A stretch of 64,000 nt of DNA from a virus: positions 45,205 to 109,204 of the IMG/VR virus record IMGVR_UViG_3300027754_005987; one strand, 5' to 3'. The notes beneath the pieces are model-generated. The model made no database searches, was not told where the DNA came from, and saw only the letters and a list, made by a program, of their open reading frames with translations. A program made the position numbers and the translations under genes. Shown one piece after another: positions 1 through 64,000 of the stretch (positions within the stretch are counted from its first letter, which is position 1; every line of letters begins with the position of its first letter).

Positions 1-1344
1 GATAATCTTTTAAACGAAAACGCATTTGCTGGTGGGTTTGCTAATCACCCAAAAAGTGGTGGTTTCACAGGTGAAGGTAATCTAGAAGGTAATACTCCAT
101 TATTTGAAGCTGAAGAAGAAAACAATCCATGGGCTATTTGTACTTCAAGTGTTGGTCGTGAAGACAAGGATAAATACGAAGCTTGTGTTATGTCTGTTAA
201 AAAAGAAAAAGGTATTGAAGAATCTATGACTGAAAATGAATACTGCGGTATGAATGAAGCAGTTGAATTATCTGAAGCAGAAAAAGCTATTCAAGAAATG
301 ATGACTAGAATGGAAGATGATGATGATTATATATACGGTAAAACTGATGATGTATATAATTATGATAGCGAAAAAGACCCATTTGAGGATTATGATGATG
401 ATGAAATTGATTCGTTAGTTGGTATTAACAAAGAAAAAAACATTGATGAAGCATTTAAAACACAAGATGAATTAAACCAATTTGCTGGTCATGACGATTA
501 TCAGTGGTACATCGTTAACCCGAAAGGAGAAATAGTTGGTGGTAATGAATATTTACGTGACGCATTTGATAGTTTTGTTGAGTATTCTACTCAAGGTGAA
601 GAGGCAAACTATTTATATGTTAATGATAGTGAAAATGAAGATGCAGAAAGTCTTCACGATATGGCTGATAACTTTTTATCAAGTTATGGTTATGGTGAAC
701 CTGGAGATGATTTGGATGATTATGACCAAGGTGAATTAGATGAATTTGTTAGTTATTTTTCAACTAAAATACCATTTGCCAGATTTGATTATGGTGAAGG
801 TGAAGAATTGGGTGACCAATTCATTAATGGTTTTAGAATTGTTAAGAAAGATGATGGCATGTATGAATCTAAAAAAGAAAAATTATCTGATAAAGAAATA
901 GCTGCTAAAGAAAAGCCATATAATAAAATAACTCAAGCTGATATATTAAATTTAAAAGGTGTTAATTTGGATGAAATGATGGCTAGAATGGAAGGTGAAG
1001 AAGAGCCTGCTAAGGCCAAAGATATGACAGACGAAGAGCGAAAGAAAAAAGATGACGACTATTACCGTTCCACCGGGCATGCAACTGGCGACTGGGGCCC
1101 TCCCGGAGATAGAGATTATGGCATGGTGAAGGTTGATAATGATGATGATGATGAAGAAGAAGAAGAAGAAGAAGAAAAGCCAACGCTAGGACACAAAATA
1201 AAGAGCTTTTTAGGATTCAAGAAATCAAAAATCAACAAAGAAGATAAAGCTTTGAGTGCTATTGAAGAAAGCATTGAAAGATTAGACGCTTTACTAGAAG
1301 GTGAATTAAAAAAAAAAGCACAAACGTTAACAAAAAAGAAGTAA
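1..1344 (+). CDS. Acidic modular protein, 5'-truncated by the window edge; putative internal head (poly)protein
   Basis: Frame is open from base 1 (DNLLNENAFAGG...NPWAICTSSVGR...KYEACV) into the 190..1344 ORF; very D/E-rich with many L/I/M-x-E motifs. Confidence 0.55.
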   Translation, partial: DNLLNENAFAGGFANHPKSGGFTGEGNLEGNTPLFEAEEENNPWAICTSSVGREDKDKYEACVMSVKKEKGIEESMTENEYCGMNEAVELSEAEKAIQEMMTRMEDDDDYIYGKTDDVYNYDSEKDPFEDYDDDEIDSLVGINKEKNIDEAFKTQDELNQFAGHDDYQWYIVNPKGEIVGGNEYLRDAFDSFVEYSTQGEEANYLYVNDSENEDAESLHDMADNFLSSYGYGEPGDDLDDYDQGELDEFVSYFSTKIPFARFDYGEGEELGDQFINGFRIVKKDDGMYESKKEKLSDKEIAAKEKPYNKITQADILNLKGVNLDEMMARMEGEEEPAKAKDMTDEERKKKDDDYYRSTGHATGDWGPPGDRDYGMVKVDNDDDDEEEEEEEEKPTLGHKIKSFLGFKKSKINKEDKALSAIEESIERLDALLEGELKKKAQTLTKKK

Positions 1345-1361
1345 ATGAAGTAAAATATAAG

Positions 1362-3035
1362 TTGAAGCTAGCTGCTGCACAACCTGCGGCAGCTCCAGCT
1401 CCAGCTGAACCAGCTGAACCAATGGCTGATGACGAGTTAGATTTTGGTGGTGAAATGGAAACATCATCTGATGAAAAACCAGCAAGCGATAAACCGTTTG
1501 ATGATACACCATTTAATGCTGGTGTAGAAGCCGATGAAGATACAGACCCAAAAAAATTCATCGAACAACTAACTGGAAAGTTAGGACAATCCCTAAGAAA
1601 ATATACAGAAGAACAAGGACAACCAGATTTCGAATTAGAAAAATTCGCAATTAATTCTTTAATATCAGCAACTCATACATCTGAAATGGATGCGGAAGAT
1701 AGAAAAGATATAATAAAAAAAGTTAATACAGCTGGAAGTAAAAATGATAGCGATAAAGAAGATACTACAAATGATAGTAACCCTGATGATGGTGCTGATA
1801 ACAATAGTGCTGATGAGTTTGGTGGTGACATGGGTGGTGATAACTCTGCTGGTGAAGAAGATTTGGAAGAAACAGTATTTGAAAATTACTTCTTAGATAA
1901 GCCTAAGAAAAACAATATGTTTCAAGAAGGTTCTAATGATATTTTAGACGAAGAAGGTTTGTGGGATAATATTCGTAAAAAAAGAGCTAGAGGTGAAGCG
2001 CCAGCAAAACCAGGTGATGAAGATTATCCAGATAAAAAACAATGGAATCGTCTAACTAAAGAAGCAGATGGAGAATCAAACAATTATATGTTCTGGCAAA
2101 ATCTTAAAGGAATTTATGATGATGCAACTGAAATCTTGGGTATGAACCAACAAGAGGTTGATGCATTGATTGCTGATGGTCATCAATGGGCTTTAGAACA
2201 CGTTATCACATCAAAAGATGATGTCGAAGAAGTTTATCATTTTGTTGAAGCTACTATCGAAGGTGCTGAAATGAATGAAGGTGAGCACGAATCAAACAAT
2301 TATATGTTTTGGTCAAGTTTAAAAACCATTCAACACGCATCTAAAGAATTATTAGAAATGGATTATGATAGTGTTGATGCTTTATTAAGTGATGGTCATG
2401 GATGGGCTTTAGACCATATAGCAACAGCTGCTGATGATATGGAAGAAGTATATCACTTCTTAGCAAATACATTAGACGCTTATGATGGTGATACTGAAGG
2501 TGGTTATGAAGATGAACATGGTTCAGTTGAAAATGTTGGTTTAAATGAAGCTGAATACCATGGTAAAAAAGTTAAATTAGGAAAACCAACAAAAGGTGAT
2601 GTTAAAAAATTCAAAGTTTACGTTAAAAATAAAAAAGGTAAAGTTGTAAAAGTTAATTTTGGCGACCCTAATATGGAAATAAAAAGGGATAATCCAAAAA
2701 GAAGAAAATCATTTAGAGCTAGACATAAATGTGCACAGGCTAAAGATAGAACAACGCCTAAATATTGGTCTTGTAAAATGTGGTCAACAAAACCAGTTTC
2801 TAAAATTGTTGGTGAAAATTTGGATGAGATTGAAAAAACTAGTATATTTGATAAAAATTATTTGAAGTATAAACTTCAAGAAACATTTAATCAAGAAGAT
2901 ATTATGGATAAACCAATGATTCAACCAGAAGTAAAACCAGCACCAGACAAAGTGCAACCTATTGCGCCAAGTAGAAAAAATAAACCATTTTTACCTACAC
3001 CTAGTGTTAAACCAGACCCAAAAGCTAGTAAATAA
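1362..3035 (+). CDS. Acidic modular protein with a duplicated domain and a basic C-terminal domain; probably the frameshift extension of the upstream ORF
   Basis: TTG start only; frame is open from 1305; two ESNNYMFW...DGH.WAL.H...EEVYHF repeats; basic domain EAEYHGKKVKLGKP...FRARHKC...YWSCKMW of a type seen in T4-like phages. Confidence 0.6.
   Translation: MKLAAAQPAAAPAPAEPAEPMADDELDFGGEMETSSDEKPASDKPFDDTPFNAGVEADEDTDPKKFIEQLTGKLGQSLRKYTEEQGQPDFELEKFAINSLISATHTSEMDAEDRKDIIKKVNTAGSKNDSDKEDTTNDSNPDDGADNNSADEFGGDMGGDNSAGEEDLEETVFENYFLDKPKKNNMFQEGSNDILDEEGLWDNIRKKRARGEAPAKPGDEDYPDKKQWNRLTKEADGESNNYMFWQNLKGIYDDATEILGMNQQEVDALIADGHQWALEHVITSKDDVEEVYHFVEATIEGAEMNEGEHESNNYMFWSSLKTIQHASKELLEMDYDSVDALLSDGHGWALDHIATAADDMEEVYHFLANTLDAYDGDTEGGYEDEHGSVENVGLNEAEYHGKKVKLGKPTKGDVKKFKVYVKNKKGKVVKVNFGDPNMEIKRDNPKRRKSFRARHKCAQAKDRTTPKYWSCKMWSTKPVSKIVGENLDEIEKTSIFDKNYLKYKLQETFNQEDIMDKPMIQPEVKPAPDKVQPIAPSRKNKPFLPTPSVKPDPKASK
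2073..2468 (+). repeat. Tandem duplication of a ~60-aa domain (about 2073-2252 and 2289-2468)
   Basis: Both copies start gaatcaaacaattatatgtt and encode ESNNYMFW..LK.I...A.E.L.M....VDAL..DGH.WAL.H.....DD.EEVYHF. Confidence 0.85.
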
Positions 3036-3445
3036 TGAAAGACCTTTTTTTAATATATGTTAATATGGTTGGTAAAGATTACAAAGGTAATCTTATATAT
3101 GAATTTATATTTTCAGACACAACCAAAAATATAGATGGTAATGAGTGGGATACATTCCCTGCTTCTGGGAGACCAGAAGCTCCTCATGACCATTTTATTA
3201 AAAAGGTTGGTAGATTAGAATCTGAACTTAATTTGGATGTTGTTCAAAATAGCGATACATTTGCTGTTTGGGATGCTGTTGATGGGGTTATAGCTTTAGC
3301 ATGGGAAAATATAAATGCTTATGATTCTTATCCAGAAAAAAGACTTTGTTTTAAATTTGGTGAACCAATAAAAGAAGTTGAAGCCAAATTATATGAGAAT
3401 GACATAATATTGAATTACAATACGAAACAAAATGAAAAAATCTAA
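3035..3445 (+). CDS. Hypothetical phage protein
   Basis: 136-aa ORF with TAATG overlap to the upstream gene. Confidence 0.7.
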   Translation: MKDLFLIYVNMVGKDYKGNLIYEFIFSDTTKNIDGNEWDTFPASGRPEAPHDHFIKKVGRLESELNLDVVQNSDTFAVWDAVDGVIALAWENINAYDSYPEKRLCFKFGEPIKEVEAKLYENDIILNYNTKQNEKI

Positions 3446-4469
3446 TATAAACGAAGAAGATAAATCAAAATTTAGAATACATGTTGATGCTAAAACATTA
3501 AAAAACCCAACAATGACTAAAAAAATGGCTGATATTCAGAATGCAAATCCATATATTGAATTTGATATGGAGCCAACTAAAGATGGTAATATACCAACAA
3601 TGGAAGATTTGGCCGAAGATAATTCAGTTTTAGAACCAGAAGCACTTATAACGCCTCAAGATAAAACCACAATAAAATATCTTTCTAATGTAAAAGATAG
3701 TAAAACTGGTGAGATTTCACAACCATTTACTATTGGTGCTCAAAAATACCAAATGGTTAGAGGAACATGTGATAATCAAATTGTTATGGCTGTTTTTGCA
3801 CATGATGAAACTGATGAACTTGGTGAAAACATTATATATTCAATTGATGAATTTGAAAAAAATATTGCATTGCCAATGCTAGAAACTATGGGGTTAAGAG
3901 GTCAAGATATTGGTATGGTTGGAGATGAGCCAATGACAGACGTTAAGGATGACACGTACGAAGGTTATAAGCACTATCTAGTGAACAAAGAAACAAATGA
4001 AGTACGTAAGTTTAAAACAATAGAAGAAATGCTTTCTAGTGATAAATTAGACACTGAAGAATATATGGGTGTTGGTAAGTTTAAAAAACACATGAATGAA
4101 AAGTTATTTGGTTCTAAAAAAAGAAATATTGAACCATTAAACGAAGTTACACCTACTGGTGAAGAGAGCGATGAAGAAATGAACATCAAAGCTAAAAAAT
4201 TAATGGATATGATTGGTAAAAGAATACCAACTAACATAATAAAAACAATAACAACACCAGTAGCACAAAGAGAAGTAATTGCAGCATTTGCTGAACTTAT
4301 TGGTGTTCCTAGAAATGGTTTAAATAAATTAATTATGGGGTTAAAAGTTTTGGCAAAACAAGAAACAACTCCAGTAGCTGAATCTAAGGTAATGACCAAG
4401 AATGAATTAATGGAAAGTCTTAAAAAACATAAAATCATTAAAACAATCAAAATAAAAGATATTAAATAA
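3432..4469 (+). CDS. Hypothetical protein, putative internal head protein
   Basis: 345-aa ORF; INEE, LAE, MNE, LNE and VAE motifs; basic C-terminus. Confidence 0.6.
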   Translation: MKKSNINEEDKSKFRIHVDAKTLKNPTMTKKMADIQNANPYIEFDMEPTKDGNIPTMEDLAEDNSVLEPEALITPQDKTTIKYLSNVKDSKTGEISQPFTIGAQKYQMVRGTCDNQIVMAVFAHDETDELGENIIYSIDEFEKNIALPMLETMGLRGQDIGMVGDEPMTDVKDDTYEGYKHYLVNKETNEVRKFKTIEEMLSSDKLDTEEYMGVGKFKKHMNEKLFGSKKRNIEPLNEVTPTGEESDEEMNIKAKKLMDMIGKRIPTNIIKTITTPVAQREVIAAFAELIGVPRNGLNKLIMGLKVLAKQETTPVAESKVMTKNELMESLKKHKIIKTIKIKDIK

Positions 4470-5740
4470 TGAAAGACTATAAAAAAATAGCTGAAGAAGC
4501 ATTAAAAAAATCTAAAGAAGGTAAAACAATAAAACGTTTAGTTGAAAGTGTTGTTTACCCAGATGGTTTAACTGAAAGAATGAATTCTAAACTAGAAGAA
4601 GATTTAGTTAAACAAAATACGTCTTTAGGTAAGCATCCAATATTTCCAGAAGGTGATGAGTCATCTTTTGAACAAAAAATAATGGGTGAAAGATTTAGCG
4701 AAGTTGCTAAACGTTATAAAAGAGCTTATGATGTTGATTTAATTGATAATTCTGAAGTTATGATGGGTATGTTACCATTACTTTCAGAAACGATGAAGTT
4801 AGAGTCTAATAAGAAAAAAGAATTGGAGAAATTAGCTATTGAAATGATTCGAGAAGAATATGATATGGGTGAAGATGTTGTTGAAATACATGCTGAATTA
4901 ACATCTAACATCAATATGGTTGGAACTAAAAAGAATCCAACGCCAGTTCCAGTTGTTATGGAATTCAAAAATCATGATGAAATGGTTAATGCTAATGAAG
5001 AAGTATACAAACGTAGATTCTTAAATGCAATGATGCAAGGTGCCGCTAAAAAATGCAATCACATGTTTCATATGGTTGATGATGAATTAACTGACATTGA
5101 CCCTCGTTTATCTAGTAGATATGCTAAGTTGATGGCATCTGCTGATTACATGTATTATATAATACCTGAAATGGAAGATGGTGTTACTGGTGGAATTGTT
5201 AGAGTAGAGTTTCCTACTAAAGATAACCCTAAAGCAATAATATATGTTCAAGCAATGGTTTTTCCAGTTCTTATTCATGAATTGGTTAAAGGAGTTATGG
5301 AATTATTATCAGCACATGGTTTACCTAAAAATAAAAAAATAGGTAATTTTGTAATTGATAAAGCAGATTATTTGGCTGCTGAACCATGGGACATGAGAAT
5401 TGGGCCTGCTTTATGGAGTAAATTCACAGATGCAATAGAACCAGATGATTTCAAATTAAAACACCACGTATATTCTGAACTAGCGGCTTTACCAGTTAGA
5501 GAATTTAATATTAAGATGAGAGAGATTATGGGTGGGACAAAAGAAGGTAAAAATATAGTTAAAAATATATTAGATGAAGTTAAAATAGGTTTAAAGGAAG
5601 AAGAGTTTAACGAATCAATTAATGAGTACAATGATATACCTGATGATGATGGTTTTAAGTTTGATGAACTTATGAATGGTGATGATTCTGGTAAAAATTT
5701 GGATGATGAAGACGGATGGGATATTGAAGATTTGTTTTAA
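4469..5740 (+). CDS. Hypothetical phage protein, possibly head-associated
   Basis: 423-aa ORF with TAATG coupling, acidic tail, followed by a terminator. Confidence 0.65.
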   Translation: MKDYKKIAEEALKKSKEGKTIKRLVESVVYPDGLTERMNSKLEEDLVKQNTSLGKHPIFPEGDESSFEQKIMGERFSEVAKRYKRAYDVDLIDNSEVMMGMLPLLSETMKLESNKKKELEKLAIEMIREEYDMGEDVVEIHAELTSNINMVGTKKNPTPVPVVMEFKNHDEMVNANEEVYKRRFLNAMMQGAAKKCNHMFHMVDDELTDIDPRLSSRYAKLMASADYMYYIIPEMEDGVTGGIVRVEFPTKDNPKAIIYVQAMVFPVLIHELVKGVMELLSAHGLPKNKKIGNFVIDKADYLAAEPWDMRIGPALWSKFTDAIEPDDFKLKHHVYSELAALPVREFNIKMREIMGGTKEGKNIVKNILDEVKIGLKEEEFNESINEYNDIPDDDGFKFDELMNGDDSGKNLDDEDGWDIEDLF

Positions 5741-5764
5741 AGACACACATAACATAATAGATTT

Positions 5765-5785
5765 AAGGACCCTTTTGGGTCCTTT
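5765..5785 (+). terminator. Intrinsic terminator hairpin
   Basis: AAGGACCC-TTTT-GGGTCCTT-T immediately after the ORF. Confidence 0.7.
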
Positions 5786-5819
5786 GTCATTTATAATAAA
5801 CGTTTTCTATGTTTCTAGT

Positions 5820-5828
5820 ATATTTATA
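5820..5828 (+). promoter_or_regulatory. Putative phage late promoter motif ATATTTATA
   Basis: 13 nt upstream of the terminase ATG; motif recurs before at least 9 genes. Confidence 0.6.
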
Positions 5829-5841
5829 GTTAAAAAATAAT

Positions 5842-8289
5842 ATGTTAACAACCAATGAAATATTCAAAGAGTATGCAAAATGTTTAACAAGTCCAGTTTA
5901 TGCAATTGAGGCTTATCTAGAGACATTTGATAAAACTCAAGAAGGGTTTGTTCCATTTAAGCTTTTTCCTAGACAAAAAGAAATTATTTACGCATACGAA
6001 AAACATAGATTTAATTTAATTACTAAACCTAGACAGGCTGGGGTATCAACAACAACAGCTGCATATATGTCAATAAAAGTTGGTTTTGCTGACGAACAAA
6101 ATCCAGAAGCTATTCTAATTATTGCGAATAAGCAAGAGTTAGCTTTTGAGTTTTTGGCTAAGATTAAAGATTTTTTATCACAATTACCTAGATGGGTTTG
6201 GGGTGATGAGTATTATGGTAATAGTAAGAATGAAAGTAAATCTATATTCTTAACAGACTCTAAAAAAGAAATTAAACTACCTAATGGTAGTCGTGTAAAA
6301 GCGGTAGCTACATCTAAAGATGCCTTGCGTGGATTTACCCCAACTTATCTTGTAATGGATGAGGCTGCCTATATTGATAATGGTGATGAAGTATTTGGTG
6401 CGGCCCTTACAGCTTTAGGTTGTTTAACTAAAGACTCATTGATATTAACCGAAAATGGTTTAGTTGAGTTAGATGAATTGGTTACTGAAAAAGATAAATT
6501 AGGGTTTACTGATTTAGAAACACCACATATGGTTTGTAATAAAGACGGTATTTTAACACCAGCAACCCAAACATTTGTAAGTGAGTATGGTGAAACTTTT
6601 AAAATAAAAACAAAATTAGGTATAGAGTTAGAGGGTAGTTGGAAACATCCATTATTAATTAATAGAAATGGTGAAGAAGTTTGGGTACGAATGAATGAAT
6701 TAGCTGTTGGTGATAAACCAATAATTAATTATGGTCAAAATTATTTTGGTGAAAATGATTACGTGATTAATGATAATGATTATATTTATACGTCAAACGA
6801 ATTATTAAAAGCAAAAAAAGAAATTTTAATTGATTATATTGGAAAATTATTTTTTGGTCGTGATTATTTTATTAACACAAATAAGAACACCTTAAGAAGG
6901 GTCCAATCTTTATTATTTAATATGGGTATTATATCAATAATAGATGGGGATATGTTAGTTAAAATAACCTTTACTCACGATTTTAATAATATAATTATTG
7001 ATGAGATAATTGAAATAACTAAGGGGGAAGATTATACGTATGATTTACACGTACCAGAAACTAATTCATTCATATCAAATGGTATAGTTAGCCATAATAC
7101 TGGGGGTAAAGCTACGCTAATATCAACTCCAAGGGGTATGGATGCGTTATATTACAAAACTTACGACCAAGCAAAGAGCAAAAAAAATAACTTCAATATC
7201 ATTGAAATGAAATGGTATGAGGATTTGCGTTATAATAAAGGCCTTAAATGGCTTAAAGGTGACCAAGTTTTTGAAGAATACGAATTTACCTTTGATTCAT
7301 ATAATAAAATGATTGATGATGGATGGAAACCAACATCATTTTGGTATGAGGAAATGTGTAGAGGTATGAACAATGATGCTAAAATGATAGCACAAGAGTT
7401 AGACGTTTCATTCATAGGTTCTGGTGGTAACGTTATTAGTGAAGAATATATTGATAATCAAAATAAGTTTAATGTAAAAGACCCAATAATGATGTTAGGG
7501 TCAGAACAAGAAACATGGATATGGGAAGAACCAAAAGAAGGTCATCAATACATACTCGGATGCGATGTATCTAGGGGTGATGGTGAGGATGCTTCTACTA
7601 TTGTTATTTTAGATTTCACTACTATGGAACAAGTTTTGGAATATCAAGGTAAAATACAACCAGATTTACTTGCGCAATTAGTTGAACAATATGGTGAAAT
7701 GTATAAAGCATATGCAGTAGTCGATATTACTGGTGGTATGGGTGTTTCTACAGTATTAAAACTACTTGAATTTGATTATAAGCGATTGCATTATGATTCT
7801 TTAGGTGGTAAAGTATTATCAACTAGACAAAGAGAAATGGTTTCTTATGGCAAAGGAGATAAAATACCTGGTTTTCAAGCAACAAATGTTCGTTTACCAA
7901 TGATTTCAAATTTGGAATATAGTATTAGAACAGATACTGTTAAAATACGTTCCAGACGACTTACATCGGAATTAAAGACATTTATATATAAAAATGGAAG
8001 ACCAGACCACATGGATGGTTATCATGACGATTTAATTATGTCTTTGGCAATGTGTTTATGGGTTTTGGAACATTCTTTTAAAAACCTAGAAAAGTTAGAA
8101 AAACAAACAAAAGCAATATTAAATAGCTGGGCTGTTGGTTCTAGTAATAGACCAACTATCACAACTACAGATAGCAACACAAAAAAAACAATAACAACGG
8201 TAAACCAAAAACACCCTGCATATAAAAATGTTCAAGACCCTACTGGTCAGTATGCGTGGTTATTTAGTGGTCAAAATAAAATGAAATAA
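5842..8289 (+). CDS. terL: Terminase large subunit (T4 gp17-like) containing an intein
   Basis: PFKLFPRQ, Walker A KPRQAGVST, Walker B LVMDEAA, motif ISTP, nuclease motifs GCDVSRG and HDDLIMS. Confidence 0.95.
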   Translation: MLTTNEIFKEYAKCLTSPVYAIEAYLETFDKTQEGFVPFKLFPRQKEIIYAYEKHRFNLITKPRQAGVSTTTAAYMSIKVGFADEQNPEAILIIANKQELAFEFLAKIKDFLSQLPRWVWGDEYYGNSKNESKSIFLTDSKKEIKLPNGSRVKAVATSKDALRGFTPTYLVMDEAAYIDNGDEVFGAALTALGCLTKDSLILTENGLVELDELVTEKDKLGFTDLETPHMVCNKDGILTPATQTFVSEYGETFKIKTKLGIELEGSWKHPLLINRNGEEVWVRMNELAVGDKPIINYGQNYFGENDYVINDNDYIYTSNELLKAKKEILIDYIGKLFFGRDYFINTNKNTLRRVQSLLFNMGIISIIDGDMLVKITFTHDFNNIIIDEIIEITKGEDYTYDLHVPETNSFISNGIVSHNTGGKATLISTPRGMDALYYKTYDQAKSKKNNFNIIEMKWYEDLRYNKGLKWLKGDQVFEEYEFTFDSYNKMIDDGWKPTSFWYEEMCRGMNNDAKMIAQELDVSFIGSGGNVISEEYIDNQNKFNVKDPIMMLGSEQETWIWEEPKEGHQYILGCDVSRGDGEDASTIVILDFTTMEQVLEYQGKIQPDLLAQLVEQYGEMYKAYAVVDITGGMGVSTVLKLLEFDYKRLHYDSLGGKVLSTRQREMVSYGKGDKIPGFQATNVRLPMISNLEYSIRTDTVKIRSRRLTSELKTFIYKNGRPDHMDGYHDDLIMSLAMCLWVLEHSFKNLEKLEKQTKAILNSWAVGSSNRPTITTTDSNTKKTITTVNQKHPAYKNVQDPTGQYAWLFSGQNKMK
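6421..7098 (+). mobile_element. Intein (226 aa, degenerate endonuclease) in the terminase
   Basis: Starts CLTKDSLILTENG, block-B-like GSWKHP, ends YTYDLHVPETNSFISNGIVSHN followed by Thr. Confidence 0.92.
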
Positions 8290-8290
8290 A

Positions 8291-8536
8291 ATGGGAATAA
8301 GTAAAAAAATTTTAATTCAAGCTAAACCTATTAACGATGTTGTATTTTTTTGGTCACCACCAAAAAACAATTTTGGACCAAATAAAAATATAAAAAAATA
8401 TGTAAAACCATATTTTTGTAACGCAACAAAATATTCTCAGGGTCAAGATTGGATAACAACATATGTATATGATAGAGTAATTGTTGATGGTGAGCAACAA
8501 CATTCGGCTTATGTTGAATGCGATTATGTTCAATAA
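8291..8536 (+). CDS. Small hypothetical protein
   Basis: 81-aa ORF between terminase and portal. Confidence 0.55.
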   Translation: MGISKKILIQAKPINDVVFFWSPPKNNFGPNKNIKKYVKPYFCNATKYSQGQDWITTYVYDRVIVDGEQQHSAYVECDYVQ

Positions 8537-8581
8537 CTATTTAATTTCTAAAAAAATAGAACTATATTTAAATAAAAAATT

Positions 8582-10627
8582 ATGGCAGATAATAAAAATC
8601 TAACAATATTTCAGAAACTAGGGCAAGTATTAAATCCTAGTAACGTTAAACAATCACAAACAACATCAACTCAACGTTATAATATAGGTAATGGTGAATT
8701 ACTTAAAACAGATAACAAAGCTGATTTTGAGAGAGCTAAACTACAGGCTCAACAAAATAAATATTTGGGTCAAGTATGGAAAAAGGTAGAGAGTGGATTG
8801 TTTCAACAATCAATTAATTATGAAACAACTCGTATTGGTTCTTATTCCGATTTTGAAGCTATGGAGTTTTATCCAACAATAGCAGCAGCATTAGATATTA
8901 TGATGGAAGAGTCTACAACGCTTAATCAGCATGGTAGAATGCTTAATGTTTATTCTGATAGTAATAGAGTTAAAACTATATTAGAAGATTTATTTTTTAA
9001 CAGGTTAGATTTACACACTTCATTACCAATGTTTACTAGAAACACTTGCAAATATGGTGATAATTTTGTTTATCTAAATATTGATGATAAAAATGGAATA
9101 ATTAGTGCTAAGCAATTACCTAATTACGAAATGGAAAGAAGAGAAACTGGATTATTTGATATGGTATCTGGAAGAGAAACACCAAATACATTGGAGAAAA
9201 GTTCATCAACAGATAAAGTTAAGTTTTTTTGGAGAGGTCGTGATGTTGAATTTAATTCATGGCAAATTGCTCACTTCCGTTTATTAGGTGATGATAGACG
9301 TTTACCTTACGGTACATCTGTTTTAGAGAAGTCTAGACGTGTTTGGAAACAATTAATACTATCTGAGGATTCAATGCTTGTTTATCGTGTGACTAGAGCA
9401 CCAGAAAGACGTGTATATAAAATCTATGTCGGTAACATTGATGATGCTGATGTTGAACAATACGTAAATACAATTGCTGACAGATTTAAAAGGATGCCAA
9501 TAACTGACCCACAAACTGGTCAAATGGACCTTAGATATAATCAATTATCTAATGACCAAGATTATTTCATACCAGTTCGTTCTGAAAATGCGCCAACACC
9601 AATTGATACATTGCCTGGAGCAACTAACTTGGACCAAATTGCTGATATAGAATACTTACAAAAGAATTTATTCACATCACTTAGAGTACCAAAACCATTT
9701 TTAGGTTTTGAAGAGGCTGCTGGTGATGGTAAAAATTTAGCTTTACAAGATATTCGTTTTTCTAGAACGATTAATAGAATACAACAATCTATGTTACAAG
9801 AACTTAATAAGATTGCTATTATTCATTTATATATCTTAGGGTTTGAAGAGGATTTAGATAATTTTACACTTACATTAAATAACCCATCAACTCAAGCTGA
9901 AATGCTTAAGGTTGAACATACTCAACTTAAAGTTACTTTATATAAAGATGCTGTATCTGATGCTGGAAATGGTTTTGGTACTATGTCTATGACAAGAGCA
10001 CATAGAGAGATTCTAGGATGGTCTGATGATGAAATTAAGAAAGATTTACTAGAACAAAGAATGGAGAAAGCAGCAGCTGCTGAATTAGCTAATTCTAGTG
10101 CAGTAATAAAACATACTGGTATGTTTGATGTTGTAGATAAAATATATGGCGATTATCAGAAAGCGCTTGAAGGTGGTGGAGCTGGTGAAGAAGGTGCTGG
10201 TGGAGAATCCTCTAGTTCTGGAGGTGGCGGTGGCGGCCTAGGTGGCTCATTCGGTGGCGGTGGAGTAAGTGGTGAAGATTTAGATTTTGGTGGTGAGACA
10301 GGTGCTGAAGAAGAAGGTGGTGCAACAGCTGAAGCAGGTGCAGAAGCAGGTGCAGCTGAAGTAGGTGCTGAAGCAGGTAGTACTGAAGGGTTAGCAGAAT
10401 CTATAATGAAAACTGAAAAATTATTGATAGAAAGAAAAGACGCAATATCTAAAAAATTGGATGCTAGAACAAAAAAATACCAAGGAAGATTTGTTACTCT
10501 TGTTGAGTCAATAAAACCAGATGAAAAAATAAAAGAAGAAAAAGTTAAAATTTACGATAAAAACATAAAAGTAAATCAAAATATCAATACAATGATTGAT
10601 GATATTAATAAAATGTTAGATGAATAG
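8582..10627 (+). CDS. Portal protein (T4 gp20-like)
   Basis: EDSMLVYRVTRAPERRVYKIYVGN, DYFIPVR, IDTLPG and LRVPK motifs; position in the head module. Confidence 0.95.
   Translation: MADNKNLTIFQKLGQVLNPSNVKQSQTTSTQRYNIGNGELLKTDNKADFERAKLQAQQNKYLGQVWKKVESGLFQQSINYETTRIGSYSDFEAMEFYPTIAAALDIMMEESTTLNQHGRMLNVYSDSNRVKTILEDLFFNRLDLHTSLPMFTRNTCKYGDNFVYLNIDDKNGIISAKQLPNYEMERRETGLFDMVSGRETPNTLEKSSSTDKVKFFWRGRDVEFNSWQIAHFRLLGDDRRLPYGTSVLEKSRRVWKQLILSEDSMLVYRVTRAPERRVYKIYVGNIDDADVEQYVNTIADRFKRMPITDPQTGQMDLRYNQLSNDQDYFIPVRSENAPTPIDTLPGATNLDQIADIEYLQKNLFTSLRVPKPFLGFEEAAGDGKNLALQDIRFSRTINRIQQSMLQELNKIAIIHLYILGFEEDLDNFTLTLNNPSTQAEMLKVEHTQLKVTLYKDAVSDAGNGFGTMSMTRAHREILGWSDDEIKKDLLEQRMEKAAAAELANSSAVIKHTGMFDVVDKIYGDYQKALEGGGAGEEGAGGESSSSGGGGGGLGGSFGGGGVSGEDLDFGGETGAEEEGGATAEAGAEAGAAEVGAEAGSTEGLAESIMKTEKLLIERKDAISKKLDARTKKYQGRFVTLVESIKPDEKIKEEKVKIYDKNIKVNQNINTMIDDINKMLDE
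10170..10390 (+). repeat. GC-rich Gly/Glu/Ala low-complexity repeat in the portal C-terminus
   Basis: GGGAGEEGAGGESSSSGGGGGG...AEAGAEAGAAEVGAEAG; gaagcaggtgca-type direct repeats. Confidence 0.75.
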
Positions 10628-10648
10628 TCACTTTTTTAAATAAGTAAT

Positions 10649-10658
10649 GATATTTATA
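10649..10658 (+). promoter_or_regulatory. Putative late promoter motif GATATTTATA
   Basis: 14 nt upstream of ATG 10673. Confidence 0.6.
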
Positions 10659-10672
10659 AATTAAAATAAAGT

Positions 10673-11464
10673 ATGAAGAATTTTGGTAAACTAAAAAACG
10701 TATTTAATGATTTAATTTCTGAGGGTATAGCAACTAAAGACGCTAAATCTATTGAGTTATTTAAAAAATACGTTAAGACAGTAAAAGAAAGTGAAATATT
10801 AAAAACTCAATTTTTAGTAGTATCAAATATAGAAAATAAAATTGAGTCTAATAGAGAGAAAGCAACTCAATTTGTTAAAGAAAATATTGATTTATTTTCA
10901 AAATTTGATAAGAAAAAAATGATTGAGTTAAATGAAAATTTATCTAGTTTTATCACATCATCTAATAAAGGTGATTTATTAAAAGAAGATATTGATTATA
11001 ACCATAAAAATTTACATCAAAATATCTCTACACTTATATTCACAAAAAAAACACCAAACAATATAGATACGATTGTAGATGCAACTACTGAAGTTGTTGA
11101 TTATATTTTAAACAACAAAACTAAAGAGATTGTAGAAGCATATGAGTTACCATCTAGTTTATTGGCTAATATAATGGTTGATAAATATAATGAAAGATAT
11201 GCTGATTTGGATGAATCTGAAAAAAGAATACTTAAAGTTCTTATTGAATCAACAGATGAAGAAAAAAAAGAATTATATTCATTAACAATAAGAGAGTGTA
11301 TTGATTTGATAAATGAAAAACTATCTGATTCAGATTTAGAAGTAAAAGATAAACTTTTGCGAGTTAAAGATAAATTATTAAATGACAAGCAAAGTGTTAT
11401 TGAAGATTTTAATAAAAATATATCTAAATTAATTGAACTGAAAGATAATTTAAAAAATAGTTAA
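10673..11464 (+). CDS. Hypothetical head-module protein (helical)
   Basis: 263-aa ORF between portal and protease; LISE, LNE, LKE and IVE motifs. Confidence 0.6.
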   Translation: MKNFGKLKNVFNDLISEGIATKDAKSIELFKKYVKTVKESEILKTQFLVVSNIENKIESNREKATQFVKENIDLFSKFDKKKMIELNENLSSFITSSNKGDLLKEDIDYNHKNLHQNISTLIFTKKTPNNIDTIVDATTEVVDYILNNKTKEIVEAYELPSSLLANIMVDKYNERYADLDESEKRILKVLIESTDEEKKELYSLTIRECIDLINEKLSDSDLEVKDKLLRVKDKLLNDKQSVIEDFNKNISKLIELKDNLKNS

Positions 11465-11473
11465 TTTTTAAAA

Positions 11474-11716
11474 ATGTTTGTTATGAAACCTGTTGCTAGC
11501 GAAAATTTAATTAAATTAAGAAAGTTAAACGAGAAACTTTGTTTTGATTATGTTGAATCGGAAGATTATAAAGAAATAGTTAAAGAAATAAAAGAAGCTA
11601 TTGATTATGGTAAATCTGATATCGAAAATCTAGAAACATCTCAATCAAAAATTAAGTGTTATGAGGGCATGTGCTCAAAAATTACAACAATATTAAATAA
11701 ACTTAAACACATTTAA
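11474..11716 (+). CDS. Small hypothetical protein
   Basis: 80-aa ORF in the operon. Confidence 0.55.
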   Translation: MFVMKPVASENLIKLRKLNEKLCFDYVESEDYKEIVKEIKEAIDYGKSDIENLETSQSKIKCYEGMCSKITTILNKLKHI

Positions 11717-11718
11717 TC

Positions 11719-12054
11719 ATGGCTGATGACAGAAACACTTGGGGTGAATATAGTAATTTAGTTCTTAAAGAATTAGAACGTCTTAATGATAACTACGATA
11801 AAATGAGGACGGATATGGACATTAGGTTTAATGAATTAAACCAAAAACTAACAGAAGTTAAAAGTGTAGAAAGTAGGGTTTTTTCACATACTACATGGAT
11901 TGAAAGAGTTAATGATGTATGGTCTCCAAATCAAATGAAAGAAGCCAAGGATGAGTTATATAAACAAAAAAATCGTTGGGTTGCTGCGATAGCTATTGTA
12001 ACGTTTGTTCAAATACTTGTTGGTGTAATTATTTCTATGTGGGGTAAGCTATAA
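11719..12054 (+). CDS. Coiled-coil protein with a C-terminal transmembrane helix (holin/XhlA-like architecture)
   Basis: N-terminal heptads; C-terminal WVAAIAIVTFVQILVGVIISMWG. Confidence 0.45.
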   Translation: MADDRNTWGEYSNLVLKELERLNDNYDKMRTDMDIRFNELNQKLTEVKSVESRVFSHTTWIERVNDVWSPNQMKEAKDELYKQKNRWVAAIAIVTFVQILVGVIISMWGKL

Positions 12055-12061
12055 TAGCTAC

Positions 12062-12090
12062 TTGACATATTAAAATATTTTCATTATACT
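12062..12090 (+). promoter_or_regulatory. Sigma70-type promoter TTGACA-N17-TATACT
   Basis: Near-consensus -35/-10 boxes 16 nt upstream of ATG 12107. Confidence 0.55.
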
Positions 12091-12106
12091 TAAATAAAAA
12101 CCAGGT

Positions 12107-12553
12107 ATGATGAAAACAGGAAAAGAAATAAAAGTATCAACATTTAAAAATTTTAATGTTATTTACGGAAGTGTAAATAATAAACATTCAAAAGCAATTT
12201 ACATAAACATGTCAGCTTGGGTTGACCCTAATAGTGAAGAGCCATTAAATTACAATCGAGTAATTAGAGAATTAAATAAAAACGTTAAACAAAAACTATA
12301 TAATTTATTTAACGAAAATAATAATTCTGAATTTATAAAAGATAGAACAATTGTAGATTTAGACATTAGAGAATCTGGAATTAAATACGGTAAACGTAGT
12401 TTTATGAATTGTGAAATGACACTTTTCCTAAATTCAGAAAAACGAGTTAATTCAGAAATAATGATAAATAATTTAAATCAAATCGTTAATATGCTAATTA
12501 GCGATATTTTTGATAATAATAAAATATTTAAATTTCATAGAAAGAAAATTTAA
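12107..12553 (+). CDS. Hypothetical protein
   Basis: 148-aa ORF with its own promoter and terminator. Confidence 0.65.
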   Translation: MMKTGKEIKVSTFKNFNVIYGSVNNKHSKAIYINMSAWVDPNSEEPLNYNRVIRELNKNVKQKLYNLFNENNNSEFIKDRTIVDLDIRESGIKYGKRSFMNCEMTLFLNSEKRVNSEIMINNLNQIVNMLISDIFDNNKIFKFHRKKI

Positions 12554-12571
12554 AACTAGATTAAAAATAAG

Positions 12572-12603
12572 AAACCATAAACACTAGTGTTTATGGTTTT
12601 TTT
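12572..12603 (+). terminator. Intrinsic terminator
   Basis: Inverted repeat AAACCATAAACAC/GTGTTTATGGTTT followed by a T run. Confidence 0.75.
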
Positions 12604-12640
12604 ATTTTATACACATATTTATTATATAAACGCAAACTAT

Positions 12641-13363
12641 ATGCATAATTATAACGAATTAAAAGTATTGAAACGTCATGAAACAGGGACTGGTGTTTTA
12701 ATCGAACATGATGCTGGATTTATTAGTCCTGATGAACCTAGGAATCAACCTTTTATCAATGAGATAAAAAAATTAGATACAGGTAGCAAAATGACTATTG
12801 TTGAACCGCTTATTGTATACGTTGTATTACAGAAGTATGGTATCCTTAACCGTAATGGTAGGGTTTATCCAGAAAGCATATTAAAACAACAAGATAGGTT
12901 ATATCAACAAGCAATCAAAGAAAGAAGAGCCGTAGGTGAATTAGACCATCCAGAATCTAGTGTTATTGCTGGTGATAGAATATCACACAATATAGTTGAG
13001 ACATGGTGGGAAGGTCATACACTTATGGGCAAAATGGAGATACTAATGACACCTGGATATATTAATTATGGTATTGTATCAACAAAAGGAGATGAAGTCG
13101 CTAATCTATTAAGAAACAGAATTAAAATAGGTGTATCATCTAGAGGTGTTGGTTCGCTTAAAGAAGGTAAAAATGGTGAACAAATAGTACAAGACGATTT
13201 TGAGATAATATGTTGGGATGTTGTAACAGCACCTTCAACACCAGATGCATGGATTGGTAGGAGTTCTGAAGAAATTAGACCGTATGTAGAAAACGTACAA
13301 AAGAAAAAACCATTAATTGAAGGTGGGTTAAATGATAAATTAGATAAATTTTTATTAGATTAA
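12641..13363 (+). CDS. Prohead core protease (T4 gp21-like); start moved to ATG 12641
   Basis: NRNGRVYP, GELDHP, GVSSRGVGS and DVVTAPSTPDA motifs; the GTG start at 12587 lies inside the terminator; CATATTTATT motif at 12614. Confidence 0.93.
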   Translation: MHNYNELKVLKRHETGTGVLIEHDAGFISPDEPRNQPFINEIKKLDTGSKMTIVEPLIVYVVLQKYGILNRNGRVYPESILKQQDRLYQQAIKERRAVGELDHPESSVIAGDRISHNIVETWWEGHTLMGKMEILMTPGYINYGIVSTKGDEVANLLRNRIKIGVSSRGVGSLKEGKNGEQIVQDDFEIICWDVVTAPSTPDAWIGRSSEEIRPYVENVQKKKPLIEGGLNDKLDKFLLD

Positions 13364-13495
13364 TAAGAATTATAGATATTTTTTTACTTTAATTTGGTTT
13401 TTTGTTAAAATCACACATATTTATTAACAAATGAGGGGTTTACCCTATTGTTATTTATATATAATATATAAAATTTAAAAAAAATAAAAAAAGAA

Positions 13496-14725
13496 ATGGC
13501 TGAAAAAAAATCAATACTTGAAGAAGCGTTATTGGATATTAAAAACATTCAATCTGCTTTAAATGCCAACACAAAAGAAATACTTCGTAGCGTTGCTAAA
13601 GAAGAAATTGATAGTGTGGTGAAAGAATCGCTTATGAAAAATGAAGCTGATTATGAAGAAGAGGATTTGGAATCAACTGATGATGCTGTAGAATTAGGCG
13701 GTGACGCTGATATCAATACAATGGAATTAGGTGACGAAGAATCTGACGATGCAGAATTAGATGATATCGAAGGCTCCGAAGAAGTGGCTCCAGAAATGGA
13801 TTCAAAAATTGGAATGGACTCAGATGAGTTAGGTGGAGTGTATGATATGACTAAAGGAGCATCAGATGATGAAGTTTTCGCAATTTACAAAAAATTAAGC
13901 GGTGAAGACGAAATCGAAATTGTTGGTGATGAAATTCACTTAAACATTACCGAACCAGGAGAGTACATTGTTAAAAAAGGTGCTTTGGGTGATTCAATGG
14001 AAGCTGAAGAAGAACTTGATTTAGAAGATTCTGAAGAAGAATCTGAAGAAGAGGGAGAAGCTGAAGAAGAAATGAATTACGAAATTGAAATGGGTAATGA
14101 AGAAGAAGCTGAAGAAGAAGAAGCTGAAGAGGAAGAAGCTGAAGAAGAAGAATCTGAAGAAGAGGAAGAAGAGGAGTTAGAAGAGAATTTAGGCGCTACT
14201 AGAGGTCATGCTGGTAGACAAGGTGCTAAAAGGTCTGGTTCTGCTCATATTCCAAAACCTAAAAAAGCTTTGGAAGAATCACAAAAAGCTAGACAAATTG
14301 TTTCTGAAACAACCAAAAAATATAATACATTATTAACTGAAGCTAAAAAATTACAGACTGAGAATGAAGAATTCAGAAAAGCTCTTAAAACTTTTAGAAA
14401 TCAGTTAGTAGAAACAGTAGTATTCAATAGTAATCTTACTTATGTAACTAGATTATTCATGGAACATTCAACAACTAAAGCTGAAAAACAAAACATTATT
14501 AAACGTTTTGATGTTGAAGTATCAAATTTAGTTGAATCAAAAAAACTTTACAAAACTATTGCTAACGAATTGGAATCTAGAAAACCAATTGCTGAGTCTG
14601 TAAATAACAAAATAATTAAAGAAGCGGCTACTAGTACTTCAAAACAATTAAACGAAAGTACTGCGTATGTTGACCCATCTACTAAAAGAATCTTAGATTT
14701 AATTAACAGAGTAGAGAAAAAATAA
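13496..14725 (+). CDS. Prohead scaffolding protein (gp22-like)
   Basis: Highly acidic with a coiled-coil C-terminus; lies between protease and capsid; (GAA)n/EEEEA repeats at about 14020-14185. Confidence 0.8.
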   Translation: MAEKKSILEEALLDIKNIQSALNANTKEILRSVAKEEIDSVVKESLMKNEADYEEEDLESTDDAVELGGDADINTMELGDEESDDAELDDIEGSEEVAPEMDSKIGMDSDELGGVYDMTKGASDDEVFAIYKKLSGEDEIEIVGDEIHLNITEPGEYIVKKGALGDSMEAEEELDLEDSEEESEEEGEAEEEMNYEIEMGNEEEAEEEEAEEEEAEEEESEEEEEEELEENLGATRGHAGRQGAKRSGSAHIPKPKKALEESQKARQIVSETTKKYNTLLTEAKKLQTENEEFRKALKTFRNQLVETVVFNSNLTYVTRLFMEHSTTKAEKQNIIKRFDVEVSNLVESKKLYKTIANELESRKPIAESVNNKIIKEAATSTSKQLNESTAYVDPSTKRILDLINRVEKK

Positions 14726-14783
14726 CAATAACAATAACAAAAAAAAAAAAAAAAATAAAAAAAACAAAAAAAAAAAACAAATT
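14726..14783 (+). promoter_or_regulatory. Poly(A)-rich, SD-less leader of the major capsid gene
   Basis: caataacaataacaaaaaaaaaaaaaaaaataaaaaaaacaaaaaaaaaaaacaaatt-ATG, containing no G. Confidence 0.55.
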
Positions 14784-16622
14784 ATGTCACATTTATTAAC
14801 ATCTGGACAAGTTGGAAATATTGGTTTAAACCATATGAAAGCTATCCGTAAAGAAACACAATCTAAATGGGATTCTTTAGGCTTCTTAGAAGGTCTTAGA
14901 GGTCACGTAAAAGAAAACATCGCTCAATTATATGAAAACCAAGCGTCTACATTATTAAGCGAGTCTACAACAGCTACTAACTCTGGTTCTTTTGAAACAG
15001 TTGTTTTCCCTATCGTAAGACGTGTTTTCTCTAAATTATTAGCTAACGACATCGTGTCTGTACAAGCTATGAACATGCCAATTGGTAAATTATTCTTTTT
15101 CGTACCACAAACTTCTAGCCGTGTTGACGGTGCTGGTGTTGCTGGTAGTGATTATACCTCTACAGCATCTTCTGATGTTTATGGTACTACTTACTCTGCA
15201 CACACTTCATTTGCATCTAACGGAATTCCTTCATGTGTATTGCCAGCTGCTGGAACATGTGTTGTAACACCTTTCGAAGCTAAAAACTTGTACGATATTT
15301 TCTACAATGATGGTTTATTTGATAACTCTAAAGGTACTTTAACTATCCGTACTCACGCTAGCTTACCTAAATTAACTTTTAATTCTAATGGTGATTTTAG
15401 TAACCCTGTAGTTGGTACTGGTACTTTGCCTACTGCTACTGATGGTTCATTAAGAGAAATCATCGTTAACGTTTCTGGTTTTTCACCAAACAACACAAAC
15501 AAACAAGTAATGACAGGTGCTGATGGTAACCAAATGGATACTGAATCTTTCTTAGCTTCTTTACAAATTGTTACTACTGCTAACATTTTAGACAGAGACG
15601 CTAACGTAGTTGTTGCTTCAAACAAATCTGTACCTTTTAGAGTTGTTACTCAAAAATATGGTAGAGGAATTGTTGATTATAATTCTATAACTGATGCTAC
15701 AGGTACTATTTATTTAGCTTTAGACTTGACTCACCCAGTTGGAACAACTGCTACTGGTACTGCTGCTGCTGGTACTGCTACTTATGATGGTTATGTTGGT
15801 GCTTCTGCTACAACTGCATCTGCATTTACTTTTAACGCTGCATGGGCTGAATATGCTACATTAGAGCTTGAAACCGAAATGGGAGAAGTATCTTTCAAAT
15901 TAGACGAAGTTGTTGTTGCTGTTGAAGAAAGAAAATTAAGAGCTACTTGGTCTCCAGAGCTTGCTCAAGACGTTAGTGCTTTCCACAACATCGATGCTGA
16001 AGCTGAATTAACAGCTATGTTATCTGAACAAGTTGCTGCTGAGATTGACCGTGAAATCCTTAGAGATTTGCGTAAAGCTGCTGCATGGCAATTGAGATGG
16101 GATTACAATGGTTGGAGAAAAGCTTCTACCGCTGCAAGTCCATATACTCAAAAAGAATGGAATCAAACTTTGATTACTCGTGTTAATCAAGTATCTGCTC
16201 AAATACATAAATCTACTCTTAGAGGTGGTGCTAACTTTATCGTTGTATCTTCTGAAATCTCTGCTATTTTTGATGATTTAGAATATTTCCACGTAAGTGA
16301 TGCTAACCCAGAGCAAGACCAATACAACATGGGTATTGAAAGAATTGGAACTTTAAGTGGTCGTTACCAAGTGTATCGTGACCCTTATGCACCAGCTTAC
16401 TCAGTAGTTATTGGACATAAAGGAAAATCATTATTGGATACTGGTTATATCTACGCACCATACGTGCCGTTACAATTAACCCCAACAATGTACAATCCAT
16501 TTAACTTTGCTCCAGTTAAAGGTATCATGACACGTTACGCTAAAAAAGTTGTGAACAATAGGTTCTATGGCCATGTAAGAGTGGACGGTGTACCTACATT
16601 CAATGTTAACGAATTACGTTAA
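14784..16622 (+). CDS. Major capsid protein (T4 gp23-like)
   Basis: VSVQAMNMPIG, RKLRATWSPELAQD, DAEAELTAMLSEQVAAEIDREI, YAPYVPL and GIMTRY motifs. Confidence 0.97.
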   Translation: MSHLLTSGQVGNIGLNHMKAIRKETQSKWDSLGFLEGLRGHVKENIAQLYENQASTLLSESTTATNSGSFETVVFPIVRRVFSKLLANDIVSVQAMNMPIGKLFFFVPQTSSRVDGAGVAGSDYTSTASSDVYGTTYSAHTSFASNGIPSCVLPAAGTCVVTPFEAKNLYDIFYNDGLFDNSKGTLTIRTHASLPKLTFNSNGDFSNPVVGTGTLPTATDGSLREIIVNVSGFSPNNTNKQVMTGADGNQMDTESFLASLQIVTTANILDRDANVVVASNKSVPFRVVTQKYGRGIVDYNSITDATGTIYLALDLTHPVGTTATGTAAAGTATYDGYVGASATTASAFTFNAAWAEYATLELETEMGEVSFKLDEVVVAVEERKLRATWSPELAQDVSAFHNIDAEAELTAMLSEQVAAEIDREILRDLRKAAAWQLRWDYNGWRKASTAASPYTQKEWNQTLITRVNQVSAQIHKSTLRGGANFIVVSSEISAIFDDLEYFHVSDANPEQDQYNMGIERIGTLSGRYQVYRDPYAPAYSVVIGHKGKSLLDTGYIYAPYVPLQLTPTMYNPFNFAPVKGIMTRYAKKVVNNRFYGHVRVDGVPTFNVNELR

Positions 16623-16642
16623 TCGTAACTAAAATAAAACTT

Positions 16643-16672
16643 AAAAGGTGGATAATATTATCCACCTTTTTT
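16643..16672 (+). terminator. Intrinsic terminator after the capsid gene
   Basis: AAAAGGTGGATAA/TTATCCACCTTTT inverted repeat plus T tract. Confidence 0.85.
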
Positions 16673-16683
16673 GTTTTAAATAC

Positions 16684-16714
16684 TTGACTTTATTAACGAT
16701 TATTAGTATATTTG
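16684..16714 (+). promoter_or_regulatory. Bacteroidota-type promoter TTG-N20-TATATTTG (near-leaderless transcript)
   Basis: Matches the -33 TTG / -7 TAnnTTTG consensus; ATG lies 4 nt downstream. Confidence 0.65.
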
Positions 16715-16718
16715 TATT

Positions 16719-17408
16719 ATGAGTAGGAAAATAGAATTAACCCAAGAACAATTAGCTGAGTGTCTTAAAATGTATAATGAAGAATTACTTGGTTCAACTA
16801 CCATTAGTGAAAAGATGGGAATACATAAAACAATAATTATTAGAACACTTAAAGAAAATGGTGTTGAATTGGGACCGTCTGGACGAAGAAATATTGGTGG
16901 TAAATCAGTTGCACAAAAAAAATATGAATTAAAACCAGAAGTAAAAGCTAAACGAAGTGAATACCATAAAGATTGGTCAGCTGATAATCGTGAAACCTTA
17001 CGAAAGTATCATGGAACTTGGAGAGAAGATAATAAAGAACATGTAAATAAATATAAGCGTGATTATGAACGTAAAAGACGTGCTGAGGACCCAAAGTATA
17101 GATTAGGTGTTAGAACTCGCACAGCGGTATGGCAATTACTTAAAGAGCGTAACATCAACAAGACCAATAAAACATTTGAATTACTTGGATATACATTGGA
17201 AGAGCTAATGGTTCATTTAGAGAAACAATTCACCGAAGGTATGACATGGGATAATTATGGTGAATGGCATGTTGACCATAAGATACCGATGGCCAGTTTT
17301 AATTTCGAAACAACAGATGATAGAGAATTTAAACTATGTTGGTGTTTGGCTAATCTTCAGCCTCTGTGGGGACCAGATAATTTAATCAAGGGAACAAAAC
17401 TTTTATGA
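16719..17408 (+). CDS. Free-standing HNH-type homing endonuclease with an N-terminal HTH
   Basis: GMTWDNYGEWHVDHKIP...NLQPLWGPDNLIKG; own promoter directly after the capsid terminator. Confidence 0.75.
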   Translation: MSRKIELTQEQLAECLKMYNEELLGSTTISEKMGIHKTIIIRTLKENGVELGPSGRRNIGGKSVAQKKYELKPEVKAKRSEYHKDWSADNRETLRKYHGTWREDNKEHVNKYKRDYERKRRAEDPKYRLGVRTRTAVWQLLKERNINKTNKTFELLGYTLEELMVHLEKQFTEGMTWDNYGEWHVDHKIPMASFNFETTDDREFKLCWCLANLQPLWGPDNLIKGTKLL

Positions 17409-17428
17409 GTTCTGGGATATTTATTAGT

Positions 17429-17977
17429 ATGAAAGAGTTTATTAAAAAGTTATTAAGGGAAGGTTTAATTGATGATTTTGATTTTGAAGTTGAGAATCAT
17501 GGTAAAGTTATTCATAGTGAAATTAAAGTTAAAGATATTGAATTATCGTTATATAGGGGACTTAGAAATCAATTTGATAATACTAAAGCACATCCAGAGT
17601 TAGTTCCATATGGTAATGATTATATGTTAGTTGCTTCAAAATTTCCCGATAAATTGATATGGTTTACTAACGATATTGAATTTGCAAAAAAATATGATGG
17701 TTATGCGTTAATAATATATAAGTTACCAGTTAAAAAACATGAAAAAATAGTGACTTATGAAGATGGTTATACAACAACAGATTATATAGATAATAATGAT
17801 ATTATGATTTCTGGGTATGGTAATACACAGATAAAACAAGACCCTTATAATAATAATAGTTTTTATGCTGGTATTGAATTACCAGAGCATTGGTATTGGT
17901 CTTATAAAGTAGAAAAGCATATTGTTTGTGATAAGGATTTAATCATACCATGGAAAAACATTAAGTATAATGATTAA
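17429..17977 (+). CDS. Putative ADP-ribosyltransferase-fold protein with a capsid-targeting-like N-terminus (start moved to 17429)
   Basis: MKEFIKKLLRE leader; LYRGL and IWFTNDIEFAKKY motifs; GATATTTATT motif 3 nt before ATG. Confidence 0.45.
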   Translation: MKEFIKKLLREGLIDDFDFEVENHGKVIHSEIKVKDIELSLYRGLRNQFDNTKAHPELVPYGNDYMLVASKFPDKLIWFTNDIEFAKKYDGYALIIYKLPVKKHEKIVTYEDGYTTTDYIDNNDIMISGYGNTQIKQDPYNNNSFYAGIELPEHWYWSYKVEKHIVCDKDLIIPWKNIKYND

Positions 17978-18465
17978 AGCATTTTATTCCACCAAGGTAG
18001 TTCATTAAATTCTTTTAATGTTTCATCAAGATAAGAAATATCTAACACCCATTTATAATGTGAACGCTTAAAATAAAGACTAAAAACATCAGTTAGATAA
18101 TCTTGAACTTCTTTTTCATTCATCCCATTAACTTTAATTAATTGTTTAATTACAATATCAATTTCACCTTTTATTTTTGCAAGGCCTGGATGTTTTACTT
18201 TATGACAATATGGACATAATGAAATTAAACCAGTTAATTTTTGTCTATAATTTTTATCATCATATTCCCATATTTCATGGCATTCAACATCGTGGTTAAA
18301 CCCTTGATTTTTACCAGTATCACCACATATTTCACATTTATTGCCAGCAGATTCATAAGATTTATTTCTTAAATAATCCCATTCTTTTTCTGACACATTG
18401 CTTCTAACGTTATTATACCAGCTAGTACTAGGAACTATCTCTGATGTTAATTTATATTGTGACAT
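17974..18465 (-). CDS. HNH/zinc-binding endonuclease family protein
   Basis: KCEICG...ECHEIWEY...LCPYCHKVKH. Confidence 0.7.
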   Translation of the reverse strand: MSQYKLTSEIVPSTSWYNNVRSNVSEKEWDYLRNKSYESAGNKCEICGDTGKNQGFNHDVECHEIWEYDDKNYRQKLTGLISLCPYCHKVKHPGLAKIKGEIDIVIKQLIKVNGMNEKEVQDYLTDVFSLYFKRSHYKWVLDISYLDETLKEFNELPWWNKML

Positions 18466-18467
18466 AA

Positions 18468-18644
18468 TTAATATCCGTTATTATGCGAATCGTCAAAATT
18501 TAAGTTTTCTTTAAAATTTTCCATTATCTTAGGTAACCCATTAAAATAAGCTCTAATTTTTTTACCTAATTCGTTATCATTTGGGGTTTCCAATACTATT
18601 TTTTTAATATCTAATAGAGTGGCTTCTAATAATTCTTGATACAT
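18468..18644 (-). CDS. Small hypothetical protein (58 aa, absent from the ORF track)
   Basis: Manual translation MYQELLEATLLDIKKIVLETPNDNELGKKIRAYFNG...NNGY*; promoter directly upstream. Confidence 0.6.
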   Translation of the reverse strand: MYQELLEATLLDIKKIVLETPNDNELGKKIRAYFNGLPKIMENFKENLNFDDSHNNGY

Positions 18645-18661
18645 AACAATAAGTTTTTTTA

Positions 18662-18691
18662 CAAATATACATAAAAAAACCTAAGATTCAA
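18662..18691 (-). promoter_or_regulatory. Bacteroidota-type promoter TTG-N19-TATATTTG
   Basis: caaatata at 18662-18669 and caa at 18689-18691 on the + strand. Confidence 0.6.
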
Positions 18692-18701
18692 GTCTTAGGT
18701 T
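18673..18701 (-). terminator. Intrinsic terminator overlapping the promoter
   Basis: AACCTAAGA-ttcaag-TCTTAGGTT with a T tract on the minus strand. Confidence 0.7.
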
Positions 18702-18709
18702 ATATTTTT

Positions 18710-19048
18710 TTATTGAAATTCTGGTCCTTGTTCACAAATTGTTGATTGTATTTGCGTCCAATAAGTATCGGCTTCATCTGGCATACTATCACCAGACATA
18801 TAACCTGTTTTTACTTGACCGTCAATTTTAATTTGTTCTTGTTTAAGATTTTCCAAAGGCGCATGTATTTTTTGCATAATTCTAGTTCTAGTTGCTTCAT
18901 CAATACCTTTCATAGCTTCCTCAACATAATGCAATGCTTCCGAATAAGAATTAATAGTCATTTTGTTACAAATAGTTTGAGTAGCTTTATTCATATTCTG
19001 ACCATCAATCATTTGTTCTCTAAGTTTTTCCCTAATAAAGTTTTTCAT
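18710..19048 (-). CDS. Small protein with a capsid-targeting-like N-terminus
   Basis: Starts MKNFIREKLRE, similar to the 17429 protein. Confidence 0.55.
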   Translation of the reverse strand: MKNFIREKLREQMIDGQNMNKATQTICNKMTINSYSEALHYVEEAMKGIDEATRTRIMQKIHAPLENLKQEQIKIDGQVKTGYMSGDSMPDEADTYWTQIQSTICEQGPEFQ

Positions 19049-19049
19049 A

Positions 19050-20456
19050 CTATTGTCCCTTTCTTAATTCGACTTGATTTACTATTTCAAACGATATTAT
19101 ATTTTTTAATGTTGTAACTTCTAAATTAGAAGTTGCTAATATGTCTAAGTAATATTTATTAGGTATAAGACTTTCAGTATCTATTAGGAAATAATAATAA
19201 TTATTAGCCATTTCAACTGGTTGAAAATCAATAACAGTTAATTCAGCTGAACCTTCAGACACATAAAGTCTATATTTAAGGTCATCAATTGCTTGAGTTT
19301 GTTCAACAGTATATGGAATTCTAGCAGACACAATTACTTTTTTAATGTCACCACGTTTAATTTTTTCATTATTTTGTATTCCAGATACCGTTACAGCAAC
19401 TTTTTTAGGTAAAGAATCATTATTACCAATGTTATAATAATCCATAGAATTTTTCATTACAATATCAAGCTCTATATTTGGCCTAGAAACACCGTTTATA
19501 CTTATTCCACTCCATACATCAGTATACATCGTACAATCGTTTAGAGCTGTCGTAGGGACTATTATATCGATAGAATAAACACCTTTGGTTACATGGTTAA
19601 CATCTGATTGAGTATATGCTGAAAATAAGTTACCACTTTGGTCATATACTTTAACACTAGGTTTTGAATCTAAGTTGGTTGGGTTACCACCTAAATTAAC
19701 ATAAAGATATAATTTGTTATTTTTATCTAAATAAAAATTATTTCTATCGTCTTTTATATGGTTGTCATATATTGTTTCAACAAATGGTTCATAGAATGTT
19801 TGTGTGTTGTTGGTAAAAAAACCAACATATTGTAAACAATTTGTATTCATTAATTCATATGCCCTATCATATGCAATTCCTAATCCATAATTAGTGTTAC
19901 CAGTTAACAAACCATTAACATAATCAGTAATATCCATTTCTATATTTTCATTACCTTTATCAAAATGTTGTACAGATACAGTTATACCACTAGGGCTACC
20001 TGAATAAACACCAGTACCGTTTAACCAATTAAAACCAGTTTTAGGGTATGTCCAAGTTGATGGTGCATTTGAGAATGCACACTCACCGTTTATTAACCCA
20101 CATATTTCAAAATCATAACCAACACCATTATCCCAATCTTGATTTATTTTAAATGCTATTAGGTCAAATGAAGATGTTCTTTTTTTAGTGTTCATCATTC
20201 CATTTAATAACCCTTTATCAAATAAACCTGTATTTGTTAATCTAAGAGTGTGTTTTAGTTTTGTTAAATCGGTTATCGTACCACCAGTATATAATGATTT
20301 AAGTCTTGTTTCATCAAAATGAAATAAGAATCTACTATATTGTTGTTGATTCACTGGGCCACCGTAAAACAATTCAGTTACTGGGTTTAAACCAGTATTA
20401 ACATCTAAATTACTTACTATTGTGTTGTTTTTATCGAAGTAGGTCCTAAATACCAT
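19050..20456 (-). CDS. Virion structural protein (beta-rich)
   Basis: 468 aa, beta-strand-like composition, SG/TG motifs; GATATTTATA motif upstream at 20493-20502. Confidence 0.55.
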   Translation of the reverse strand: MVFRTYFDKNNTIVSNLDVNTGLNPVTELFYGGPVNQQQYSRFLFHFDETRLKSLYTGGTITDLTKLKHTLRLTNTGLFDKGLLNGMMNTKKRTSSFDLIAFKINQDWDNGVGYDFEICGLINGECAFSNAPSTWTYPKTGFNWLNGTGVYSGSPSGITVSVQHFDKGNENIEMDITDYVNGLLTGNTNYGLGIAYDRAYELMNTNCLQYVGFFTNNTQTFYEPFVETIYDNHIKDDRNNFYLDKNNKLYLYVNLGGNPTNLDSKPSVKVYDQSGNLFSAYTQSDVNHVTKGVYSIDIIVPTTALNDCTMYTDVWSGISINGVSRPNIELDIVMKNSMDYYNIGNNDSLPKKVAVTVSGIQNNEKIKRGDIKKVIVSARIPYTVEQTQAIDDLKYRLYVSEGSAELTVIDFQPVEMANNYYYFLIDTESLIPNKYYLDILATSNLEVTTLKNIISFEIVNQVELRKGQ

Positions 20457-20558
20457 ATTTATTAATTATTTTAAACTTATTATTCATATACATATAAATA
20501 TCTTTAATTTTATAATTAAATACTTTATTGTATTTATAAAAAGATAAAATAACCGATA

Positions 20559-21581
20559 TTAGTTTATCCTTATATTTTTACTTAACATTGATTTTTCTAA
20601 ATCATCAGCTCTTTTTTTAAATGCTGCAATTGCTTGAATATTTCCAGATGCTGTTAAGTCTGTTGCTGGGTTTCCATTACCATTATGCACATGTGATAAT
20701 AGTGCATTTTTCATAAGCCTAAGATACTCTAGTAAAACATCTCCAAATGGTAATTGATGGGCAGTGTTTAATATTGTTTCTAATTCAGAATCACTAATTA
20801 AAGTGTTTTTTTCTGTAATGTTAAATGTTGGACTACCATCTTTGTGCGTTAATAAATTAATTTTATTTGCAACAATATTTGTAACACTACCAAATTCATT
20901 GGCTGCGCCTAACTTAACATCGTTTTTTATTTGTATATATGCTTGCGTTTTAGTATTATATCTAAATGGATATGGGTTTTGTTGTGATGGTGTTGACTCT
21001 ACAAATTTACCAGCCCTTATAACTATTTCATTATGTTTTTGTGTTATATCGGTGTTGTATCGTCCTTGTATGCTAACATCTTGTAAGTCAGGAAATATAC
21101 CAATAGTTTCCTTTATTGTTCTTACATCTTTACTTGGGTTTTTATTTGAAATACTTAAACCACCTAATGGTGAAAATTTGTATGGTTCTAATGATAGGTT
21201 TTGTTCTTGTGATATTATTGGTCCAAAATATAATCTATCAATGAATGGTTTATCTATATCAAATGAGAAAACAAATACAGCTTCACCAACTTTAGGTTGT
21301 GCTGAAATTAATTTTGACATCATAGGTATAGCCCATGGAAGAACGCTACTATCTATCTTTCCATTAGCATCTATAAGTCCAGTGGTATCGTCATCACCAC
21401 CACGCGATGCTGGACCATATATTCTTACTTTTATCCTACCCATTGGGTCTGGCAAACCTGTTTTGGTATCAATAACTGAAACGACTTCACCAACAGAAAA
21501 AATCTGGTTATATTTTATATCATTATAAAAACCAGTTCTATTAGTTGTTAATTTATTAGTACCTTCATTAATAAAATACAT
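20559..21581 (-). CDS. Baseplate hub/spike protein (gp5/VgrG OB-fold-like)
   Basis: DPMGRIKVRI...LPWAIP...PKVGEAVFVF OB-fold signature; C-terminal HVH motif. Confidence 0.7.
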   Translation of the reverse strand: MYFINEGTNKLTTNRTGFYNDIKYNQIFSVGEVVSVIDTKTGLPDPMGRIKVRIYGPASRGGDDDTTGLIDANGKIDSSVLPWAIPMMSKLISAQPKVGEAVFVFSFDIDKPFIDRLYFGPIISQEQNLSLEPYKFSPLGGLSISNKNPSKDVRTIKETIGIFPDLQDVSIQGRYNTDITQKHNEIVIRAGKFVESTPSQQNPYPFRYNTKTQAYIQIKNDVKLGAANEFGSVTNIVANKINLLTHKDGSPTFNITEKNTLISDSELETILNTAHQLPFGDVLLEYLRLMKNALLSHVHNGNGNPATDLTASGNIQAIAAFKKRADDLEKSMLSKNIRIN

Positions 21582-21582
21582 C

Positions 21583-21801
21583 TTACTCCCCTTTTAACCT
21601 TTTAAGTATTATTTTATTTGCTTTATCAAATTTTTTCTCCAATTCAACCATTTTATCATAATCTTTAATCATTCTTAATTTTATGGCTTCATGGTCAGCT
21701 TCATATTGTTTAATTTGAAACAGTATTTCATTGGTTGTCAAATCTTCTAGTTTTTCTACTAAAGGTTCTGTTGTATTAATTTTGTTTTCTAAATTTTCCA
21801 T
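21583..21801 (-). CDS. Small coiled-coil hypothetical protein
   Basis: 72-aa ORF in the operon. Confidence 0.55.
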   Translation of the reverse strand: MENLENKINTTEPLVEKLEDLTTNEILFQIKQYEADHEAIKLRMIKDYDKMVELEKKFDKANKIILKRLKGE

Positions 21802-21805
21802 ATGT

Positions 21806-22225
21806 TTATCTAATTATTCCATTACCTACACCCATAATTGTTGTAGAACCAAATGATATTACTGGACCTGAAGGACTAGCACCAACAGTTGTAACAGAAA
21901 CCCCAGGAGGTATAACTACATTAACAACTGATTCAGTAAGTAATGCGTTTATTATTTCTTCTACTCTAATTAATTCCATTTCTTCTTCCACATTTGGACC
22001 GTCAGCGAATACATCACCTACTTGTCTTCCAGATTCAGATTGTCTTGATATTATCCTAGCAGCTATTGTTCTTGCTGATAGGCCTGGCCTTAAATAAGAA
22101 CCCACCATTACTAATGGTGGTGGTAAAGGTAATACAGGTGTTTCTGGAACACTAAAAGCCGCTAGTATTGTATTAAGGACACCACTTATGGTTCCTAAAT
22201 CAAATGTTTTGTTATTATCTGCCAT
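21806..22225 (-). CDS. Hypothetical protein, possibly baseplate-associated
   Basis: 139-aa ORF coupled to the upstream gene and next to the gp5-like gene. Confidence 0.55.
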   Translation of the reverse strand: MADNNKTFDLGTISGVLNTILAAFSVPETPVLPLPPPLVMVGSYLRPGLSARTIAARIISRQSESGRQVGDVFADGPNVEEEMELIRVEEIINALLTESVVNVVIPPGVSVTTVGASPSGPVISFGSTTIMGVGNGIIR

Positions 22226-23736
22226 TATGTTAATCCTTTAAGTGCTCTAAGCCCGTCTTGAGGAACTCCTGCTAGACTTGCTATTTGAGATTTTCTATTA
22301 TTAGCTTTTTCTATTAATTTTTTAGCAGCTATTTTAGCGGTTAATTGACCAACATATACTAAAACTACTTTCATTAATTCTTTAACTACTCTTTCAGTTA
22401 TTTTTTTAATTATTAATTTTATTAAATTTCTACATAGTTTTATATAGTCAACTGAATCAGCATAATCAGATGCTTGACCGTAAACTATTTTTTGGTTTAT
22501 TGATGTTATAGTTACAATTTTAGGTGATATAACTGCTGACGCTGAAGACTTAATCAACGAGTTTATCATTTGTTGAATGAAATCTAATTTTAAAGATATA
22601 TTATCAGATGGGTTTTCAGAATTAACCGTATTTTGTTCAGCCATTTTATTTATGTTATTTATAATGACTTCTTTCTTGTTTAGAATACCTGCATCATTCA
22701 TTTCATTATTAAAATCAGTTAAAAAAGAAATTGGCATTGAGACAGCTACTTTTTGACAACAATCTAATTTAGTAATACCTTTTTTTCTTAATAGTGCTTG
22801 TTCTTGTTGTCTATACACATCATCATTTGTAAAAGTAAAATAACTATCATCTATCGATTCTTTATTATTTGAATCTATTAGCCTATCAATAATATCATTT
22901 AGTTTAGCCTCCATTTGTAATTGTTTAAGGCTTTTTTTAGCAGTTGACGATATTGTACCATATATTGTATCTATTGCGTTATTAACTACTTTATTAGTGT
23001 CAATAATTGGTCCCTTATTAATAAATGAATTGTTTAGTTCTATTAATTTTTTTGAAGAAAAACTAGGGTTAGCTTTTATTGTAATTGTGTTATTTGGTCT
23101 AGTGGCGTTACCTAAAGAGTTAAAAGTTATGTCTAACATATTATCCCATGTATATTGAACACCATCATCCTGAATAACACCATATAAAAATGTATTAAAA
23201 TCGCTACTATTTGTTAACGGATTTGTTATATCATTATAGATAAGTTTTCCAGCTTCATCATTTGGACTTATTTTAAATATATCTAAAAAATCTATTTTAG
23301 ATACTTCTAAAACAACCCCAGGATTATTTAAAAAGCTTGGTATTGTAGGGTTCACACCACAACTAACAATGCTTTTAAGCTCTTCTTTTAAAGAATTTTT
23401 AATTAATTCTTCAATTTCATCCATGTTCTTATACAAAAAACTAACAACGACTTCTATTAAAGCACTATAACCAATCAATGATTTTATCATATCACTTAAA
23501 AAACTAAGTGAATTACCGTCATTGTTTATTGATGACATGGATGACGTATTTTTTTGTTTAGTCAACCCATCAACAAATGCTTTAGCAGCTGCTATTTTCC
23601 CAAAAATCTTCTTCTTTTTAGCAACAGTACCAGATTTGAATTTATTGAACTTACCACTTATTTTAGCAGTTTTATCATTTATTTTGCTATTTTGCTTATC
23701 AGCATTAGCATTTATGTTTTCTGCATTTATAGGCAT
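22225..23736 (-). CDS. Hypothetical protein (helical), possibly structural
   Basis: 503-aa ORF. Confidence 0.6.
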   Translation of the reverse strand: MPINAENINANADKQNSKINDKTAKISGKFNKFKSGTVAKKKKIFGKIAAAKAFVDGLTKQKNTSSMSSINNDGNSLSFLSDMIKSLIGYSALIEVVVSFLYKNMDEIEELIKNSLKEELKSIVSCGVNPTIPSFLNNPGVVLEVSKIDFLDIFKISPNDEAGKLIYNDITNPLTNSSDFNTFLYGVIQDDGVQYTWDNMLDITFNSLGNATRPNNTITIKANPSFSSKKLIELNNSFINKGPIIDTNKVVNNAIDTIYGTISSTAKKSLKQLQMEAKLNDIIDRLIDSNNKESIDDSYFTFTNDDVYRQQEQALLRKKGITKLDCCQKVAVSMPISFLTDFNNEMNDAGILNKKEVIINNINKMAEQNTVNSENPSDNISLKLDFIQQMINSLIKSSASAVISPKIVTITSINQKIVYGQASDYADSVDYIKLCRNLIKLIIKKITERVVKELMKVVLVYVGQLTAKIAAKKLIEKANNRKSQIASLAGVPQDGLRALKGLT

Positions 23737-23738
23737 GT

Positions 23739-24125
23739 TTATTCAGATTCGTTTTCCTCGTTATTTTTTTCTTTTTTAAGCATCTCTCTAATTGATTTAA
23801 AATCACTTAAGGATGCAGAACCACTACTTCTTTCTGATACTGCCGAATCAACATCTCCACGATTCTTAATTATGTCGCTTTGAAGTTTAGCAATTTCTAG
23901 TTTTATTCTAATACTAGAATCTTTTATTTTCAAAAGATTGCCTTTTTCTTTAGCTATTTTAGTAAGGTCATCAACGTCTGTTGGTGTTGCACTTGCTGCT
24001 AATTCATTTATTGTTTTTTGGGCATCATTTATTTGTAAACAAGCATCGTTATAGGTTTCTTGCATTAAGTTTTCTAAACTACTATTGTCGTTTACTTTTA
24101 CATCTGTTTTCTTTTTACGTGGCAT
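23739..24125 (-). CDS. Hypothetical coiled-coil protein
   Basis: 128 aa; GTATTTATA motif upstream at 24162-24170. Confidence 0.55.
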   Translation of the reverse strand: MPRKKKTDVKVNDNSSLENLMQETYNDACLQINDAQKTINELAASATPTDVDDLTKIAKEKGNLLKIKDSSIRIKLEIAKLQSDIIKNRGDVDSAVSERSSGSASLSDFKSIREMLKKEKNNEENESE

Positions 24126-24198
24126 TTTCGTTTGGTTTTAATAATTATAATAGTTATTTACTATAAATACCTAGTTTTAGCGTTTTATTCGATTATAT

Positions 24199-24927
24199 CT
24201 ACAAACCGTGATGTTTTAATACCTCATATAACTCTTTGTATCTCTTCATAGCTATTCTAATATCCTTTGTAGATAGATTAGTATAATTACGCATTGTTTC
24301 TAATACTGAATTTTTATTATATTTAGAACCACCATTCATAGTATCAAATATCACTTCCCAATTTTCTAATATTTCAATTAAAGCATACCCAACTTTTTTT
24401 TCATTATCGTTTAACCTTTTCTTTGGTGGTAATGTTTCATCATTTAATTCGACAATAATTGTATTGTGTAAATTTTTAATGAACTCATCAACAGAAGAAG
24501 TGTCATCATCAATAACATAAGATAATTCAAGATTATCTTCAATTTCGCTGGAAACATCTTGATATGAAGATGTTTGTTTTATGTATTTTTCGTCTTTAAT
24601 TAGTAGCCCTAATATATAATTTTTGGCTATAGTGCCAAAATAAGAATAAGCTTTTTTACCTCTACCAGTTTCGAATTTATGTACTTTTGTCATTAGGAAG
24701 GAAATGGTGTCCCCATGAAGTTCATCAAAGGTTTCACCTTTCCTATATAATTTATATCTCCTAATGATAGATTCAATCATTTTATCCAATGGTGCTTTTA
24801 ACCATTCATTGAATACTAAGTTTCTTTCTATCTCATCTGTTGATTCTAAAAATTTGATAACGGCTTCTTCTTCTTCTGGACCAAAGTACATGTCGTTTGT
24901 CCTTTTTCGCCCTCTTTTCGTAACCAT
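24199..24927 (-). CDS. Phage RNA polymerase sigma factor (T4 gp55-like late sigma)
   Basis: Sigma region-2-like segment ...ISFLMTKVHKFETGRGKKAYSYFGTIAKNYIL, comparable to the gp55-family F..K..NPFAYFTQI motif. Confidence 0.65.
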   Translation of the reverse strand: MVTKRGRKRTNDMYFGPEEEEAVIKFLESTDEIERNLVFNEWLKAPLDKMIESIIRRYKLYRKGETFDELHGDTISFLMTKVHKFETGRGKKAYSYFGTIAKNYILGLLIKDEKYIKQTSSYQDVSSEIEDNLELSYVIDDDTSSVDEFIKNLHNTIIVELNDETLPPKKRLNDNEKKVGYALIEILENWEVIFDTMNGGSKYNKNSVLETMRNYTNLSTKDIRIAMKRYKELYEVLKHHGL

Positions 24928-25734
24928 TTATGCATTTTGTGAATCATACGTTATGTTTCTGTCTTTAGAAAAATAGTATTCTTTTTTAGCTTGAGCTAAC
25001 CACCATTTTGCTTCAGCTGGGTCTAATGATTCTTTATATTCTGAGAACAAAGAACCATTTCTTTGGTTAAGATGTTTATAACCAAATCTAGGGATAACAA
25101 AAACCTTAGCATCTTTGAATGTCATTCTTAATAAGAATTCATAAATGAATGTCAATTTGATACTAGATTTGAAACCACCAAATTCATTATACGTTGATTT
25201 ACGTATAACCATACCATCAGTATTAAAGTTTTGATAAGTTAATAAAGCATTATTATCTAACACACCTAATTCATCTGAAAAACTATTAGCCCAAACAGCT
25301 TCGTTAGTAAATCCAATAAAATTATTAGTTGAATCCACATCAATAATGATTGGCATGAAGATATCAACATTTGTATGCGCAGCTTTATATTCAACTACAT
25401 TTTTAAACCAAATTTTAGCATATTCATCATCAAATTCTAAAATAGAAAACCATTCTGATTTTGAAACATCAACACCATAATTAACTTGTGATGCGAAATC
25501 AGTATTGCCTTCATTTTCAGCAATAACAACTGAATCTTTATAATCACCATAATCATAACTTTTTACATATGTTGCCACATCACTATTTTTAGGCACAACG
25601 ATAACTAATTCATCTGGTCTAACAATTTGTTCAGTAACGCTCAATATTGCGTTTTCTAATAATTTTTTTGTTGTTTCGTCCAATGAATGCACTGGAAGTA
25701 TAACACTAATATTGTTTTTTTCTACTTTGCTCAT
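24928..25734 (-). CDS. Glycosyltransferase family 2
   Basis: ISVILPVH...SVTEQIVRPDELVIV...NYGV...SILEFDD. Confidence 0.85.
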   Translation of the reverse strand: MSKVEKNNISVILPVHSLDETTKKLLENAILSVTEQIVRPDELVIVVPKNSDVATYVKSYDYGDYKDSVVIAENEGNTDFASQVNYGVDVSKSEWFSILEFDDEYAKIWFKNVVEYKAAHTNVDIFMPIIIDVDSTNNFIGFTNEAVWANSFSDELGVLDNNALLTYQNFNTDGMVIRKSTYNEFGGFKSSIKLTFIYEFLLRMTFKDAKVFVIPRFGYKHLNQRNGSLFSEYKESLDPAEAKWWLAQAKKEYYFSKDRNITYDSQNA

Positions 25735-25765
25735 AATTTTTATGTGTTTTTTATTTTTTATTTAA

Positions 25766-26911
25766 TTAAGCGTTAGTTGATTCTACAACATTAGCTGATA
25801 AATTAGTTATTATGTTGTTTATTTCATTTTTTCTATTCTCAAAAAGACCATGATATACATTTTTAAGCGTTTCTTTTTGTTTTTCTGGAGTATAACCACC
25901 TTTACTTTCGGTCATTGAATTTTTTAAATCAGCAGGTACTGAATCTTCCAACCAAACTTTCATGTATGTTGCGATAAGTTCTGGAATATTGATAGTTGTG
26001 TTTGTCCAAACACCATTATTTTTAATAACTGTATTTCCTTTTTCATCTTTAGTTTCCATCCATTCTGGTACCATGTTAGGTATTTTACCAATAACAGGTG
26101 TGTTACTTTCAATTGCTTCTAATGGGAATGTTCCAAAACCAGATTGGTCATCAACCCAGATAGCCAAACATGCTTTTCCTAATTCATTTGCAAAATTTTC
26201 TCTAGATAAACCTCTTAATTCTTTAAAGGTAACCCATTTGTAAATTGGATACTGTAAATAAAATGATTTAGCTATTTTAGCAGCCTCACCTTGATTTCTT
26301 GTGTGTATTGCAACCAATGGAATTTTTGGTTTTTCTGAATCTTTAAAATAAGTTGGGATAGATACTGGTACAACATGTGTATTAATTGATGGGAACAATG
26401 TTGATAGGTATTGGGCCTGTTTAACGCTAGTAGTGATTACATCATTAAATCCGTAATCAGTGTTCCATCTTTTACCAATAGGTAATAACTCTAATAAATA
26501 ATCATAACTTTGTGATAAAACAATTTTTTTACATGGGAAAGCTTTCACTTGGTCCATAATGTTAGAGAATATTTCAGGGATTATGATAAAATCAGCTGGT
26601 GAAATATTTAAATTTTGTGATTCAATAGATGCATGTGGCAATTTAGCATATTCATCACCTAACCAATCACCAACACCGTTTCCGTTTTCATCGCCTATTA
26701 ACTTATAATCATTTTTTTCATGCAAAATGGTAGCTTTATAACCTAACTCATTAAGTAATTTAACATGTTCATAAATATTAGCAATCCCAGCAGTTGGGTT
26801 TCCTTTTGTATCAAGCGTAAAAAAATATAGATTAAAATCTTTATTCGCTAATTTATCAAAAACAATTTTAGCTTGTGTCAATTGTTCTTCAATTTGTTTT
26901 GTTTGTTCCAT
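25766..26911 (-). CDS. Glycosyltransferase (GT-B/GT4-like)
   Basis: AGIANIYEHVKLLNELGY; FGTFPLEAIESNTPVIG. Confidence 0.75.
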   Translation of the reverse strand: MEQTKQIEEQLTQAKIVFDKLANKDFNLYFFTLDTKGNPTAGIANIYEHVKLLNELGYKATILHEKNDYKLIGDENGNGVGDWLGDEYAKLPHASIESQNLNISPADFIIIPEIFSNIMDQVKAFPCKKIVLSQSYDYLLELLPIGKRWNTDYGFNDVITTSVKQAQYLSTLFPSINTHVVPVSIPTYFKDSEKPKIPLVAIHTRNQGEAAKIAKSFYLQYPIYKWVTFKELRGLSRENFANELGKACLAIWVDDQSGFGTFPLEAIESNTPVIGKIPNMVPEWMETKDEKGNTVIKNNGVWTNTTINIPELIATYMKVWLEDSVPADLKNSMTESKGGYTPEKQKETLKNVYHGLFENRKNEINNIITNLSANVVESTNA

Positions 26912-26935
26912 TTGTTTTGTTTTTTTTAGGTATTA

Positions 26936-27298
26936 TTATTTTTCATCCATTTCTTTTAATATCCCATAATTTAATAAGGTATTAAAAGCTAATTTATACG
27001 CCAATGGCGTTCTTTCTAAGGCCCTATCAGCGCCTAAAGTATCATCACTTTCTTCATTGTAATCAATCAACACTTCAAAACACATTCTTAGTAAATCGTA
27101 TTTTGTTGCATCAACTTCTCTACCTCTTTCAACATTAGTTTCAGTAACTTCTATATTTAGTATTTTACCTTCACTATCTAAATGTTTTGTAGTTGTAGTT
27201 TCAACAATTCTGTCACTGCTAACAGGTTCTTTTATTTTTATAGCATTTTCTAATGCGTCAATATCAAAAAAGTATATTGCTCCTCCGAATTCTATCAT
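26936..27298 (-). CDS. Hypothetical protein
   Basis: 120-aa ORF in the operon. Confidence 0.6.
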   Translation of the reverse strand: MIEFGGAIYFFDIDALENAIKIKEPVSSDRIVETTTTKHLDSEGKILNIEVTETNVERGREVDATKYDLLRMCFEVLIDYNEESDDTLGADRALERTPLAYKLAFNTLLNYGILKEMDEK

Positions 27299-27302
27299 AT
27301 AA

Positions 27303-27908
27303 TTAAATTTCTTCGTAAGTTGTTATTTTAGTATTAAGTATTTTATCTCTAAGTTCTTCATTTTTAATAAAATCTAATAATGAATCAATTTCGTAATCAG
27401 CAGGTGTGTTTGTATTGTATGATGACTTAACCTTTACACTAATTTTACCAGAAGGTTTTGCCTCTAGCGCCATTGGATTTGCTGTAATTAGAATATCTAA
27501 TCCATCCCATTTATCGGAATAGTTTTTAACAAATCTAACATTAGGTATTTTACACCCAATTTTAGATAAAAAGAAATATGTTGATGGTATTGCTTTATCG
27601 ACTTCTCTCGATACAAGCTCTAGTTGATGTTCACCAAAGTCTTCGGTGTCCATGATGAAATTATTTAAATGGTTACTTAAACCATCTGACATTTGGTCTG
27701 CATGACCAAAAATTTCAAGGGGTGCTTCTACGTAAAGAAACGTATTAAGTTTGTTTACATTATCAAACTTAAAAAAATCGAGTAAATTAAAGTTAGTAAC
27801 ATCACCTTCTTTTATATCAGTATCTCCGATATACTTTTCATATGTGTATGTAAACTGACCAACAAAATCTCGTAATACTTCGTTAATACTTATTCCAATT
27901 TTAGCCAT
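27303..27908 (-). CDS. HAD-fold 5'(3')-nucleotidase-like protein with a degenerate active site
   Basis: KIGISINEVLRDF in place of IGIDxDxVL; SYN motif near the C-terminus; start moved to ATG 27908. Confidence 0.55.
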   Translation of the reverse strand: MAKIGISINEVLRDFVGQFTYTYEKYIGDTDIKEGDVTNFNLLDFFKFDNVNKLNTFLYVEAPLEIFGHADQMSDGLSNHLNNFIMDTEDFGEHQLELVSREVDKAIPSTYFFLSKIGCKIPNVRFVKNYSDKWDGLDILITANPMALEAKPSGKISVKVKSSYNTNTPADYEIDSLLDFIKNEELRDKILNTKITTYEEI

Positions 27909-27960
27909 TTTTAATTTATTATAAACCAATTTAATGATTTATAACAAATAAGTAAAGCAA

Positions 27961-28824
27961 TTATTTAAATAATTGTAGAATTTTTTCAAATATTGTACGT
28001 TTTTTTGTTTCTTCTATTGTAAATTGTCTATAATTTTCTTTGTTTTTATTAATCTTCTCTTGTTCTAGTTTTTTATTTTCACTAATTTTATCAAACACAT
28101 CTTCAATTACTTTTATTAGTGGATGTCTTATGATATCATCTTTAGTAAATTCAACAATACCAATCTTATCAATATTTTTAAAGTTTGTTAATAAAAAGCT
28201 TAATGCGCTATCGTATTTGTTTTTAGCGTCTATTTGTTTGGTATCACCTAAAAAAACCATTTTAGAATTTTCACCTAATCTAGTCAATATTGTTCTTATA
28301 TTTTCGATTGATATATTTTGAACTTCATCAATAATAACGATAGCGTTATCAATGTTTACACCTCTAAGATAAGCTATTGGTAGGATTTCTATTTGGTTAG
28401 CGGTTTTTAATTTAGCAAATAATTCTTTACCTATTATTTTTTCAAAATTACCAGTAAAAGAATACATGAATGGCTCCATCTTTTCTTCCATGGTTCCCTT
28501 TAAAAAACCAATTTCTTCTGATTTAAGTGTTGTTACTGATTTAACTAGTACAATTTTTTTAATCAGGTCATTGTATTTTAATTCATGAAGTGCCTGTATA
28601 CAAGACAAAAATGTTTTTCCGCTACCAGCAGGTCCAGTACAAATTGTTACGTCACTGTTTTTTATTAATTGCGTTAGTTTTTTTTGGTTTTCATTCTTGT
28701 GTTTTATTTCAATCCTCATTTGGACCGTTAAATCAGTATTTATCTTTTGTTGGTCTGAAACACTTTCATCGCTTTTTTTAACTTTGGCTTTTGATGGTCT
28801 AGTTGTGGTTGTTTTTTTTATCAT
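27961..28824 (-). CDS. phoH: PhoH-family ATPase
   Basis: GPAGSGKT, EEIGFLKG, YLRG, IIDEVQN, LTRLGENSK, GDTKQID and DIIRHPLI motifs. Confidence 0.93.
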   Translation of the reverse strand: MIKKTTTTRPSKAKVKKSDESVSDQQKINTDLTVQMRIEIKHKNENQKKLTQLIKNSDVTICTGPAGSGKTFLSCIQALHELKYNDLIKKIVLVKSVTTLKSEEIGFLKGTMEEKMEPFMYSFTGNFEKIIGKELFAKLKTANQIEILPIAYLRGVNIDNAIVIIDEVQNISIENIRTILTRLGENSKMVFLGDTKQIDAKNKYDSALSFLLTNFKNIDKIGIVEFTKDDIIRHPLIKVIEDVFDKISENKKLEQEKINKNKENYRQFTIEETKKRTIFEKILQLFK

Positions 28825-28864
28825 AAATACTTTTATTATAAATATCGCATTTAATGCTTAAGGT

Positions 28865-29818
28865 TTATTTTTTAACTTTATCATCATATTTTTTATCCAA
28901 TACTTTAACTCTATACTCTTCTAATATTGACACCCCATTTGTTTCAATATCAGCACTAAATTTAATCACATAATGGCCATTAAACTCAACAATTTTTTCA
29001 AATTTTAAATTGTTATATTCGTATTCTAAAAAATCATTAACACCAATAGCTTTATATGTTATAAAACCAACTTTTTTAATATCTAGCATCGATGAACTAT
29101 TTGGATTAACTATGGCCTTTTTAACCTCGCTAATGAATAGTCTGGTTGTCCTAATAAACTCATCTGGATACATACTAACATAAAACTCTAAAAGTCTCTT
29201 AGAATCGCTTATTTTACGTATGTGTAATTTCTTTGTGTATTTTTCAAGTTCAAATTTAGGTAATGTTTCTCTTTCAATAATAATTGGCAATTCTGTTTTA
29301 TGAGATGCAAAATATTCGTTACCGCTAATTTCACCATGGCTTGCGCTTATGGCTTCACCAGCATCATTATAATTTATTTCAGCTTCATCTAATAATTTTA
29401 TATAATCATTGGCCATAGCATCACTACTACCAATAATTATTTCTGAATTATCAACAACCATTTCTAATATATAGTTATCTGATGGTTCTACATTTACCTT
29501 TTTTAACCCAGATTTATTGTCGGTTTTTTTTGTTTTTACAATAGGCATCCCATCATTGTCATAACCAATTATTTCTGAAGATGTATTTTGTGTTTCTTGT
29601 AAAATTTTATACATTCTCCACCGTAAATTTTCAACTTCTTGAGTAACAACAGCATTCTTTAAAGAATGCAATAATGTTGCAGCATCTTTTTCGTTAACTT
29701 TATTTATGTCAGATTCTAATTGTTCCCCTTTTTGGGAAAACGAATTTTTTTCAACATTTGCTAAGGCTAATGATAAGATAGCTATTTTTTGTTTAAACCA
29801 TTTTTTTAAATCAATCAT
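28865..29818 (-). CDS. Hypothetical protein
   Basis: 317-aa ORF overlapping the upstream GT17 gene. Confidence 0.6.
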   Translation of the reverse strand: MIDLKKWFKQKIAILSLALANVEKNSFSQKGEQLESDINKVNEKDAATLLHSLKNAVVTQEVENLRWRMYKILQETQNTSSEIIGYDNDGMPIVKTKKTDNKSGLKKVNVEPSDNYILEMVVDNSEIIIGSSDAMANDYIKLLDEAEINYNDAGEAISASHGEISGNEYFASHKTELPIIIERETLPKFELEKYTKKLHIRKISDSKRLLEFYVSMYPDEFIRTTRLFISEVKKAIVNPNSSSMLDIKKVGFITYKAIGVNDFLEYEYNNLKFEKIVEFNGHYVIKFSADIETNGVSILEEYRVKVLDKKYDDKVKK

Positions 29819-30669
29819 TTAATCATATGTTTATATTTTTCTAAATTATCCAATATGTATTTTGGATAAGTTTCGTCTATTTGAACTGGTGTTAATTGAC
29901 CTCTAAAAAATGGGTCGATATTATTATTAACATTATTATCTAAACTATTTAAAACATAACTATTAACTAAATCTCTAGCTGAATAAGATAATAATTTTGT
30001 TTTTATCATTTCGTTACCACCTTGAAAACTAAAATGCCACCCACCATTATCAATTTTATTACTTAAAGATTCATCACCTCTAACTTCATTAAATGATAAG
30101 TCTTTTATGTTTTTATATTTTGAAATTTTTGAACCGTACCAATCAGTTTGTTTTAATAGATTTATATAATAATAATAAGTTAATTGATTTAAAGAATATA
30201 TTGTATTATCAATTGATAACTCATTTATTTTTTCTAGCAACTTTGGATTTGGTATTTCGTCTGCATCAGATATGATAATTATATCATCATCAGAACATGA
30301 TATTAATGGTCTTCTAACACACTCTTTTTGAAAGAAATCTCTACCGTAATCTGGTTGTGTTGCTCTATTAAATCTATTAGTTTGTTTCACAACAAAATTA
30401 AATATGTCATTAAGTGTTTTGTCTTCACCATAATTTAAATTAATAAAATCACTAGGTGTGTCGTACACTTTATAATGTATTATTTTATCTAAAAATTTAG
30501 AATATCTTTCTTTATTTTCTTCAAAATAAAAAGGTTTTTCCTCACCAGAATGAGTAATACTAGATTCAACTATAACAAAATAATCAACATGTTCATATAA
30601 AACATTTAACCTAATTTCAAGTATCTCTAATTCATTAAAAAAATTAAAACAATCGTATATTTTTCCCAT
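29815..30669 (-). CDS. Glycosyltransferase family 17 (beta-1,4-GlcNAc transferase-like)
   Basis: IYDCFNFFNELEILEIRL, VDYFVIVES..THSG..KP, ISDADEIP and GWHFSF motifs. Confidence 0.88.
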   Translation of the reverse strand: MGKIYDCFNFFNELEILEIRLNVLYEHVDYFVIVESSITHSGEEKPFYFEENKERYSKFLDKIIHYKVYDTPSDFINLNYGEDKTLNDIFNFVVKQTNRFNRATQPDYGRDFFQKECVRRPLISCSDDDIIIISDADEIPNPKLLEKINELSIDNTIYSLNQLTYYYYINLLKQTDWYGSKISKYKNIKDLSFNEVRGDESLSNKIDNGGWHFSFQGGNEMIKTKLLSYSARDLVNSYVLNSLDNNVNNNIDPFFRGQLTPVQIDETYPKYILDNLEKYKHMIK

Positions 30670-31409
30670 TATAAAATTTTAAATATCAAATGACTTACAT
30701 CATTATTTAGTTTTTTGTTAATACCGAATATATTCCCACCAGTACCAGTTGGTGATATTGTGTTATCGATAAAATCAATTATGTTATTATCAAGTTTAAC
30801 TAAAGATTTATTAAAATCAATATTATGTATGTTATTATTTAAAATAACCCCAAGTAAACTAGGTTCAATCATTAAATAAAAATCAAAATTATCTAATAAA
30901 TCAACGTATTGTTTAATTCCACCACTATATTCAACTTGAATATATGACACCTTATTTTCAAATTTGATTGTATTAATACCACCATTTATTACATTATAAT
31001 CAAGTCCTTCTACGTCTATTTTAATAAAATCAATATTATTGATTTTATTATCTTTGACATATGTATCTAAAGTTCTTAATGAGTATCTTTCACCATAATC
31101 TATGGGTGGAACATACCAATGTGGTATAAATGATTGAGTATTACTATAATATACGCAATCATCAGAATTTTTATCCGATAACCCAAATTCATTTAAAATT
31201 AATTTGTTTTTTGGTAATAAGTTAATTTTATCTTTTATTGATGTTAGCGCATCGATAAATGGTTCAAATAAATGATATTCCACATTTTGTTTTATTTCAT
31301 AAAAATATAAATCATCACGACATCCAACATCAAACACTATTTTAAAATCTTTACTCATTCGTTTATAAATTTCCAATTCATTATTTGGAATTTCGCTATA
31401 TTCACCCAT
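30669..31409 (-). CDS. FkbM-family methyltransferase
   Basis: VFDVGC, FEP, GLSD and TLD...IDFIKIDVEG motifs. Confidence 0.85.
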   Translation of the reverse strand: MGEYSEIPNNELEIYKRMSKDFKIVFDVGCRDDLYFYEIKQNVEYHLFEPFIDALTSIKDKINLLPKNKLILNEFGLSDKNSDDCVYYSNTQSFIPHWYVPPIDYGERYSLRTLDTYVKDNKINNIDFIKIDVEGLDYNVINGGINTIKFENKVSYIQVEYSGGIKQYVDLLDNFDFYLMIEPSLLGVILNNNIHNIDFNKSLVKLDNNIIDFIDNTISPTGTGGNIFGINKKLNNDVSHLIFKIL

Positions 31410-31410
31410 A

Positions 31411-32322
31411 TTAAATTATATTTTTAATTCTATAATATTCATTAGCCTCATTTTTACATGTTTGATAATCAAATAAGTTACCTTCTCTATCCATATATGT
31501 AAAACACCTTGTATAAGCGTCACCTGTTGCCCAATACCCATCACTAACATTATGTCTGGCCCAATATTTTGGTGCGATAATTTTATTTACATTTATATTT
31601 AACCATGCTGCCCACCAACCAAATGTTGAATTTGATATAATTAACCATTTAGCTTGATTAACAACATAATAATCAAAACCAACATCAACATGTACCGCTT
31701 GAATAGGGAATGGCATAAAACTATTGGCGCATTGTACATCATCGGTAATTAATAAAAATCGCATATTAGGGTTTAAAGATAACATATGGTTAACAGCATC
31801 TCTCCAATATTCTCTTCGTAACAAAACATTTGGGATGTTACGATACTCTCCACCTCTAAAGTTAATAACACATAAATTATCATCTAAAGTAACACCCATT
31901 TCAGATAATAAATTATCATAAACTATTTTAGATTCTTCTTTTATCTCAAACCATTTTTTTATATCTTCTTTTCTATCGATAATATAGTCTTCTGACTGAT
32001 ATATACCACCTTTAGCTCCATTATGACCTAACATAATAGTATTATCACCAATACTATATAAAGACTCATTTAACATTGTTATATTAACTTCATCAACATG
32101 GCGAATTGTTTTCCACAGTTCATGAAATTCAGTTGTTATGTTTTTAACCTCTTTACCAAAATCAACATTCATAAACGTCATTTGGCTTTGTCCGTTAAAA
32201 TAATCGTGACTAGGATTTGGGTTAATACCCCATTCGTAACCTATTTTTTCTGCAATAGTTCTGCATACGGCATATTGCCACATATGGTTACCTAGATTTC
32301 CCGTTAAGTTAGTACTAATCAA
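31411..32322 (-). CDS. Glycosyltransferase family 11 (alpha-1,2-fucosyltransferase-like)
   Basis: GNLGNHMWQYA, YQSEDY, INFRGGEY and NSTFGWWAAWL motifs. Confidence 0.85.
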   Translation of the reverse strand: MISTNLTGNLGNHMWQYAVCRTIAEKIGYEWGINPNPSHDYFNGQSQMTFMNVDFGKEVKNITTEFHELWKTIRHVDEVNITMLNESLYSIGDNTIMLGHNGAKGGIYQSEDYIIDRKEDIKKWFEIKEESKIVYDNLLSEMGVTLDDNLCVINFRGGEYRNIPNVLLRREYWRDAVNHMLSLNPNMRFLLITDDVQCANSFMPFPIQAVHVDVGFDYYVVNQAKWLIISNSTFGWWAAWLNINVNKIIAPKYWARHNVSDGYWATGDAYTRCFTYMDREGNLFDYQTCKNEANEYYRIKNII

Positions 32323-32756
32323 TTGTTTAAGTATTTAATTGCTTCTGATAGCAAATCTTTATTGTCTTTAAATCTTCCTAAACCATTGTTACAACTAAGG
32401 CATAATAAACCTCTTACTTTGCCAGTTTCATGATTATGGTCTACAGCTAAAGCTCTATCAAATTCAGTTTGATGCCTGTGGCAAATAGCACAAGATTCAT
32501 TTTGTTTTTCTAATAGTTTGTTATAATCTTCAAAAGTTATATCAAAATCACGTACTAAGTTTAAATGTTTAACTCTATCTTTATTAGCCTCATGCCAAGC
32601 TTTGCTTTTTGCGTTAATATGATTTTTATTATTTTTATAATAATTTTTTCTTTGTTCTGGATTAGCAGTTTTCCAAGCAACAATTCTAGCGTCTATTTTA
32701 TCTTTATTTGCTTTACGATATTCCTTATCATAAATAGATTTTTCTTCTTTTGTCAT
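32319..32756 (-). CDS. Endonuclease VII-family (homing-type) nuclease
   Basis: CAICH...LAVDHNHETGKVRGLLCLSCNNGLG.F.D. Confidence 0.85.
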   Translation of the reverse strand: MTKEEKSIYDKEYRKANKDKIDARIVAWKTANPEQRKNYYKNNKNHINAKSKAWHEANKDRVKHLNLVRDFDITFEDYNKLLEKQNESCAICHRHQTEFDRALAVDHNHETGKVRGLLCLSCNNGLGRFKDNKDLLSEAIKYLNN

Positions 32757-32834
32757 TTTAATATTTTAAACTTCAATTTTGTTTTTTGTTATCATTTTAA
32801 TTGTATTTTATTATTGTTATTGCATATTAACTAT

Positions 32835-33641
32835 TTATAACGCTATATTTCGATAATTTTCTAATGTGTTAGTCGTATCTAAGAATTGTCTTTGAGGAGC
32901 AAAAGCATAATGACTAAATAAAGATTTACCAAAAATAATATTAGTTGTGTTTAATTCTTTAGGTTTATCAACAGATAACCAATTTTCTTCAGAAATACCT
33001 ACTTCACCGTTAAACGTTTTAAATGTTTTACCTAACCATGAAATACTATTAATAGAACACCTTTCAAAATATTTCAATTCCCAATTGTCAATAAAAAAAT
33101 CACTTATTTTATTTTCAGTCATTTTTTCAAAAAAGTAATTATGTAATGAGAAACAAAAATCTGGGTTTCTCCATCCATTTTCATCTAAACAATCATAATT
33201 AACTGATGGTAAGTTTTTTATAATACCTTTTCTTTGGTATATGTTAGTAACAATTGCATTATTTAATATATTACCATAAACTAAAAAATATTGTTCATTT
33301 GCTAACCTAAAGTCGAATAAATCCTTTATTGAGTTTTTATTAATATATACTATATCGTCATCTAATCTCAAATATACTGAATTTTCGTCAATACATTTTT
33401 TAAAAAAATTACAGATAGTTGCTGTGTGGCTTCCATTTGGGTCAATAGGTATTTCAGAATACTGTAGTTCTATATAGTCATAATCTTTAACTAGATTTTC
33501 AATATAATTAATGTCTTCATCATTAGTGGTGTTAACCCAAATTACCCATTTATCAAATTCATCTTTACATTTATATAAATTCTTATGTAATATTTCAAGG
33601 TATCTTTTCCTACCTGCTGGTGTTACTATTATTTTTTTCAT
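32835..33641 (-). CDS. Putative GT-A-fold glycosyltransferase
   Basis: VTPAGRKRYL; YLRLDDDIVYI (DxD); located in the glycan cluster. Confidence 0.55.
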   Translation of the reverse strand: MKKIIVTPAGRKRYLEILHKNLYKCKDEFDKWVIWVNTTNDEDINYIENLVKDYDYIELQYSEIPIDPNGSHTATICNFFKKCIDENSVYLRLDDDIVYINKNSIKDLFDFRLANEQYFLVYGNILNNAIVTNIYQRKGIIKNLPSVNYDCLDENGWRNPDFCFSLHNYFFEKMTENKISDFFIDNWELKYFERCSINSISWLGKTFKTFNGEVGISEENWLSVDKPKELNTTNIIFGKSLFSHYAFAPQRQFLDTTNTLENYRNIAL

Positions 33642-34725
33642 TATGAATTGTTTTAGTTTTTTTTATTGCTGACGCTATTATTTGGTGCATGTCATAGTAT
33701 TTATATTCTGCTAATCTACCACCAAAGTAAATATTTTTTAATTGTTTAGTTTCTTCGTTGTAATTGGAATATCTTTGATTATTTATTTCATCATTAACTG
33801 GGTAATATGGTTCAGTAACATTTGCTTTATATTCTGTAGGATATTCAAAAGTTACCCAAGTAACGTCAGATTCTATTTTTTCAAAATGTTTATGTTCTAC
33901 AACTCTTGTAAATGGTGTTTCAATATCAGTATAATTCATCATTGCTGTACCTTGATAGTCATCACACATTATTTTTTTATGTTCAAAATTAGTTGTTTTA
34001 TATTCTAATTCACCATATTTGTAATTAAAAAATTTATCAATAGGTCCAGTGTAAATTAAATTATCATATTCTGGTAACTCATCTTTGAAATAGTTAGTAT
34101 TAAGTCTAACTTCAATATCAATTAATAACTTTTCAAATATTTGTGTGTAACCCCCAATAGGTATTCCTTGGTATTTATCATTAAAATAGTTATTATCATA
34201 TGTAAAACGAACAGGTAATCTTTTTATTATTTCTTTTGGTAAATATTTAGGTTCTTTTTTCCATTGTTTTGATGTGTAACCCTTAATTAATTTCTCGTAT
34301 ATGTCAGTACCAACTAATTTTATGGCTTGTTCCTCTAAATTTTTTGGTTCTTTAATGTGGTCACTTTGAACTTTAATTATTTTTTTTGCTTCCTCTGGGT
34401 GTGTAACATTCCATAATTTTGAAAATGTCCACATATTAAATGGTAATGAATAAATCTCATCTTTATAATTAGCAACAGGCCTTAACGTAAAATCATTAAA
34501 AGAGACAAATTGATTAGTCCATTTCCAAACCTCTTCATCAGAAGTATGAAAAATATGTGGACCATATTCGTGTATGTTAATACCATCTTTATTTGATGTG
34601 TAGCAATTACCACCAATATGTTTTCTACTTTCAATCACACATATTTTATAACCAAGTTTATTCAATTCATAAGCGCATATTGAACCAAATAACCCAGAAC
34701 CAACTATTAAAAAATCATATTTCAT
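33610..34725 (-). CDS. glf: UDP-galactopyranose mutase
   Basis: IVGSGLFG, HIGGNCY, YGPHIFHT, YFNDKYQGIP, EPYYPVND and GRLAEYKYYDMHQ motifs. Confidence 0.95.
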   Translation of the reverse strand: MKYDFLIVGSGLFGSICAYELNKLGYKICVIESRKHIGGNCYTSNKDGINIHEYGPHIFHTSDEEVWKWTNQFVSFNDFTLRPVANYKDEIYSLPFNMWTFSKLWNVTHPEEAKKIIKVQSDHIKEPKNLEEQAIKLVGTDIYEKLIKGYTSKQWKKEPKYLPKEIIKRLPVRFTYDNNYFNDKYQGIPIGGYTQIFEKLLIDIEVRLNTNYFKDELPEYDNLIYTGPIDKFFNYKYGELEYKTTNFEHKKIMCDDYQGTAMMNYTDIETPFTRVVEHKHFEKIESDVTWVTFEYPTEYKANVTEPYYPVNDEINNQRYSNYNEETKQLKNIYFGGRLAEYKYYDMHQIIASAIKKTKTIHNEKNNSNTSR

Positions 34726-35665
34726 CTCTAAATATTATTTTTTTTATTTGTTCTAATTTTTTAAATTTATCTTTATACATACTTCCAGATTTAAAATGAA
34801 ATATAGGAGATTTTTCAATCGGTTCACCTAAAACTTGTATAAAATCACTATCTACTGGATTGTCAAAATCAAAAGGGTCTATATACAATTCTTTTATTTT
34901 GATTATTTTTTCTAATACATAATTTTCATAATTAGTGTTATTTTCTTCATATGGAAAACTTTTAACACCCATTTGAATACCTTCATTTATTTTTCTATTT
35001 TCATGGTTTAAGTTTGTAGTAAATCCAATACCCCCATTTAACCCTGAATATAAAACATCACCAATTAATTTATGGTGTGTCCACATTTCAAAATAACCAA
35101 CATCATTAATGTCAATATTTTGTATAAATTTATATGTTTGACCACCAACATCTGATATACCACGAATAAAATCCCAATCAAAATATTGTCTTAAATTTTT
35201 TTCATTTATATATTCATTATCGAATAATAAAATACCATCCCACATATAGAAATAACGAAAAGTACCATCATGTACTACATGAAATGGTGTATCTCTATAT
35301 TGTGGGTTAAAATATATTTTTTTATCAGACATTAATTTTTTATAATTTAATTTATTAATAAAAAACATGTCTGAATGTATTAACATTAAATAATCAGTAC
35401 TTTTACTTTGAATAGTTTCTCTATACCAAGCATATTGTTCAACAACATATTGAGGAAATGCAGTTCTTACACCATCATATTGTATAATTTCTATGTTATT
35501 ATTAACACAAATTGTTTTAATTTCATCAGCATGTGCATTTGAAGCGTTTATTACTATAAAATCAGTATTCCCATCATCCATGTGTTTTTTAAATGAATCT
35601 ATTTGTAATTGCAGATATTCTGGATTTTTATCTGGAAATGTATAAATTTTTAATCTTTTTTCCAT
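34715..35665 (-). CDS. Putative GT-A-fold glycosyltransferase
   Basis: YLQLQIDSFKK, LMLIHSDMFF and SDVGG motifs; cluster context. Confidence 0.45.
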   Translation of the reverse strand: MEKRLKIYTFPDKNPEYLQLQIDSFKKHMDDGNTDFIVINASNAHADEIKTICVNNNIEIIQYDGVRTAFPQYVVEQYAWYRETIQSKSTDYLMLIHSDMFFINKLNYKKLMSDKKIYFNPQYRDTPFHVVHDGTFRYFYMWDGILLFDNEYINEKNLRQYFDWDFIRGISDVGGQTYKFIQNIDINDVGYFEMWTHHKLIGDVLYSGLNGGIGFTTNLNHENRKINEGIQMGVKSFPYEENNTNYENYVLEKIIKIKELYIDPFDFDNPVDSDFIQVLGEPIEKSPIFHFKSGSMYKDKFKKLEQIKKIIFRDEI

Positions 35666-35673
35666 ATTTTTTT

Positions 35674-36360
35674 TTATTTTTTAGTTTTATAATTTGGGTT
35701 GAAGATGTAGCACTCTAATCGTTCAATTAACCATGGTGCTATTTCGTTTTCTTCTAATAAATTAACAATTTCACGATAAAAATCTACTGACCTTAGATGA
35801 ATATGTTCTTTGCTGGCACCAAAATGACCACCAGGCATAAATTCATAAATATTTGGTCTAGGACCATCAAATAATATATCCCAGTATGCATCAACATTTA
35901 TCTTTGGGTTATGGTCGTGTGGCATACCATTGCTATAACAAGCGATTATTTTACCGTTACCATGATGTTGTGATGGATACATTGTATGCATCATACCACC
36001 TTTTTCTGACGGTATTGTTATTGTGTTAAAATGATAACCGTAATAACCACCAATATTTAATGCTGCACGATTTTTAAAAGTTTCAACATCACTATTTACC
36101 ACGTAAATTAAATCTTCCCAATGGTCAAATGGATAATCTTGAACAAAAAATGTAAAATCAGATAGATTATTATAGTTTTTATAAATGTGATTAAAAAATG
36201 TATGAACACACCTACCAAAATTAGGTTCAATTAATATTTCATCTTCACCCAACGGTAAAATATTACCTTTACGATATATCGTTTTTTTTATATCTTTATT
36301 TAAATCAGATAACCAATTAATTGGTTTATCATAGGCTGCAATAACGATTTCTTTACACAT
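35674..36360 (-). CDS. DUF3431-family protein (glycan-cluster associated)
   Basis: IVIAAYD...W, PNFGRCVHTFFNHI..NY..L...TFFVQ..PFDH and LIERL motifs. Confidence 0.75.
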   Translation of the reverse strand: MCKEIVIAAYDKPINWLSDLNKDIKKTIYRKGNILPLGEDEILIEPNFGRCVHTFFNHIYKNYNNLSDFTFFVQDYPFDHWEDLIYVVNSDVETFKNRAALNIGGYYGYHFNTITIPSEKGGMMHTMYPSQHHGNGKIIACYSNGMPHDHNPKINVDAYWDILFDGPRPNIYEFMPGGHFGASKEHIHLRSVDFYREIVNLLEENEIAPWLIERLECYIFNPNYKTKK

Positions 36361-36418
36361 ATTAATTTTATATTTATTATAACTTATAATTTAATAAAAT
36401 AAGTTAAAAAGTAAACTA

Positions 36419-37180
36419 TTAACCATGTTTATAATAAAGATTTTTATCTTTATATATTAATCTAAATAAATTATTTTTAGCTAAATATTCAGATAATCTA
36501 GCCTCAAACGCATTTGTACCACCATATGGTGGCCCATTGTAAAAACCCATTTTAGGGCAATTGTAATCAATATTTTTTAATTTATCAACATGTCCAATAA
36601 AAATTTGGTCACTAAAAACAGGACTACACCAAAAATCAGTTAAAGCATAATTATTTGAGTAATTTGATGCGTTAATTTGTTCCCATTCGCCAACACATGT
36701 AACATTATTTGGTATCCCGTTTGGGACACCAAAAGTTTCCCAGTGTTTATCCCATGATATAGTTGTTACTGGGTAAAAATTATCATCATTTAAAATATTA
36801 ATAGATTTTTCAAAATAATCATCATTAATATTTATTTCATGACAACAATCACTACTAACATTAAAAATAAATGGTGTTTTAATATTTAAAATAGCAACAA
36901 AATATGGTATTGAATACCAATAACCAGTTGAATTTTTGTCCATATTTAATTTAAAAAAATCTAATGATTTCTTATCATGGTCATCAACAAAAATAATATC
37001 AAAATCATTGTTGATTTTTAACTGGTTAGTTAATTCATTAAATAAATCAAAAGATGTTAAATTATTTATGATTAACATCTTTTTTGTTACATATTTGTTT
37101 TTAAATTTAAAAAACCATGAATCTTGATTTAAAATTTCAGTGAAGTTACCTTCATATAAAATAGTGGTAAGTGTAATCAT
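36419..37180 (-). CDS. Hypothetical protein, possibly GT-like
   Basis: 253-aa ORF in the glycan cluster; IFNVSSD as a possible xxD motif. Confidence 0.45.
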   Translation of the reverse strand: MITLTTILYEGNFTEILNQDSWFFKFKNKYVTKKMLIINNLTSFDLFNELTNQLKINNDFDIIFVDDHDKKSLDFFKLNMDKNSTGYWYSIPYFVAILNIKTPFIFNVSSDCCHEININDDYFEKSINILNDDNFYPVTTISWDKHWETFGVPNGIPNNVTCVGEWEQINASNYSNNYALTDFWCSPVFSDQIFIGHVDKLKNIDYNCPKMGFYNGPPYGGTNAFEARLSEYLAKNNLFRLIYKDKNLYYKHG

Positions 37181-37185
37181 ATTAT

Positions 37186-37839
37186 TTATATTAATGAATT
37201 ATATTTATTATGTTTACCATGAAAACCAAACGGTATGATATTATAATTTTCAGGTATTGTATTTTCAATAGAAAATTCAGCCGCAATGTTTATTGGTGCG
37301 TAAACACAACTATGTTCTTCAAATATATGTTTATTGTGAACAGCAAAAAACCCATCTTCATTATAATACCCAAAATACGGTTTCCATTCTAAGTTTAATT
37401 TTGTTGGTAATTCCAATAATTTTTTACTTCTTAAACTAAACCCACCATTACCAACTCTACATAAATTACCAAATGGGTCTCTATATGATATATTATCAGT
37501 TATTGTTGGGGTTGGGAATGGTGCTCCAATATAATCATATTTTAAAAATATATCATTCCATTTATCTGGATTCACAATAAAGCCATCATCTTGTATGATT
37601 AAAACAAAGTCAGTATTTATATATTTGTGTAATTCATAAACTATAAATCTACTATAATTTATATAATCTAATGATTCTATTTTAACAACATCAATATCAT
37701 CACAAATAACATCCACATCAGTAAATAATTTAATTTCATTAAATGAAATACCACGCATTGAGTATCTCAATGCTTTTATTGTTCTTTCAACATTTACAGA
37801 TGTTACTGATACTAATGTAACATTATCAAGCTTTACCAT
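37186..37839 (-). CDS. DUF5672-family (GT-A-like) protein
   Basis: LIIQDDGF, YDYIGAP, VGNGGFSLRS, NEDGFF and PFGFH motifs. Confidence 0.8.
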   Translation of the reverse strand: MVKLDNVTLVSVTSVNVERTIKALRYSMRGISFNEIKLFTDVDVICDDIDVVKIESLDYINYSRFIVYELHKYINTDFVLIIQDDGFIVNPDKWNDIFLKYDYIGAPFPTPTITDNISYRDPFGNLCRVGNGGFSLRSKKLLELPTKLNLEWKPYFGYYNEDGFFAVHNKHIFEEHSCVYAPINIAAEFSIENTIPENYNIIPFGFHGKHNKYNSLI

Positions 37840-38530
37840 ATTTACTCATTAAAATATTTGATTCATTATCTTTAACACTTTGAGGTGTTTTATCAGTCAA
37901 ACCATTACCATGTGTTCTATTTACAACTGTTATTTCATTAATTATTGTTGGTTTACCATGCTTTAAAAATAACCTGTAATAATATTCACAATCAACAAAC
38001 CAATTTAAAGTTTCATCAAAATAAATCAAATCTTCGTTTTTAATTGTTAAATTACTAGGATTACCTAAAGTATTATTTCCACTCCATATATTTTCACTTA
38101 ATTTTGGATGATACAATCTGTAAAAAGTAAAACCATCATTACTATGATAAAAAGTAGTTATTAACCATTTAATATTTGGGTTATCGTTAAGTATCTCATA
38201 TTGTGACAATAAAGAGTTTTCATCATATAAGAAATCATCTTGAAATAAAACTTTAATCCATTTACCTTTACAGTTTTTAATAGCATTGTTTAAATTTGGT
38301 GAAATAAAACCCCTACCTTTATCATTACTATAATATTTAATATTTAATTTATCAACCCATTCATTATATACATTTTTAATTGTATTATCTAAACTATGGT
38401 CCGATAAAATAACTTCAAAATCTTTAAAATTTTGTTGTTGTAATATATTAAAATTATGTTGTAAGAATTCAACACCCTTTCCTTCATAACCATAAGCTGG
38501 TATCGCAATCGAAAAAAACGGATTTGTCAT
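37826..38530 (-). CDS. Glycosyltransferase family 2
   Basis: FSIAIPAY, QNFKDFEVILSDHS and NNAIKNCKGKWIKVLFQDD motifs. Confidence 0.88.
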   Translation of the reverse strand: MTNPFFSIAIPAYGYEGKGVEFLQHNFNILQQQNFKDFEVILSDHSLDNTIKNVYNEWVDKLNIKYYSNDKGRGFISPNLNNAIKNCKGKWIKVLFQDDFLYDENSLLSQYEILNDNPNIKWLITTFYHSNDGFTFYRLYHPKLSENIWSGNNTLGNPSNLTIKNEDLIYFDETLNWFVDCEYYYRLFLKHGKPTIINEITVVNRTHGNGLTDKTPQSVKDNESNILMSKYGKA

Positions 38531-38531
38531 A

Positions 38532-39215
38532 TTATATAACAGTTTTCATTTTGGATATGTTCATTGATTGGTTTTTTGGAACATGTTCAGGTGTAAATGT
38601 TTTATTAACTGATTTAGTTCTAGAAGCCATCTCATACATCGTTTTAGTTTCAGTACCAACATTATATAAACCATTTGCATTAGCATTAATTAATTTAATT
38701 ATTAAATCTGAAATGATATTTACATAATCAAAATTACCTATCTGGTCAATCCATGCGCCATCGTATGGGAATGGTGTTGGTTTATGTGTGCATCTAACGA
38801 TTAGATAATCATTAGCTTGTAACTGAACCAACCCATCCCCTAACAATTTTGTATAACCATACCAATTATTACAATGCACTGGCACATCTTCTTCTGAAGC
38901 ATTATTTACTGAACTAGTGTATAAATAATCAGTAGATATATGTACTAACTTAATCGATTTTTCATTACAATAATCGATTAATTTAGACACAAAAGCATAA
39001 TTTATATCCCAATGACTTTGTTTATCTTTAGAATAGGTATCAGTATTTGCAATACAATTAACAATAATATCAGGGGTGTGTTTAAATAAAAAGGTTTCTA
39101 TTTTATTTGTGTCTAACCCATCTTTTTTTCTGGACATATAATTCCAACCAGTCTGTTTTATTATTTCACCACCTAACAATCCATCACCTAATACCAGAAC
39201 ATTTAATTTGTCCAT
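38532..39215 (-). CDS. RmlD-like NDP-4-keto-sugar reductase
   Basis: GDGLLG, IVNCIANTD, LVHISTDY and YGYTK motifs. Confidence 0.8.
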   Translation of the reverse strand: MDKLNVLVLGDGLLGGEIIKQTGWNYMSRKKDGLDTNKIETFLFKHTPDIIVNCIANTDTYSKDKQSHWDINYAFVSKLIDYCNEKSIKLVHISTDYLYTSSVNNASEEDVPVHCNNWYGYTKLLGDGLVQLQANDYLIVRCTHKPTPFPYDGAWIDQIGNFDYVNIISDLIIKLINANANGLYNVGTETKTMYEMASRTKSVNKTFTPEHVPKNQSMNISKMKTVI

Positions 39216-40504
39216 TTTTCAGCAAAAATATTTTCAACGTAATTAAACACTTGTTCGTCATAATGTGGTGCAGCACCTAAGAAAAATACCTTATCTAACA
39301 CGGTGTTTGCTTTTGGATATTTATTAAAATCATCTAACTGTTTATATCCTGGATGTAGTAAAATAGAACCAGCGAAGTAGTTCCTAGTTTGTATATTATT
39401 TTCTTCTAAAAAAGAAACTAACTTATTTTTCAAAATTTTATCCTCACAAATAAACGGAGTACCAAACCAACAAGTATCAGATTTTCCATGGGTATGAACA
39501 CCACTTAACCCTTTAACGTGTTTTAATAAGATAGATTCAATAGTTGATTTGCTATGTTTTCTTTTTCTGTCAATTTCTTCAAATTTTTTCAACTGAACTA
39601 ATCCAATTGAACCCTGCAAATCCATAGGTTTAAGGTTATAACCCATATTCGTGAAAACATATTTATGGTCAATAATACCATCATATGAATCTAACCATTT
39701 ATCAAAACGATTTCCACAAGTACCACAAGATAACAAGTTAGCCGAACCAACACAAAAACAATCTCTACCCCACCAAGAAAAACTAGTAAATAATTTTTTA
39801 AGGTCAGCAATATTTGTACAACAAATACCACCCTCACCAGTTGATATGTGATGAGCAGGATAAAATGATGAAGACCAAGCAACGTAATAATCACTTAAAG
39901 GTTTCCCATCCCATTTAGAACCAAGACTGTCACAACTATCACCAACTAGTTTAATATCGTGTTTTTCACATAACGCTGTTAAAAAATCCATATCAGGCGC
40001 ATTACCTAATACAGGAGAAACAAATATAGCTTTTGTTTTAGATGTGATTTTTTCTTCTATTTTATGAATATCAAAATTAAGTGTGTCATATTCAATATCA
40101 ACAAATACTGGTACTAGATTATTCTGTACTAGGGTTGATATTGTAGTAGGGAAACCAACTGGTGATACAATAACTTCATCACCATCTTCCCAACCAAAAT
40201 ATTTTTTTAACGCAGCAATCAAAACTAAATTAGCAGAGCTACCAGAATTAACCATTTGTGCGTATTTAACGCCAAACATTTTAGCAAAAGCATTTTCAAA
40301 TTTATAAACATTTTCACCAGCAACAACCCATTTACCAGTAATAAATGTTGTTATTGCAGCCATAATTTCTTCTTCATCCCAATAAGGACCAGAATATAAT
40401 ACTTGTGATTTTCCTGGCACAAATGCTTGGTTATACAAATATTTAGGTTTATTTTCTTTAAGGTATTCAGTAAGATTACTTAATATTCCATCAATTTCTT
40501 TCAT
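39203..40504 (-). CDS. rfbH: CDP-4-keto-6-deoxyglucose 3-dehydratase (RfbH/E1, DegT family)
   Basis: VNSGSSANL; SFYPAHHISTGEGG (His at the Lys position); Fe-S motif WGRDCFC...CGTCG; GYNLK. Confidence 0.85.
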   Translation of the reverse strand: MKEIDGILSNLTEYLKENKPKYLYNQAFVPGKSQVLYSGPYWDEEEIMAAITTFITGKWVVAGENVYKFENAFAKMFGVKYAQMVNSGSSANLVLIAALKKYFGWEDGDEVIVSPVGFPTTISTLVQNNLVPVFVDIEYDTLNFDIHKIEEKITSKTKAIFVSPVLGNAPDMDFLTALCEKHDIKLVGDSCDSLGSKWDGKPLSDYYVAWSSSFYPAHHISTGEGGICCTNIADLKKLFTSFSWWGRDCFCVGSANLLSCGTCGNRFDKWLDSYDGIIDHKYVFTNMGYNLKPMDLQGSIGLVQLKKFEEIDRKRKHSKSTIESILLKHVKGLSGVHTHGKSDTCWFGTPFICEDKILKNKLVSFLEENNIQTRNYFAGSILLHPGYKQLDDFNKYPKANTVLDKVFFLGAAPHYDEQVFNYVENIFAEKWTN

Positions 40505-40521
40505 GTGTAAATAATTTTAAA

Positions 40522-40552
40522 CAAATATACTATTTTTTAATTTAAAAAACAA
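40522..40552 (-). promoter_or_regulatory. Bacteroidota-type promoter TTG-N20-TATATTTG
   Basis: caaatata at 40522-40529 and caa at 40550-40552, upstream of rfbH. Confidence 0.6.
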
Positions 40553-40559
40553 TAGTTAA

Positions 40560-41324
40560 TTATATTTTTAACCAATTTTCAGGTATAACGTCTTGAGTGT
40601 CTTTATACCCAGCAGGTCCAAACCATTCTTCAGGTCCAATAACTTTTTTATTATCAGAAAAATTTAAATAAGCACCCCACCAACTAAAACTACTATTAGC
40701 TATTATATTATTATCACTTTTAACCATTAATATTAAATCATCAATTTCAGATTTAAAAGGTGAATACACAATATTATCCCCCTTAAAATTATCTTTAACC
40801 CAATTTATATCATCTGATATAAAGATAAAAATAGAATCACCAATAATATCCATAGCTTTTTTATAATATTCAATAGAACAAGGTTTATGGAAATTAGCGT
40901 TATTAATATAATCACCTCGCCTTACGTGAACTGAAGTAATTGGTAATGAATATTGTTTTAAATATTCATCAATAAATTCATTATTTAATTCATCAATAAA
41001 TAAATTTATCACTTCATTTTTATAGTCAATAAAATATTTTTCACTTTGAAACGACCCATTCAATAACATATCATTAACATAAGGTAGTTCATTATAAGAA
41101 AAACTAGGTTCATTATAAACACCAACATAATTATATTGGCTAACAATATTAATTTTTTTAAATATATTATCCCTATATTTGTTTGAAGTGTGTCCTTGTT
41201 GTGGTGTAAAGCACTGATTAAAATCAAACCCACTGATATCATTATTTCTTAACGCCAACGCATGTGCTGCCGCTATTTGAAACATTTGATTACCTAGACC
41301 ACCTTGTAATCTACAACTAACCAT
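40560..41324 (-). CDS. Glycosyltransferase family 11 (alpha-1,2-fucosyltransferase-like)
   Basis: GGLGNQMFQ, FQSEKYF, HVRRGDY and ANSSFSWWGAYL motifs. Confidence 0.92.
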   Translation of the reverse strand: MVSCRLQGGLGNQMFQIAAAHALALRNNDISGFDFNQCFTPQQGHTSNKYRDNIFKKINIVSQYNYVGVYNEPSFSYNELPYVNDMLLNGSFQSEKYFIDYKNEVINLFIDELNNEFIDEYLKQYSLPITSVHVRRGDYINNANFHKPCSIEYYKKAMDIIGDSIFIFISDDINWVKDNFKGDNIVYSPFKSEIDDLILMVKSDNNIIANSSFSWWGAYLNFSDNKKVIGPEEWFGPAGYKDTQDVIPENWLKI

Positions 41325-42046
41325 TATCTAATTAATTTTTTATAAGGTGTTTTATTTCGTATTCTTACTGCATGGTTAGTAACCATAGACATATCTACTT
41401 TATGCTCATTTATTGGATTTTCAGCATTATAAACATAATTAACTTCAGTCATAAACCTATAATGTTCATCACCAGACATTTCTAACATAGGATACATAAA
41501 ACATAAATCACCACTCCATTGCCAGTAATCGCCATTCTCATCTTTTAAATCTTCTTCTTTTATATTTCGCCATAGGAAAGCCCTCCACGTTCTAATATGT
41601 GAAGCAGTAAAATTAACAGCTCTTAAATTATCAAAATTTGTTTGTTTTGACGAAAAACCTATTGCACCACCATGGTATCTGAAACTACCATTGGCAATCC
41701 AAACATTATCATCACTATATAAATCATTTATTCTTTTGAATACGTTTGAATCAGGTAAATAATCGTCACCATCAACTTCTATTAAAATTTCATTGTCTAG
41801 TATGTTTGAGTTATATCTTATAACTTTATCAAAATTACCAGCTTGGTATAGTTTTTTTTCGTTGTCATCTATCAAAATAAATCTATCGTCACCTTTAATC
41901 ATTTCTTTAACTAAAGAAACAGAATTATCTGTTGATAAATCATGTGTTATATAACAAGTAAAATCTTTAAATGTTTGACCCATTATTGAACCTAGGCATC
42001 TTTCAATATAATTTTCAGCATTATAAAATCCAGTTAAAATTACCAT
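41324..42046 (-). CDS. Glycosyltransferase family 2
   Basis: YNAENYIERCL.SI..Q, DLSTDNS and VDGDD motifs. Confidence 0.88.
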   Translation of the reverse strand: MVILTGFYNAENYIERCLGSIMGQTFKDFTCYITHDLSTDNSVSLVKEMIKGDDRFILIDDNEKKLYQAGNFDKVIRYNSNILDNEILIEVDGDDYLPDSNVFKRINDLYSDDNVWIANGSFRYHGGAIGFSSKQTNFDNLRAVNFTASHIRTWRAFLWRNIKEEDLKDENGDYWQWSGDLCFMYPMLEMSGDEHYRFMTEVNYVYNAENPINEHKVDMSMVTNHAVRIRNKTPYKKLIR

Positions 42047-42047
42047 A

Positions 42048-42731
42048 TTAATTATTTATATATTTTTTTATTATTTTATTTGTATACCCATTAGTTTTAA
42101 TATCTAAATTAGATATACTTTCATCAACTATTTCACTATTTTTAACGAGCCAATTATTATCGTTTTCATTAACAACAATCTTTATCGTTGATTCTTTATT
42201 TAAATGATTCGATATAATAGTAACCAAATCAAAAACACTTATTTTTTCAACATCAGATATGTTAATAACACTAGAATTAACTTTATCTTTGCAATAATTT
42301 ACTATATTGATTAAATCATCTATATCTAATAATGCTCGTTTAACGTTTTCAAATATAGTTATTTCATCATCTTTTAATATTGCGTTTTTTAAAAAATTAA
42401 CCAAATTGTTTTTATTACCATTTCTACCAATAATTTGTGGTACTCTAAAAATAATATAATTATTTGATTTATCTTTAATTATATTCTCAATTTCAAGTTT
42501 ATGGTTGTAATAATCATTATTTGATATGTCAGCTAATATACTGCTAAAATATATGAATTTTAATTCTTTGTTTTCAACTAATGTTTTTAAAACTAATTCT
42601 TTTTCTCTATTAAACTCATTTTGATTAGTTTGTTTTGAGTCTGAAACACCAGAAGCAAAGATAATAAAATCATCATAATTAATATCAGAATCTATAAATA
42701 CAGACGCTAATAAACCATTACCTATAATCAT
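42048..42731 (-). CDS. NAD-dependent epimerase/dehydratase-like protein
   Basis: IIGNGLLA, FASGVSDS, YFSS and YYNHK (YxxxK) motifs. Confidence 0.75.
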   Translation of the reverse strand: MIIGNGLLASVFIDSDINYDDFIIFASGVSDSKQTNQNEFNREKELVLKTLVENKELKFIYFSSILADISNNDYYNHKLEIENIIKDKSNNYIIFRVPQIIGRNGNKNNLVNFLKNAILKDDEITIFENVKRALLDIDDLINIVNYCKDKVNSSVINISDVEKISVFDLVTIISNHLNKESTIKIVVNENDNNWLVKNSEIVDESISNLDIKTNGYTNKIIKKYINN

Positions 42732-43478
42732 TTATTTTAATACTTTTAATCTTTTACTAACATATAATTTATAATCAGTAATTATTTCATCAACACTAAA
42801 TAAATAATATAACCCAAAACCATTTTGTTTATTAAAACCACTTAATCTTTCAGCTCTAATTTTGTTTTTATAAATGTAATCATCTAACCCTAAAAATTTA
42901 TAATGTAACATTTTTAGAGAAGTATCAGTTGACAATCTAACATCACCAGTTGGGTTTGCATTATGACATCCAAAACCATAATTTATTTCATCAATTTTAT
43001 TACAATCAAACATCATCATTTTATCCAAAACTGGTGTTCTAACGCCTTCTTTAACTTTTTCAAGTATATTATCATCAGCTAATAAATTTAAATCCTCATC
43101 ACCAATCATATGATGACCTTCTGGCTTAAATATTGTTACACCATTATTAAACGATTCCTTTAAAAAAGTAATCATATCCTCATGATATAAAAACTCATCA
43201 GTATCGCCAAGTATAACATAATCAGCCTCACCAATACTAGTTTTCCATATGCTGTTTTTTATATTGATATGCACACCATCATGAAATTCACTATTAGAAC
43301 CAAATGTAATAACTTCAGTATTATCAAATGAATTAACTATTTCAACACTATTATCGGTTGATTTATTATCCAATATTGTTATCTTTTCACAAAAGGTTGA
43401 ATAGTACTTTATTAAATGAGGCAATATGTTTTCCTCATTATAGCATAAAAAATATGCATGTATTATAGGTTTTTTCAT
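42732..43478 (-). CDS. Glycosyltransferase family 2-like
   Basis: CYNEENIL, DNKSTDNS, GDTDEFL, GCH and LHYK motifs. Confidence 0.8.
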   Translation of the reverse strand: MKKPIIHAYFLCYNEENILPHLIKYYSTFCEKITILDNKSTDNSVEIVNSFDNTEVITFGSNSEFHDGVHINIKNSIWKTSIGEADYVILGDTDEFLYHEDMITFLKESFNNGVTIFKPEGHHMIGDEDLNLLADDNILEKVKEGVRTPVLDKMMMFDCNKIDEINYGFGCHNANPTGDVRLSTDTSLKMLHYKFLGLDDYIYKNKIRAERLSGFNKQNGFGLYYLFSVDEIITDYKLYVSKRLKVLK

Positions 43479-44266
43479 TATAAATTTAATAGTTTAATCC
43501 ACTCTTTAATTATTTCATCATTAGATAATTCTTTTACATCATGGTCAGTAGCTGAATTTCCGTAAAATTTTGTACCAGTAGTTTCACACTCATCTTTAAC
43601 CAAAGAAGCAACTTCACTTTTAGATGATAAGAACACAGCACCTACCATATCATAAACTTTTTGTTTATCACTTTCAAAACCATACTCAATAACATTATCA
43701 CTTATTAAAGGTTTAACAAATTTATTATAGTAATTTGGGTCACTAACATTACCAAATAATATAACTTTTTCATACCCTTCACTAAAAGCTCTTTGTATTG
43801 ATACGTGAGTCTGTTTATTTTCATCAAAAGAACCGATTACACCAGCTATTTTTTCATTCTCAGGTGTTTTATCCTTTTTAATTAAAACCTCTCTTAAATT
43901 AGGTATAATGGAGTATTTTCCATTATAACTAGAATGATAATCTCTTTGTTTTTCATTTAAGAAAACAACTTCATCCCAAAATTGTTTTATTTTACCAACT
44001 TCAAAAACATCTTTTTCATGGCATGATAAAATAACCTGTTTAGCGTTAGGTTTATTTGGTAATTGAATAAAATGACAAATTAAAGTATCATCATTATTTA
44101 TAGTTAATGTTTCATCTAACATTCCAGATTTACATTTATCTAAATGCCAAGTATGTGGCCCATAAAATGTTGTTTCAATACCAGCTTTATTTAAGGCATT
44201 GGTCAAATTTATAAAAGCAAATGTTGACCCCCCTTTATTACTCCAACCAGAAATTATCTTAATCAT
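43478..44266 (-). CDS. Glycosyltransferase (GT-B/GT4-like)
   Basis: KGGST.AFINL.N.L...G, IIPN, NKQTH and SKSEVASLV..E motifs. Confidence 0.7.
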   Translation of the reverse strand: MIKIISGWSNKGGSTFAFINLTNALNKAGIETTFYGPHTWHLDKCKSGMLDETLTINNDDTLICHFIQLPNKPNAKQVILSCHEKDVFEVGKIKQFWDEVVFLNEKQRDYHSSYNGKYSIIPNLREVLIKKDKTPENEKIAGVIGSFDENKQTHVSIQRAFSEGYEKVILFGNVSDPNYYNKFVKPLISDNVIEYGFESDKQKVYDMVGAVFLSSKSEVASLVKDECETTGTKFYGNSATDHDVKELSNDEIIKEWIKLLNL

Positions 44267-45450
44267 TATAGTGTTTCAATATATTGGTTAACAATGTTAT
44301 TAATATCTAATTTTTTTATCGCATCAATATCACCACTTAATTCAATAACTGACGATAATGGGTTTTCTTGAACACTAGTAAACAATCCATTTGTGAATTT
44401 GGTATTAACAATAGAAATACCATTGTATAGTTTATTCATATGTTCAATAATACCATCATCATATACATGGATGATATCAAAGTTATAATCTTTCACTTTA
44501 TAAAGCATGTTTGGTTGTGATGGAACATCACCATCTTTAGTTTTAAGAACCCATTTACCATCACCTAATGCAAATCCTGGAGGTTGCTGTATTGGCGCTA
44601 AATTAATACCGTTATTTTTAGCAATTGAACCTATCTTTCCATTTATGTTAGAACAAATAGTAACATCATGGTTTTCTTTTTTTAATTTTGATGCAATTTC
44701 TAACATTATATTACTTTTAGGTAAGGTATCATCAAAAGATAAACTAGTCATTAGTATTTTTAATTTTTCACCCTTTCTTAAGGTTTTTTTAATTTTTACT
44801 GGTAGGTTTTCTTTAAATGTTTCAGCGAAAATAATTCTATTTTTATCCCATGATTCATTTGTCATACCTATTGATTTATGGTTAACCCTAACAATTGTCG
44901 ACACACCTATTTTAACACCTTTTAAATAATTCTCAAAACAAAAAGTAACATCATAAAAATGAAAACCTTCTACTGATTCGTTAAAATTAGTTTTAAGTCT
45001 AGTTTTATCAACAGCAAAGAAAACACCATCAACAATCACAACTTCTTCTAATCCAAGACCTAAATCATCAGAATAAGCTGATAACCATGACTTACCTTCA
45101 TGTGTATGTTTTACTCTACCATACATTTTTCTTTTATCTTCCCACCATTGTCCGCTGCTAGCCATATATTTTGTACCAGCAACACCAATAACACCATATT
45201 CTGGATTTTTTTCAAACTGTTTTATCAATTTATTACCCCATTGTTTTGTTTCAATATTTAAATCATCATGACAAAACACAACGATGTTGTTTTTAGCCTG
45301 TTTTAACCCCTTATTATATGATTTTGTTAAGCTTTCACCATTATTGATAATCTCAATAACTTCAATATGTTTGTGAAGACCAGAAGACTTTATTAAGTGC
45401 TCTTTATGTTCTGGATTTGTTTTTCTAGTACAATATACAACTGTTATCAT
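44266..45450 (-). CDS. Glycosyltransferase (GT2-like) with an extra C-terminal GT-B-like N-domain
   Basis: SLTKSYNKG, VFCHDD, GVAG, DGVF and FHFYD motifs, followed by KILMTSL...HDVTI. Confidence 0.8.
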   Translation of the reverse strand: MITVVYCTRKTNPEHKEHLIKSSGLHKHIEVIEIINNGESLTKSYNKGLKQAKNNIVVFCHDDLNIETKQWGNKLIKQFEKNPEYGVIGVAGTKYMASSGQWWEDKRKMYGRVKHTHEGKSWLSAYSDDLGLGLEEVVIVDGVFFAVDKTRLKTNFNESVEGFHFYDVTFCFENYLKGVKIGVSTIVRVNHKSIGMTNESWDKNRIIFAETFKENLPVKIKKTLRKGEKLKILMTSLSFDDTLPKSNIMLEIASKLKKENHDVTICSNINGKIGSIAKNNGINLAPIQQPPGFALGDGKWVLKTKDGDVPSQPNMLYKVKDYNFDIIHVYDDGIIEHMNKLYNGISIVNTKFTNGLFTSVQENPLSSVIELSGDIDAIKKLDINNIVNQYIETL

Positions 45451-45504
45451 GTTTTTTTATTTTAAAGATACTTAAAAGTTTTTACATAGTAAAGCAATTA
45501 AAAC

Positions 45505-45534
45505 AAAAAAAACCTATAATTACTTATAGGTTTT
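45505..45534 (-). terminator. Intrinsic terminator after dut
   Basis: AAAACCTATAA-ttac-TTATAGGTTTT inverted repeat with a T tract on the minus strand. Confidence 0.7.
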
Positions 45535-45556
45535 AATTTATTTTAAAAAATAATAC

Positions 45557-46132
45557 TTATTGTATTCCAGTGCTACCAAAACCACCAGAACCACGTTCTG
45601 TATCGGTGTTTATGTTATTAACTCTATTTAAATTTATTAGATTTTTGCCAGTCACTGAAGAAATAACCGCTTGTGCTATTCTATCACCATTGTTTATGGT
45701 AAAATCTTCTTTACCATGGTTAATCAATAAAACACCAATTTCCCCAGTATAGTCACTGTCTATGGTTCCAATTCCATTAAGCACACAAACACCGTGTTTA
45801 TACGCTAAACCGCTTCTACTTCTAACTTGTATCTCAAAATTATCTGGAATATTAAAATACAGTCCAGTTTTTATTAACATATATTCACCAGATTTTATCA
45901 CCAAAGTTTCAGTTAAATTAGCTCTCAAATCAAAACCAGAAGAACCAGCTGTGGCATATTCTGGGTCTGGATTATTAGATTCATTAACAAAGTCAAAGTT
46001 AAATTTATATTGATTATCATCCAATGAATAATCTTTATTAAATTCTTCAATAAAATCTTCTTGTGAATAACCGCTATCTGGGTCAAGTATTAATAGAGCT
46101 TTAGCTCTCATTTCATCTAAATTTATTTTCAT
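45557..46132 (-). CDS. dut: Trimeric dUTPase
   Basis: All five motifs present: GFDL, RSG, GTIDSDYTG, RIAQ, RGSGGFGSTG. Confidence 0.95.
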   Translation of the reverse strand: MKINLDEMRAKALLILDPDSGYSQEDFIEEFNKDYSLDDNQYKFNFDFVNESNNPDPEYATAGSSGFDLRANLTETLVIKSGEYMLIKTGLYFNIPDNFEIQVRSRSGLAYKHGVCVLNGIGTIDSDYTGEIGVLLINHGKEDFTINNGDRIAQAVISSVTGKNLINLNRVNNINTDTERGSGGFGSTGIQ

Positions 46133-46698
46133 TATTTATTTTTTCCTTCTTGACTTTTTATTGCTAAAACACTACCCATTTTTAATAATTGACCAATCAT
46201 TGAATTATGGAATTCAGACATCTTATCATCCGTCTTATCAAAATTCAAAATAGCAACATATTCTTCTTCAGTTAAACTAATCCCATGAGTTGTAAGATAA
46301 TAAACACTTCTTTCACTAACACGCATAGATATTAAATCATTATTGAATTCATACATCTTACCTTGATTTTTACGATGCCATTCTGATTCACATGGTTTGT
46401 ATAGTTTAGCTTTACCTATTTGATGTAACAAACATACTTTAACCAATGAATTTTGGTCAACTTTTTCATCTTCAGGTAATGATTTATTAATCAATACTGC
46501 ATATTTAGCAACATTAAGCAAATGCTCAATAAGCCCACCTTCAAAAGCATTATGAAAATCAGCCATATTAGTAGCTGGTGCTTTGATGAAATCTTCACCT
46601 AAAAAGGTTGTTAGTTCATCATTCATGAAACCTAGTTTTGTTGCAGTATCAAAATACTTTTTAGTATTCGATACAATTCTTTCTTTGTCTAAACTCAT
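46132..46698 (-). CDS. HD-domain protein with HD changed to HQ
   Basis: APA...HNAFEGGLIEH...LLHQIGK. Confidence 0.65.
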   Translation of the reverse strand: MSLDKERIVSNTKKYFDTATKLGFMNDELTTFLGEDFIKAPATNMADFHNAFEGGLIEHLLNVAKYAVLINKSLPEDEKVDQNSLVKVCLLHQIGKAKLYKPCESEWHRKNQGKMYEFNNDLISMRVSERSVYYLTTHGISLTEEEYVAILNFDKTDDKMSEFHNSMIGQLLKMGSVLAIKSQEGKNK

Positions 46699-46726
46699 TG
46701 TAATTTATTTATAAGCGTTATTTTTA

Positions 46727-46757
46727 CAAATATACTACTTATTTTTCGAAGATTCAA
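46727..46757 (-). promoter_or_regulatory. Bacteroidota-type promoter TTG-N20-TATATTTG
   Basis: caaatata at 46727-46734 and caa at 46755-46757. Confidence 0.6.
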
Positions 46758-47397
46758 TGTTTTTCATAAAAGAATTAAATTTTTCTGCACCAACCATAGC
46801 ATCTAAGTTTAGAATACCTTTGATAGATACCTCTTTCACATAGGTTTCCAAGTCATCTTGTGTTGTCTCATAAAAAACAGAACTAGTCATTGGTCTTTCT
46901 TGTTTGTTTTTAGGTATGATGATACCTTGTTTAGCATCAAGCATTTTCTTTTGGTAGTTAAGTGCTTCAGTTGCGTTATCACGGTCTTTGTTTATAACAT
47001 ATGTTAACGTTGGGTTGTTTGGATTAAGATTTTCATTATGAATTTCAATAATCTCTGGCTCATATAACATTGGTGTTTTGTTATTGAAAAGCATTTCACG
47101 TCTGTTAGCCAACAAGTCTTTTGTTAAGTTTTCATGGTTTGTTTGTTCCAATGATGTTGTATACATAAGCTTTGTAACTTTTGCGTGATTGGCGAATCCT
47201 TGACTAAAAGCATCTTTTTCCCTTTTGATTTCATCCAATCTAGCTTTTTCTTCTTTACGAACTAAATTAGGTTTAGTAACCTTTCTATACCAAAGACTTG
47301 CTATAGGGTTTTTTACATACTTAAACCATACTGTACTAGCAAGTGATTTAATCTTGCTAGCAACTGATAGTTTATTTTTCTTTACTGTTTTTTTCAT
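46735..47397 (-). CDS. Hypothetical basic protein
   Basis: 220-aa ORF overlapping the upstream gene by 4 nt. Confidence 0.55.
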   Translation of the reverse strand: MKKTVKKNKLSVASKIKSLASTVWFKYVKNPIASLWYRKVTKPNLVRKEEKARLDEIKREKDAFSQGFANHAKVTKLMYTTSLEQTNHENLTKDLLANRREMLFNNKTPMLYEPEIIEIHNENLNPNNPTLTYVINKDRDNATEALNYQKKMLDAKQGIIIPKNKQERPMTSSVFYETTQDDLETYVKEVSIKGILNLDAMVGAEKFNSFMKNIESSKNK

Positions 47398-49808
47398 GTG
47401 TTTGTTGTTTCTATTAAAACTTCATTATTATTAACTTGGTTATCTTCAACTAATTTAATGTATAATGCTCTTCTGTTTTCTGTTACTTTATCCATTGAAT
47501 ACGTATCTTTAACAGTTGCAAAAAGATTATCTTGAAGGGTCTTAACCAAATCAGGGTTTGTAATTAATTTCTTGATAGCGCTATACCAATCTTTATGGTT
47601 TTTACTGCTTTCAACTAAAATACCATTAGCCTCTAAATCAAAACCACCACCAAATTTAATTGCGTTTTTAATGTCTATTTTATATGGACCAAAATCTTGA
47701 GCAATAATCGCTTTATGATGAAAACCAGCTTCAATAACTTTTAATTGACTTTTTACCTTGTTGAATATGTTTTCTTCGATAGGTGCCAATGAAATATCAA
47801 ATAGATTATAGTTAGAAGCATACGTTGAAATTGGTTTTGTCCAAACACGTCTATAAGATTCATTAGAAACATTAGGATATTCTTCTTGTCTAAATTTAAG
47901 TAAAAAATCTTTATATTCTGGACTAACAGATTTATAATCATCAGTAAATATCCTTTCATATTGATACCAAACGCTTTCCATTGGTTTGATAGCTCTTTGT
48001 GTTTGATTACCAGTTTTTTCATCAATCATAGTCATAGTACCTCTTAAGTCAAAACCACATAAAACAAATTGTACTTTATCAATTAAGTTATCACTTTTTA
48101 AACGACTAACAATACCATTTAGAATCTCTAAATCTTTTAAATGTGAATTACCAATCCACATAGCTTTACCGTTTCTTCTAACATAAATAATGTGATTTTT
48201 AACTTCAACACAATAAACATTACCCTTATAATGTCTATTATATTGGTCTTCTGTTTTTATTAGCGGTGTATTTTTATTATGTTTACTAATATTAGGGTGT
48301 TTAGTAAAATTAACAACTAAAGAATCATATTGATTATTAATGGCTCTACCTTTAATTTCAGAAGTTCGTTTACCTCTGTTTGTTATAGTAGCAGAAACAC
48401 CTATTTTTAACGCAATTTCTTGTAAATCATTTGCTAATGAAGGTGAGCAAGTAAATGCTCTAGTCCTAGTATATTTATTATTTTCAACATGTCCATCACC
48501 TTTAATAAACCAATCTAAAAATATAGTTAATTGTCTTGGTGATAAACCTAATACGTCTTTAGGTACAAATTTTTCATAAGCATCACCAAAGTTAGATAAA
48601 TACTCCCATAACTGTTTATCAAAAACCCTAATTTGGTGTTTATCTTTTGTATATTTTGGATTGAAACCCATTTTAATTAATAAATCATACATATATGATA
48701 AATAACCATTATCTTTTACTTGGGCAATACCTACTTGATGTAACTCCTTTGTTTTACTAACCCAACCTTCAGCCATCCAGAAACCAAAAAATTCTAACCA
48801 ATTATCCATATCAATAAATTTATCCGAACCATATTTTTCAGATAACCCATTATATCGTTTTTTTGAAATTAATTTGTCAACATAGCTTTCATTTTCTTCA
48901 TGTTCAGCATATTCATTTAACATAGGTAAAACAAAATATTTTTCTTCTTTACCAACCCAAATAGCATCTTTTTTAATATGGAAATTTTTACCATGTACTT
49001 TTTCAGATTGAATTAATTCTAAATTTAATTTTTTATGTGTTAATGATTTAGCAACTGAAGCATACATATTATGGTTTGGTGTAACTTCATATTCAACTAA
49101 ACCATTTTTAGCACAGTTTAATTCACCCTCAAATGGTTCACATATATAACCAGTTGGTTCATGATATTCTATCGCATTTGTTAATGGATTTAATGTCGCA
49201 ACAGTTTCAGTTTGATTTAACTTATCAAATCGTTTCCAACCTTCATTAGTCAAAATCTCAGTATCTGGTGTCATACAAGAACCACCTAGCCATCCAATTC
49301 TAACACGACCATTTGATGGTTCTAAGTTTGGTGTGAATTGTTTTTCTGTTGGGTCAATAGCGTTAGGTAAAACATATACGTTTTTATTATACTTTGAAAT
49401 TTCACTTGCAAATATATCAGTTGTTGTTGTAATATTTTCAGCAACTTTTAAATTTGCCAATATTTTCTCATCTAATTTAGCATTTTTAATCAAATGATAT
49501 GCTGGATGATGTGGTCCAGGTGCCCAATGGTCATCTAAATCCATTATGGAAATAATACCTAAATTTTTAAAATAATTAACAAGTGATTCCATTTGTTCAT
49601 ATTGACCAAGTGTTCTGTGATAATGTATAATATCATATTGTTTTAAAAATTCTACATTATTTAAATCTGGTTCGTAATCAACATCAACATGAAACTCATC
49701 TGGGTAATTATTTTCTAACGCTAAATGTGGGTTAGTTGAGCGATAATAACCAACACCTGTACGGTCTGATGGTACAACTAAAACTTTTATTTTTTTTCTT
49801 TTTTCCAT
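47394..49808 (-). CDS. GT-B-fold glycosyltransferase containing an intein
   Basis: GVGYYRS..P, DLDDHW, VLPNAID, RIGWLGGS|SHLKDL and DISLAPI...FNKVKSQLKVIEAG motifs. Confidence 0.85.
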   Translation of the reverse strand: MEKRKKIKVLVVPSDRTGVGYYRSTNPHLALENNYPDEFHVDVDYEPDLNNVEFLKQYDIIHYHRTLGQYEQMESLVNYFKNLGIISIMDLDDHWAPGPHHPAYHLIKNAKLDEKILANLKVAENITTTTDIFASEISKYNKNVYVLPNAIDPTEKQFTPNLEPSNGRVRIGWLGGSCMTPDTEILTNEGWKRFDKLNQTETVATLNPLTNAIEYHEPTGYICEPFEGELNCAKNGLVEYEVTPNHNMYASVAKSLTHKKLNLELIQSEKVHGKNFHIKKDAIWVGKEEKYFVLPMLNEYAEHEENESYVDKLISKKRYNGLSEKYGSDKFIDMDNWLEFFGFWMAEGWVSKTKELHQVGIAQVKDNGYLSYMYDLLIKMGFNPKYTKDKHQIRVFDKQLWEYLSNFGDAYEKFVPKDVLGLSPRQLTIFLDWFIKGDGHVENNKYTRTRAFTCSPSLANDLQEIALKIGVSATITNRGKRTSEIKGRAINNQYDSLVVNFTKHPNISKHNKNTPLIKTEDQYNRHYKGNVYCVEVKNHIIYVRRNGKAMWIGNSHLKDLEILNGIVSRLKSDNLIDKVQFVLCGFDLRGTMTMIDEKTGNQTQRAIKPMESVWYQYERIFTDDYKSVSPEYKDFLLKFRQEEYPNVSNESYRRVWTKPISTYASNYNLFDISLAPIEENIFNKVKSQLKVIEAGFHHKAIIAQDFGPYKIDIKNAIKFGGGFDLEANGILVESSKNHKDWYSAIKKLITNPDLVKTLQDNLFATVKDTYSMDKVTENRRALYIKLVEDNQVNNNEVLIETTNT
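48147..49277 (-). mobile_element. Intein (377 aa) with a LAGLIDADG homing endonuclease
   Basis: Starts CMTPDTEILTNEGW, block B VTPNHNM, FFGFWMAEG and FIKGDG motifs, ends VYCVEV..H...VRRNGKAMWIGN followed by Ser. Confidence 0.92.
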
Positions 49809-49890
49809 AATTTAATTTTTTATTATATTTTTTTATTAATTAATAATCATTAATTAAGTTAAATATATATATTATAAAACATTTGTAAAT

Positions 49891-49918
49891 AAAAAAAGGG
49901 CTATAATAGCCCTCTTTT
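49891..49918 (-). terminator. Intrinsic terminator
   Basis: AGGGCTA-taa-TAGCCCT flanked by A/T tracts. Confidence 0.65.
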
Positions 49919-49938
49919 TAAATTTATTTTAAATTATT

Positions 49939-50547
49939 TTATTTTTTAACGCTTAATTTACCTTCTTTAATTAAAACATTAATTGTTTTCTTAATAGCTG
50001 ATTCAGTAATTCTTTTTTCATAATCTTCTCTTAAAAATTTAGAAATACCTTCTTGTATCATAGATTGTAATTGTTCATGGCTAATAGTAATCATATTAGG
50101 ATTAGCACTTTCACGTAAAAGCATTGCTTTTGGTTTTGGTTGTTCTTGTGCTTTAGGTTTAATACCTGTTAATTTAGTTATAGCTTCAGTTGTAACTTTT
50201 GAAGGTGGTCCTTGTAATCTAGGTATTCTAGTTTTTAGCATAGCTTCTTTTATTGCTTGCGGTAAGTTAGACGACATAACTTGTTCATCAGTATAATCAC
50301 TTATCTGTGTTGGGTCACTGGTTGGTGCTTTATAATCACCATAGCTCATATCTTTTTCATCAGCTTCATCATAACCGTAATACTCTTCTTTTTTATATGA
50401 AGGTTCTGGAGAGTAAGATTCAACTAAACCGTTATCATTTCCAGATTGTTTTATTGGTTTGTTGGTCTCAACTTTTTCCATTACTTGTTTTGACCTAGCC
50501 AACAAACTTGCTAAAGCCCCTACAGGGACTGGTTTTGGTATTTCCAT
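49939..50547 (-). CDS. Hypothetical protein, putative head-associated
   Basis: 202 aa; LVES, LLRES and ITES motifs. Confidence 0.55.
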   Translation of the reverse strand: MEIPKPVPVGALASLLARSKQVMEKVETNKPIKQSGNDNGLVESYSPEPSYKKEEYYGYDEADEKDMSYGDYKAPTSDPTQISDYTDEQVMSSNLPQAIKEAMLKTRIPRLQGPPSKVTTEAITKLTGIKPKAQEQPKPKAMLLRESANPNMITISHEQLQSMIQEGISKFLREDYEKRITESAIKKTINVLIKEGKLSVKK

Positions 50548-50551
50548 AACT

Positions 50552-51004
50552 TTATTTTTTTATTTCTTTATTAGGTTTATATTGTGCTATTATACGTTTG
50601 AAGGTGTTAACAACCGTTTTTGGTAAAAAGTTACCTTTTTTATCACCATTTGGGTTATAATTATCAACTGGTTCATAAATAGTCATTTTTGTTGGATACC
50701 AACCTTCAATTCTATCTATTCTGAATATTTTAGTTGCTGCGTTAGTATTCCCTTTTTTAGATGCACCACTAATTTGTTGTGCCCTAATTGCATAATTACC
50801 GTTAAATAATTGACCATACACTGTTGGCAAAATATATCTTTTGCTTGGTGGCTGGTTTGGGAAATCCCTATATAATATATTAACGGCTTTTCTATTCATT
50901 ATTGCATATATTAAATCATCAGCAGAAACATCTTCAGTTATTAAACCTAGATGTTTCTGTGATTCTTCAAATATAACCTCTTCGAATAAATTGTAAAGCT
51001 TCAT
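50552..51004 (-). CDS. WYL-like domain protein with a capsid-targeting-like N-terminus
   Basis: MKLYNLFEEVIFEE leader; AIMNRKAVNILY...RYILP...AIRA...KIFRIDRI. Confidence 0.55.
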   Translation of the reverse strand: MKLYNLFEEVIFEESQKHLGLITEDVSADDLIYAIMNRKAVNILYRDFPNQPPSKRYILPTVYGQLFNGNYAIRAQQISGASKKGNTNAATKIFRIDRIEGWYPTKMTIYEPVDNYNPNGDKKGNFLPKTVVNTFKRIIAQYKPNKEIKK

Positions 51005-51015
51005 ATAAAAAAAAA

Positions 51016-51435
51016 TTAAGGTATTACAACTTGTCCTATGTTTTTAGAGGTATCTGGGTGTGTATAAAAATTTTTGGTATCTGCTGGATTTGTTATATTA
51101 ACACCATAACCAAAAGTAGTTAAATTGTATAAAATAGCTTTGTTTCTACCAATACCGTTGGTAGAACCTTTGATATCATAATCATCACCACCGATATAAT
51201 TGTTTCTAGCGGTATAACCATTATAAGTATTGCTTAAATCAAATGCATCATTAGTAGCTTTACCTCTATATGGTGTTGCAAGGTCTGCTTTAGCGTTTGT
51301 GTTTGTTTGGCCATATTCATTTGTTGTTTTGAATGATGTGCCATATAGTAAACTAGATTTGGGTAACAAGAAGTTTCTACTAGCAATTGCGATTATTTCT
51401 AGTGGTGATTGACCACCGTTGTAAGGAGTTGGCAT
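51016..51435 (-). CDS. Hypothetical protein
   Basis: 139-aa ORF. Confidence 0.55.
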   Translation of the reverse strand: MPTPYNGGQSPLEIIAIASRNFLLPKSSLLYGTSFKTTNEYGQTNTNAKADLATPYRGKATNDAFDLSNTYNGYTARNNYIGGDDYDIKGSTNGIGRNKAILYNLTTFGYGVNITNPADTKNFYTHPDTSKNIGQVVIP

Positions 51436-51438
51436 AAG

Positions 51439-51843
51439 TTATAATATTTGTTTTTTGTTATTGTTATTCATATATTCAATTAAATATTTGATAGAAGAAA
51501 TTTCTTCAGACAATGCTTCAGCATTTGTTAATATTCTACTTTTAACACCGCCTTTTTTATCAGCACTTTTAGTGACTTTAGGCGCTTCAACACTTGTTGG
51601 GTTAATTTCTTTTTGAAAGGTATTTCTATAATCAGTATCTTTTGTTATTTCTTTACCTTTATTTATTATGTTTCTAGCGTGTTGTAGTTTTTTCTTTATT
51701 TCTTCCAGTTCAATTTCACCTTGTTTGGTTATTGTCCCGTTTTTTAATTCTTGTTTTAATCTAGTCTCACGCATTTTTAATGCTTCACCGTCCAATACTT
51801 TATTGTCGTGGTTAAATTTTGTGTTATCTAAATTAGTTTTCAT
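51439..51843 (-). CDS. Hypothetical protein
   Basis: 134 aa; C-terminal LSEEISSIKYLI. Confidence 0.55.
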   Translation of the reverse strand: MKTNLDNTKFNHDNKVLDGEALKMRETRLKQELKNGTITKQGEIELEEIKKKLQHARNIINKGKEITKDTDYRNTFQKEINPTSVEAPKVTKSADKKGGVKSRILTNAEALSEEISSIKYLIEYMNNNNKKQIL

Positions 51844-51845
51844 TA

Positions 51846-52328
51846 TTAAATGTTTTTATTCTTTTTAGGATTATTTTTTTTACTAATAATCGCTTTGGAT
51901 AATTCTTCTAGTTGTGCATCGGTTAATTCAACATCATTAATAGTGTTAATCAATTTAGCAACTTTTGGATTGTAATTTTTTTCAGTTACATCTGAATCTT
52001 TGCTTTTTTTAACAAGGTCTTCAATTATTTCTTCAACAGTTTGTTTTTTAACAATATTACTTTCACCTAAGTTTGTAGTTGAACTACCACCAGCACGTCT
52101 ACCACCAAAACTATAAACAGCAAACCATGGAATATTTTGTCTATAACGACCAAATACTATATCCGTAGTTGTTGATTTTCCTTTTTTATAGTTAGAATCA
52201 TCATTATATGGTTTTTCAACTGGACCTGTTTCTATTTCACTATTATTGCTAATGGTTCTATCATTACCACCAGAAAAAATATCCCCACCAACCAATTCAG
52301 TTAAATCTTTCTTTTTAAATGTAGCCAT
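51846..52328 (-). CDS. Hypothetical protein
   Basis: 160 aa; ATATTTATA motif upstream. Confidence 0.55.
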   Translation of the reverse strand: MATFKKKDLTELVGGDIFSGGNDRTISNNSEIETGPVEKPYNDDSNYKKGKSTTTDIVFGRYRQNIPWFAVYSFGGRRAGGSSTTNLGESNIVKKQTVEEIIEDLVKKSKDSDVTEKNYNPKVAKLINTINDVELTDAQLEELSKAIISKKNNPKKNKNI

Positions 52329-52342
52329 AATTTATCTTTTAA

Positions 52343-52374
52343 TATAAATATATTGAAAACACAGAATATTTATA
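52343..52374. promoter_or_regulatory. Divergent pair of putative late promoter motifs (ATATTTATA on each strand)
   Basis: tataaatat at 52343-52351 faces the minus-strand gene; aatatttata at 52365-52374 faces the tail-fibre gene. Confidence 0.65.
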
Positions 52375-52390
52375 TTAAAACCTATAAATT

Positions 52391-55300
52391 ATGTCGTTTA
52401 GAACAAAATTAGATTTTTCAGACAATAGACAAGTAAAACAACACATAAAAACCAAAACTGTTTTATCTGGTGCAACATCATTTGGTGTGCCTTACGTTGA
52501 TTTGCCTTCTGGGCCAGATTTTAGCACATCATCAATTACGCAAACAATTACATCAATAACTAGCACTTTTTCTGGTAATAGTACAACAACAAATTATACT
52601 TGGTATGATTCTAGGATGTCATTGGCTAACAATGTGTTATCAGCAATTACCCCAACAACATCAGCGTATACTCAAAACACTGGTCAAGTTTATACTGGTA
52701 ATTCATACACAATAATTGATGACAATACAATTTATTCAACTTATAGTGGTGTATCTTTTGATATTAGCGCAACAACTTTTATTAGTTTGGGTGGTGGTAA
52801 TTATTCTGGTTCAGTTTATACAAACACATTAAGAATACTTTCATATAATTCATTAGATTTTACTGGTAGAACTATTTGGAATGATGTTTCTGGAATAACT
52901 AGAACAGATAGACTTATTGTTAGCAGAGGTGCACAAACTGGATATATTTTAGGAGCGACAGATTCTGAAGGTATGGTTGAATGGATACCTACTAGTGGGT
53001 TTGAATTTAGTGGTGGTAGTGGTAATTGTATTACTGATTTATATGTTACTAACGTATTTGGTTGTTCACCTATTAGAGTACATGATGATATCATTCTTAG
53101 CGGTACAACTAGTAAAAAATTAGGTATAAATACAACACCATCATATACTTTTGATATGTTAAGTCAGGATGGTACTAGTAAATTATTTTATGATGATACA
53201 ACTGATAGTCAAAGTCTTATATTAAGTGGTAAGACTAATGGTTTATATTACGTAGATGTTAGAGCTACAGATGTTGGTATTTTAAGACTAGGTGTTGTTG
53301 GTAAATCGTATAGTGGTAATACTACATTTGGTGTTACAGGTGATTCATACGTATATTCATCAGTATTATCAAATGGTTTAAATATAATTAGCTCACCAGG
53401 TGGGTTATCATCAACAACTAGTGATTATATAAGATTTTATGCTGGTAACACAGCTACATCACAACCTGATTTACATATACAAGGTAGCGGAGCAACAAGA
53501 GGTAATATTGGTATAGGGACTACAGACCCAAAAGATACATTACATATTAAAGGTAGTGCTAGTGTTTTAAATTTAGAAGGTAGTGACCACGTTTATATGA
53601 ATTTTTATCCTGATGGATATTCTGCTGGTAGAAAAGCATGGTTTGGGTTTGGCAATAGTACTGATGATAATATTAGTTTAACAAATCAAACAGTAACAGG
53701 TGGTACAGTATTTAAAACTAATGATATAACTAGAATGTTTATATCAGCGTCAGGTAATTCTGGTAATGTTGGTATAGGAACTATAGTACCTACTGAAAAA
53801 TTAGATGTTAATGGTAGGACGAAAACAACAACAATACAAGTTACATCTGGTGCGACTAATGGATATGTATTAATATCAGATAGTAATGGTGTTGGTAGAT
53901 GGGGGAAAGCTGCTTCGGATATTTTTACTACAGGTAGTACTAATAATAACGCGATTTATGATATTATAGGTTCACATACTTTAAGTGGTGTATCTGATTA
54001 TTCGATAATAGCTGGTGGTTATGGTAATACAATTACAGGTAGTACTTATTCTGGTATATTTGCTGGTAGTGGAAACACTATTAGTAGTACATCAAAATTA
54101 TCGGTAATTGCTGGTGGTAATTTAAATACGATATCAGGTCATACAAATGCTTTTATTGGTGGTGGACAAAATAATTTTATTGATTTTTGTAGTTCTAAAG
54201 GTAAAGGTAATACTAATGAAAGTATAATTGGTGGTAGTTTTAATGAGATTGATTCAGCAATAAACTCAAGTATTGTTGGAGGTGGGAATAATTTATTAAA
54301 TAATTCATCACATGGAGGGCAATCATCAACTATATTAGGTGGTAGTGGTAATACTATGACTAATGGTCATATTTCAACAATGATTGGTGGTAGTGGTAAT
54401 ACATTAGGTGATAGTGCTTGTGCATTATCTTATTCAACGATTATAGGTGGTTATGGGAATAATATATCATCAGTTAATACTGGTGGTTTTAACATGATTG
54501 CGAATTCAATAACATCTAGTATTGATGGTCAATATGCTCTTATATTAAATTCTAATATATCAAACATATTTGGTAATTCATATAATTCATCAATTATTGG
54601 GGGTAGTGGGAATACGATAACAAGTAGTGATTATGTGATTATTGATGGAGGTAAAAGTAATAATATTGATTCATCAGATTATTCAATAATTGGTGGTGGT
54701 TCTAGTAATATAATTATTGATAGTACATATTCAGGTTTATTTGCTGGTAGTGGTAACACAATAACAAATACATCATTTAATTCAGTAATAGCTGGTGGTA
54801 GTGGAAATACTGTTAATGGACATAACAACGCATTTATTGGCGGTGGTTCTGATAATACCATACATGAAGGTTGTCCTAGTACTGAATTACCAATTAACGA
54901 AGCGATTATTGGTGGTTCTAATAATATAATATCAGCTGCAACAAGTTCAGTTATTTTAGGTGGTTCCGAAAATAGTATTACAAAATATACTCGTTCAGTT
55001 ACCATTGGTGGTTATCGTAATTCATTTATTGATACAACTTATGATAACCTAATTTATTGTGATGATAATACTGAAGATAATATTATAACTACAGATTCAG
55101 TTATAGTTGGTGGTAGAAATAATACAGTTAGTAATAAAGTTTCTAATTCTGTTATATTAGGTGGTTCTGGAAACACTATTACTGGTAATGTTTCAAGTAC
55201 AGCTTCTTACGGTAATGCTATAATTGGTGGTAAAGCAAATGGAGTAGGTAGCAATATAAAACATAGTATAGTATTAGGTGGCTATAATATAACAGCTACA

Positions 55301-55999
55301 ACATCTGATATGGTTTATGTACCAGATTTAATAATTGATGGATTGATTAGCGTTACTAATTTACAAACAAATGCTAGTGGGCAATTAATAGATGGTGCTT
55401 CAGATATTAGACTTAAACAAAATATTAATCAATTACAGAATTCATTATCAATACTTAAAAATCTAAGAGGTGTTTCATTTGAATACACCCAAGAATCTAA
55501 TATGGGTGGTGGATTACGATATGGATTTATTGCTCAAGAAGTTCAAGAATTTATACCAGATATTGTTAGGTCTAGGGTTAAAGGTGATGGTATGTTATCA
55601 CTTAGCTATACTGAAATAATACCCTTATTGGTTGAAGCAGTTAAAGAATTATCATCTGGACAGACAACAAACAATACTTATTTAGAAACGCAGTCAATAC
55701 TTGCTGAAGATAACAATATTGATTTAAATCATAATGGTAGTGTTGAATCAGCAGTTGGTGGTGGGATTAGAGTTATTAATGCTATAGGAATAGATAATCA
55801 CGCTGAATTAATAACTGATACAGATGGTAATTTCGTTACAAATAATGATTTTAAACCTAATGCGTTAACTATTCCTTTATATACACCAACATCATCTAAC
55901 GATATAAATGGTAATGATGGTAACATAACAAGAGATGCTGACTATTTATATATTAAGTGCAATAATATTTGGAAAAGAACAAAACTGGAAGAATTTTAA
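52391..55999 (+). CDS. Tail fibre/spike with GGxxN beta-helix repeats and a peptidase S74 intramolecular chaperone
   Basis: GNIGIGTTDP..LH and GNVGIGT..P...LDV fibre motifs; many S.I.GGSGN.I repeats; SDIRLKQNI...GFIAQEV...LSY...LLVEAVKEL. Confidence 0.85.
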   Translation: MSFRTKLDFSDNRQVKQHIKTKTVLSGATSFGVPYVDLPSGPDFSTSSITQTITSITSTFSGNSTTTNYTWYDSRMSLANNVLSAITPTTSAYTQNTGQVYTGNSYTIIDDNTIYSTYSGVSFDISATTFISLGGGNYSGSVYTNTLRILSYNSLDFTGRTIWNDVSGITRTDRLIVSRGAQTGYILGATDSEGMVEWIPTSGFEFSGGSGNCITDLYVTNVFGCSPIRVHDDIILSGTTSKKLGINTTPSYTFDMLSQDGTSKLFYDDTTDSQSLILSGKTNGLYYVDVRATDVGILRLGVVGKSYSGNTTFGVTGDSYVYSSVLSNGLNIISSPGGLSSTTSDYIRFYAGNTATSQPDLHIQGSGATRGNIGIGTTDPKDTLHIKGSASVLNLEGSDHVYMNFYPDGYSAGRKAWFGFGNSTDDNISLTNQTVTGGTVFKTNDITRMFISASGNSGNVGIGTIVPTEKLDVNGRTKTTTIQVTSGATNGYVLISDSNGVGRWGKAASDIFTTGSTNNNAIYDIIGSHTLSGVSDYSIIAGGYGNTITGSTYSGIFAGSGNTISSTSKLSVIAGGNLNTISGHTNAFIGGGQNNFIDFCSSKGKGNTNESIIGGSFNEIDSAINSSIVGGGNNLLNNSSHGGQSSTILGGSGNTMTNGHISTMIGGSGNTLGDSACALSYSTIIGGYGNNISSVNTGGFNMIANSITSSIDGQYALILNSNISNIFGNSYNSSIIGGSGNTITSSDYVIIDGGKSNNIDSSDYSIIGGGSSNIIIDSTYSGLFAGSGNTITNTSFNSVIAGGSGNTVNGHNNAFIGGGSDNTIHEGCPSTELPINEAIIGGSNNIISAATSSVILGGSENSITKYTRSVTIGGYRNSFIDTTYDNLIYCDDNTEDNIITTDSVIVGGRNNTVSNKVSNSVILGGSGNTITGNVSSTASYGNAIIGGKANGVGSNIKHSIVLGGYNITATTSDMVYVPDLIIDGLISVTNLQTNASGQLIDGASDIRLKQNINQLQNSLSILKNLRGVSFEYTQESNMGGGLRYGFIAQEVQEFIPDIVRSRVKGDGMLSLSYTEIIPLLVEAVKELSSGQTTNNTYLETQSILAEDNNIDLNHNGSVESAVGGGIRVINAIGIDNHAELITDTDGNFVTNNDFKPNALTIPLYTPTSSNDINGNDGNITRDADYLYIKCNNIWKRTKLEEF

Positions 56000-58179
56000 T
56001 GGGAAACATACTAAATTTCAATTTTAATAAATTAGACCTTAAGTTATCAAATTCTGACTATTGGGATTTCTTTTTGGTAAGTGATGAATACAATACTTGT
56101 GGTTATACACCGCAATTTAGTGGGGATTGTTTTGTTGTTTGGTATGATTTCAATAATCCAGCAACTTTTGCCAATAGTCAAATGTCAGCGACATCAATTT
56201 ATAGTCTTGTTAGTTGGTCTAAAGCCGTTAATACTGGTTATACATTAGACGCATTTGGTATTACTGGTATTGATAATGGATTTTTGACTTTTAATAAAGA
56301 AAGTGGCGATACTAAAAATGAAGCTTTGCTAAGTGTTTTAACTGGAAGTACTTTAATAATACCATCTGGAGAAACTAGGTTAAGATTAAATAGAGTTACT
56401 GGAACCACTGGTAATTATATATACCCTATTGAAATATTAAATGATACAACTGGATATTATACACAATATTGTGGTGGTTTTCATCAAGGTTATTATAAAA
56501 TAGATGGAACTACATATGAAGCATTACCAACAAGAGTAAATCAAGCTTGGGCTGCTGAATTTTGGTTATTACCACAAGATTTTTGTACTGGACATACTGG
56601 AACTACATTAAATGATGATTTCCCAGATAATAAGGGTATTTTCTTTTATATGGGTACCCGTGCTGAGAATAAATTTTGGAATATTTTTAGTGGTGTTAGC
56701 ACTGGTTGTACTAGTGGTTGCACAATTCCATCTGGTTGTACTGAACCTCTTAATCCATGGTGTACAGTTACCAAAGAAAATGAAGTTTCAATAATCAATG
56801 ATGATGGGATTTTAATACCTTTAGACCCACCACAACTACAAATAGATTTGATAACAAATCCATTTTTAATTTATGGTAGAGCAAATAGTAAACCTTACCC
56901 TACAGTTAGCGGTAACCCAGAACCAAATGACGTATTTTTTTATGTTAATTCAGTTAGTTCAACTGATGATGAACCATGTACATGTAATAATTGTCATAAA
57001 TGTTATACAAAAGGTTTTGGTTTAGGTTCTAAAAAAGCTCACGACTATGATGGTAAGGGTTTATTTGTTGTTAAAAAAGATACTGAAATAAGTAACACAC
57101 AAAATCCTTTTTTAATTTATGGAAGAGCTAGCGGTAATGTTTCAGGTTGTAAATGTAATGCTTGTAGTGGGAGTGGTGATGGTTTAGGTAGTGAAACAGT
57201 GTGTTCTTTTACTGGTTTTACAAAAGATAAATTAGAATTAGATTATAATACAGATATTATAGATAACGCATTAGCTTTTAGAATAAAAGATGATGGAAGT
57301 ATTGGTTATAGATTATTAACTTATACTGGCACTTGTATTACAAGCGCTACTGGAAGTACTTATGTTAGTGGTGTGACCGTAGAAGAAGCGTATTCGCTTT
57401 CTGGTATGGTATCAGCAAATACATGGTCCTATATTGTTATTAGATTTGTAACAAATTATTTAGATGATTGCGAATTAGCTATTAAAAAACCTAGAAAGGG
57501 TAAATTAATGTTTTATGTGAACGCTAAATTAAAATTTGTGGTTAACGAATTTGATGAAATTGTAGCTAGGAGACTAAATGAATATTATTCAAAACAGATA
57601 GGTGTACCATTTAATATTAGTCTTGGTGGTGGTAGTCAGGGATTGTTAGAAAGTCAAACATTTGATGGTTTAGACATGGCTGATAGAGACTTACCAATTG
57701 AAAAGAATTTTGCTGGAACGTTTATAGGTGGAATATCACAATTTAAATTTAATATTTGTGATTTAAATTATAACGATATACAAAATACTTATATTTATGA
57801 GAAAGAAAGGTACAGTGGCGTGGTAATAATACCTAACAAACCAGCTCCAAGTCATATATATTATGGCAAGTTTAATGGAACAAGTATTACTTCAGCTGAG
57901 ACAATTAGTAATTTGACACTTAAATACACTGAAAGTGTTGTTAATACTTATGTTACAGTACCAGCGGTAAATGGTTATGGTTATGTGTTGATTCCATCTA
58001 CATTGACACAACCAAGTGACTTTAGAAACAGTCTTTACGGTTGTACAGGGTTTAATATACCTTATGTGGTGTTACAAGATATAATAATAGTGGATTCTAA
58101 CGGATTCTCAATAACATATAAAGTATATAGAACATTTAACACAACATTTGGTTCATTGAACATGTGGATGTGTGATTAA
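55999..58179 (+). CDS. Cys-rich virion structural protein, possibly LamG-like (start moved to ATG 55999)
   Basis: TAATG overlap with the upstream gene; W..IVIRF...LMFYVN...FNISLGGG...FIGGISQFK; two NPFLIYGRA repeats. Confidence 0.6.
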   Translation: MGNILNFNFNKLDLKLSNSDYWDFFLVSDEYNTCGYTPQFSGDCFVVWYDFNNPATFANSQMSATSIYSLVSWSKAVNTGYTLDAFGITGIDNGFLTFNKESGDTKNEALLSVLTGSTLIIPSGETRLRLNRVTGTTGNYIYPIEILNDTTGYYTQYCGGFHQGYYKIDGTTYEALPTRVNQAWAAEFWLLPQDFCTGHTGTTLNDDFPDNKGIFFYMGTRAENKFWNIFSGVSTGCTSGCTIPSGCTEPLNPWCTVTKENEVSIINDDGILIPLDPPQLQIDLITNPFLIYGRANSKPYPTVSGNPEPNDVFFYVNSVSSTDDEPCTCNNCHKCYTKGFGLGSKKAHDYDGKGLFVVKKDTEISNTQNPFLIYGRASGNVSGCKCNACSGSGDGLGSETVCSFTGFTKDKLELDYNTDIIDNALAFRIKDDGSIGYRLLTYTGTCITSATGSTYVSGVTVEEAYSLSGMVSANTWSYIVIRFVTNYLDDCELAIKKPRKGKLMFYVNAKLKFVVNEFDEIVARRLNEYYSKQIGVPFNISLGGGSQGLLESQTFDGLDMADRDLPIEKNFAGTFIGGISQFKFNICDLNYNDIQNTYIYEKERYSGVVIIPNKPAPSHIYYGKFNGTSITSAETISNLTLKYTESVVNTYVTVPAVNGYGYVLIPSTLTQPSDFRNSLYGCTGFNIPYVVLQDIIIVDSNGFSITYKVYRTFNTTFGSLNMWMCD

Positions 58180-58203
58180 AATATAAAAATTATAAAATAA
58201 ATT

Positions 58204-60870
58204 ATGGCAAATTTTAGCTTTTCTGGTGGTGTTGGTATAATTGGGTTTATATCACCTGTAGATACAAATGATACTTATGCGGTTATTGACCCGATTTATG
58301 GTATTGATGGTTTTAGAAACGTTGATACATTATCGGATTTACATTTAATATCGGCTGGAAGAAGAAGAGCTGGAATGGTTGTTGGTGTTGATAATGGTTC
58401 AAATTATTATAAATTAAAAGCTGAACCATGGTCTTATGATATATCAGATTGGGAAACGTTTGGAATATTCGCAACTGGTGCTACATTTATTGATAACATA
58501 TTAACAATCACAAATAATGATGGTACTCAAATATCTTCAATAATTGATGATTTTAGTGGACTTACGGTTAATGGTGTAATAACCGCAACAACCGTTTCTG
58601 CCACAACATTTTATGGTGATGGTAGTAAATTAAGTGGTATTGTAACTGATAACTTTTATACAACAGGATTTACATATAATAATAATAATACTTTTGCAAT
58701 TGAGCGTAATGGTAATTTACCAGTATTAATCGCTAGGATTGATACTATGACTGGGTTAACAGTTAATGGTGATTTAATAACAAATACTATATCAGCAACC
58801 ACTTATTATAATTTACCTTTAGATATAAGAGTTACAGGTGCAACATATTCAAATAACACATTTACATACACAAACAATGCTAATGGTAGTTTTAATGTGT
58901 TATTTAATACTGTTACAGGTTTAACAGTTAATGGTAAGTTAACAGTTACTGGTAATACAATACTTAATTCAACAAGTGCAACAACTTTAAATTTAAGTAA
59001 TTTACCTATTCAGAATAATTCAGCCACAGATATTCTAGCTAGAAACATATTAACAGGTGAAGTTGAATTTATTCCTGTTAGCGCTATAACACCCGACACA
59101 AATACATTCATAACTGGTACATCTTTTTCATCATTAACTAACATACTAACATTAAAAAGAAATGATAATGTTAATGTTACACAAAATATTAATAGTGAGT
59201 TTATTAATCAAGGTGTTTTCTATGTATCTAAACCAATTACAACATCAGGTTTATCAGCAACAATAACTGGATTAACACTTAATGGTATTGTATCAACTCA
59301 TACTGGTTACACACAACAATTATCAGTGGCAACTATGGGTTCTAAAGATAAACCATATCCATGTCCATGGTCAGCAAGAAATGCTGCATTAGATTTAATT
59401 GCTTCATCTGGTATAACATCAGCATTAATTATTATTGATAATGGTGATTTTACAGTAGGTTCTCCAACACCATCACAAAATGGTAATACAACAGGTAGTG
59501 CACCTAATAGTGTAGTTGTTGCTGATGTGTGTATTAGTAATAGTTATAATACTAACATTGCTTCATTATTACAAAATAAATTAACATATAGAACAAACCC
59601 TAATAGTTCATCTATAACTTATATAAATTCAGCTTATAATATATATTTTGCATATCATAGTGATAGCGTTAATGATGCTACATTTGAATGTAATATGTAT
59701 GGTTTAAATGTTTATCAAGTATATGGTCAAATAAATGGTTGGTTAGCAACATTTATGTTATTAGATAACGCTAGGTCTAAATGTACTTTAGATTTTAATA
59801 AATTATATTTACAACAAGCATATAATTTTAACATAAAATCATATGAAAGTCTTAATGTAAACATTAAAGAATGTAAATCAGCCGAAACAACATTTTTAGA
59901 ATTAAATAATAATAGAGATATAAGTGCTTTAAGCGCTACAACATCAGTATTAAATTTTTATATTGAAAACTTTTATTATGGTTATGGTAAGATACCATAT
60001 CCTAGTGACCCTACAGATTATTGGACAGGTGCACTTAACATTAATAGACAATTCGCATTAAGAAAAAAAATAATAAATGTTGAATATAAAAATATTGATA
60101 CAAATATTAATCCTGGTGGGTTATTTTATTTGGGTGCTGGTGGTGCAAGTGGTAATTTCATGAATACAACTATAAACTATAAAATTGGAAGTTTAATTGA
60201 AACAGAAAAAGATTTATATGTTGGCTCTTATTTAACTTATTCAACACTTTTATCAATTTTTGGTAGTCAAAATACAGTGTATTATGATAACTCATTTAAT
60301 TTTGAAGTTGGAAATGCTGTAACTGAAACAGCTTTATTTGGTAGTTATTCAGATTTAGGCAATATTGGTAGTGGAAATACTATATCATTTAAATGTGGAA
60401 AACATGTTAAGGTACCTAAAGTTACTTCGCAGTTTAGACTTAAAGAAAATGTGAATGCATCATTTGTTAGCGCTTCAAATTCTGGTGGAGTACCTACTAA
60501 TGTTGTAATAGACGGTACGTTTATTAATAGAGAAGCTGAAGCATTGGTAAGTGCGTATAACTACACTTATCAACATAGTAAAGTAATTGTTAAAGGTATA
60601 TATAAAACATATGGTACAGCTGTTCCAGCTATAACATTAAATAATATAAGAGATAAATACGTATCAATACAAGACGCTATTGTTATAAATGATGGTACTG
60701 TTGATTCAATTAAAAATGGTGTTTCGGTAAGTCCATTAATTGGGTCAAAACAACAAGCTTTTAGGAATATTTATTTTAAAAATGTAAGAACTAATTCAAC
60801 AATTGATTCATCAATTAATGAAGTTGGTGAAAATGTTATAATAAATCCTGACATAACTAACTATTTATAA
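58204..60870 (+). CDS. Tail fibre/receptor-binding-like protein
   Basis: T/S/G/N-rich; repeated TGLTVNG and SATT units in the N-half; beta-helix-like C-half. Confidence 0.65.
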   Translation: MANFSFSGGVGIIGFISPVDTNDTYAVIDPIYGIDGFRNVDTLSDLHLISAGRRRAGMVVGVDNGSNYYKLKAEPWSYDISDWETFGIFATGATFIDNILTITNNDGTQISSIIDDFSGLTVNGVITATTVSATTFYGDGSKLSGIVTDNFYTTGFTYNNNNTFAIERNGNLPVLIARIDTMTGLTVNGDLITNTISATTYYNLPLDIRVTGATYSNNTFTYTNNANGSFNVLFNTVTGLTVNGKLTVTGNTILNSTSATTLNLSNLPIQNNSATDILARNILTGEVEFIPVSAITPDTNTFITGTSFSSLTNILTLKRNDNVNVTQNINSEFINQGVFYVSKPITTSGLSATITGLTLNGIVSTHTGYTQQLSVATMGSKDKPYPCPWSARNAALDLIASSGITSALIIIDNGDFTVGSPTPSQNGNTTGSAPNSVVVADVCISNSYNTNIASLLQNKLTYRTNPNSSSITYINSAYNIYFAYHSDSVNDATFECNMYGLNVYQVYGQINGWLATFMLLDNARSKCTLDFNKLYLQQAYNFNIKSYESLNVNIKECKSAETTFLELNNNRDISALSATTSVLNFYIENFYYGYGKIPYPSDPTDYWTGALNINRQFALRKKIINVEYKNIDTNINPGGLFYLGAGGASGNFMNTTINYKIGSLIETEKDLYVGSYLTYSTLLSIFGSQNTVYYDNSFNFEVGNAVTETALFGSYSDLGNIGSGNTISFKCGKHVKVPKVTSQFRLKENVNASFVSASNSGGVPTNVVIDGTFINREAEALVSAYNYTYQHSKVIVKGIYKTYGTAVPAITLNNIRDKYVSIQDAIVINDGTVDSIKNGVSVSPLIGSKQQAFRNIYFKNVRTNSTIDSSINEVGENVIINPDITNYL

Positions 60871-60872
60871 TT

Positions 60873-61127
60873 ATGAAAGTAATATACGATAATAATGGTA
60901 TTGAAATAGCAAAAGATTTGTTAGATTCTATTATAGCAAAAACAAATGATACTTGTAAATATGTATATGTATACGATTCTTATTTGGAAGATGATATCTT
61001 AATTAAGAGACCTAATATTGATTGTAATACATTATATGAAACAGAAATGGTTTTAATTGATGATTCTATTTATTTAGAGTTAGAAAAATTAATTAATAAT
61101 AATGCACCAAATAATAATGAAATATGA
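60873..61127 (+). CDS. Small hypothetical protein
   Basis: 84-aa ORF in the fibre operon. Confidence 0.5.
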   Translation: MKVIYDNNGIEIAKDLLDSIIAKTNDTCKYVYVYDSYLEDDILIKRPNIDCNTLYETEMVLIDDSIYLELEKLINNNAPNNNEI

Positions 61128-61942
61128 GTGTTAGAAGTATAACAGGCGGTACTACAAGTATAAAATATACACAAATAACTGATACATTAGTAGATATAAC
61201 TGGTGTTACTAATAGTACTTATTTTTATAATAAAGCTGATAGTTTATCTTATTTCAAAGATAATGGTGGTAATATATTTCACACATTTACAGGTAGTTCA
61301 ACTTCTAATATTTCAACAAGTGGTTCAATATCAGCCACAACTTATCTTAATTTACCAATTGATGTCACAGTAACTGGTGCAACATATTCAAACAATACAT
61401 TCACTTATACGAATAATACAGGTGGTACATTTAATGTGTTATTTAATACACTTACAGGTTTAACTGTTAATGGTTCAATATCAGCCACAACAATATCTGG
61501 TGGTACATTTTATGGTAATGGTAGTAATTTAACTGGTATTATCCCACCATTGTCACAAGGTCAAATCTTTATTGGTGATAATACTAATAGTGCAGCTGCT
61601 AGAAACGTAATTGGTGATATTAATATTAATTATACTGGTAATACAACAATACAACCAAATGTTGTTACCTATTCTAAGATACAAAATGTCTCACAAGCAG
61701 CTGTATTAGGTAGCACATCAACTACTGGTGGTACTGTTGAAGAGATTGTGATGATAGAAGCGTATATAAACGCTAGTGGTACAACAGCTACATTATTAAG
61801 TACAACTGGTAATTGGGATATAAATGGTGTTTATATTGGTACAACAATAACTGGAACAACACAAGGTCAATCACATTATAATAGTGATTATTGGTTTACA
61901 GCTATTGATGATAATTCATGGATTAGAATGATAAGAGGATAA
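61124..61942 (+). CDS. Fibre-like structural protein
   Basis: Shares a ~49-aa module with the 58204 protein; FYGNGSNLTGI motif. Confidence 0.6.
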   Translation: MSVRSITGGTTSIKYTQITDTLVDITGVTNSTYFYNKADSLSYFKDNGGNIFHTFTGSSTSNISTSGSISATTYLNLPIDVTVTGATYSNNTFTYTNNTGGTFNVLFNTLTGLTVNGSISATTISGGTFYGNGSNLTGIIPPLSQGQIFIGDNTNSAAARNVIGDININYTGNTTIQPNVVTYSKIQNVSQAAVLGSTSTTGGTVEEIVMIEAYINASGTTATLLSTTGNWDINGVYIGTTITGTTQGQSHYNSDYWFTAIDDNSWIRMIRG

Positions 61943-61944
61943 AT

Positions 61945-62184
61945 ATGTTAAGCTTTAACGGTAAAATATTAAAAGTAACTAGAGATGGATTTGAGAAAAG
62001 ACATGATTTTGTATCGTCTGGTTCAACATCGTTCTCATATTGTGGTGTTGCACCACTTAATTCTAGTGAATCTGATTCAGTTTGGTATATAACAAGAGTC
62101 CAAATAGCTCAAGATGGTACAGTTGATAATAAAACAGCATCAAATGTGGCTTGGACAAATAGATTAACAACAACATATTCATAA
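61945..62184 (+). CDS. Small structural/fibre-associated protein
   Basis: YCGVAP...ESDSVWYITR...VAWTNR....Y motif. Confidence 0.55.
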   Translation: MLSFNGKILKVTRDGFEKRHDFVSSGSTSFSYCGVAPLNSSESDSVWYITRVQIAQDGTVDNKTASNVAWTNRLTTTYS

Positions 62185-62194
62185 TTAAAAATAT

Positions 62195-64000
62195 ATGGCA
62201 GTTAGATATGCAGTAGCAAGTGGAAATTGGAGTACGGGTAGTACATGGAATGGTGGTACTTTACCAACATCTAGTGATGATGTATTTTCAAATAACTTTA
62301 ATGTTACAATAGACCAAGATATCACAGTATTAAGCATCTCCACAGCCGCTTCAACACCTGCTGTTGCTGGTGGCGCATTTAGTGCAACAACAAGTAGAAC
62401 TATAAATGCTAATATTAATGGAGGAACGACAAATTGTTTAACTACAAATAATTCTTCCCCAATAACTATCACTATTAATGGTAATGTTACTGGTAACTTA
62501 ACAGGAACTAATAATTATGCTTTGGTTCATAATGGAACAGGAACTGTTACTGTATCAGGAACATGTAGTTTACCAACTAGTGGAGGTGCCCCAATATATA
62601 ATAGTTCAACTGGAATTATTAATATAATAGGTAATATTACAACTGGAAATAATAGTGGATTAGGTAATAAATGTGTTACAAACGCATCTACTGGTACCAT
62701 TAGTATTAGTGGAACTGTTAATGGAGGTGCTGGTACGTCTAATATTGGTGTTTTAAATTCATCTACTGGAACTATTAATGTAATTGGGAATGTACTTGGC
62801 GGTGCTGGTTCATTAGGTCATGGAATCCATAATAATGGAGCTGGAAACGTTAACGTAACTGGTAATATAACTGGTGGTACTGTTGGTTCTGCTTATGGTA
62901 TTCAAAATCAAATAAATGGTACTGTAATTATAAATGGAAATGTAACTGGCGGTATCGGTGGTGTATGTAGGGGTGTGGTAAATCAATTAAACGGAACTAT
63001 TACTGTAACTGGAATTGTTACTGGTGGGGCTGGTGATGTAGGATTACTTAATATCGCTACTGGTACAATAACAATAACTGGTACAACTGTTTCTGGTCTA
63101 AATTCTGCTGTAAGTAATGGTAGTACTGGTCCAATAACGATTAACGGAAATCAAATAGCTTCTGGAAATACTGGCGTTTACGCTATTTCAAACGGTTCAG
63201 CTGGTGTACTTACTATAAATGGTGATATTTTAGGTGCTTTAGCTACATCACCGTCATTAGCTTATGTAGTTAATAATGCTTCAACAGGTATTGTTAATAT
63301 AAATGGTTCGGTAATACAAAGAAGTATTGGACCATCTGGAAGTGTTGGTATTGTTACCAATTCATCAACTGGCACAATAAATGTAAGTGGTAATGTTGGT
63401 GGCGGTTCAATAGGAAATAGTATTGCAATAAATAACGCATCAACAGGTACAATAAATGTAATTGGAAGTATAAGCGGTGGAACAAATGCAACAACTACAC
63501 CAGCAATATATTCAACAACAGCTGGTGTTATAAATGTAAGTGGTGAAACTGCATCTGGTTTATATCCAGCATTATATTCAACAAGTACAACAGCAATAAA
63601 TAGATTAAAAGGTAATATTAAATCATTTAATGGTTTATTACCATTTATTGCTTGGAAGATAAATTGTGACCCATTATCAGCACAAACAATTACATTACAA
63701 GATACAAATAATACAGATAGAATATTTGGTACATCAAATGTATCTAATGGAGCACCATTACCAGCAAATGTTAGAAGTGGTATTGTTTATGGTTCAATAA
63801 ATGAATTTACTGGTACGACTATAATGGCAACACCAGATAATGTAAGAAAAGGTGTATTAACAGATAATACTATAGGGACTGGACAATTAACAGCTGAAGA
63901 TTTCTTAAATGCAATTTCAACTGGTACTGACCCATTATCAATAAGATTACAAAATGTGTCAACAGTGCAATCCACTGGTGACCAAATATCAAATTATTAA
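62195..64000 (+). CDS. G/T/N/S-rich beta-helix repeat virion protein
   Basis: ASGNWS..STWNGG..P...DDV start; many N.STGTI.V.G.V.GG repeats; P.PANVR.G..YG tail; TAA at 63998-64000. Confidence 0.65.
   Translation: MAVRYAVASGNWSTGSTWNGGTLPTSSDDVFSNNFNVTIDQDITVLSISTAASTPAVAGGAFSATTSRTINANINGGTTNCLTTNNSSPITITINGNVTGNLTGTNNYALVHNGTGTVTVSGTCSLPTSGGAPIYNSSTGIINIIGNITTGNNSGLGNKCVTNASTGTISISGTVNGGAGTSNIGVLNSSTGTINVIGNVLGGAGSLGHGIHNNGAGNVNVTGNITGGTVGSAYGIQNQINGTVIINGNVTGGIGGVCRGVVNQLNGTITVTGIVTGGAGDVGLLNIATGTITITGTTVSGLNSAVSNGSTGPITINGNQIASGNTGVYAISNGSAGVLTINGDILGALATSPSLAYVVNNASTGIVNINGSVIQRSIGPSGSVGIVTNSSTGTINVSGNVGGGSIGNSIAINNASTGTINVIGSISGGTNATTTPAIYSTTAGVINVSGETASGLYPALYSTSTTAINRLKGNIKSFNGLLPFIAWKINCDPLSAQTITLQDTNNTDRIFGTSNVSNGAPLPANVRSGIVYGSINEFTGTTIMATPDNVRKGVLTDNTIGTGQLTAEDFLNAISTGTDPLSIRLQNVSTVQSTGDQISNY

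Follow-up and report, generated by a model that had tools for sequence, protein, structure and literature searches.

A cassette-swapping block of soluble glycan-assembly enzymes in an uncultured freshwater T4-like jumbo phage

What a phage would assemble with 25 kb of sugar-making and sugar-joining enzymes, and onto which acceptor, is the question raised by the locus described here. It lies in a window of 64,000 nucleotides (positions 45,205 to 109,204 of IMG/VR record IMGVR_UViG_3300027754_005987), to which all coordinates below refer. The source is an uncultured freshwater T4-like jumbo phage, and the contig covers ~32% of its ~360-kb genome; gene absences therefore rest partly on relatives, two of which are CheckV-complete (362 and 369 kb). 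An initial annotation had read the block as a candidate virion glycosylation system. Our analysis suggests a two-tier cytoplasmic glycan-assembly locus, whose product is probably a strain-specific glycan, perhaps carried by the phage particle. We tentatively favor virion proteins (fibres or the head surface) as the acceptor.

Gene content and setting of the block

The analysis confirms a 25-kb block of soluble enzymes that make and join sugars. It spans 24928-49808 and holds 29 ORFs, all on the minus strand (29/29), as first reported. Profile or fold evidence supports 12 glycosyltransferase (GT) or GT-like genes, and four further candidates (at 34715, 36419, and 43478, and the DUF3431 gene) have weak or no GT evidence, which makes the original count of about 14 a fair one. 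Pfam matches above cut-off bore out the GT2 genes, the two GT11 genes, GT17, DUF5672, DUF3431, Glf, FkbM, and the RmlD-like reductase. Two of the three GT-B enzymes named at the outset are supported, u381 by fold and the gene at 47394-49808 by phrog_7162, while the third is not; the supposed epimerase at 42048 reduces to a sub-threshold RmlD-like match (E 0.0017). No transmembrane (TM) segment was found by hydropathy in any block ORF, in agreement with the earlier statement that no membrane-anchored GT is evident. The one apparent N-terminal hydrophobic stretch, on an upstream GT2, proved to be an ORF-extension artefact. Genes for PhoH, EndoVII, dUTPase, and an HD protein, which the initial annotation did not list, also lie within the block, as do four to five unknowns.

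Portal (Portal_T4, E 6e-73) and Gp23 (E 4e-73) genes lie at 8582-16622, a fibre protein is encoded at 52391-55999, and the same genome carries a gp55-like sigma factor. Gp23 is ~33-42% identical to those of known phages. The block thus sits between head genes and fibre genes, as had been proposed; the baseplate part of that claim is unsupported, as the genes from gp23 to gp55 gave no match.

Conserved core and exchangeable cassette

A total of 244 related loci were found in IMG/VR. Comparison with relatives, a check suggested by the initial annotation, recovered the same architecture in 9/9 genomes: a variable cassette of 6 to 22 genes, framed by four core GTs, PhoH, dUTPase, and the HD protein as fixed ends. 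In the complete relatives, every GT2 match falls inside this one block.

At one fixed end, the core GT2-family gene GT2a (24928..25734; Pfam Glycos_transf_2, E 8e-9) is present in 80/80 related loci at ~75% identity, and its stop codon directly adjoins the beginning of the gp55-like sigma gene. The neighboring u381 (25766..26911) is predicted to be a GT with an Agt/AmGGT-like GT-B fold from its AlphaFold model (pLDDT 83), Foldseek, and a PDB profile. The top Foldseek match is 8xsg (E 3e-13; TM 0.63-0.70 at 20% identity), followed by GtfA, BshA, and SdgB, and the profile also recovers 8xsg (E 9e-9). u381 is kept in 9/9 genomes, and the synteny u381-GT2a-gp55 persists in a marine relative at ~50% identity. 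Two conserved proteins of 120 and 208 aa with no family match (26936..27929; kept in 9/9 genomes) lie between u381 and the PhoH-like ATPase (27961..28824; Pfam PhoH, E 7e-60), a fixed boundary of the cassette.

At the other end, the core Glyco_tranf_2_5 GT (44266..45450; Pfam E 1e-33; present in 9/9 genomes) is the first gene of the cassette operon, and the 106-nt gap upstream of it contains a terminator-like hairpin with a T8 run. The interval 45557..47397 encodes a dUTPase (NCBIfam dut equivalog, 171 bits against a cut-off of 103), an HD-domain protein (E 1e-4), and a 220-aa protein; the first two are conserved in the nine-genome comparison, and the 220-aa ORF has no match among the 8 relatives. 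The last core gene is a virus-type GT-B GT (47394..49808; phrog_7162 GT, E 3e-37), split at a GWLGGS/SH motif by a 375-aa LAGLIDADG intein (~48153-49277; LAGLIDADG_3 domain). Intein-free homologues of 408-423 aa align to its residues 4-177 and 553-798, and its Atlas clusters are ~100% viral and GT1-like.

The cassette of this phage includes u317 (28865..29818), which is found in 9/9 genomes, though not always in the same place, and is unlikely to be a GT (pLDDT 68; fold search empty at E<=0.001). A GT17-like GT (29815), an FkbM methyltransferase (30669), and a GT11 of the fucosyltransferase family (31411) together span 29815..32322 (Pfam E 2e-23, 5e-12, and 3e-10, respectively) and are common to few relatives. 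The Endonuclease VII-domain gene (32319..32756; Pfam Endonuclease_7, E 1e-26) is missing in all 8 compared relatives and is a possible mobile or homing element. Next come a probable GT, u268 (32835..33641; phrog_4447 glycosyltransferase, E 1e-5; weak Galactosyl_T, E 0.03), and the UDP-galactopyranose mutase Glf (33610..34725; Pfam GLF, E 3e-72; NCBIfam equivalog, 385 bits against a cut-off of 304), the product of which would be UDP-Galf by family assignment. The interval 34715..37180 encodes u316 (34715), the DUF3431 protein (35674; E 3e-10), and u253 (36419); matches of u316 and u253 are weak, and none of the three has transitive links to known GTs. DUF5672 (37186) and the GT2 gene GT2b (37826) fill 37186..38530 (Pfam E 1e-19 and 5e-10).

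A short RmlD-like NAD(P) reductase (38532; Pfam RmlD_sub_bind, E 6e-21) and an E1/RfbH-type enzyme (39203; Pfam DegT, E 1e-71) occupy 38532..40504. Aligned to 3bcx (E 8e-73), the latter retains SFYPAHHI, with His in place of the PLP lysine, and the Cys-rich iron-sulfur segment, and we predict an NDP-4-keto-6-deoxyhexose 3-dehydrase of the 3,6-dideoxyhexose branch. The original name RfbH holds as a DegT/RfbH-like assignment with E1 features, but the score of 354 bits falls under the NCBIfam RfbH cut-off of 423. The remaining interval, 40560..44266, carries by Pfam a second GT11 (40560), GT2c (41324), the weak RmlD-like gene (42048), a Glyco_tranf_2_4 GT (42732), and u262 (43478), which shows a weak GT1-like match only.

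Close relatives have swapped this middle part for different enzyme sets. Genomes G005 and G009 have 97% identical flanks, yet 4/14 cassette genes are common to both. The relatives' cassettes are again GT-rich, with 16 GT2, 6 FkbM, and 5 GDP-mannose dehydratase genes along with GT4, GT10, GT11, and GT25.

From this arrangement, we infer an order of action, a set of sugars, and an acceptor. The four conserved soluble GTs (GT2a, u381, the Glyco_tranf_2_5 GT, and the virus-type GT-B) would prime an acceptor common to the whole phage family and begin a glycan on it, and the exchangeable cassette, with ~8-12 further GTs, would add a strain-specific outer part. Glf would supply UDP-Galf, the E1-type 3-dehydrase and RmlD-like reductases a 3,6-dideoxyhexose, and the cassette would also contribute two GT11 enzymes and the FkbM O-methyltransferase. 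Attached to virion proteins, such a glycan would give rise to phage "serotypes" that shift through cassette swapping.

The structural relatives of u381 bear on the acceptor. Agt/AmGGT, GtfA, and SdgB act in the cytoplasm, where they extend or start glycans on proteins (PMC12159676). AmGGT, the nearest solved relative, takes free oligosaccharides as acceptors; Foldseek also places u381 near the small-molecule/lipid GT4 enzymes BshA, PimA, and MshA, and the close folds BshA, MshA, and tetrahydrobiopterin GTs act on small molecules. These likenesses would suit an improbable alternative in which nothing reaches the virion or the cell surface, and the block instead makes a free or carrier-bound oligosaccharide, perhaps with the conserved non-GT protein u317 as its dedicated carrier, or glycosylates host proteins, non-virion phage proteins, or small molecules, e.g., in host-function takeover or as a decoy. 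However, the quick exchange of cassettes among near-identical phages argues for a product exposed to outside selection, and to our knowledge there is no precedent for so large a phage locus with an internal product.

Export, base modification, and the acceptor

The initial annotation had found no Wzx/Wzy and no initiating phosphoglycosyl transferase, and had considered that flippase or polymerase genes might lie elsewhere in the genome. Bac_transf and Glycos_transf_4 (initiating phosphoglycosyl transferase, WecA-type), Wzx, Wzy_C/ligase, and ABC-2 exporter searches, all with positive controls, returned none in the contig or the two complete relatives. Across all 8 genomes searched, the two complete ones included, initiating, flipping, polymerising, ligating, and exporting components were found in none (0 of 8). 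The absent exporter alone does not give a virion acceptor, because GTs of O-antigen synthesis that act on lipid-linked intermediates are also soluble, normally having no TM segments, and because host machinery could be borrowed.

In this serious rival scenario, which we consider somewhat less likely than virion glycosylation, the soluble phage GTs would assemble a new repeat unit upon the host undecaprenyl-PP primer at the inner membrane face, and host Wzx/Wzy/WaaL or an ABC transporter would export it, changing the surface of the infected cell and thereby blocking superinfection by competitors or stopping progeny from adsorbing to debris. The GT families present (GT2, GT11, GT25, and GT10) are typical of O-antigen synthesis, the sugar pathways likewise match O-antigen loci, and the swap between conserved flanks mirrors such loci in bacteria. 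Regulatory sequences are compatible with it too. The late-type motif ATATTTATA, which precedes the terminase, protease, scaffold, and fibre genes, occurs within the block only before PhoH, 20 nt before its ATG, and by motif inference the GT-B and cassette operons lack it. Both operons instead have upstream terminator-like hairpins and sigma70-like boxes, and these non-late regions would allow early GT expression. Besides the missing components, three observations weigh against a host surface target: the four GTs are conserved (~70% and ~50% identity) across members that probably infect different hosts, which makes a host-specific primer harder to square; stable conversion of the host is unlikely, as no integrase is conserved; and the block lies in the structural region, beside the fibre genes.

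Hypermodified DNA is a far less probable destination. In systems such as T4, RB69/DLP3, RL38JI, and the MT/TET-GT clusters, GTs glycosylate a hydroxylated base; here some or all of the GTs would do likewise, with the conserved GT-B/HD/dUTPase operon as the pathway core. The operon does couple a GT-B with two nucleotide-metabolism genes; other phages use GT-B enzymes and even Glf for DNA glycans, and DNA glycans are known to reach three sugars. Yet the only thymidylate synthase homologue of the contig, ThyA, keeps L143, D169, and N177 and is canonical by residue criteria in which N177D or D169N marks a modified-base synthase (PMC13326640); assignment as an hmC or 5hoC synthase is thus excluded. 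The one ThyA-family gene of the complete relatives is likewise a thymidylate synthase, and G006 carries just one intact member of the Thymidylat_synt family. DNA C5-methylases were absent from the contig and the two complete relatives. The earlier claim that no base hydroxymethylase is present stands. Tet_JBP gave no match, with its control also silent. The dUTPase is not a dCTPase, and at least 12 GTs with methyltransferases and deoxysugar pathways go far beyond known DNA glycans.

With neither lipid-priming, flipping, polymerising, and exporting enzymes nor a hydroxylated-base route, we infer completion of the glycan in the cytoplasm and, most likely, its attachment to virion proteins. The position of the block between head and fibre genes fits this reading. 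Other observations weaken the last step of this preferred reading. Protein-specific GTs (GT41, the family of the HMW1C-like NGT of Actinobacillus-type N-glycosylation, as well as GT-D and BAHT) had no match in the 8 genomes; GT60 had no match in the 8 genomes, with its control also silent, and GT9 is sporadic (one in G003). The fibre proteins contain 24-29% S+T against a mean of 12.9%, a richness usual for fibres, and have no Pro/Thr mucin-like tracts. The two main GT operons also lack the late-type motif of the structural genes.

Comparison with known glycosylation loci

GT-rich hypervariable islands have already been described in pelagimyophages and cyanomyophages, and published accounts interpret the host recognition clusters of the former, as well as the P-SSM2 and S-SCSM2R clusters of cyanophages, as modifying the host envelope (PMC7029224, PMC1079782). 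The host recognition cluster (Zaragoza-Solas et al. 2020, PMC7029224) belongs to aquatic T4-like myophages and is, like the block here, a large non-syntenic island in the structural region, beside tail-fibre genes and rich in GT and deoxysugar genes; T4-like core virion genes, a non-syntenic island by the fibre genes, and GT and deoxysugar enrichment were all found in our phage, and in both the assigned function is putative. Our phage differs in being a distant lineage with a much larger genome (~360 kb), and its GTs, four of them core across the family, are grouped in a block apart from the fibre genes. The pelagimyophage cluster is defined by its position between VrlC and gp14 (PMC7029224); conserved genes neighboring our block had no family or PDB match, and VrlC and gp14 were not identified among them.

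The "LPS"/cell-wall clusters of the T4-like cyanophages P-SSM2, S-SCSM1, and S-SCSM2R are similar in gene content (PMC1079782, PMC12801897). These lytic phages encode many GTs (13 in S-SCSM2R, with 24 "LPS" genes in P-SSM2), including GT2, GT11, GT10, and GT25, alongside epimerases and reductases for NDP-sugars, and no exporter is reported. Additional features of the locus here are Glf, an E1 3-dehydrase, a GT-B with an intein, and a demonstrated exchange of cassettes between 97%-identical genomes. DNA glycosylation clusters (T4 hmC, RB69/DLP3 5hoC-arabinose, RL38JI, and MT/TET-GT; PMC13326640, bioRxiv 10.1101/2023.12.21.572611) likewise place a GT-B beside nucleotide-metabolism genes, and RL38JI also has Glf, but no modified-base synthase or C5-methylase was found here and the GTs are many more.

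Mycobacteriophage virion O-glycosylation (Freeman et al. 2023, Cell Host Microbe), as relayed in PMC12619734, is, with giant-virus glycans (PMC9614988), a precedent for our preferred reading. It also involves phage-encoded soluble GTs near structural genes and, if that reading is right, would share with this locus a glycan built in the cytoplasm on virion proteins. Those systems reportedly have one to a few GTs and demonstrated glycans on capsid and tail-tube C-termini, whereas our locus has at least 12 GTs with sugar pathways and no acceptor tract was found.

Bacterial Wzx/Wzy or ABC O-antigen loci resemble the block in their variable GT/NDP-sugar set, cassette-swapped between conserved flanks, with Glf, RfbH, and GT11 in both, and differ from it in having a PGT, Wzx, Wzy, ligase, or ABC-2 transporter. 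Chlorovirus capsid glycans are rich in fucose and deoxysugars and combine a conserved core with a variable outer part. Chloroviruses and mimiviruses infect eukaryotes, but they too rely on cytoplasmic virus-encoded GTs, their own sugar-nucleotide enzymes, and O-methyltransferases (PMC9614988, PMC5408694). The sole enzyme-level lead toward them is u316, the Atlas neighbours of which are viral proteins, with giant-virus ones among them.

A family of T4-like jumbo phages with a conserved glycan block

The contig under study (G000) is a single viral contig of 109,204 bp that has no terminal repeat, and the window is its last 64 kb. Encoded in the window are a T4-type portal, the major capsid protein Gp23 and a late sigma factor resembling gp55, and Gp23 is only 33 to 42% identical to that of any deposited phage. 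An IMG/VR scan with the gp55-like protein found a total of 244 related loci. Two relatives are complete according to CheckV (362,018 and 368,549 bp), and G000 itself is rated 32% complete. Taken together, these sequence comparisons indicate that the source phage is a member of a large uncultured family of T4-like jumbo phages, mostly from freshwater. A distant member with ~50% identity and the same gene order (L094) was found on a contig of the marine single-cell assembly of Prochlorococcus sp. AG-409-L21, which is a tentative host lead at most. Another member, with ~70% identity (L093), is located on a peat palsa MAG contig binned as "Methanobacterium", and its presence in an archaeal bin is probably due to mis-binning. 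The "provirus" label given to G000 in IMG/VR looks doubtful, since no integrase was found in the contig and the relatives have linear phage genomes of 360 kb. The major capsid protein (window 14784 to 16622) has 612 aa; its best Gp23 profile match spans residues 332 to 599 and its tblastn matches fall in two pieces, so it may contain additional N-terminal or inserted material.

All 29 ORFs of the block (24928 to 49808) are on the minus strand and none has a hydrophobic segment, which agrees with the initial annotation of a one-strand region without an evident membrane-anchored GT. Pfam matches include five GT2-type genes, two GT11, one GT17, DUF5672 and DUF3431, together with FkbM, GLF, DegT/RfbH-like and a short RmlD-like gene. 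Overall, there is support for 12 genes as GT or GT-like, and 4 more are weak candidates. The glycan block as first described is therefore confirmed, except that two rather than three GT-B genes are supported and the "epimerase" match is sub-threshold. Scattered through the block are genes for PhoH, dUTPase and an HD protein, a gene with an EndoVII domain, and several unknowns. GLF and dUTPase pass their NCBIfam equivalog cut-offs. The RfbH-like protein scores under the RfbH equivalog cut-off; in a full-length alignment to the E1 3-dehydrase 3bcx, both its His-for-Lys motif and its cysteine cluster are retained. Its gene (39119 to 40505) shares 79% DNA identity with part of LR756502.1, a 642-kb "uncultured phage" record, far above the similarity of the rest of the window to any phage record, which suggests gene exchange between large aquatic phages.

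The core GT-B ORF u381 (25766 to 26911, minus strand) has a predicted GT-B fold (pLDDT 83) with 8xsg as the top match, followed by GtfA, BshA and SdgB. No u381 homologues were identified in cultured phage records; its distant relatives comprise 968 representatives, and a scan of viral contigs with one of these returned no match. The intein-split GT (47394 to 49808, minus strand) matches phrog_7162. Homologues of its GT-B extein are only 23 to 26% identical and belong to uncharacterised GT clusters of Phapecoctavirus/Justusliebigvirus, and profile searches found no PDB match for the extein or the neighbours u468 and u503. The cassette ORF u268 (32835 to 33641, minus strand) matches a phage GT family; transitive HMM searches across the collected loci revealed no GT links for u268, for three other cassette ORFs (u316, u253 and u262), or for DUF3431 and DUF5672. 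An upstream candidate for a membrane-anchored GT (genome positions 21180 to 21914) was rejected, as its ORF had been extended to a GTG and the hydrophobic N-terminus arises from this extension; the true start is the usual GT2 "KLSIIIPC".

Fixed ends and a variable cassette

Gene-by-gene comparison of G000 and eight extended relatives, the kind of comparison that the initial annotation had proposed, found the block in all nine genomes, with a constant order around a variable cassette. An opposite-strand fibre gene is followed by five small conserved genes, the GT-B gene with or without its intein, a small ORF, the HD gene and dUTPase, and then by a Glyco_tranf_2_5 GT, the cassette, PhoH, two unknowns, u381, a GT2 ORF (GT2a) and gp55. 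Four core GTs are found in 9/9 genomes, as is u317, a protein that is not a GT, and the core GTs are ~72 to 78% identical, equal to the conservation of gp55. The u120-u381-GT2a-gp55 synteny is also kept in the Prochlorococcus and peat loci, and all GT2 matches of the complete relatives fall within the single GT block. The u317 protein (317 aa; 28865 to 29818, minus strand) is found in the cassette of every genome at varying positions. It was rejected as a GT (moderate-confidence model, no significant fold match) and could be a carrier, acceptor or assembly factor of the glycan.

The cassette ranges from 6 to 22 genes across the nine genomes. Among 98 cassette ORFs of seven relatives, Pfam matches comprised GT2 (16), FkbM (6) and GDP-mannose 4,6-dehydratase (5), with GT4, GT10, GT11, GT25, UDP-GlcNAc 2-epimerase and NTP-transferases as further families, which shows that the relatives' cassettes have a similar kind of content with other members. 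The peat locus shares DUF3431, GT11 and GT17 genes with the G000 cassette. Two relatives (G005 and G009) are 97% identical over eight flanking proteins, yet only 4 of 14 cassette genes are in common; this difference is a cassette replacement like that at bacterial O-antigen loci.

Candidate acceptors of the glycan

We propose that the locus encodes a two-tier, cytoplasmic glycan-assembly system, in which the four conserved GTs would initiate a glycan on a family-wide acceptor, to be completed with a strain-specific outer part by the cassette. For G000, the predicted content is Galf and a 3,6-dideoxyhexose, with GT11-type linkages and O-methylation. The contig showed no RfbF, RfbG or E3, the upstream steps of the dideoxyhexose path, and these must thus be supplied by the host or by the missing 68% of the genome.

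The contig and its relatives, including the two complete ones, gave no match to Bac_transf, Glycos_transf_4, Polysacc_synt (Wzx), Wzy_C or the ABC-2 membrane protein, while the control genomes were positive. The premise that flippase, polymerase and initiating transferase are lacking is thereby verified and extended to complete genomes; for the missing two thirds of the G000 genome, the absences are taken from the relatives. GTs working on lipid-linked intermediates are also soluble, which means that the host could provide its own primer and exporters, and we consider a host lipid-linked glycan a serious rival acceptor, somewhat less probable than virion proteins. Lysogeny was dismissed as backing for host conversion because it is not conserved, an integrase being present in one complete relative and not in the other. 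The rapid exchange of cassettes points to a product under selection from outside, which is in keeping with both virion proteins and a host lipid-linked glycan without separating them.

Virion proteins are the acceptor that we tentatively favour, at somewhat less than an even chance. The modelled likeness of u381 to Agt/AmGGT, GtfA and SdgB is suggestive of protein glycosylation. The same protein is also similar to BshA, PimA and MshA, and free oligosaccharides are the preferred acceptors of AmGGT. We regard another cytoplasmic product as improbable. The fibre proteins are S/T-rich (24 to 29% versus a mean of 12.9%) and contain no mucin-like tracts. The protein-dedicated families GT41 and GT-D are absent from the contig and relatives, GT60 gave no match with a control that was silent too, and GT9 occurs once, in one relative.

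DNA is a very improbable acceptor. Immediately upstream of the window is an intein-bearing ThyA homologue that is 50 to 60% similar to bacterial ThyA and retains L143, D169 and N177, the positions that separate hmC, hmU and 5hoC synthases (PMC13326640). One intact TS-family copy is present in the complete relative G006, and no C5-methylase was found in the contig or the complete relatives. These results bear out and extend the premise that the window encodes no base hydroxymethylase and led us to largely reject DNA glycosylation; a TET search also gave no match, with a control that was silent.

The GT-rich islands of aquatic myophages and jumbo phages rank with the largest gene blocks of these viruses that lack an explanation, and their host-surface role has been assumed for twenty years without tests. 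The jumbo phage family offers a clean case for testing this assumption, owing to two complete genomes without export genes, four expressible core GTs and cassette variants in near-identical backgrounds. In pelagimyophages and cyanomyophages, a hypervariable "host recognition cluster" with many GTs adjoins the fibre genes (PMC7029224), P-SSM2 has 24 "LPS" genes (PMC1079782), and S-SCSM2R has 13 GTs (PMC12801897); all were read as host-surface modification without tests (PMC7029224, PMC1079782, PMC12801897). Compared with these islands, the block is a further example of an already described type, and its extras are the family-wide core GTs, the documented cassette swap, the complete relatives without export genes and the intein-bearing GT. 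Virion glycosylation is established in giant viruses (PMC9614988) and, as cited in PMC12619734, in mycobacteriophages (Freeman 2023). A glycan on the virion would carry virus-encoded protein glycosylation beyond giant viruses and a few mycobacteriophages into phages that abound in the environment, and phage diversity and host range would gain a new axis; one on the host surface would confirm the long-standing hypothesis. It is conceivable, and we hold it with more doubt than confidence, that the virions of a widespread freshwater and marine family of ~360-kb T4-like jumbo phages bear a phage-made coat of complex, O-antigen-like glycan, the outer part of which is switched by cassette exchange. 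If true, phage "serotypes" would be the viral counterpart of bacterial O-antigen diversity and would tune adsorption or hide the particle.

Candidate promoters, inteins and endonucleases

The enriched motif ATATTTATA is located ~20 nt before the start codons of ~20 genes across the contig (e.g., window positions 5821, 10651, 13452, 28844, 52350 and 52367). Most of these genes are structural, and terminase-like, protease-like, scaffold-like and fibre genes as well as PhoH are among them. The related 8-mers ATATTTAT and TATTTATA are enriched ~7-fold in upstream regions. We consider ATATTTATA a candidate for the late promoter that the gp55-like sigma factor would recognise. It is not present before the GT-B operon or the cassette operon, each of which is preceded by a terminator-like hairpin, with sigma70-like hexamers, and late timing of the two GT operons therefore cannot be claimed from motifs. 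A MotA-box-like "TTGCTTTAC" promoter was dropped, with only two occurrences near gene starts.

A LAGLIDADG intein of 375 aa (48153 to 49277, minus strand), within ORF 47394 to 49808, splits the core GT-B between GWLGGS and SH. It is found in G000, G005 and G003, where the 1153-aa ORF of G003 possibly contains two inteins, and is missing in five relatives with an uninterrupted GWLGGSSH. Inteins in glycosyltransferases are unusual, and this location suggests that the phage has an important use for the GT-B gene. The endonuclease domain of the GT-B intein shares 26% identity (E 4e-9) with that of the ThyA intein, a LAGLIDADG intein adjoining the catalytic Cys region of the canonical thymidylate synthase gene (genome 42044 to 44362; L003:6044-8359) just upstream of the window. 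An Intein_splicing domain was also identified in an 815-aa head-region protein (window 5842 to 8289). The EndoVII-domain gene inside the cassette (32319 to 32756), and the EndoVII-like and HNH endonuclease genes near gp23 (16719 to 17408 and 17974 to 18465), are likely homing endonucleases, and such endonucleases could promote cassette exchange.

Follow-up and report, generated by a model that had tools for sequence, protein, structure and literature searches.

The motif [S/T]-G-x-T is strongly over-represented in four distal tail proteins (A–D; 52391–61942) encoded in the 64,000-nucleotide stretch of phage DNA analysed here (the window). In the predicted structure of protein B the sites lie in loops or at loop–strand junctions, and related phages are motif-rich only when a gene for a GT-B-fold glycosyltransferase lies beside their fibre genes. 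We therefore regard the motif as a testable candidate sugar-attachment site, and tentatively propose that it may be the O-glycosylation acceptor motif of the distal tail proteins, with the phage's own soluble GT-B (47394–49808) as the candidate enzyme. A structural turn habit of the lineage is almost as likely an explanation as this sequon–enzyme pair.

Table 1 Features of the window discussed in the text, with positions in the window
Feature	Position	Strand	Basis
Protein A, tail fibre, 1202 aa	52391–55999	+	PF13884, E 5.7e-15; phrog_5668 tail fibre
Protein B, probable receptor-binding protein, 726 aa	55999–58179	+	AF2 model, Foldseek
Protein C, fibre protein, 888 aa	58204–60870	+	module content
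Protein D, short fibre protein, 272 aa	61124–61942	+	modules common with C
Protein E, S/T/G-rich β-helix	62195–64000, cut by contig end	+	'NSSTGTINV.GNV' repeats
468-aa protein	19050–20456	−	only a faint CBM96 match
Conserved pair: GT2 (24928–25734) and 381-aa protein (25766–26911)	24928–26911	−	
Glycan-synthesis island	29815–45450	−	gene content
Glyco_tranf_2_5 (PF13712) GT-A enzyme	44266–45450	−	profile match
GT-B glycosyltransferase with LAGLIDADG intein	47394–49808	−	phrog_7162, structure neighbours
GT-B N-extein	49278–49808	−	
GT-B intein	~48147–49277	−	
GT-B C-extein	47397–48146	−	

The first-pass annotation had described a looser pattern, [ST][GA]x[TS], and all of the tetrapeptides that it listed were found at the genes that it named. 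Measured against 2000 composition shuffles per protein, loose copies were in clear excess in protein A (33 versus 12.1 expected, z 6.3, with 20 strict copies), protein B (17 versus 2.8, z 8.7), protein C (21 versus 5.1, z 7.4) and protein D (13 versus 3.7, z 5.3). The core motif could be sharpened to [ST]-G-x-T plus S-A-x-T: TGxT (28 observed, 4.4 expected), SGxT (26 and 4.1) and SAxT (14 and 1.7) were the three top-scoring of all gapped tripeptides scanned in A–D, and the same scan gave no enrichment of [ST]GxS, NGxT, DGxT, VGxT, GGxT or NxT. Altogether [ST]GxT occurs 54 times in the four proteins against 8.5 expected, and Ser or Thr precedes 78% of all their G-x-T. Motif serines are encoded by both codon families (TCN 10, AGY 16), so the signal lies at the protein level; a DNA-level motif was ruled out, with only a mild NNT-GGN codon-context effect seen.

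Outside this cluster the motif is scarce, in agreement with the rarity reported in the first-pass annotation. The 468-aa protein, which that annotation had added to the set, has a weak excess (5 versus 1.1 expected, z 3.9), and none of the roughly 90 other ORFs in the rest of the 109-kb contig reached a z of 3.1. In composition shuffles the terminase, portal, enzymes and glycosyltransferases were at or below expectation. The capsid protein (14784–16622) is not enriched (6 loose copies versus 3.2 expected, 0 strict), and the small ORFs at 50552–52328 all had z below 2.6.

Motif sites are found in loops of the jelly roll, in turns of the solenoid and in fibre modules. Convergence across unrelated folds, as first claimed, holds in part: B is a separate jelly roll, but C and D have modules in common and A is repetitive. 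Residues ~520–970 of A form a β-solenoid of about 10 'GGSGNTI' repeat units, and its C terminus is a Peptidase_S74 intramolecular chaperone (PF13884 at residues 1004–1059). Protein B, for which the ATG at 55999 is a likelier start than 55969, has ConA/LamG-like jelly-roll domains (AF2 pLDDT 79.7, pTM 0.72; lectin-like jelly-roll matches in Foldseek) and homologues in 691 clusters; it is probably a receptor-binding protein. The N-terminal 400 residues of C consist of 'TGLTVNG..(S/T)ATT' and 'VTGATYSNNTFTY' modules. Protein D ends in a conserved C-terminal 'NWDING...IRG' domain, and its family numbers more than 478 proteins, whose median motif z is 7; its AF2 monomer is of low confidence (pLDDT 63). 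Nothing useful came from tblastn searches of isolated phages with B, C and D, or from searching PDB sequences with A and D.

Consistent with the surface location first predicted, all 17 sites of B map to loops or loop–strand junctions of its confident AF2 model. The N-domain of the B family carries 7–16 sites in close homologues and 0–4 in distant ones. At the invariant glycine turns the sequence reads S/T-G-x-T in phages with GT-B and N/D/K-G-x-N/E in the clade without it, so that in the alignment S/T stands opposite N/D/K/E, as expected if an ST-turn and an Asx-turn replace one another. Site B135 is present in 100% of GT-B lineages versus 0% of the GT-B-less clade. In this sister megaphage clade B has the same fold but lacks the motif, N/D-G standing in place of S/T-G; because the same jelly roll is built there without it, the fold has no need of the motif.

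The product of 47394–49808 is a GT-B fold (GT4/GT1-like) glycosyltransferase, as judged by profile and fold similarity. Its exteins are 60–64% identical to an intein-less orthologue in the relative G007, which matches phrog_7162 'glycosyltransferase' (E 7e-40), and its Atlas model (pTM 0.89) has RfaG/PF00534 clusters as ESM Atlas neighbours (TM 0.88). Pfam matches of the exteins were below threshold (GT4 N-terminal domain, E 0.11; GT1_4 C-terminal domain, E 0.017) and the PDB profile match was weak. The family has thousands of homologue clusters in public metagenomes, and in most genomes the gene lies 3–6 kb from the B or fibre genes.

Over 82 records the distribution of GT-B matches that of the motif, in one or two independent events and with one weak exception, G060, which has an intact GT-B and no ORF above the enrichment threshold. 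The motif ratio was at least 2.4 in 46 of 48 GT-B-bearing records (median 5.0), GT-B was present in 14 of 14 complete motif-rich genomes, and it was absent from 14 of 14 records of the motif-free clade, three of them complete and re-checked with a profile. Neither GT-B nor motif enrichment was found in T4, immuto, RM378, Mel-JY01, S-SCSM1, G015, G019 or G024. Equal enrichment in phages lacking the relevant enzyme, which would have told against the first-pass reading, was thus not seen. Of the 310 ORFs of the complete relative G007, only 4 were shared by three complete motif-rich genomes and lacking from three complete motif-free ones; GT-B was the only full-length match among them, the other three being partial. 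Two further records, L193 and L236, are also low in the motif; in G017 (59% complete), a motif-rich record, no GT-B was found; and phi92 has a 24%-identical GT-B homologue without motif enrichment. The megaphage LR756501 was uninformative as a test case, no fibre genes lying around its GT-B. The tree of B homologues has a single change in the motif trait, with a monophyletic motif-free clade, so the association amounts to one or two events; the phylogenetically independent pairs number 2 (sign test, p = 1), and the association could stem from shared descent or from joint loss of a gene located within the fibre cluster.

Of the four glycosyltransferases to which the first-pass annotation had tied the motif (24928, 25766, 44266 and 47394), only the last co-occurs with it, on those one or two events. 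Every related jumbo phage and megaphage has the 24928/25766 pair as a core element, the motif-free clade included, and on that ground the pair was ruled out as motif-linked. PF13712 (44266) is confined to motif-rich lineages and missing from four complete motif-rich genomes, a partial association only; G052, G053 and G064, all motif-rich, have PF13712, PF13704 and GT-B. Counts of GT2 (PF00535) and PF13704 showed no association with the motif, and PF00534, PF13641, PF13692 and PF01501 were absent from the genomes tested. The 29815–45450 island holds GT17-like, FkbM methyltransferase, Glf, DUF3431, DUF5672, DegT and RmlD-like genes, two GT11 genes and several of GT2. A search of the contig and four complete relatives yielded no initiating phosphoglycosyl transferase (PF02397, PF00953), so the phage does not encode a lipid-linked export route.

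The motif is not a general property of phage fibres, which was ruled out by T4, phi92 and three other T4-like phages without the signal. The probability of S/T given GxT is 0.78 in A–D, 0.64 across the window clade and 0.52 among the distant motif-rich phages, against 0.08 in the motif-free clade (at equal S+T content), 0.20 in T4 and 0.25 in the tail proteins of phi92. The motif z was below 2 in T4 gp34–37, no enrichment was seen in phi92 tail proteins, and motif-rich fibres were absent from T4, immuto and RM378 and present in Mel-JY01 only through collagen-like repeats. G015, G019 and G024 have only the C-terminal domain of D in common with the window, and their sole 'enriched' ORF encodes a leucine-rich-repeat protein. 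The nearest isolated phage infects Flavobacterium, and the host phylum of the lineage is probably Bacteroidota.

That the signal is an artefact of the repeats in A, of C/D paralogy or of S/T/G-rich composition is very improbable. About 10 of the copies in A do come from one solenoid repeat, and C and D have a common 69-aa module (65% identity); elsewhere, collagen-like (G-T/S-S)n runs in relatives (G007, 204879–211991) and Mel-JY01 yield hundreds of trivial matches, and part of the loose motif in gut megaphages is 'SA[ER]T' in coiled-coil repeats. After similar contexts were clustered, however, 57 of 70 instances were independent and each protein was still 3.5–10 times over expectation (A, 19 versus 5.5; B, 15 versus 1.5; C, 18 versus 2.8; D, 12 versus 2.3), and shuffles confined to blocks of 20, 40 or 80 residues gave the same outcome and z-scores. 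Moreover, B is non-repetitive, and protein E, although richer in S/T/G, has no significant excess (11 versus 8.8 expected). With the enrichment persisting after repeats are collapsed, repeats and composition alone are ruled out. Unlikely too, though less so, is a function that involves no glycan, such as phosphorylation, a chaperone or assembly mark, hydroxyl-bearing loops that bind host polysaccharide, or avoidance of N-G deamidation. Such a function would fit the position of the motif in loops of lectin-like domains, with hydroxyl residues where the motif-free clade has charged or amide ones, and N-G occurs at 0.85–0.91 of expectation in the window clade versus 1.66 in the motif-free clade. 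Distant motif-rich phages nevertheless keep N-G and D-G at 1.5–1.6 times expectation, so N-G avoidance is not general, and as an explanation it is weak. None of these functions accounts for the Thr required at position 4, and among the 310 ORFs of G007 no kinase or other candidate enzyme has the distribution of GT-B.

The strongest competitor is a structural habit of the lineage, in which an ST-turn precedes the glycine of a tight turn and a β-branched Thr then opens a strand; the super-lineage would use this throughout its β-rich distal tail proteins and a derived clade the equivalent Asx-turn (N/D-G), and the match with GT-B would reflect shared descent or linkage. We rate this as quite possible. 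Every conserved site sits on an invariant or near-invariant glycine, and the N/D that replace S/T in the motif-free clade also cap turns. The last Thr of the motif is the first residue of a strand, or adjoins one, at 8 of 17 sites in the B model, and in the C/D family the motif occupies fixed places within conserved repeat units and modules. The single change of the trait on the tree and the intact GT-B of G060 point the same way. Against this, the jelly roll exists without the motif, and positions 1 and 4 are coupled far beyond marginal preferences (54 versus 21 expected from counts around Gly). This phage shows no enrichment of Ser at position 4 or of N/D at position 1, although either would suit a turn, and the signal is limited to distal tail proteins, with other β-rich virion proteins lacking it. 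Finally, a glycosyltransferase gene beside the fibre genes is the one conserved full-length gene to disappear together with the motif. The proposal of a phage O-glycosyltransferase sequon is retained in narrower form: enrichment, loop sites and co-variation with GT-B favour it, for a single one of the four enzymes first named.

Known systems resemble the proposed sequon–enzyme pair in part. Mycobacteriophage virions are reportedly O-glycosylated by phage-encoded glycosyltransferases, with glycans that Freeman and colleagues are said to have shown by mass spectrometry; the targets are reportedly C-terminal tails of capsid and tail-tube subunits. The resemblance is that enzymes encoded by the phage are believed or known to modify its own structural proteins in the cytoplasm, leaving a glycan coat on exposed surfaces. 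Here, in contrast, the capsid and the 50552–52328 ORFs are not enriched, the candidate sites lie at turns inside fibres and receptor-binding proteins, and a GT-B from a different family is the candidate enzyme. The soluble cytoplasmic heptosyltransferases TibC and AAH hyper-glycosylate Ser/Thr of TibA, AIDA-I and Ag43 in short loops between β-strands, with recognition of a structural motif instead of an extended sequence. The candidate system is similar in having a cytoplasmic glycosyltransferase and loop Ser/Thr of a repetitive β-rich surface protein, but those enzymes are GT9-like, whereas among this contig (32% complete) and the four complete relatives searched (G007, G010, G040 and G053) PF01075 was found in G007 only; the acceptor proteins and motif also differ. 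General O-glycosylation in Bacteroidota uses the sequon D-(S/T)-(A/I/L/V/M/T) on exported proteins in the periplasm, with a lipid-linked glycan, whereas virions assemble in the cytoplasm. Both sequons are short (three or four residues) with an S/T acceptor, but, as the first-pass annotation had noted, they are distinct: here Gly (or Ala) follows the S/T, and the preceding residue is mostly V/I/L/N/F rather than Asp. In Bacillus anthracis BclA, Thr of collagen-like G-x-T repeats is O-glycosylated inside the mother cell. What is alike is the Thr in G-x-T context of a surface protein resembling a fibre (T-G-P-T matches [ST]-G-x-T), and relatives of this phage have long (G-T/S-S)n collagen-like fibres; however, A–D have no collagen-like uninterrupted G-X-Y run, their motif stands alone at turns, and the enzymes are apparently unrelated. 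In the literature on such phages we found no proteomic or chemical report of a glycan on motif residues. The 'moraphages', a large lineage of aquatic jumbo phages related to this one, with Bacteroidota as predicted hosts and several core glycosyltransferase families, likewise have glycan ('LPS/cell-wall') gene islands, as do large aquatic T4-like phages, and that work ties no glycosyltransferase to a sequence motif on virion proteins (PMC12619734).

Under the O-glycosylation model, GT-B would mature by intein splicing and, late in infection, add the first sugar to the Ser/Thr ahead of the turn glycine, while the closing Thr of the motif would serve as a second determinant. The GT-A, GT11, GT17 and sugar-nucleotide enzymes of the 29.8–45.5 kb island may extend the glycan, and the outcome would be a sugar coat on those parts of the virion in contact with host and environment. 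That GT-B acts on A–D at all, the residue that it would modify and the sugar that it would use are points that we infer, and its substrate could be something other than tail proteins. In its widest and equally tentative form, the model has a conserved, intein- and endonuclease-targeted GT-B that may O-glycosylate [S/T]-G-x-T turns across a very large lineage of Bacteroidota jumbo and megaphages from water and gut, with a sister clade that lost the enzyme and whose sites then became N/D-G.

The idea is now narrowed to one enzyme (the 47394 family), one motif and one likely acceptor (the S/T before Gly), with the N/D-G clade as a natural negative control. Should the motif prove purely structural, it still offers a clear example of sister phage clades told apart by two interchangeable turn grammars. 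If the glycosylation model is true, it would describe the first virion glycosylation system of phages to be defined by a sequon, and would supply a target for the so far unexplained glycan islands of large aquatic phages. Abundant uncultured jumbo phages would then coat their host-recognition proteins with glycans at predictable positions, with consequences for host range, receptor binding and particle stability, and for how the phages evade recognition by hosts or animals.

The loose tetrapeptide motif [ST][GA]x[TS], read by the first-pass annotation as a candidate O-glycosylation sequon of surface virion proteins, was tested against 2,000 composition shuffles. All of the tetrapeptides originally listed are present, and the motif is enriched in each of four consecutive fibre-region proteins: A (33 copies versus 12.1 expected), B (17 versus 2.8), C (21 versus 5.1) and D (13 versus 3.7). 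Shuffling inside blocks of 20–80 residues left these results unchanged. A weak excess was seen for the protein at 19050–20456 (5 versus 1.1), and the remaining ORFs of the contig, about 90 in number, showed no enrichment. Protein E is rich in Ser, Thr and Gly, yet the loose motif is not enriched in it.

The form of the motif is narrower than first proposed. The signal lies in [ST]-G-x-T (54 versus 8.5 expected) and S-A-x-T (14 versus 1.7); the three patterns concerned, T-G-x-T, S-G-x-T and S-A-x-T, came top in an unbiased gapped-tripeptide scan, whereas [ST]GxS was at expectation, as were NGxT, DGxT, VGxT, GGxT and N-x-T. Ser or Thr precedes 54 of the 69 G-x-T instances, against 21 expected from counts around Gly. 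Both TCN and AGY codons are used for Ser at position 1, indicating that selection acts at the protein level rather than on a nucleotide word.

The suggested convergence across unrelated proteins is overstated in part: repeats and shared ancestry account for some of the copies, though a minority. Around ten copies in A derive from a single 'GGSGNTI' solenoid unit, and C and D have a common 69-aa module with 65% identity; homologs of D number more than 478, with a median z of 7, and in this family the motif lies at fixed positions within conserved modules. Clustering by similar flanks leaves 57 of 70 instances, with each protein still at 3.5–10 times expectation, and B is non-repetitive. Because some very high counts in relatives are trivial, all comparisons used the strict motif [ST]-G-x-T and left out collagen-like proteins. 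The trivial cases comprise collagen-like (G-T/S-S)n runs, 'SA[ER]T' coiled-coil repeats and a leucine-rich-repeat protein. Very long collagen-like fibres occur in the close relative G007 (204879–211991, minus strand, 2,370 aa) and in the Microcystis phage Mel-JY01 (2–3052), and are similar to BclA, in which G-x-T repeats are glycosylated on Thr. The coiled-coil repeats, with recurring 'I-SA[ER]T-[DE]' units, belong to gut/rumen-type megaphage fibres (L192:12834–15191 and L194:15460–20667), where they raise the loose-motif count in a helical context unrelated to Gly turns. The leucine-rich-repeat protein (G015:83453–85201, 582 aa), built of 'NNQLTSFDGTGLSSLT' units, is encoded among the structural genes of a T4-like phage without the GT-B gene discussed below.

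The viral contig is 109,204 bp long (CheckV completeness 32%), and the window is its final 64 kb; IMG/VR classifies the whole record as a provirus. The closest isolate is Flavobacterium phage immuto (38% capsid identity). Two complete relatives with terminal repeats (288 and 360 kb) have capsid proteins 74–77% identical to that of the contig, which is thus a jumbo-phage fragment. A protein identical to D was found on a 242,507-bp contig, indicating a much longer public assembly of the same or a near-identical phage. A minus-strand glycan-synthesis island separates the head genes from the fibre genes, and distal tail proteins are encoded on the plus strand from 52391 up to the end of the contig. 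In B, a duplicated 'NPFLIYGRA' element is present, and Cys-rich inserts ('CTCNNCHKCY', 'GCKCNACSG'), modelled with low confidence, separate the jelly-roll domains; a metal or disulfide cluster is a possible role for these inserts.

Head, glycan-synthesis and fibre features of the window
Feature	Position	Strand	Description
Portal	8582		T4-like head gene
Major capsid protein	14784–16622		T4-like head gene
Glycan-synthesis island		−	Several GT2, two GT11, GT17-like, FkbM, Glf, DegT, RmlD-like, DUF5672, DUF3431
GT-B glycosyltransferase	47394–49808	−	LAGLIDADG intein at ~48147–49277
A	from 52391	+	1,202-aa fibre; solenoid repeat region and Peptidase_S74 chaperone domain
B	55999 (ATG)–58179	+	726 aa; ConA/LamG-like jelly rolls, good-confidence model
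C	58204–60870	+	Fibre protein assembled from short modules
D	61124–61942	+	Fibre protein assembled from short modules
E	62195–64000	+	Beta-helix truncated by contig end; ~12 'NSSTGTINV.GNVxGG' repeats

The motif is not a general property of phage fibres. No signal was detected in T4 gp34–37, no motif-rich fibres turned up when the full genomes of T4, immuto and RM378 were scanned, and in the twelve tail proteins of phi92 the probability of S/T before GxT was 0.25, with no excess. Nor is the motif required by the fold, as motif-poor homologs of B exist. The B family comprises 691 representative clusters, in which homologs of the N-domain with at least 37% identity mostly carry 7–16 sites and those with at most 33% identity carry 0–4. 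Close B homologs were motif-rich at 57/57 IMG/VR loci, as were their neighbours, with strict-motif ratios of 2.7 to 10.9. A more distant group of 80 IMG/VR loci divides into a motif-free set (ratio of at most 1.7) and a motif-rich set with equal S+T content; the share of G-x-T with S/T in front is 52% for the motif-rich set and 8% for the motif-free set, the latter lying below the background of 14%. Large tail-region proteins of the GT-B-less, motif-free clade (L176–L242; for example, G040, G046 and G050) contain 22 [ST]GxT compared with 36 expected from counts around Gly, and this low number may reflect avoidance beyond simple absence.

Among the glycosyltransferases that the first-pass annotation had put forward as partners, the gene at 47394 largely co-occurs with the motif, the one at 44266 does so in part and those at 24928 and 25766 are present whether or not the motif is. 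The intein of the 47394 gene (377 aa) interrupts the conserved 'GWLGGS|SH' motif, and the exteins are 60–64% identical to an uninterrupted 416-aa orthologue in G007, which matches phrog_7162 'glycosyltransferase' (E value of 7e-40) and has RfaG-like structural neighbours (TM score of 0.88). Atlas neighbours of the GT-B include a cluster of 787-aa intein-bearing forms. Another orthologue free of the intein is encoded at L171:10984–12234, and the enzyme has a conserved E-x7-E region. At least 598 IMG/VR contigs carry the GT-B. Homolog clusters in public metagenomes number more than 7,700, the best-scoring 120 having 61–96% identity. GT-B homologs were found in 48 searched records, 46 of them motif-rich, and in 14/14 complete motif-rich genomes, generally 3–6 kb from the B and fibre genes. 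The gene was absent from 14/14 records of the motif-free clade, sister megaphages that share the B fold (including three complete genomes re-checked by profile), and from T4, immuto, RM378, Mel-JY01, S-SCSM1, G015, G019 and G024. When all 310 ORFs of G007 were profiled against six complete genomes, half of them motif-rich and half motif-free, 52 genes were common to all six and four were confined to motif-rich genomes, the GT-B being the only full-length match among these four. Genome-wide, 11, 4 and 6 ORFs were significantly enriched in the motif-rich G058, G059 and G007, and 0, 1 and 0 in the motif-free genomes.

The gene at 25766 (381 aa, no family match) forms a conserved pair with the adjoining small GT2 gene at 24928 (24928–26911, minus strand). 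This pair occurs in 31/33 related jumbo/megaphage records, including all complete ones, with 33–77% identity for the 25766 product; as every complete motif-free genome carries it, the motif cannot be attributed to the pair. The 44266 gene (PF13712) is restricted to motif-rich lineages but absent from four complete motif-rich genomes. PF00535 and PF13704 have matches in genomes with the motif and in genomes without it. Of the contig and the four complete relatives searched for a GT9-like gene, G007 alone has one. In keeping with a cytoplasmic target, no initiating phosphoglycosyl transferase (PF02397, PF00953) was found in the contig or four complete relatives. Phage phi92 (NC_023693) has four adjacent glycosyltransferase genes (gp163–166; 102200–105376) amid replication genes, one annotated with a polypeptide-GalNAc-transferase-like fold.

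How many independent events underlie the association bears directly on its interpretation. A tree of B homologs, well supported, groups the motif-free records into a single clade (100/99). On it the motif state changes once and PF13712, the only glycosyltransferase mapped, twice. GT-B is missing from all 14 records of the motif-free clade and is carried by each of the complete motif-rich genomes, from which we infer that GT-B, itself off this tree, was lost on the same branch as the motif change; T4-like outgroups add at most a second concordant event, and an independent-pairs test, with 2 pairs, was powerless (p = 1). Because the GT-B gene sits within the fibre cluster, gene and motif could also have been lost together by linkage. 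Individual records depart from the pattern as well: G060 has an intact GT-B with 0 ORFs above the enrichment threshold, L193 and L236 are low in motif, the motif-rich G017 (59% complete) yielded no GT-B, and phi92 has a 24%-identical GT-B homolog and no motif.

The position of the sites admits two readings. On the B model, 17/17 fall in loops or loop–strand junctions, the last Thr often being the first residue of a strand. Across B-family columns the turn Gly is invariant in every group and the flanks vary, being S/T-G-x-T in one group and N/D/K-G-x-N/E in the other, with the clearest contrast (100% versus 0%) near B135. For stretches of the 'V-T-G-L-T-V' type, the natural counterpart in the motif-free clade is 'V-N-G-L-N-V'. 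Loop placement and flank swaps are compatible with a surface-exposed acceptor, and equally with interchange of ST-turns and Asx-turns as turn caps. A structural habit of this kind is nearly as likely an explanation as glycosylation, since the motif sits on turn glycines. Glycosylation of the motif by the GT-B is partly supported, being favoured by the reality of the motif and its co-distribution with GT-B, and weakened by the one or two events and the turn-Gly position; we consider it plausible, at somewhat less than even chances.

Virion glycosylation is established in mycobacteriophages, as is the decoration of loops in beta-rich surface proteins by soluble glycosyltransferases in bacteria. 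To our knowledge, and in the literature searched, no defined motif on phage receptor-binding proteins has been tied to a specific GT-B. The motif in these phages is real and more specific than first stated, and is not due to composition, repeats or any particular fold. By comparative sequence evidence amounting to one or two events, it appears to travel with one fibre-linked glycosyltransferase, and the two are a tentative candidate for a sequon–enzyme pair.
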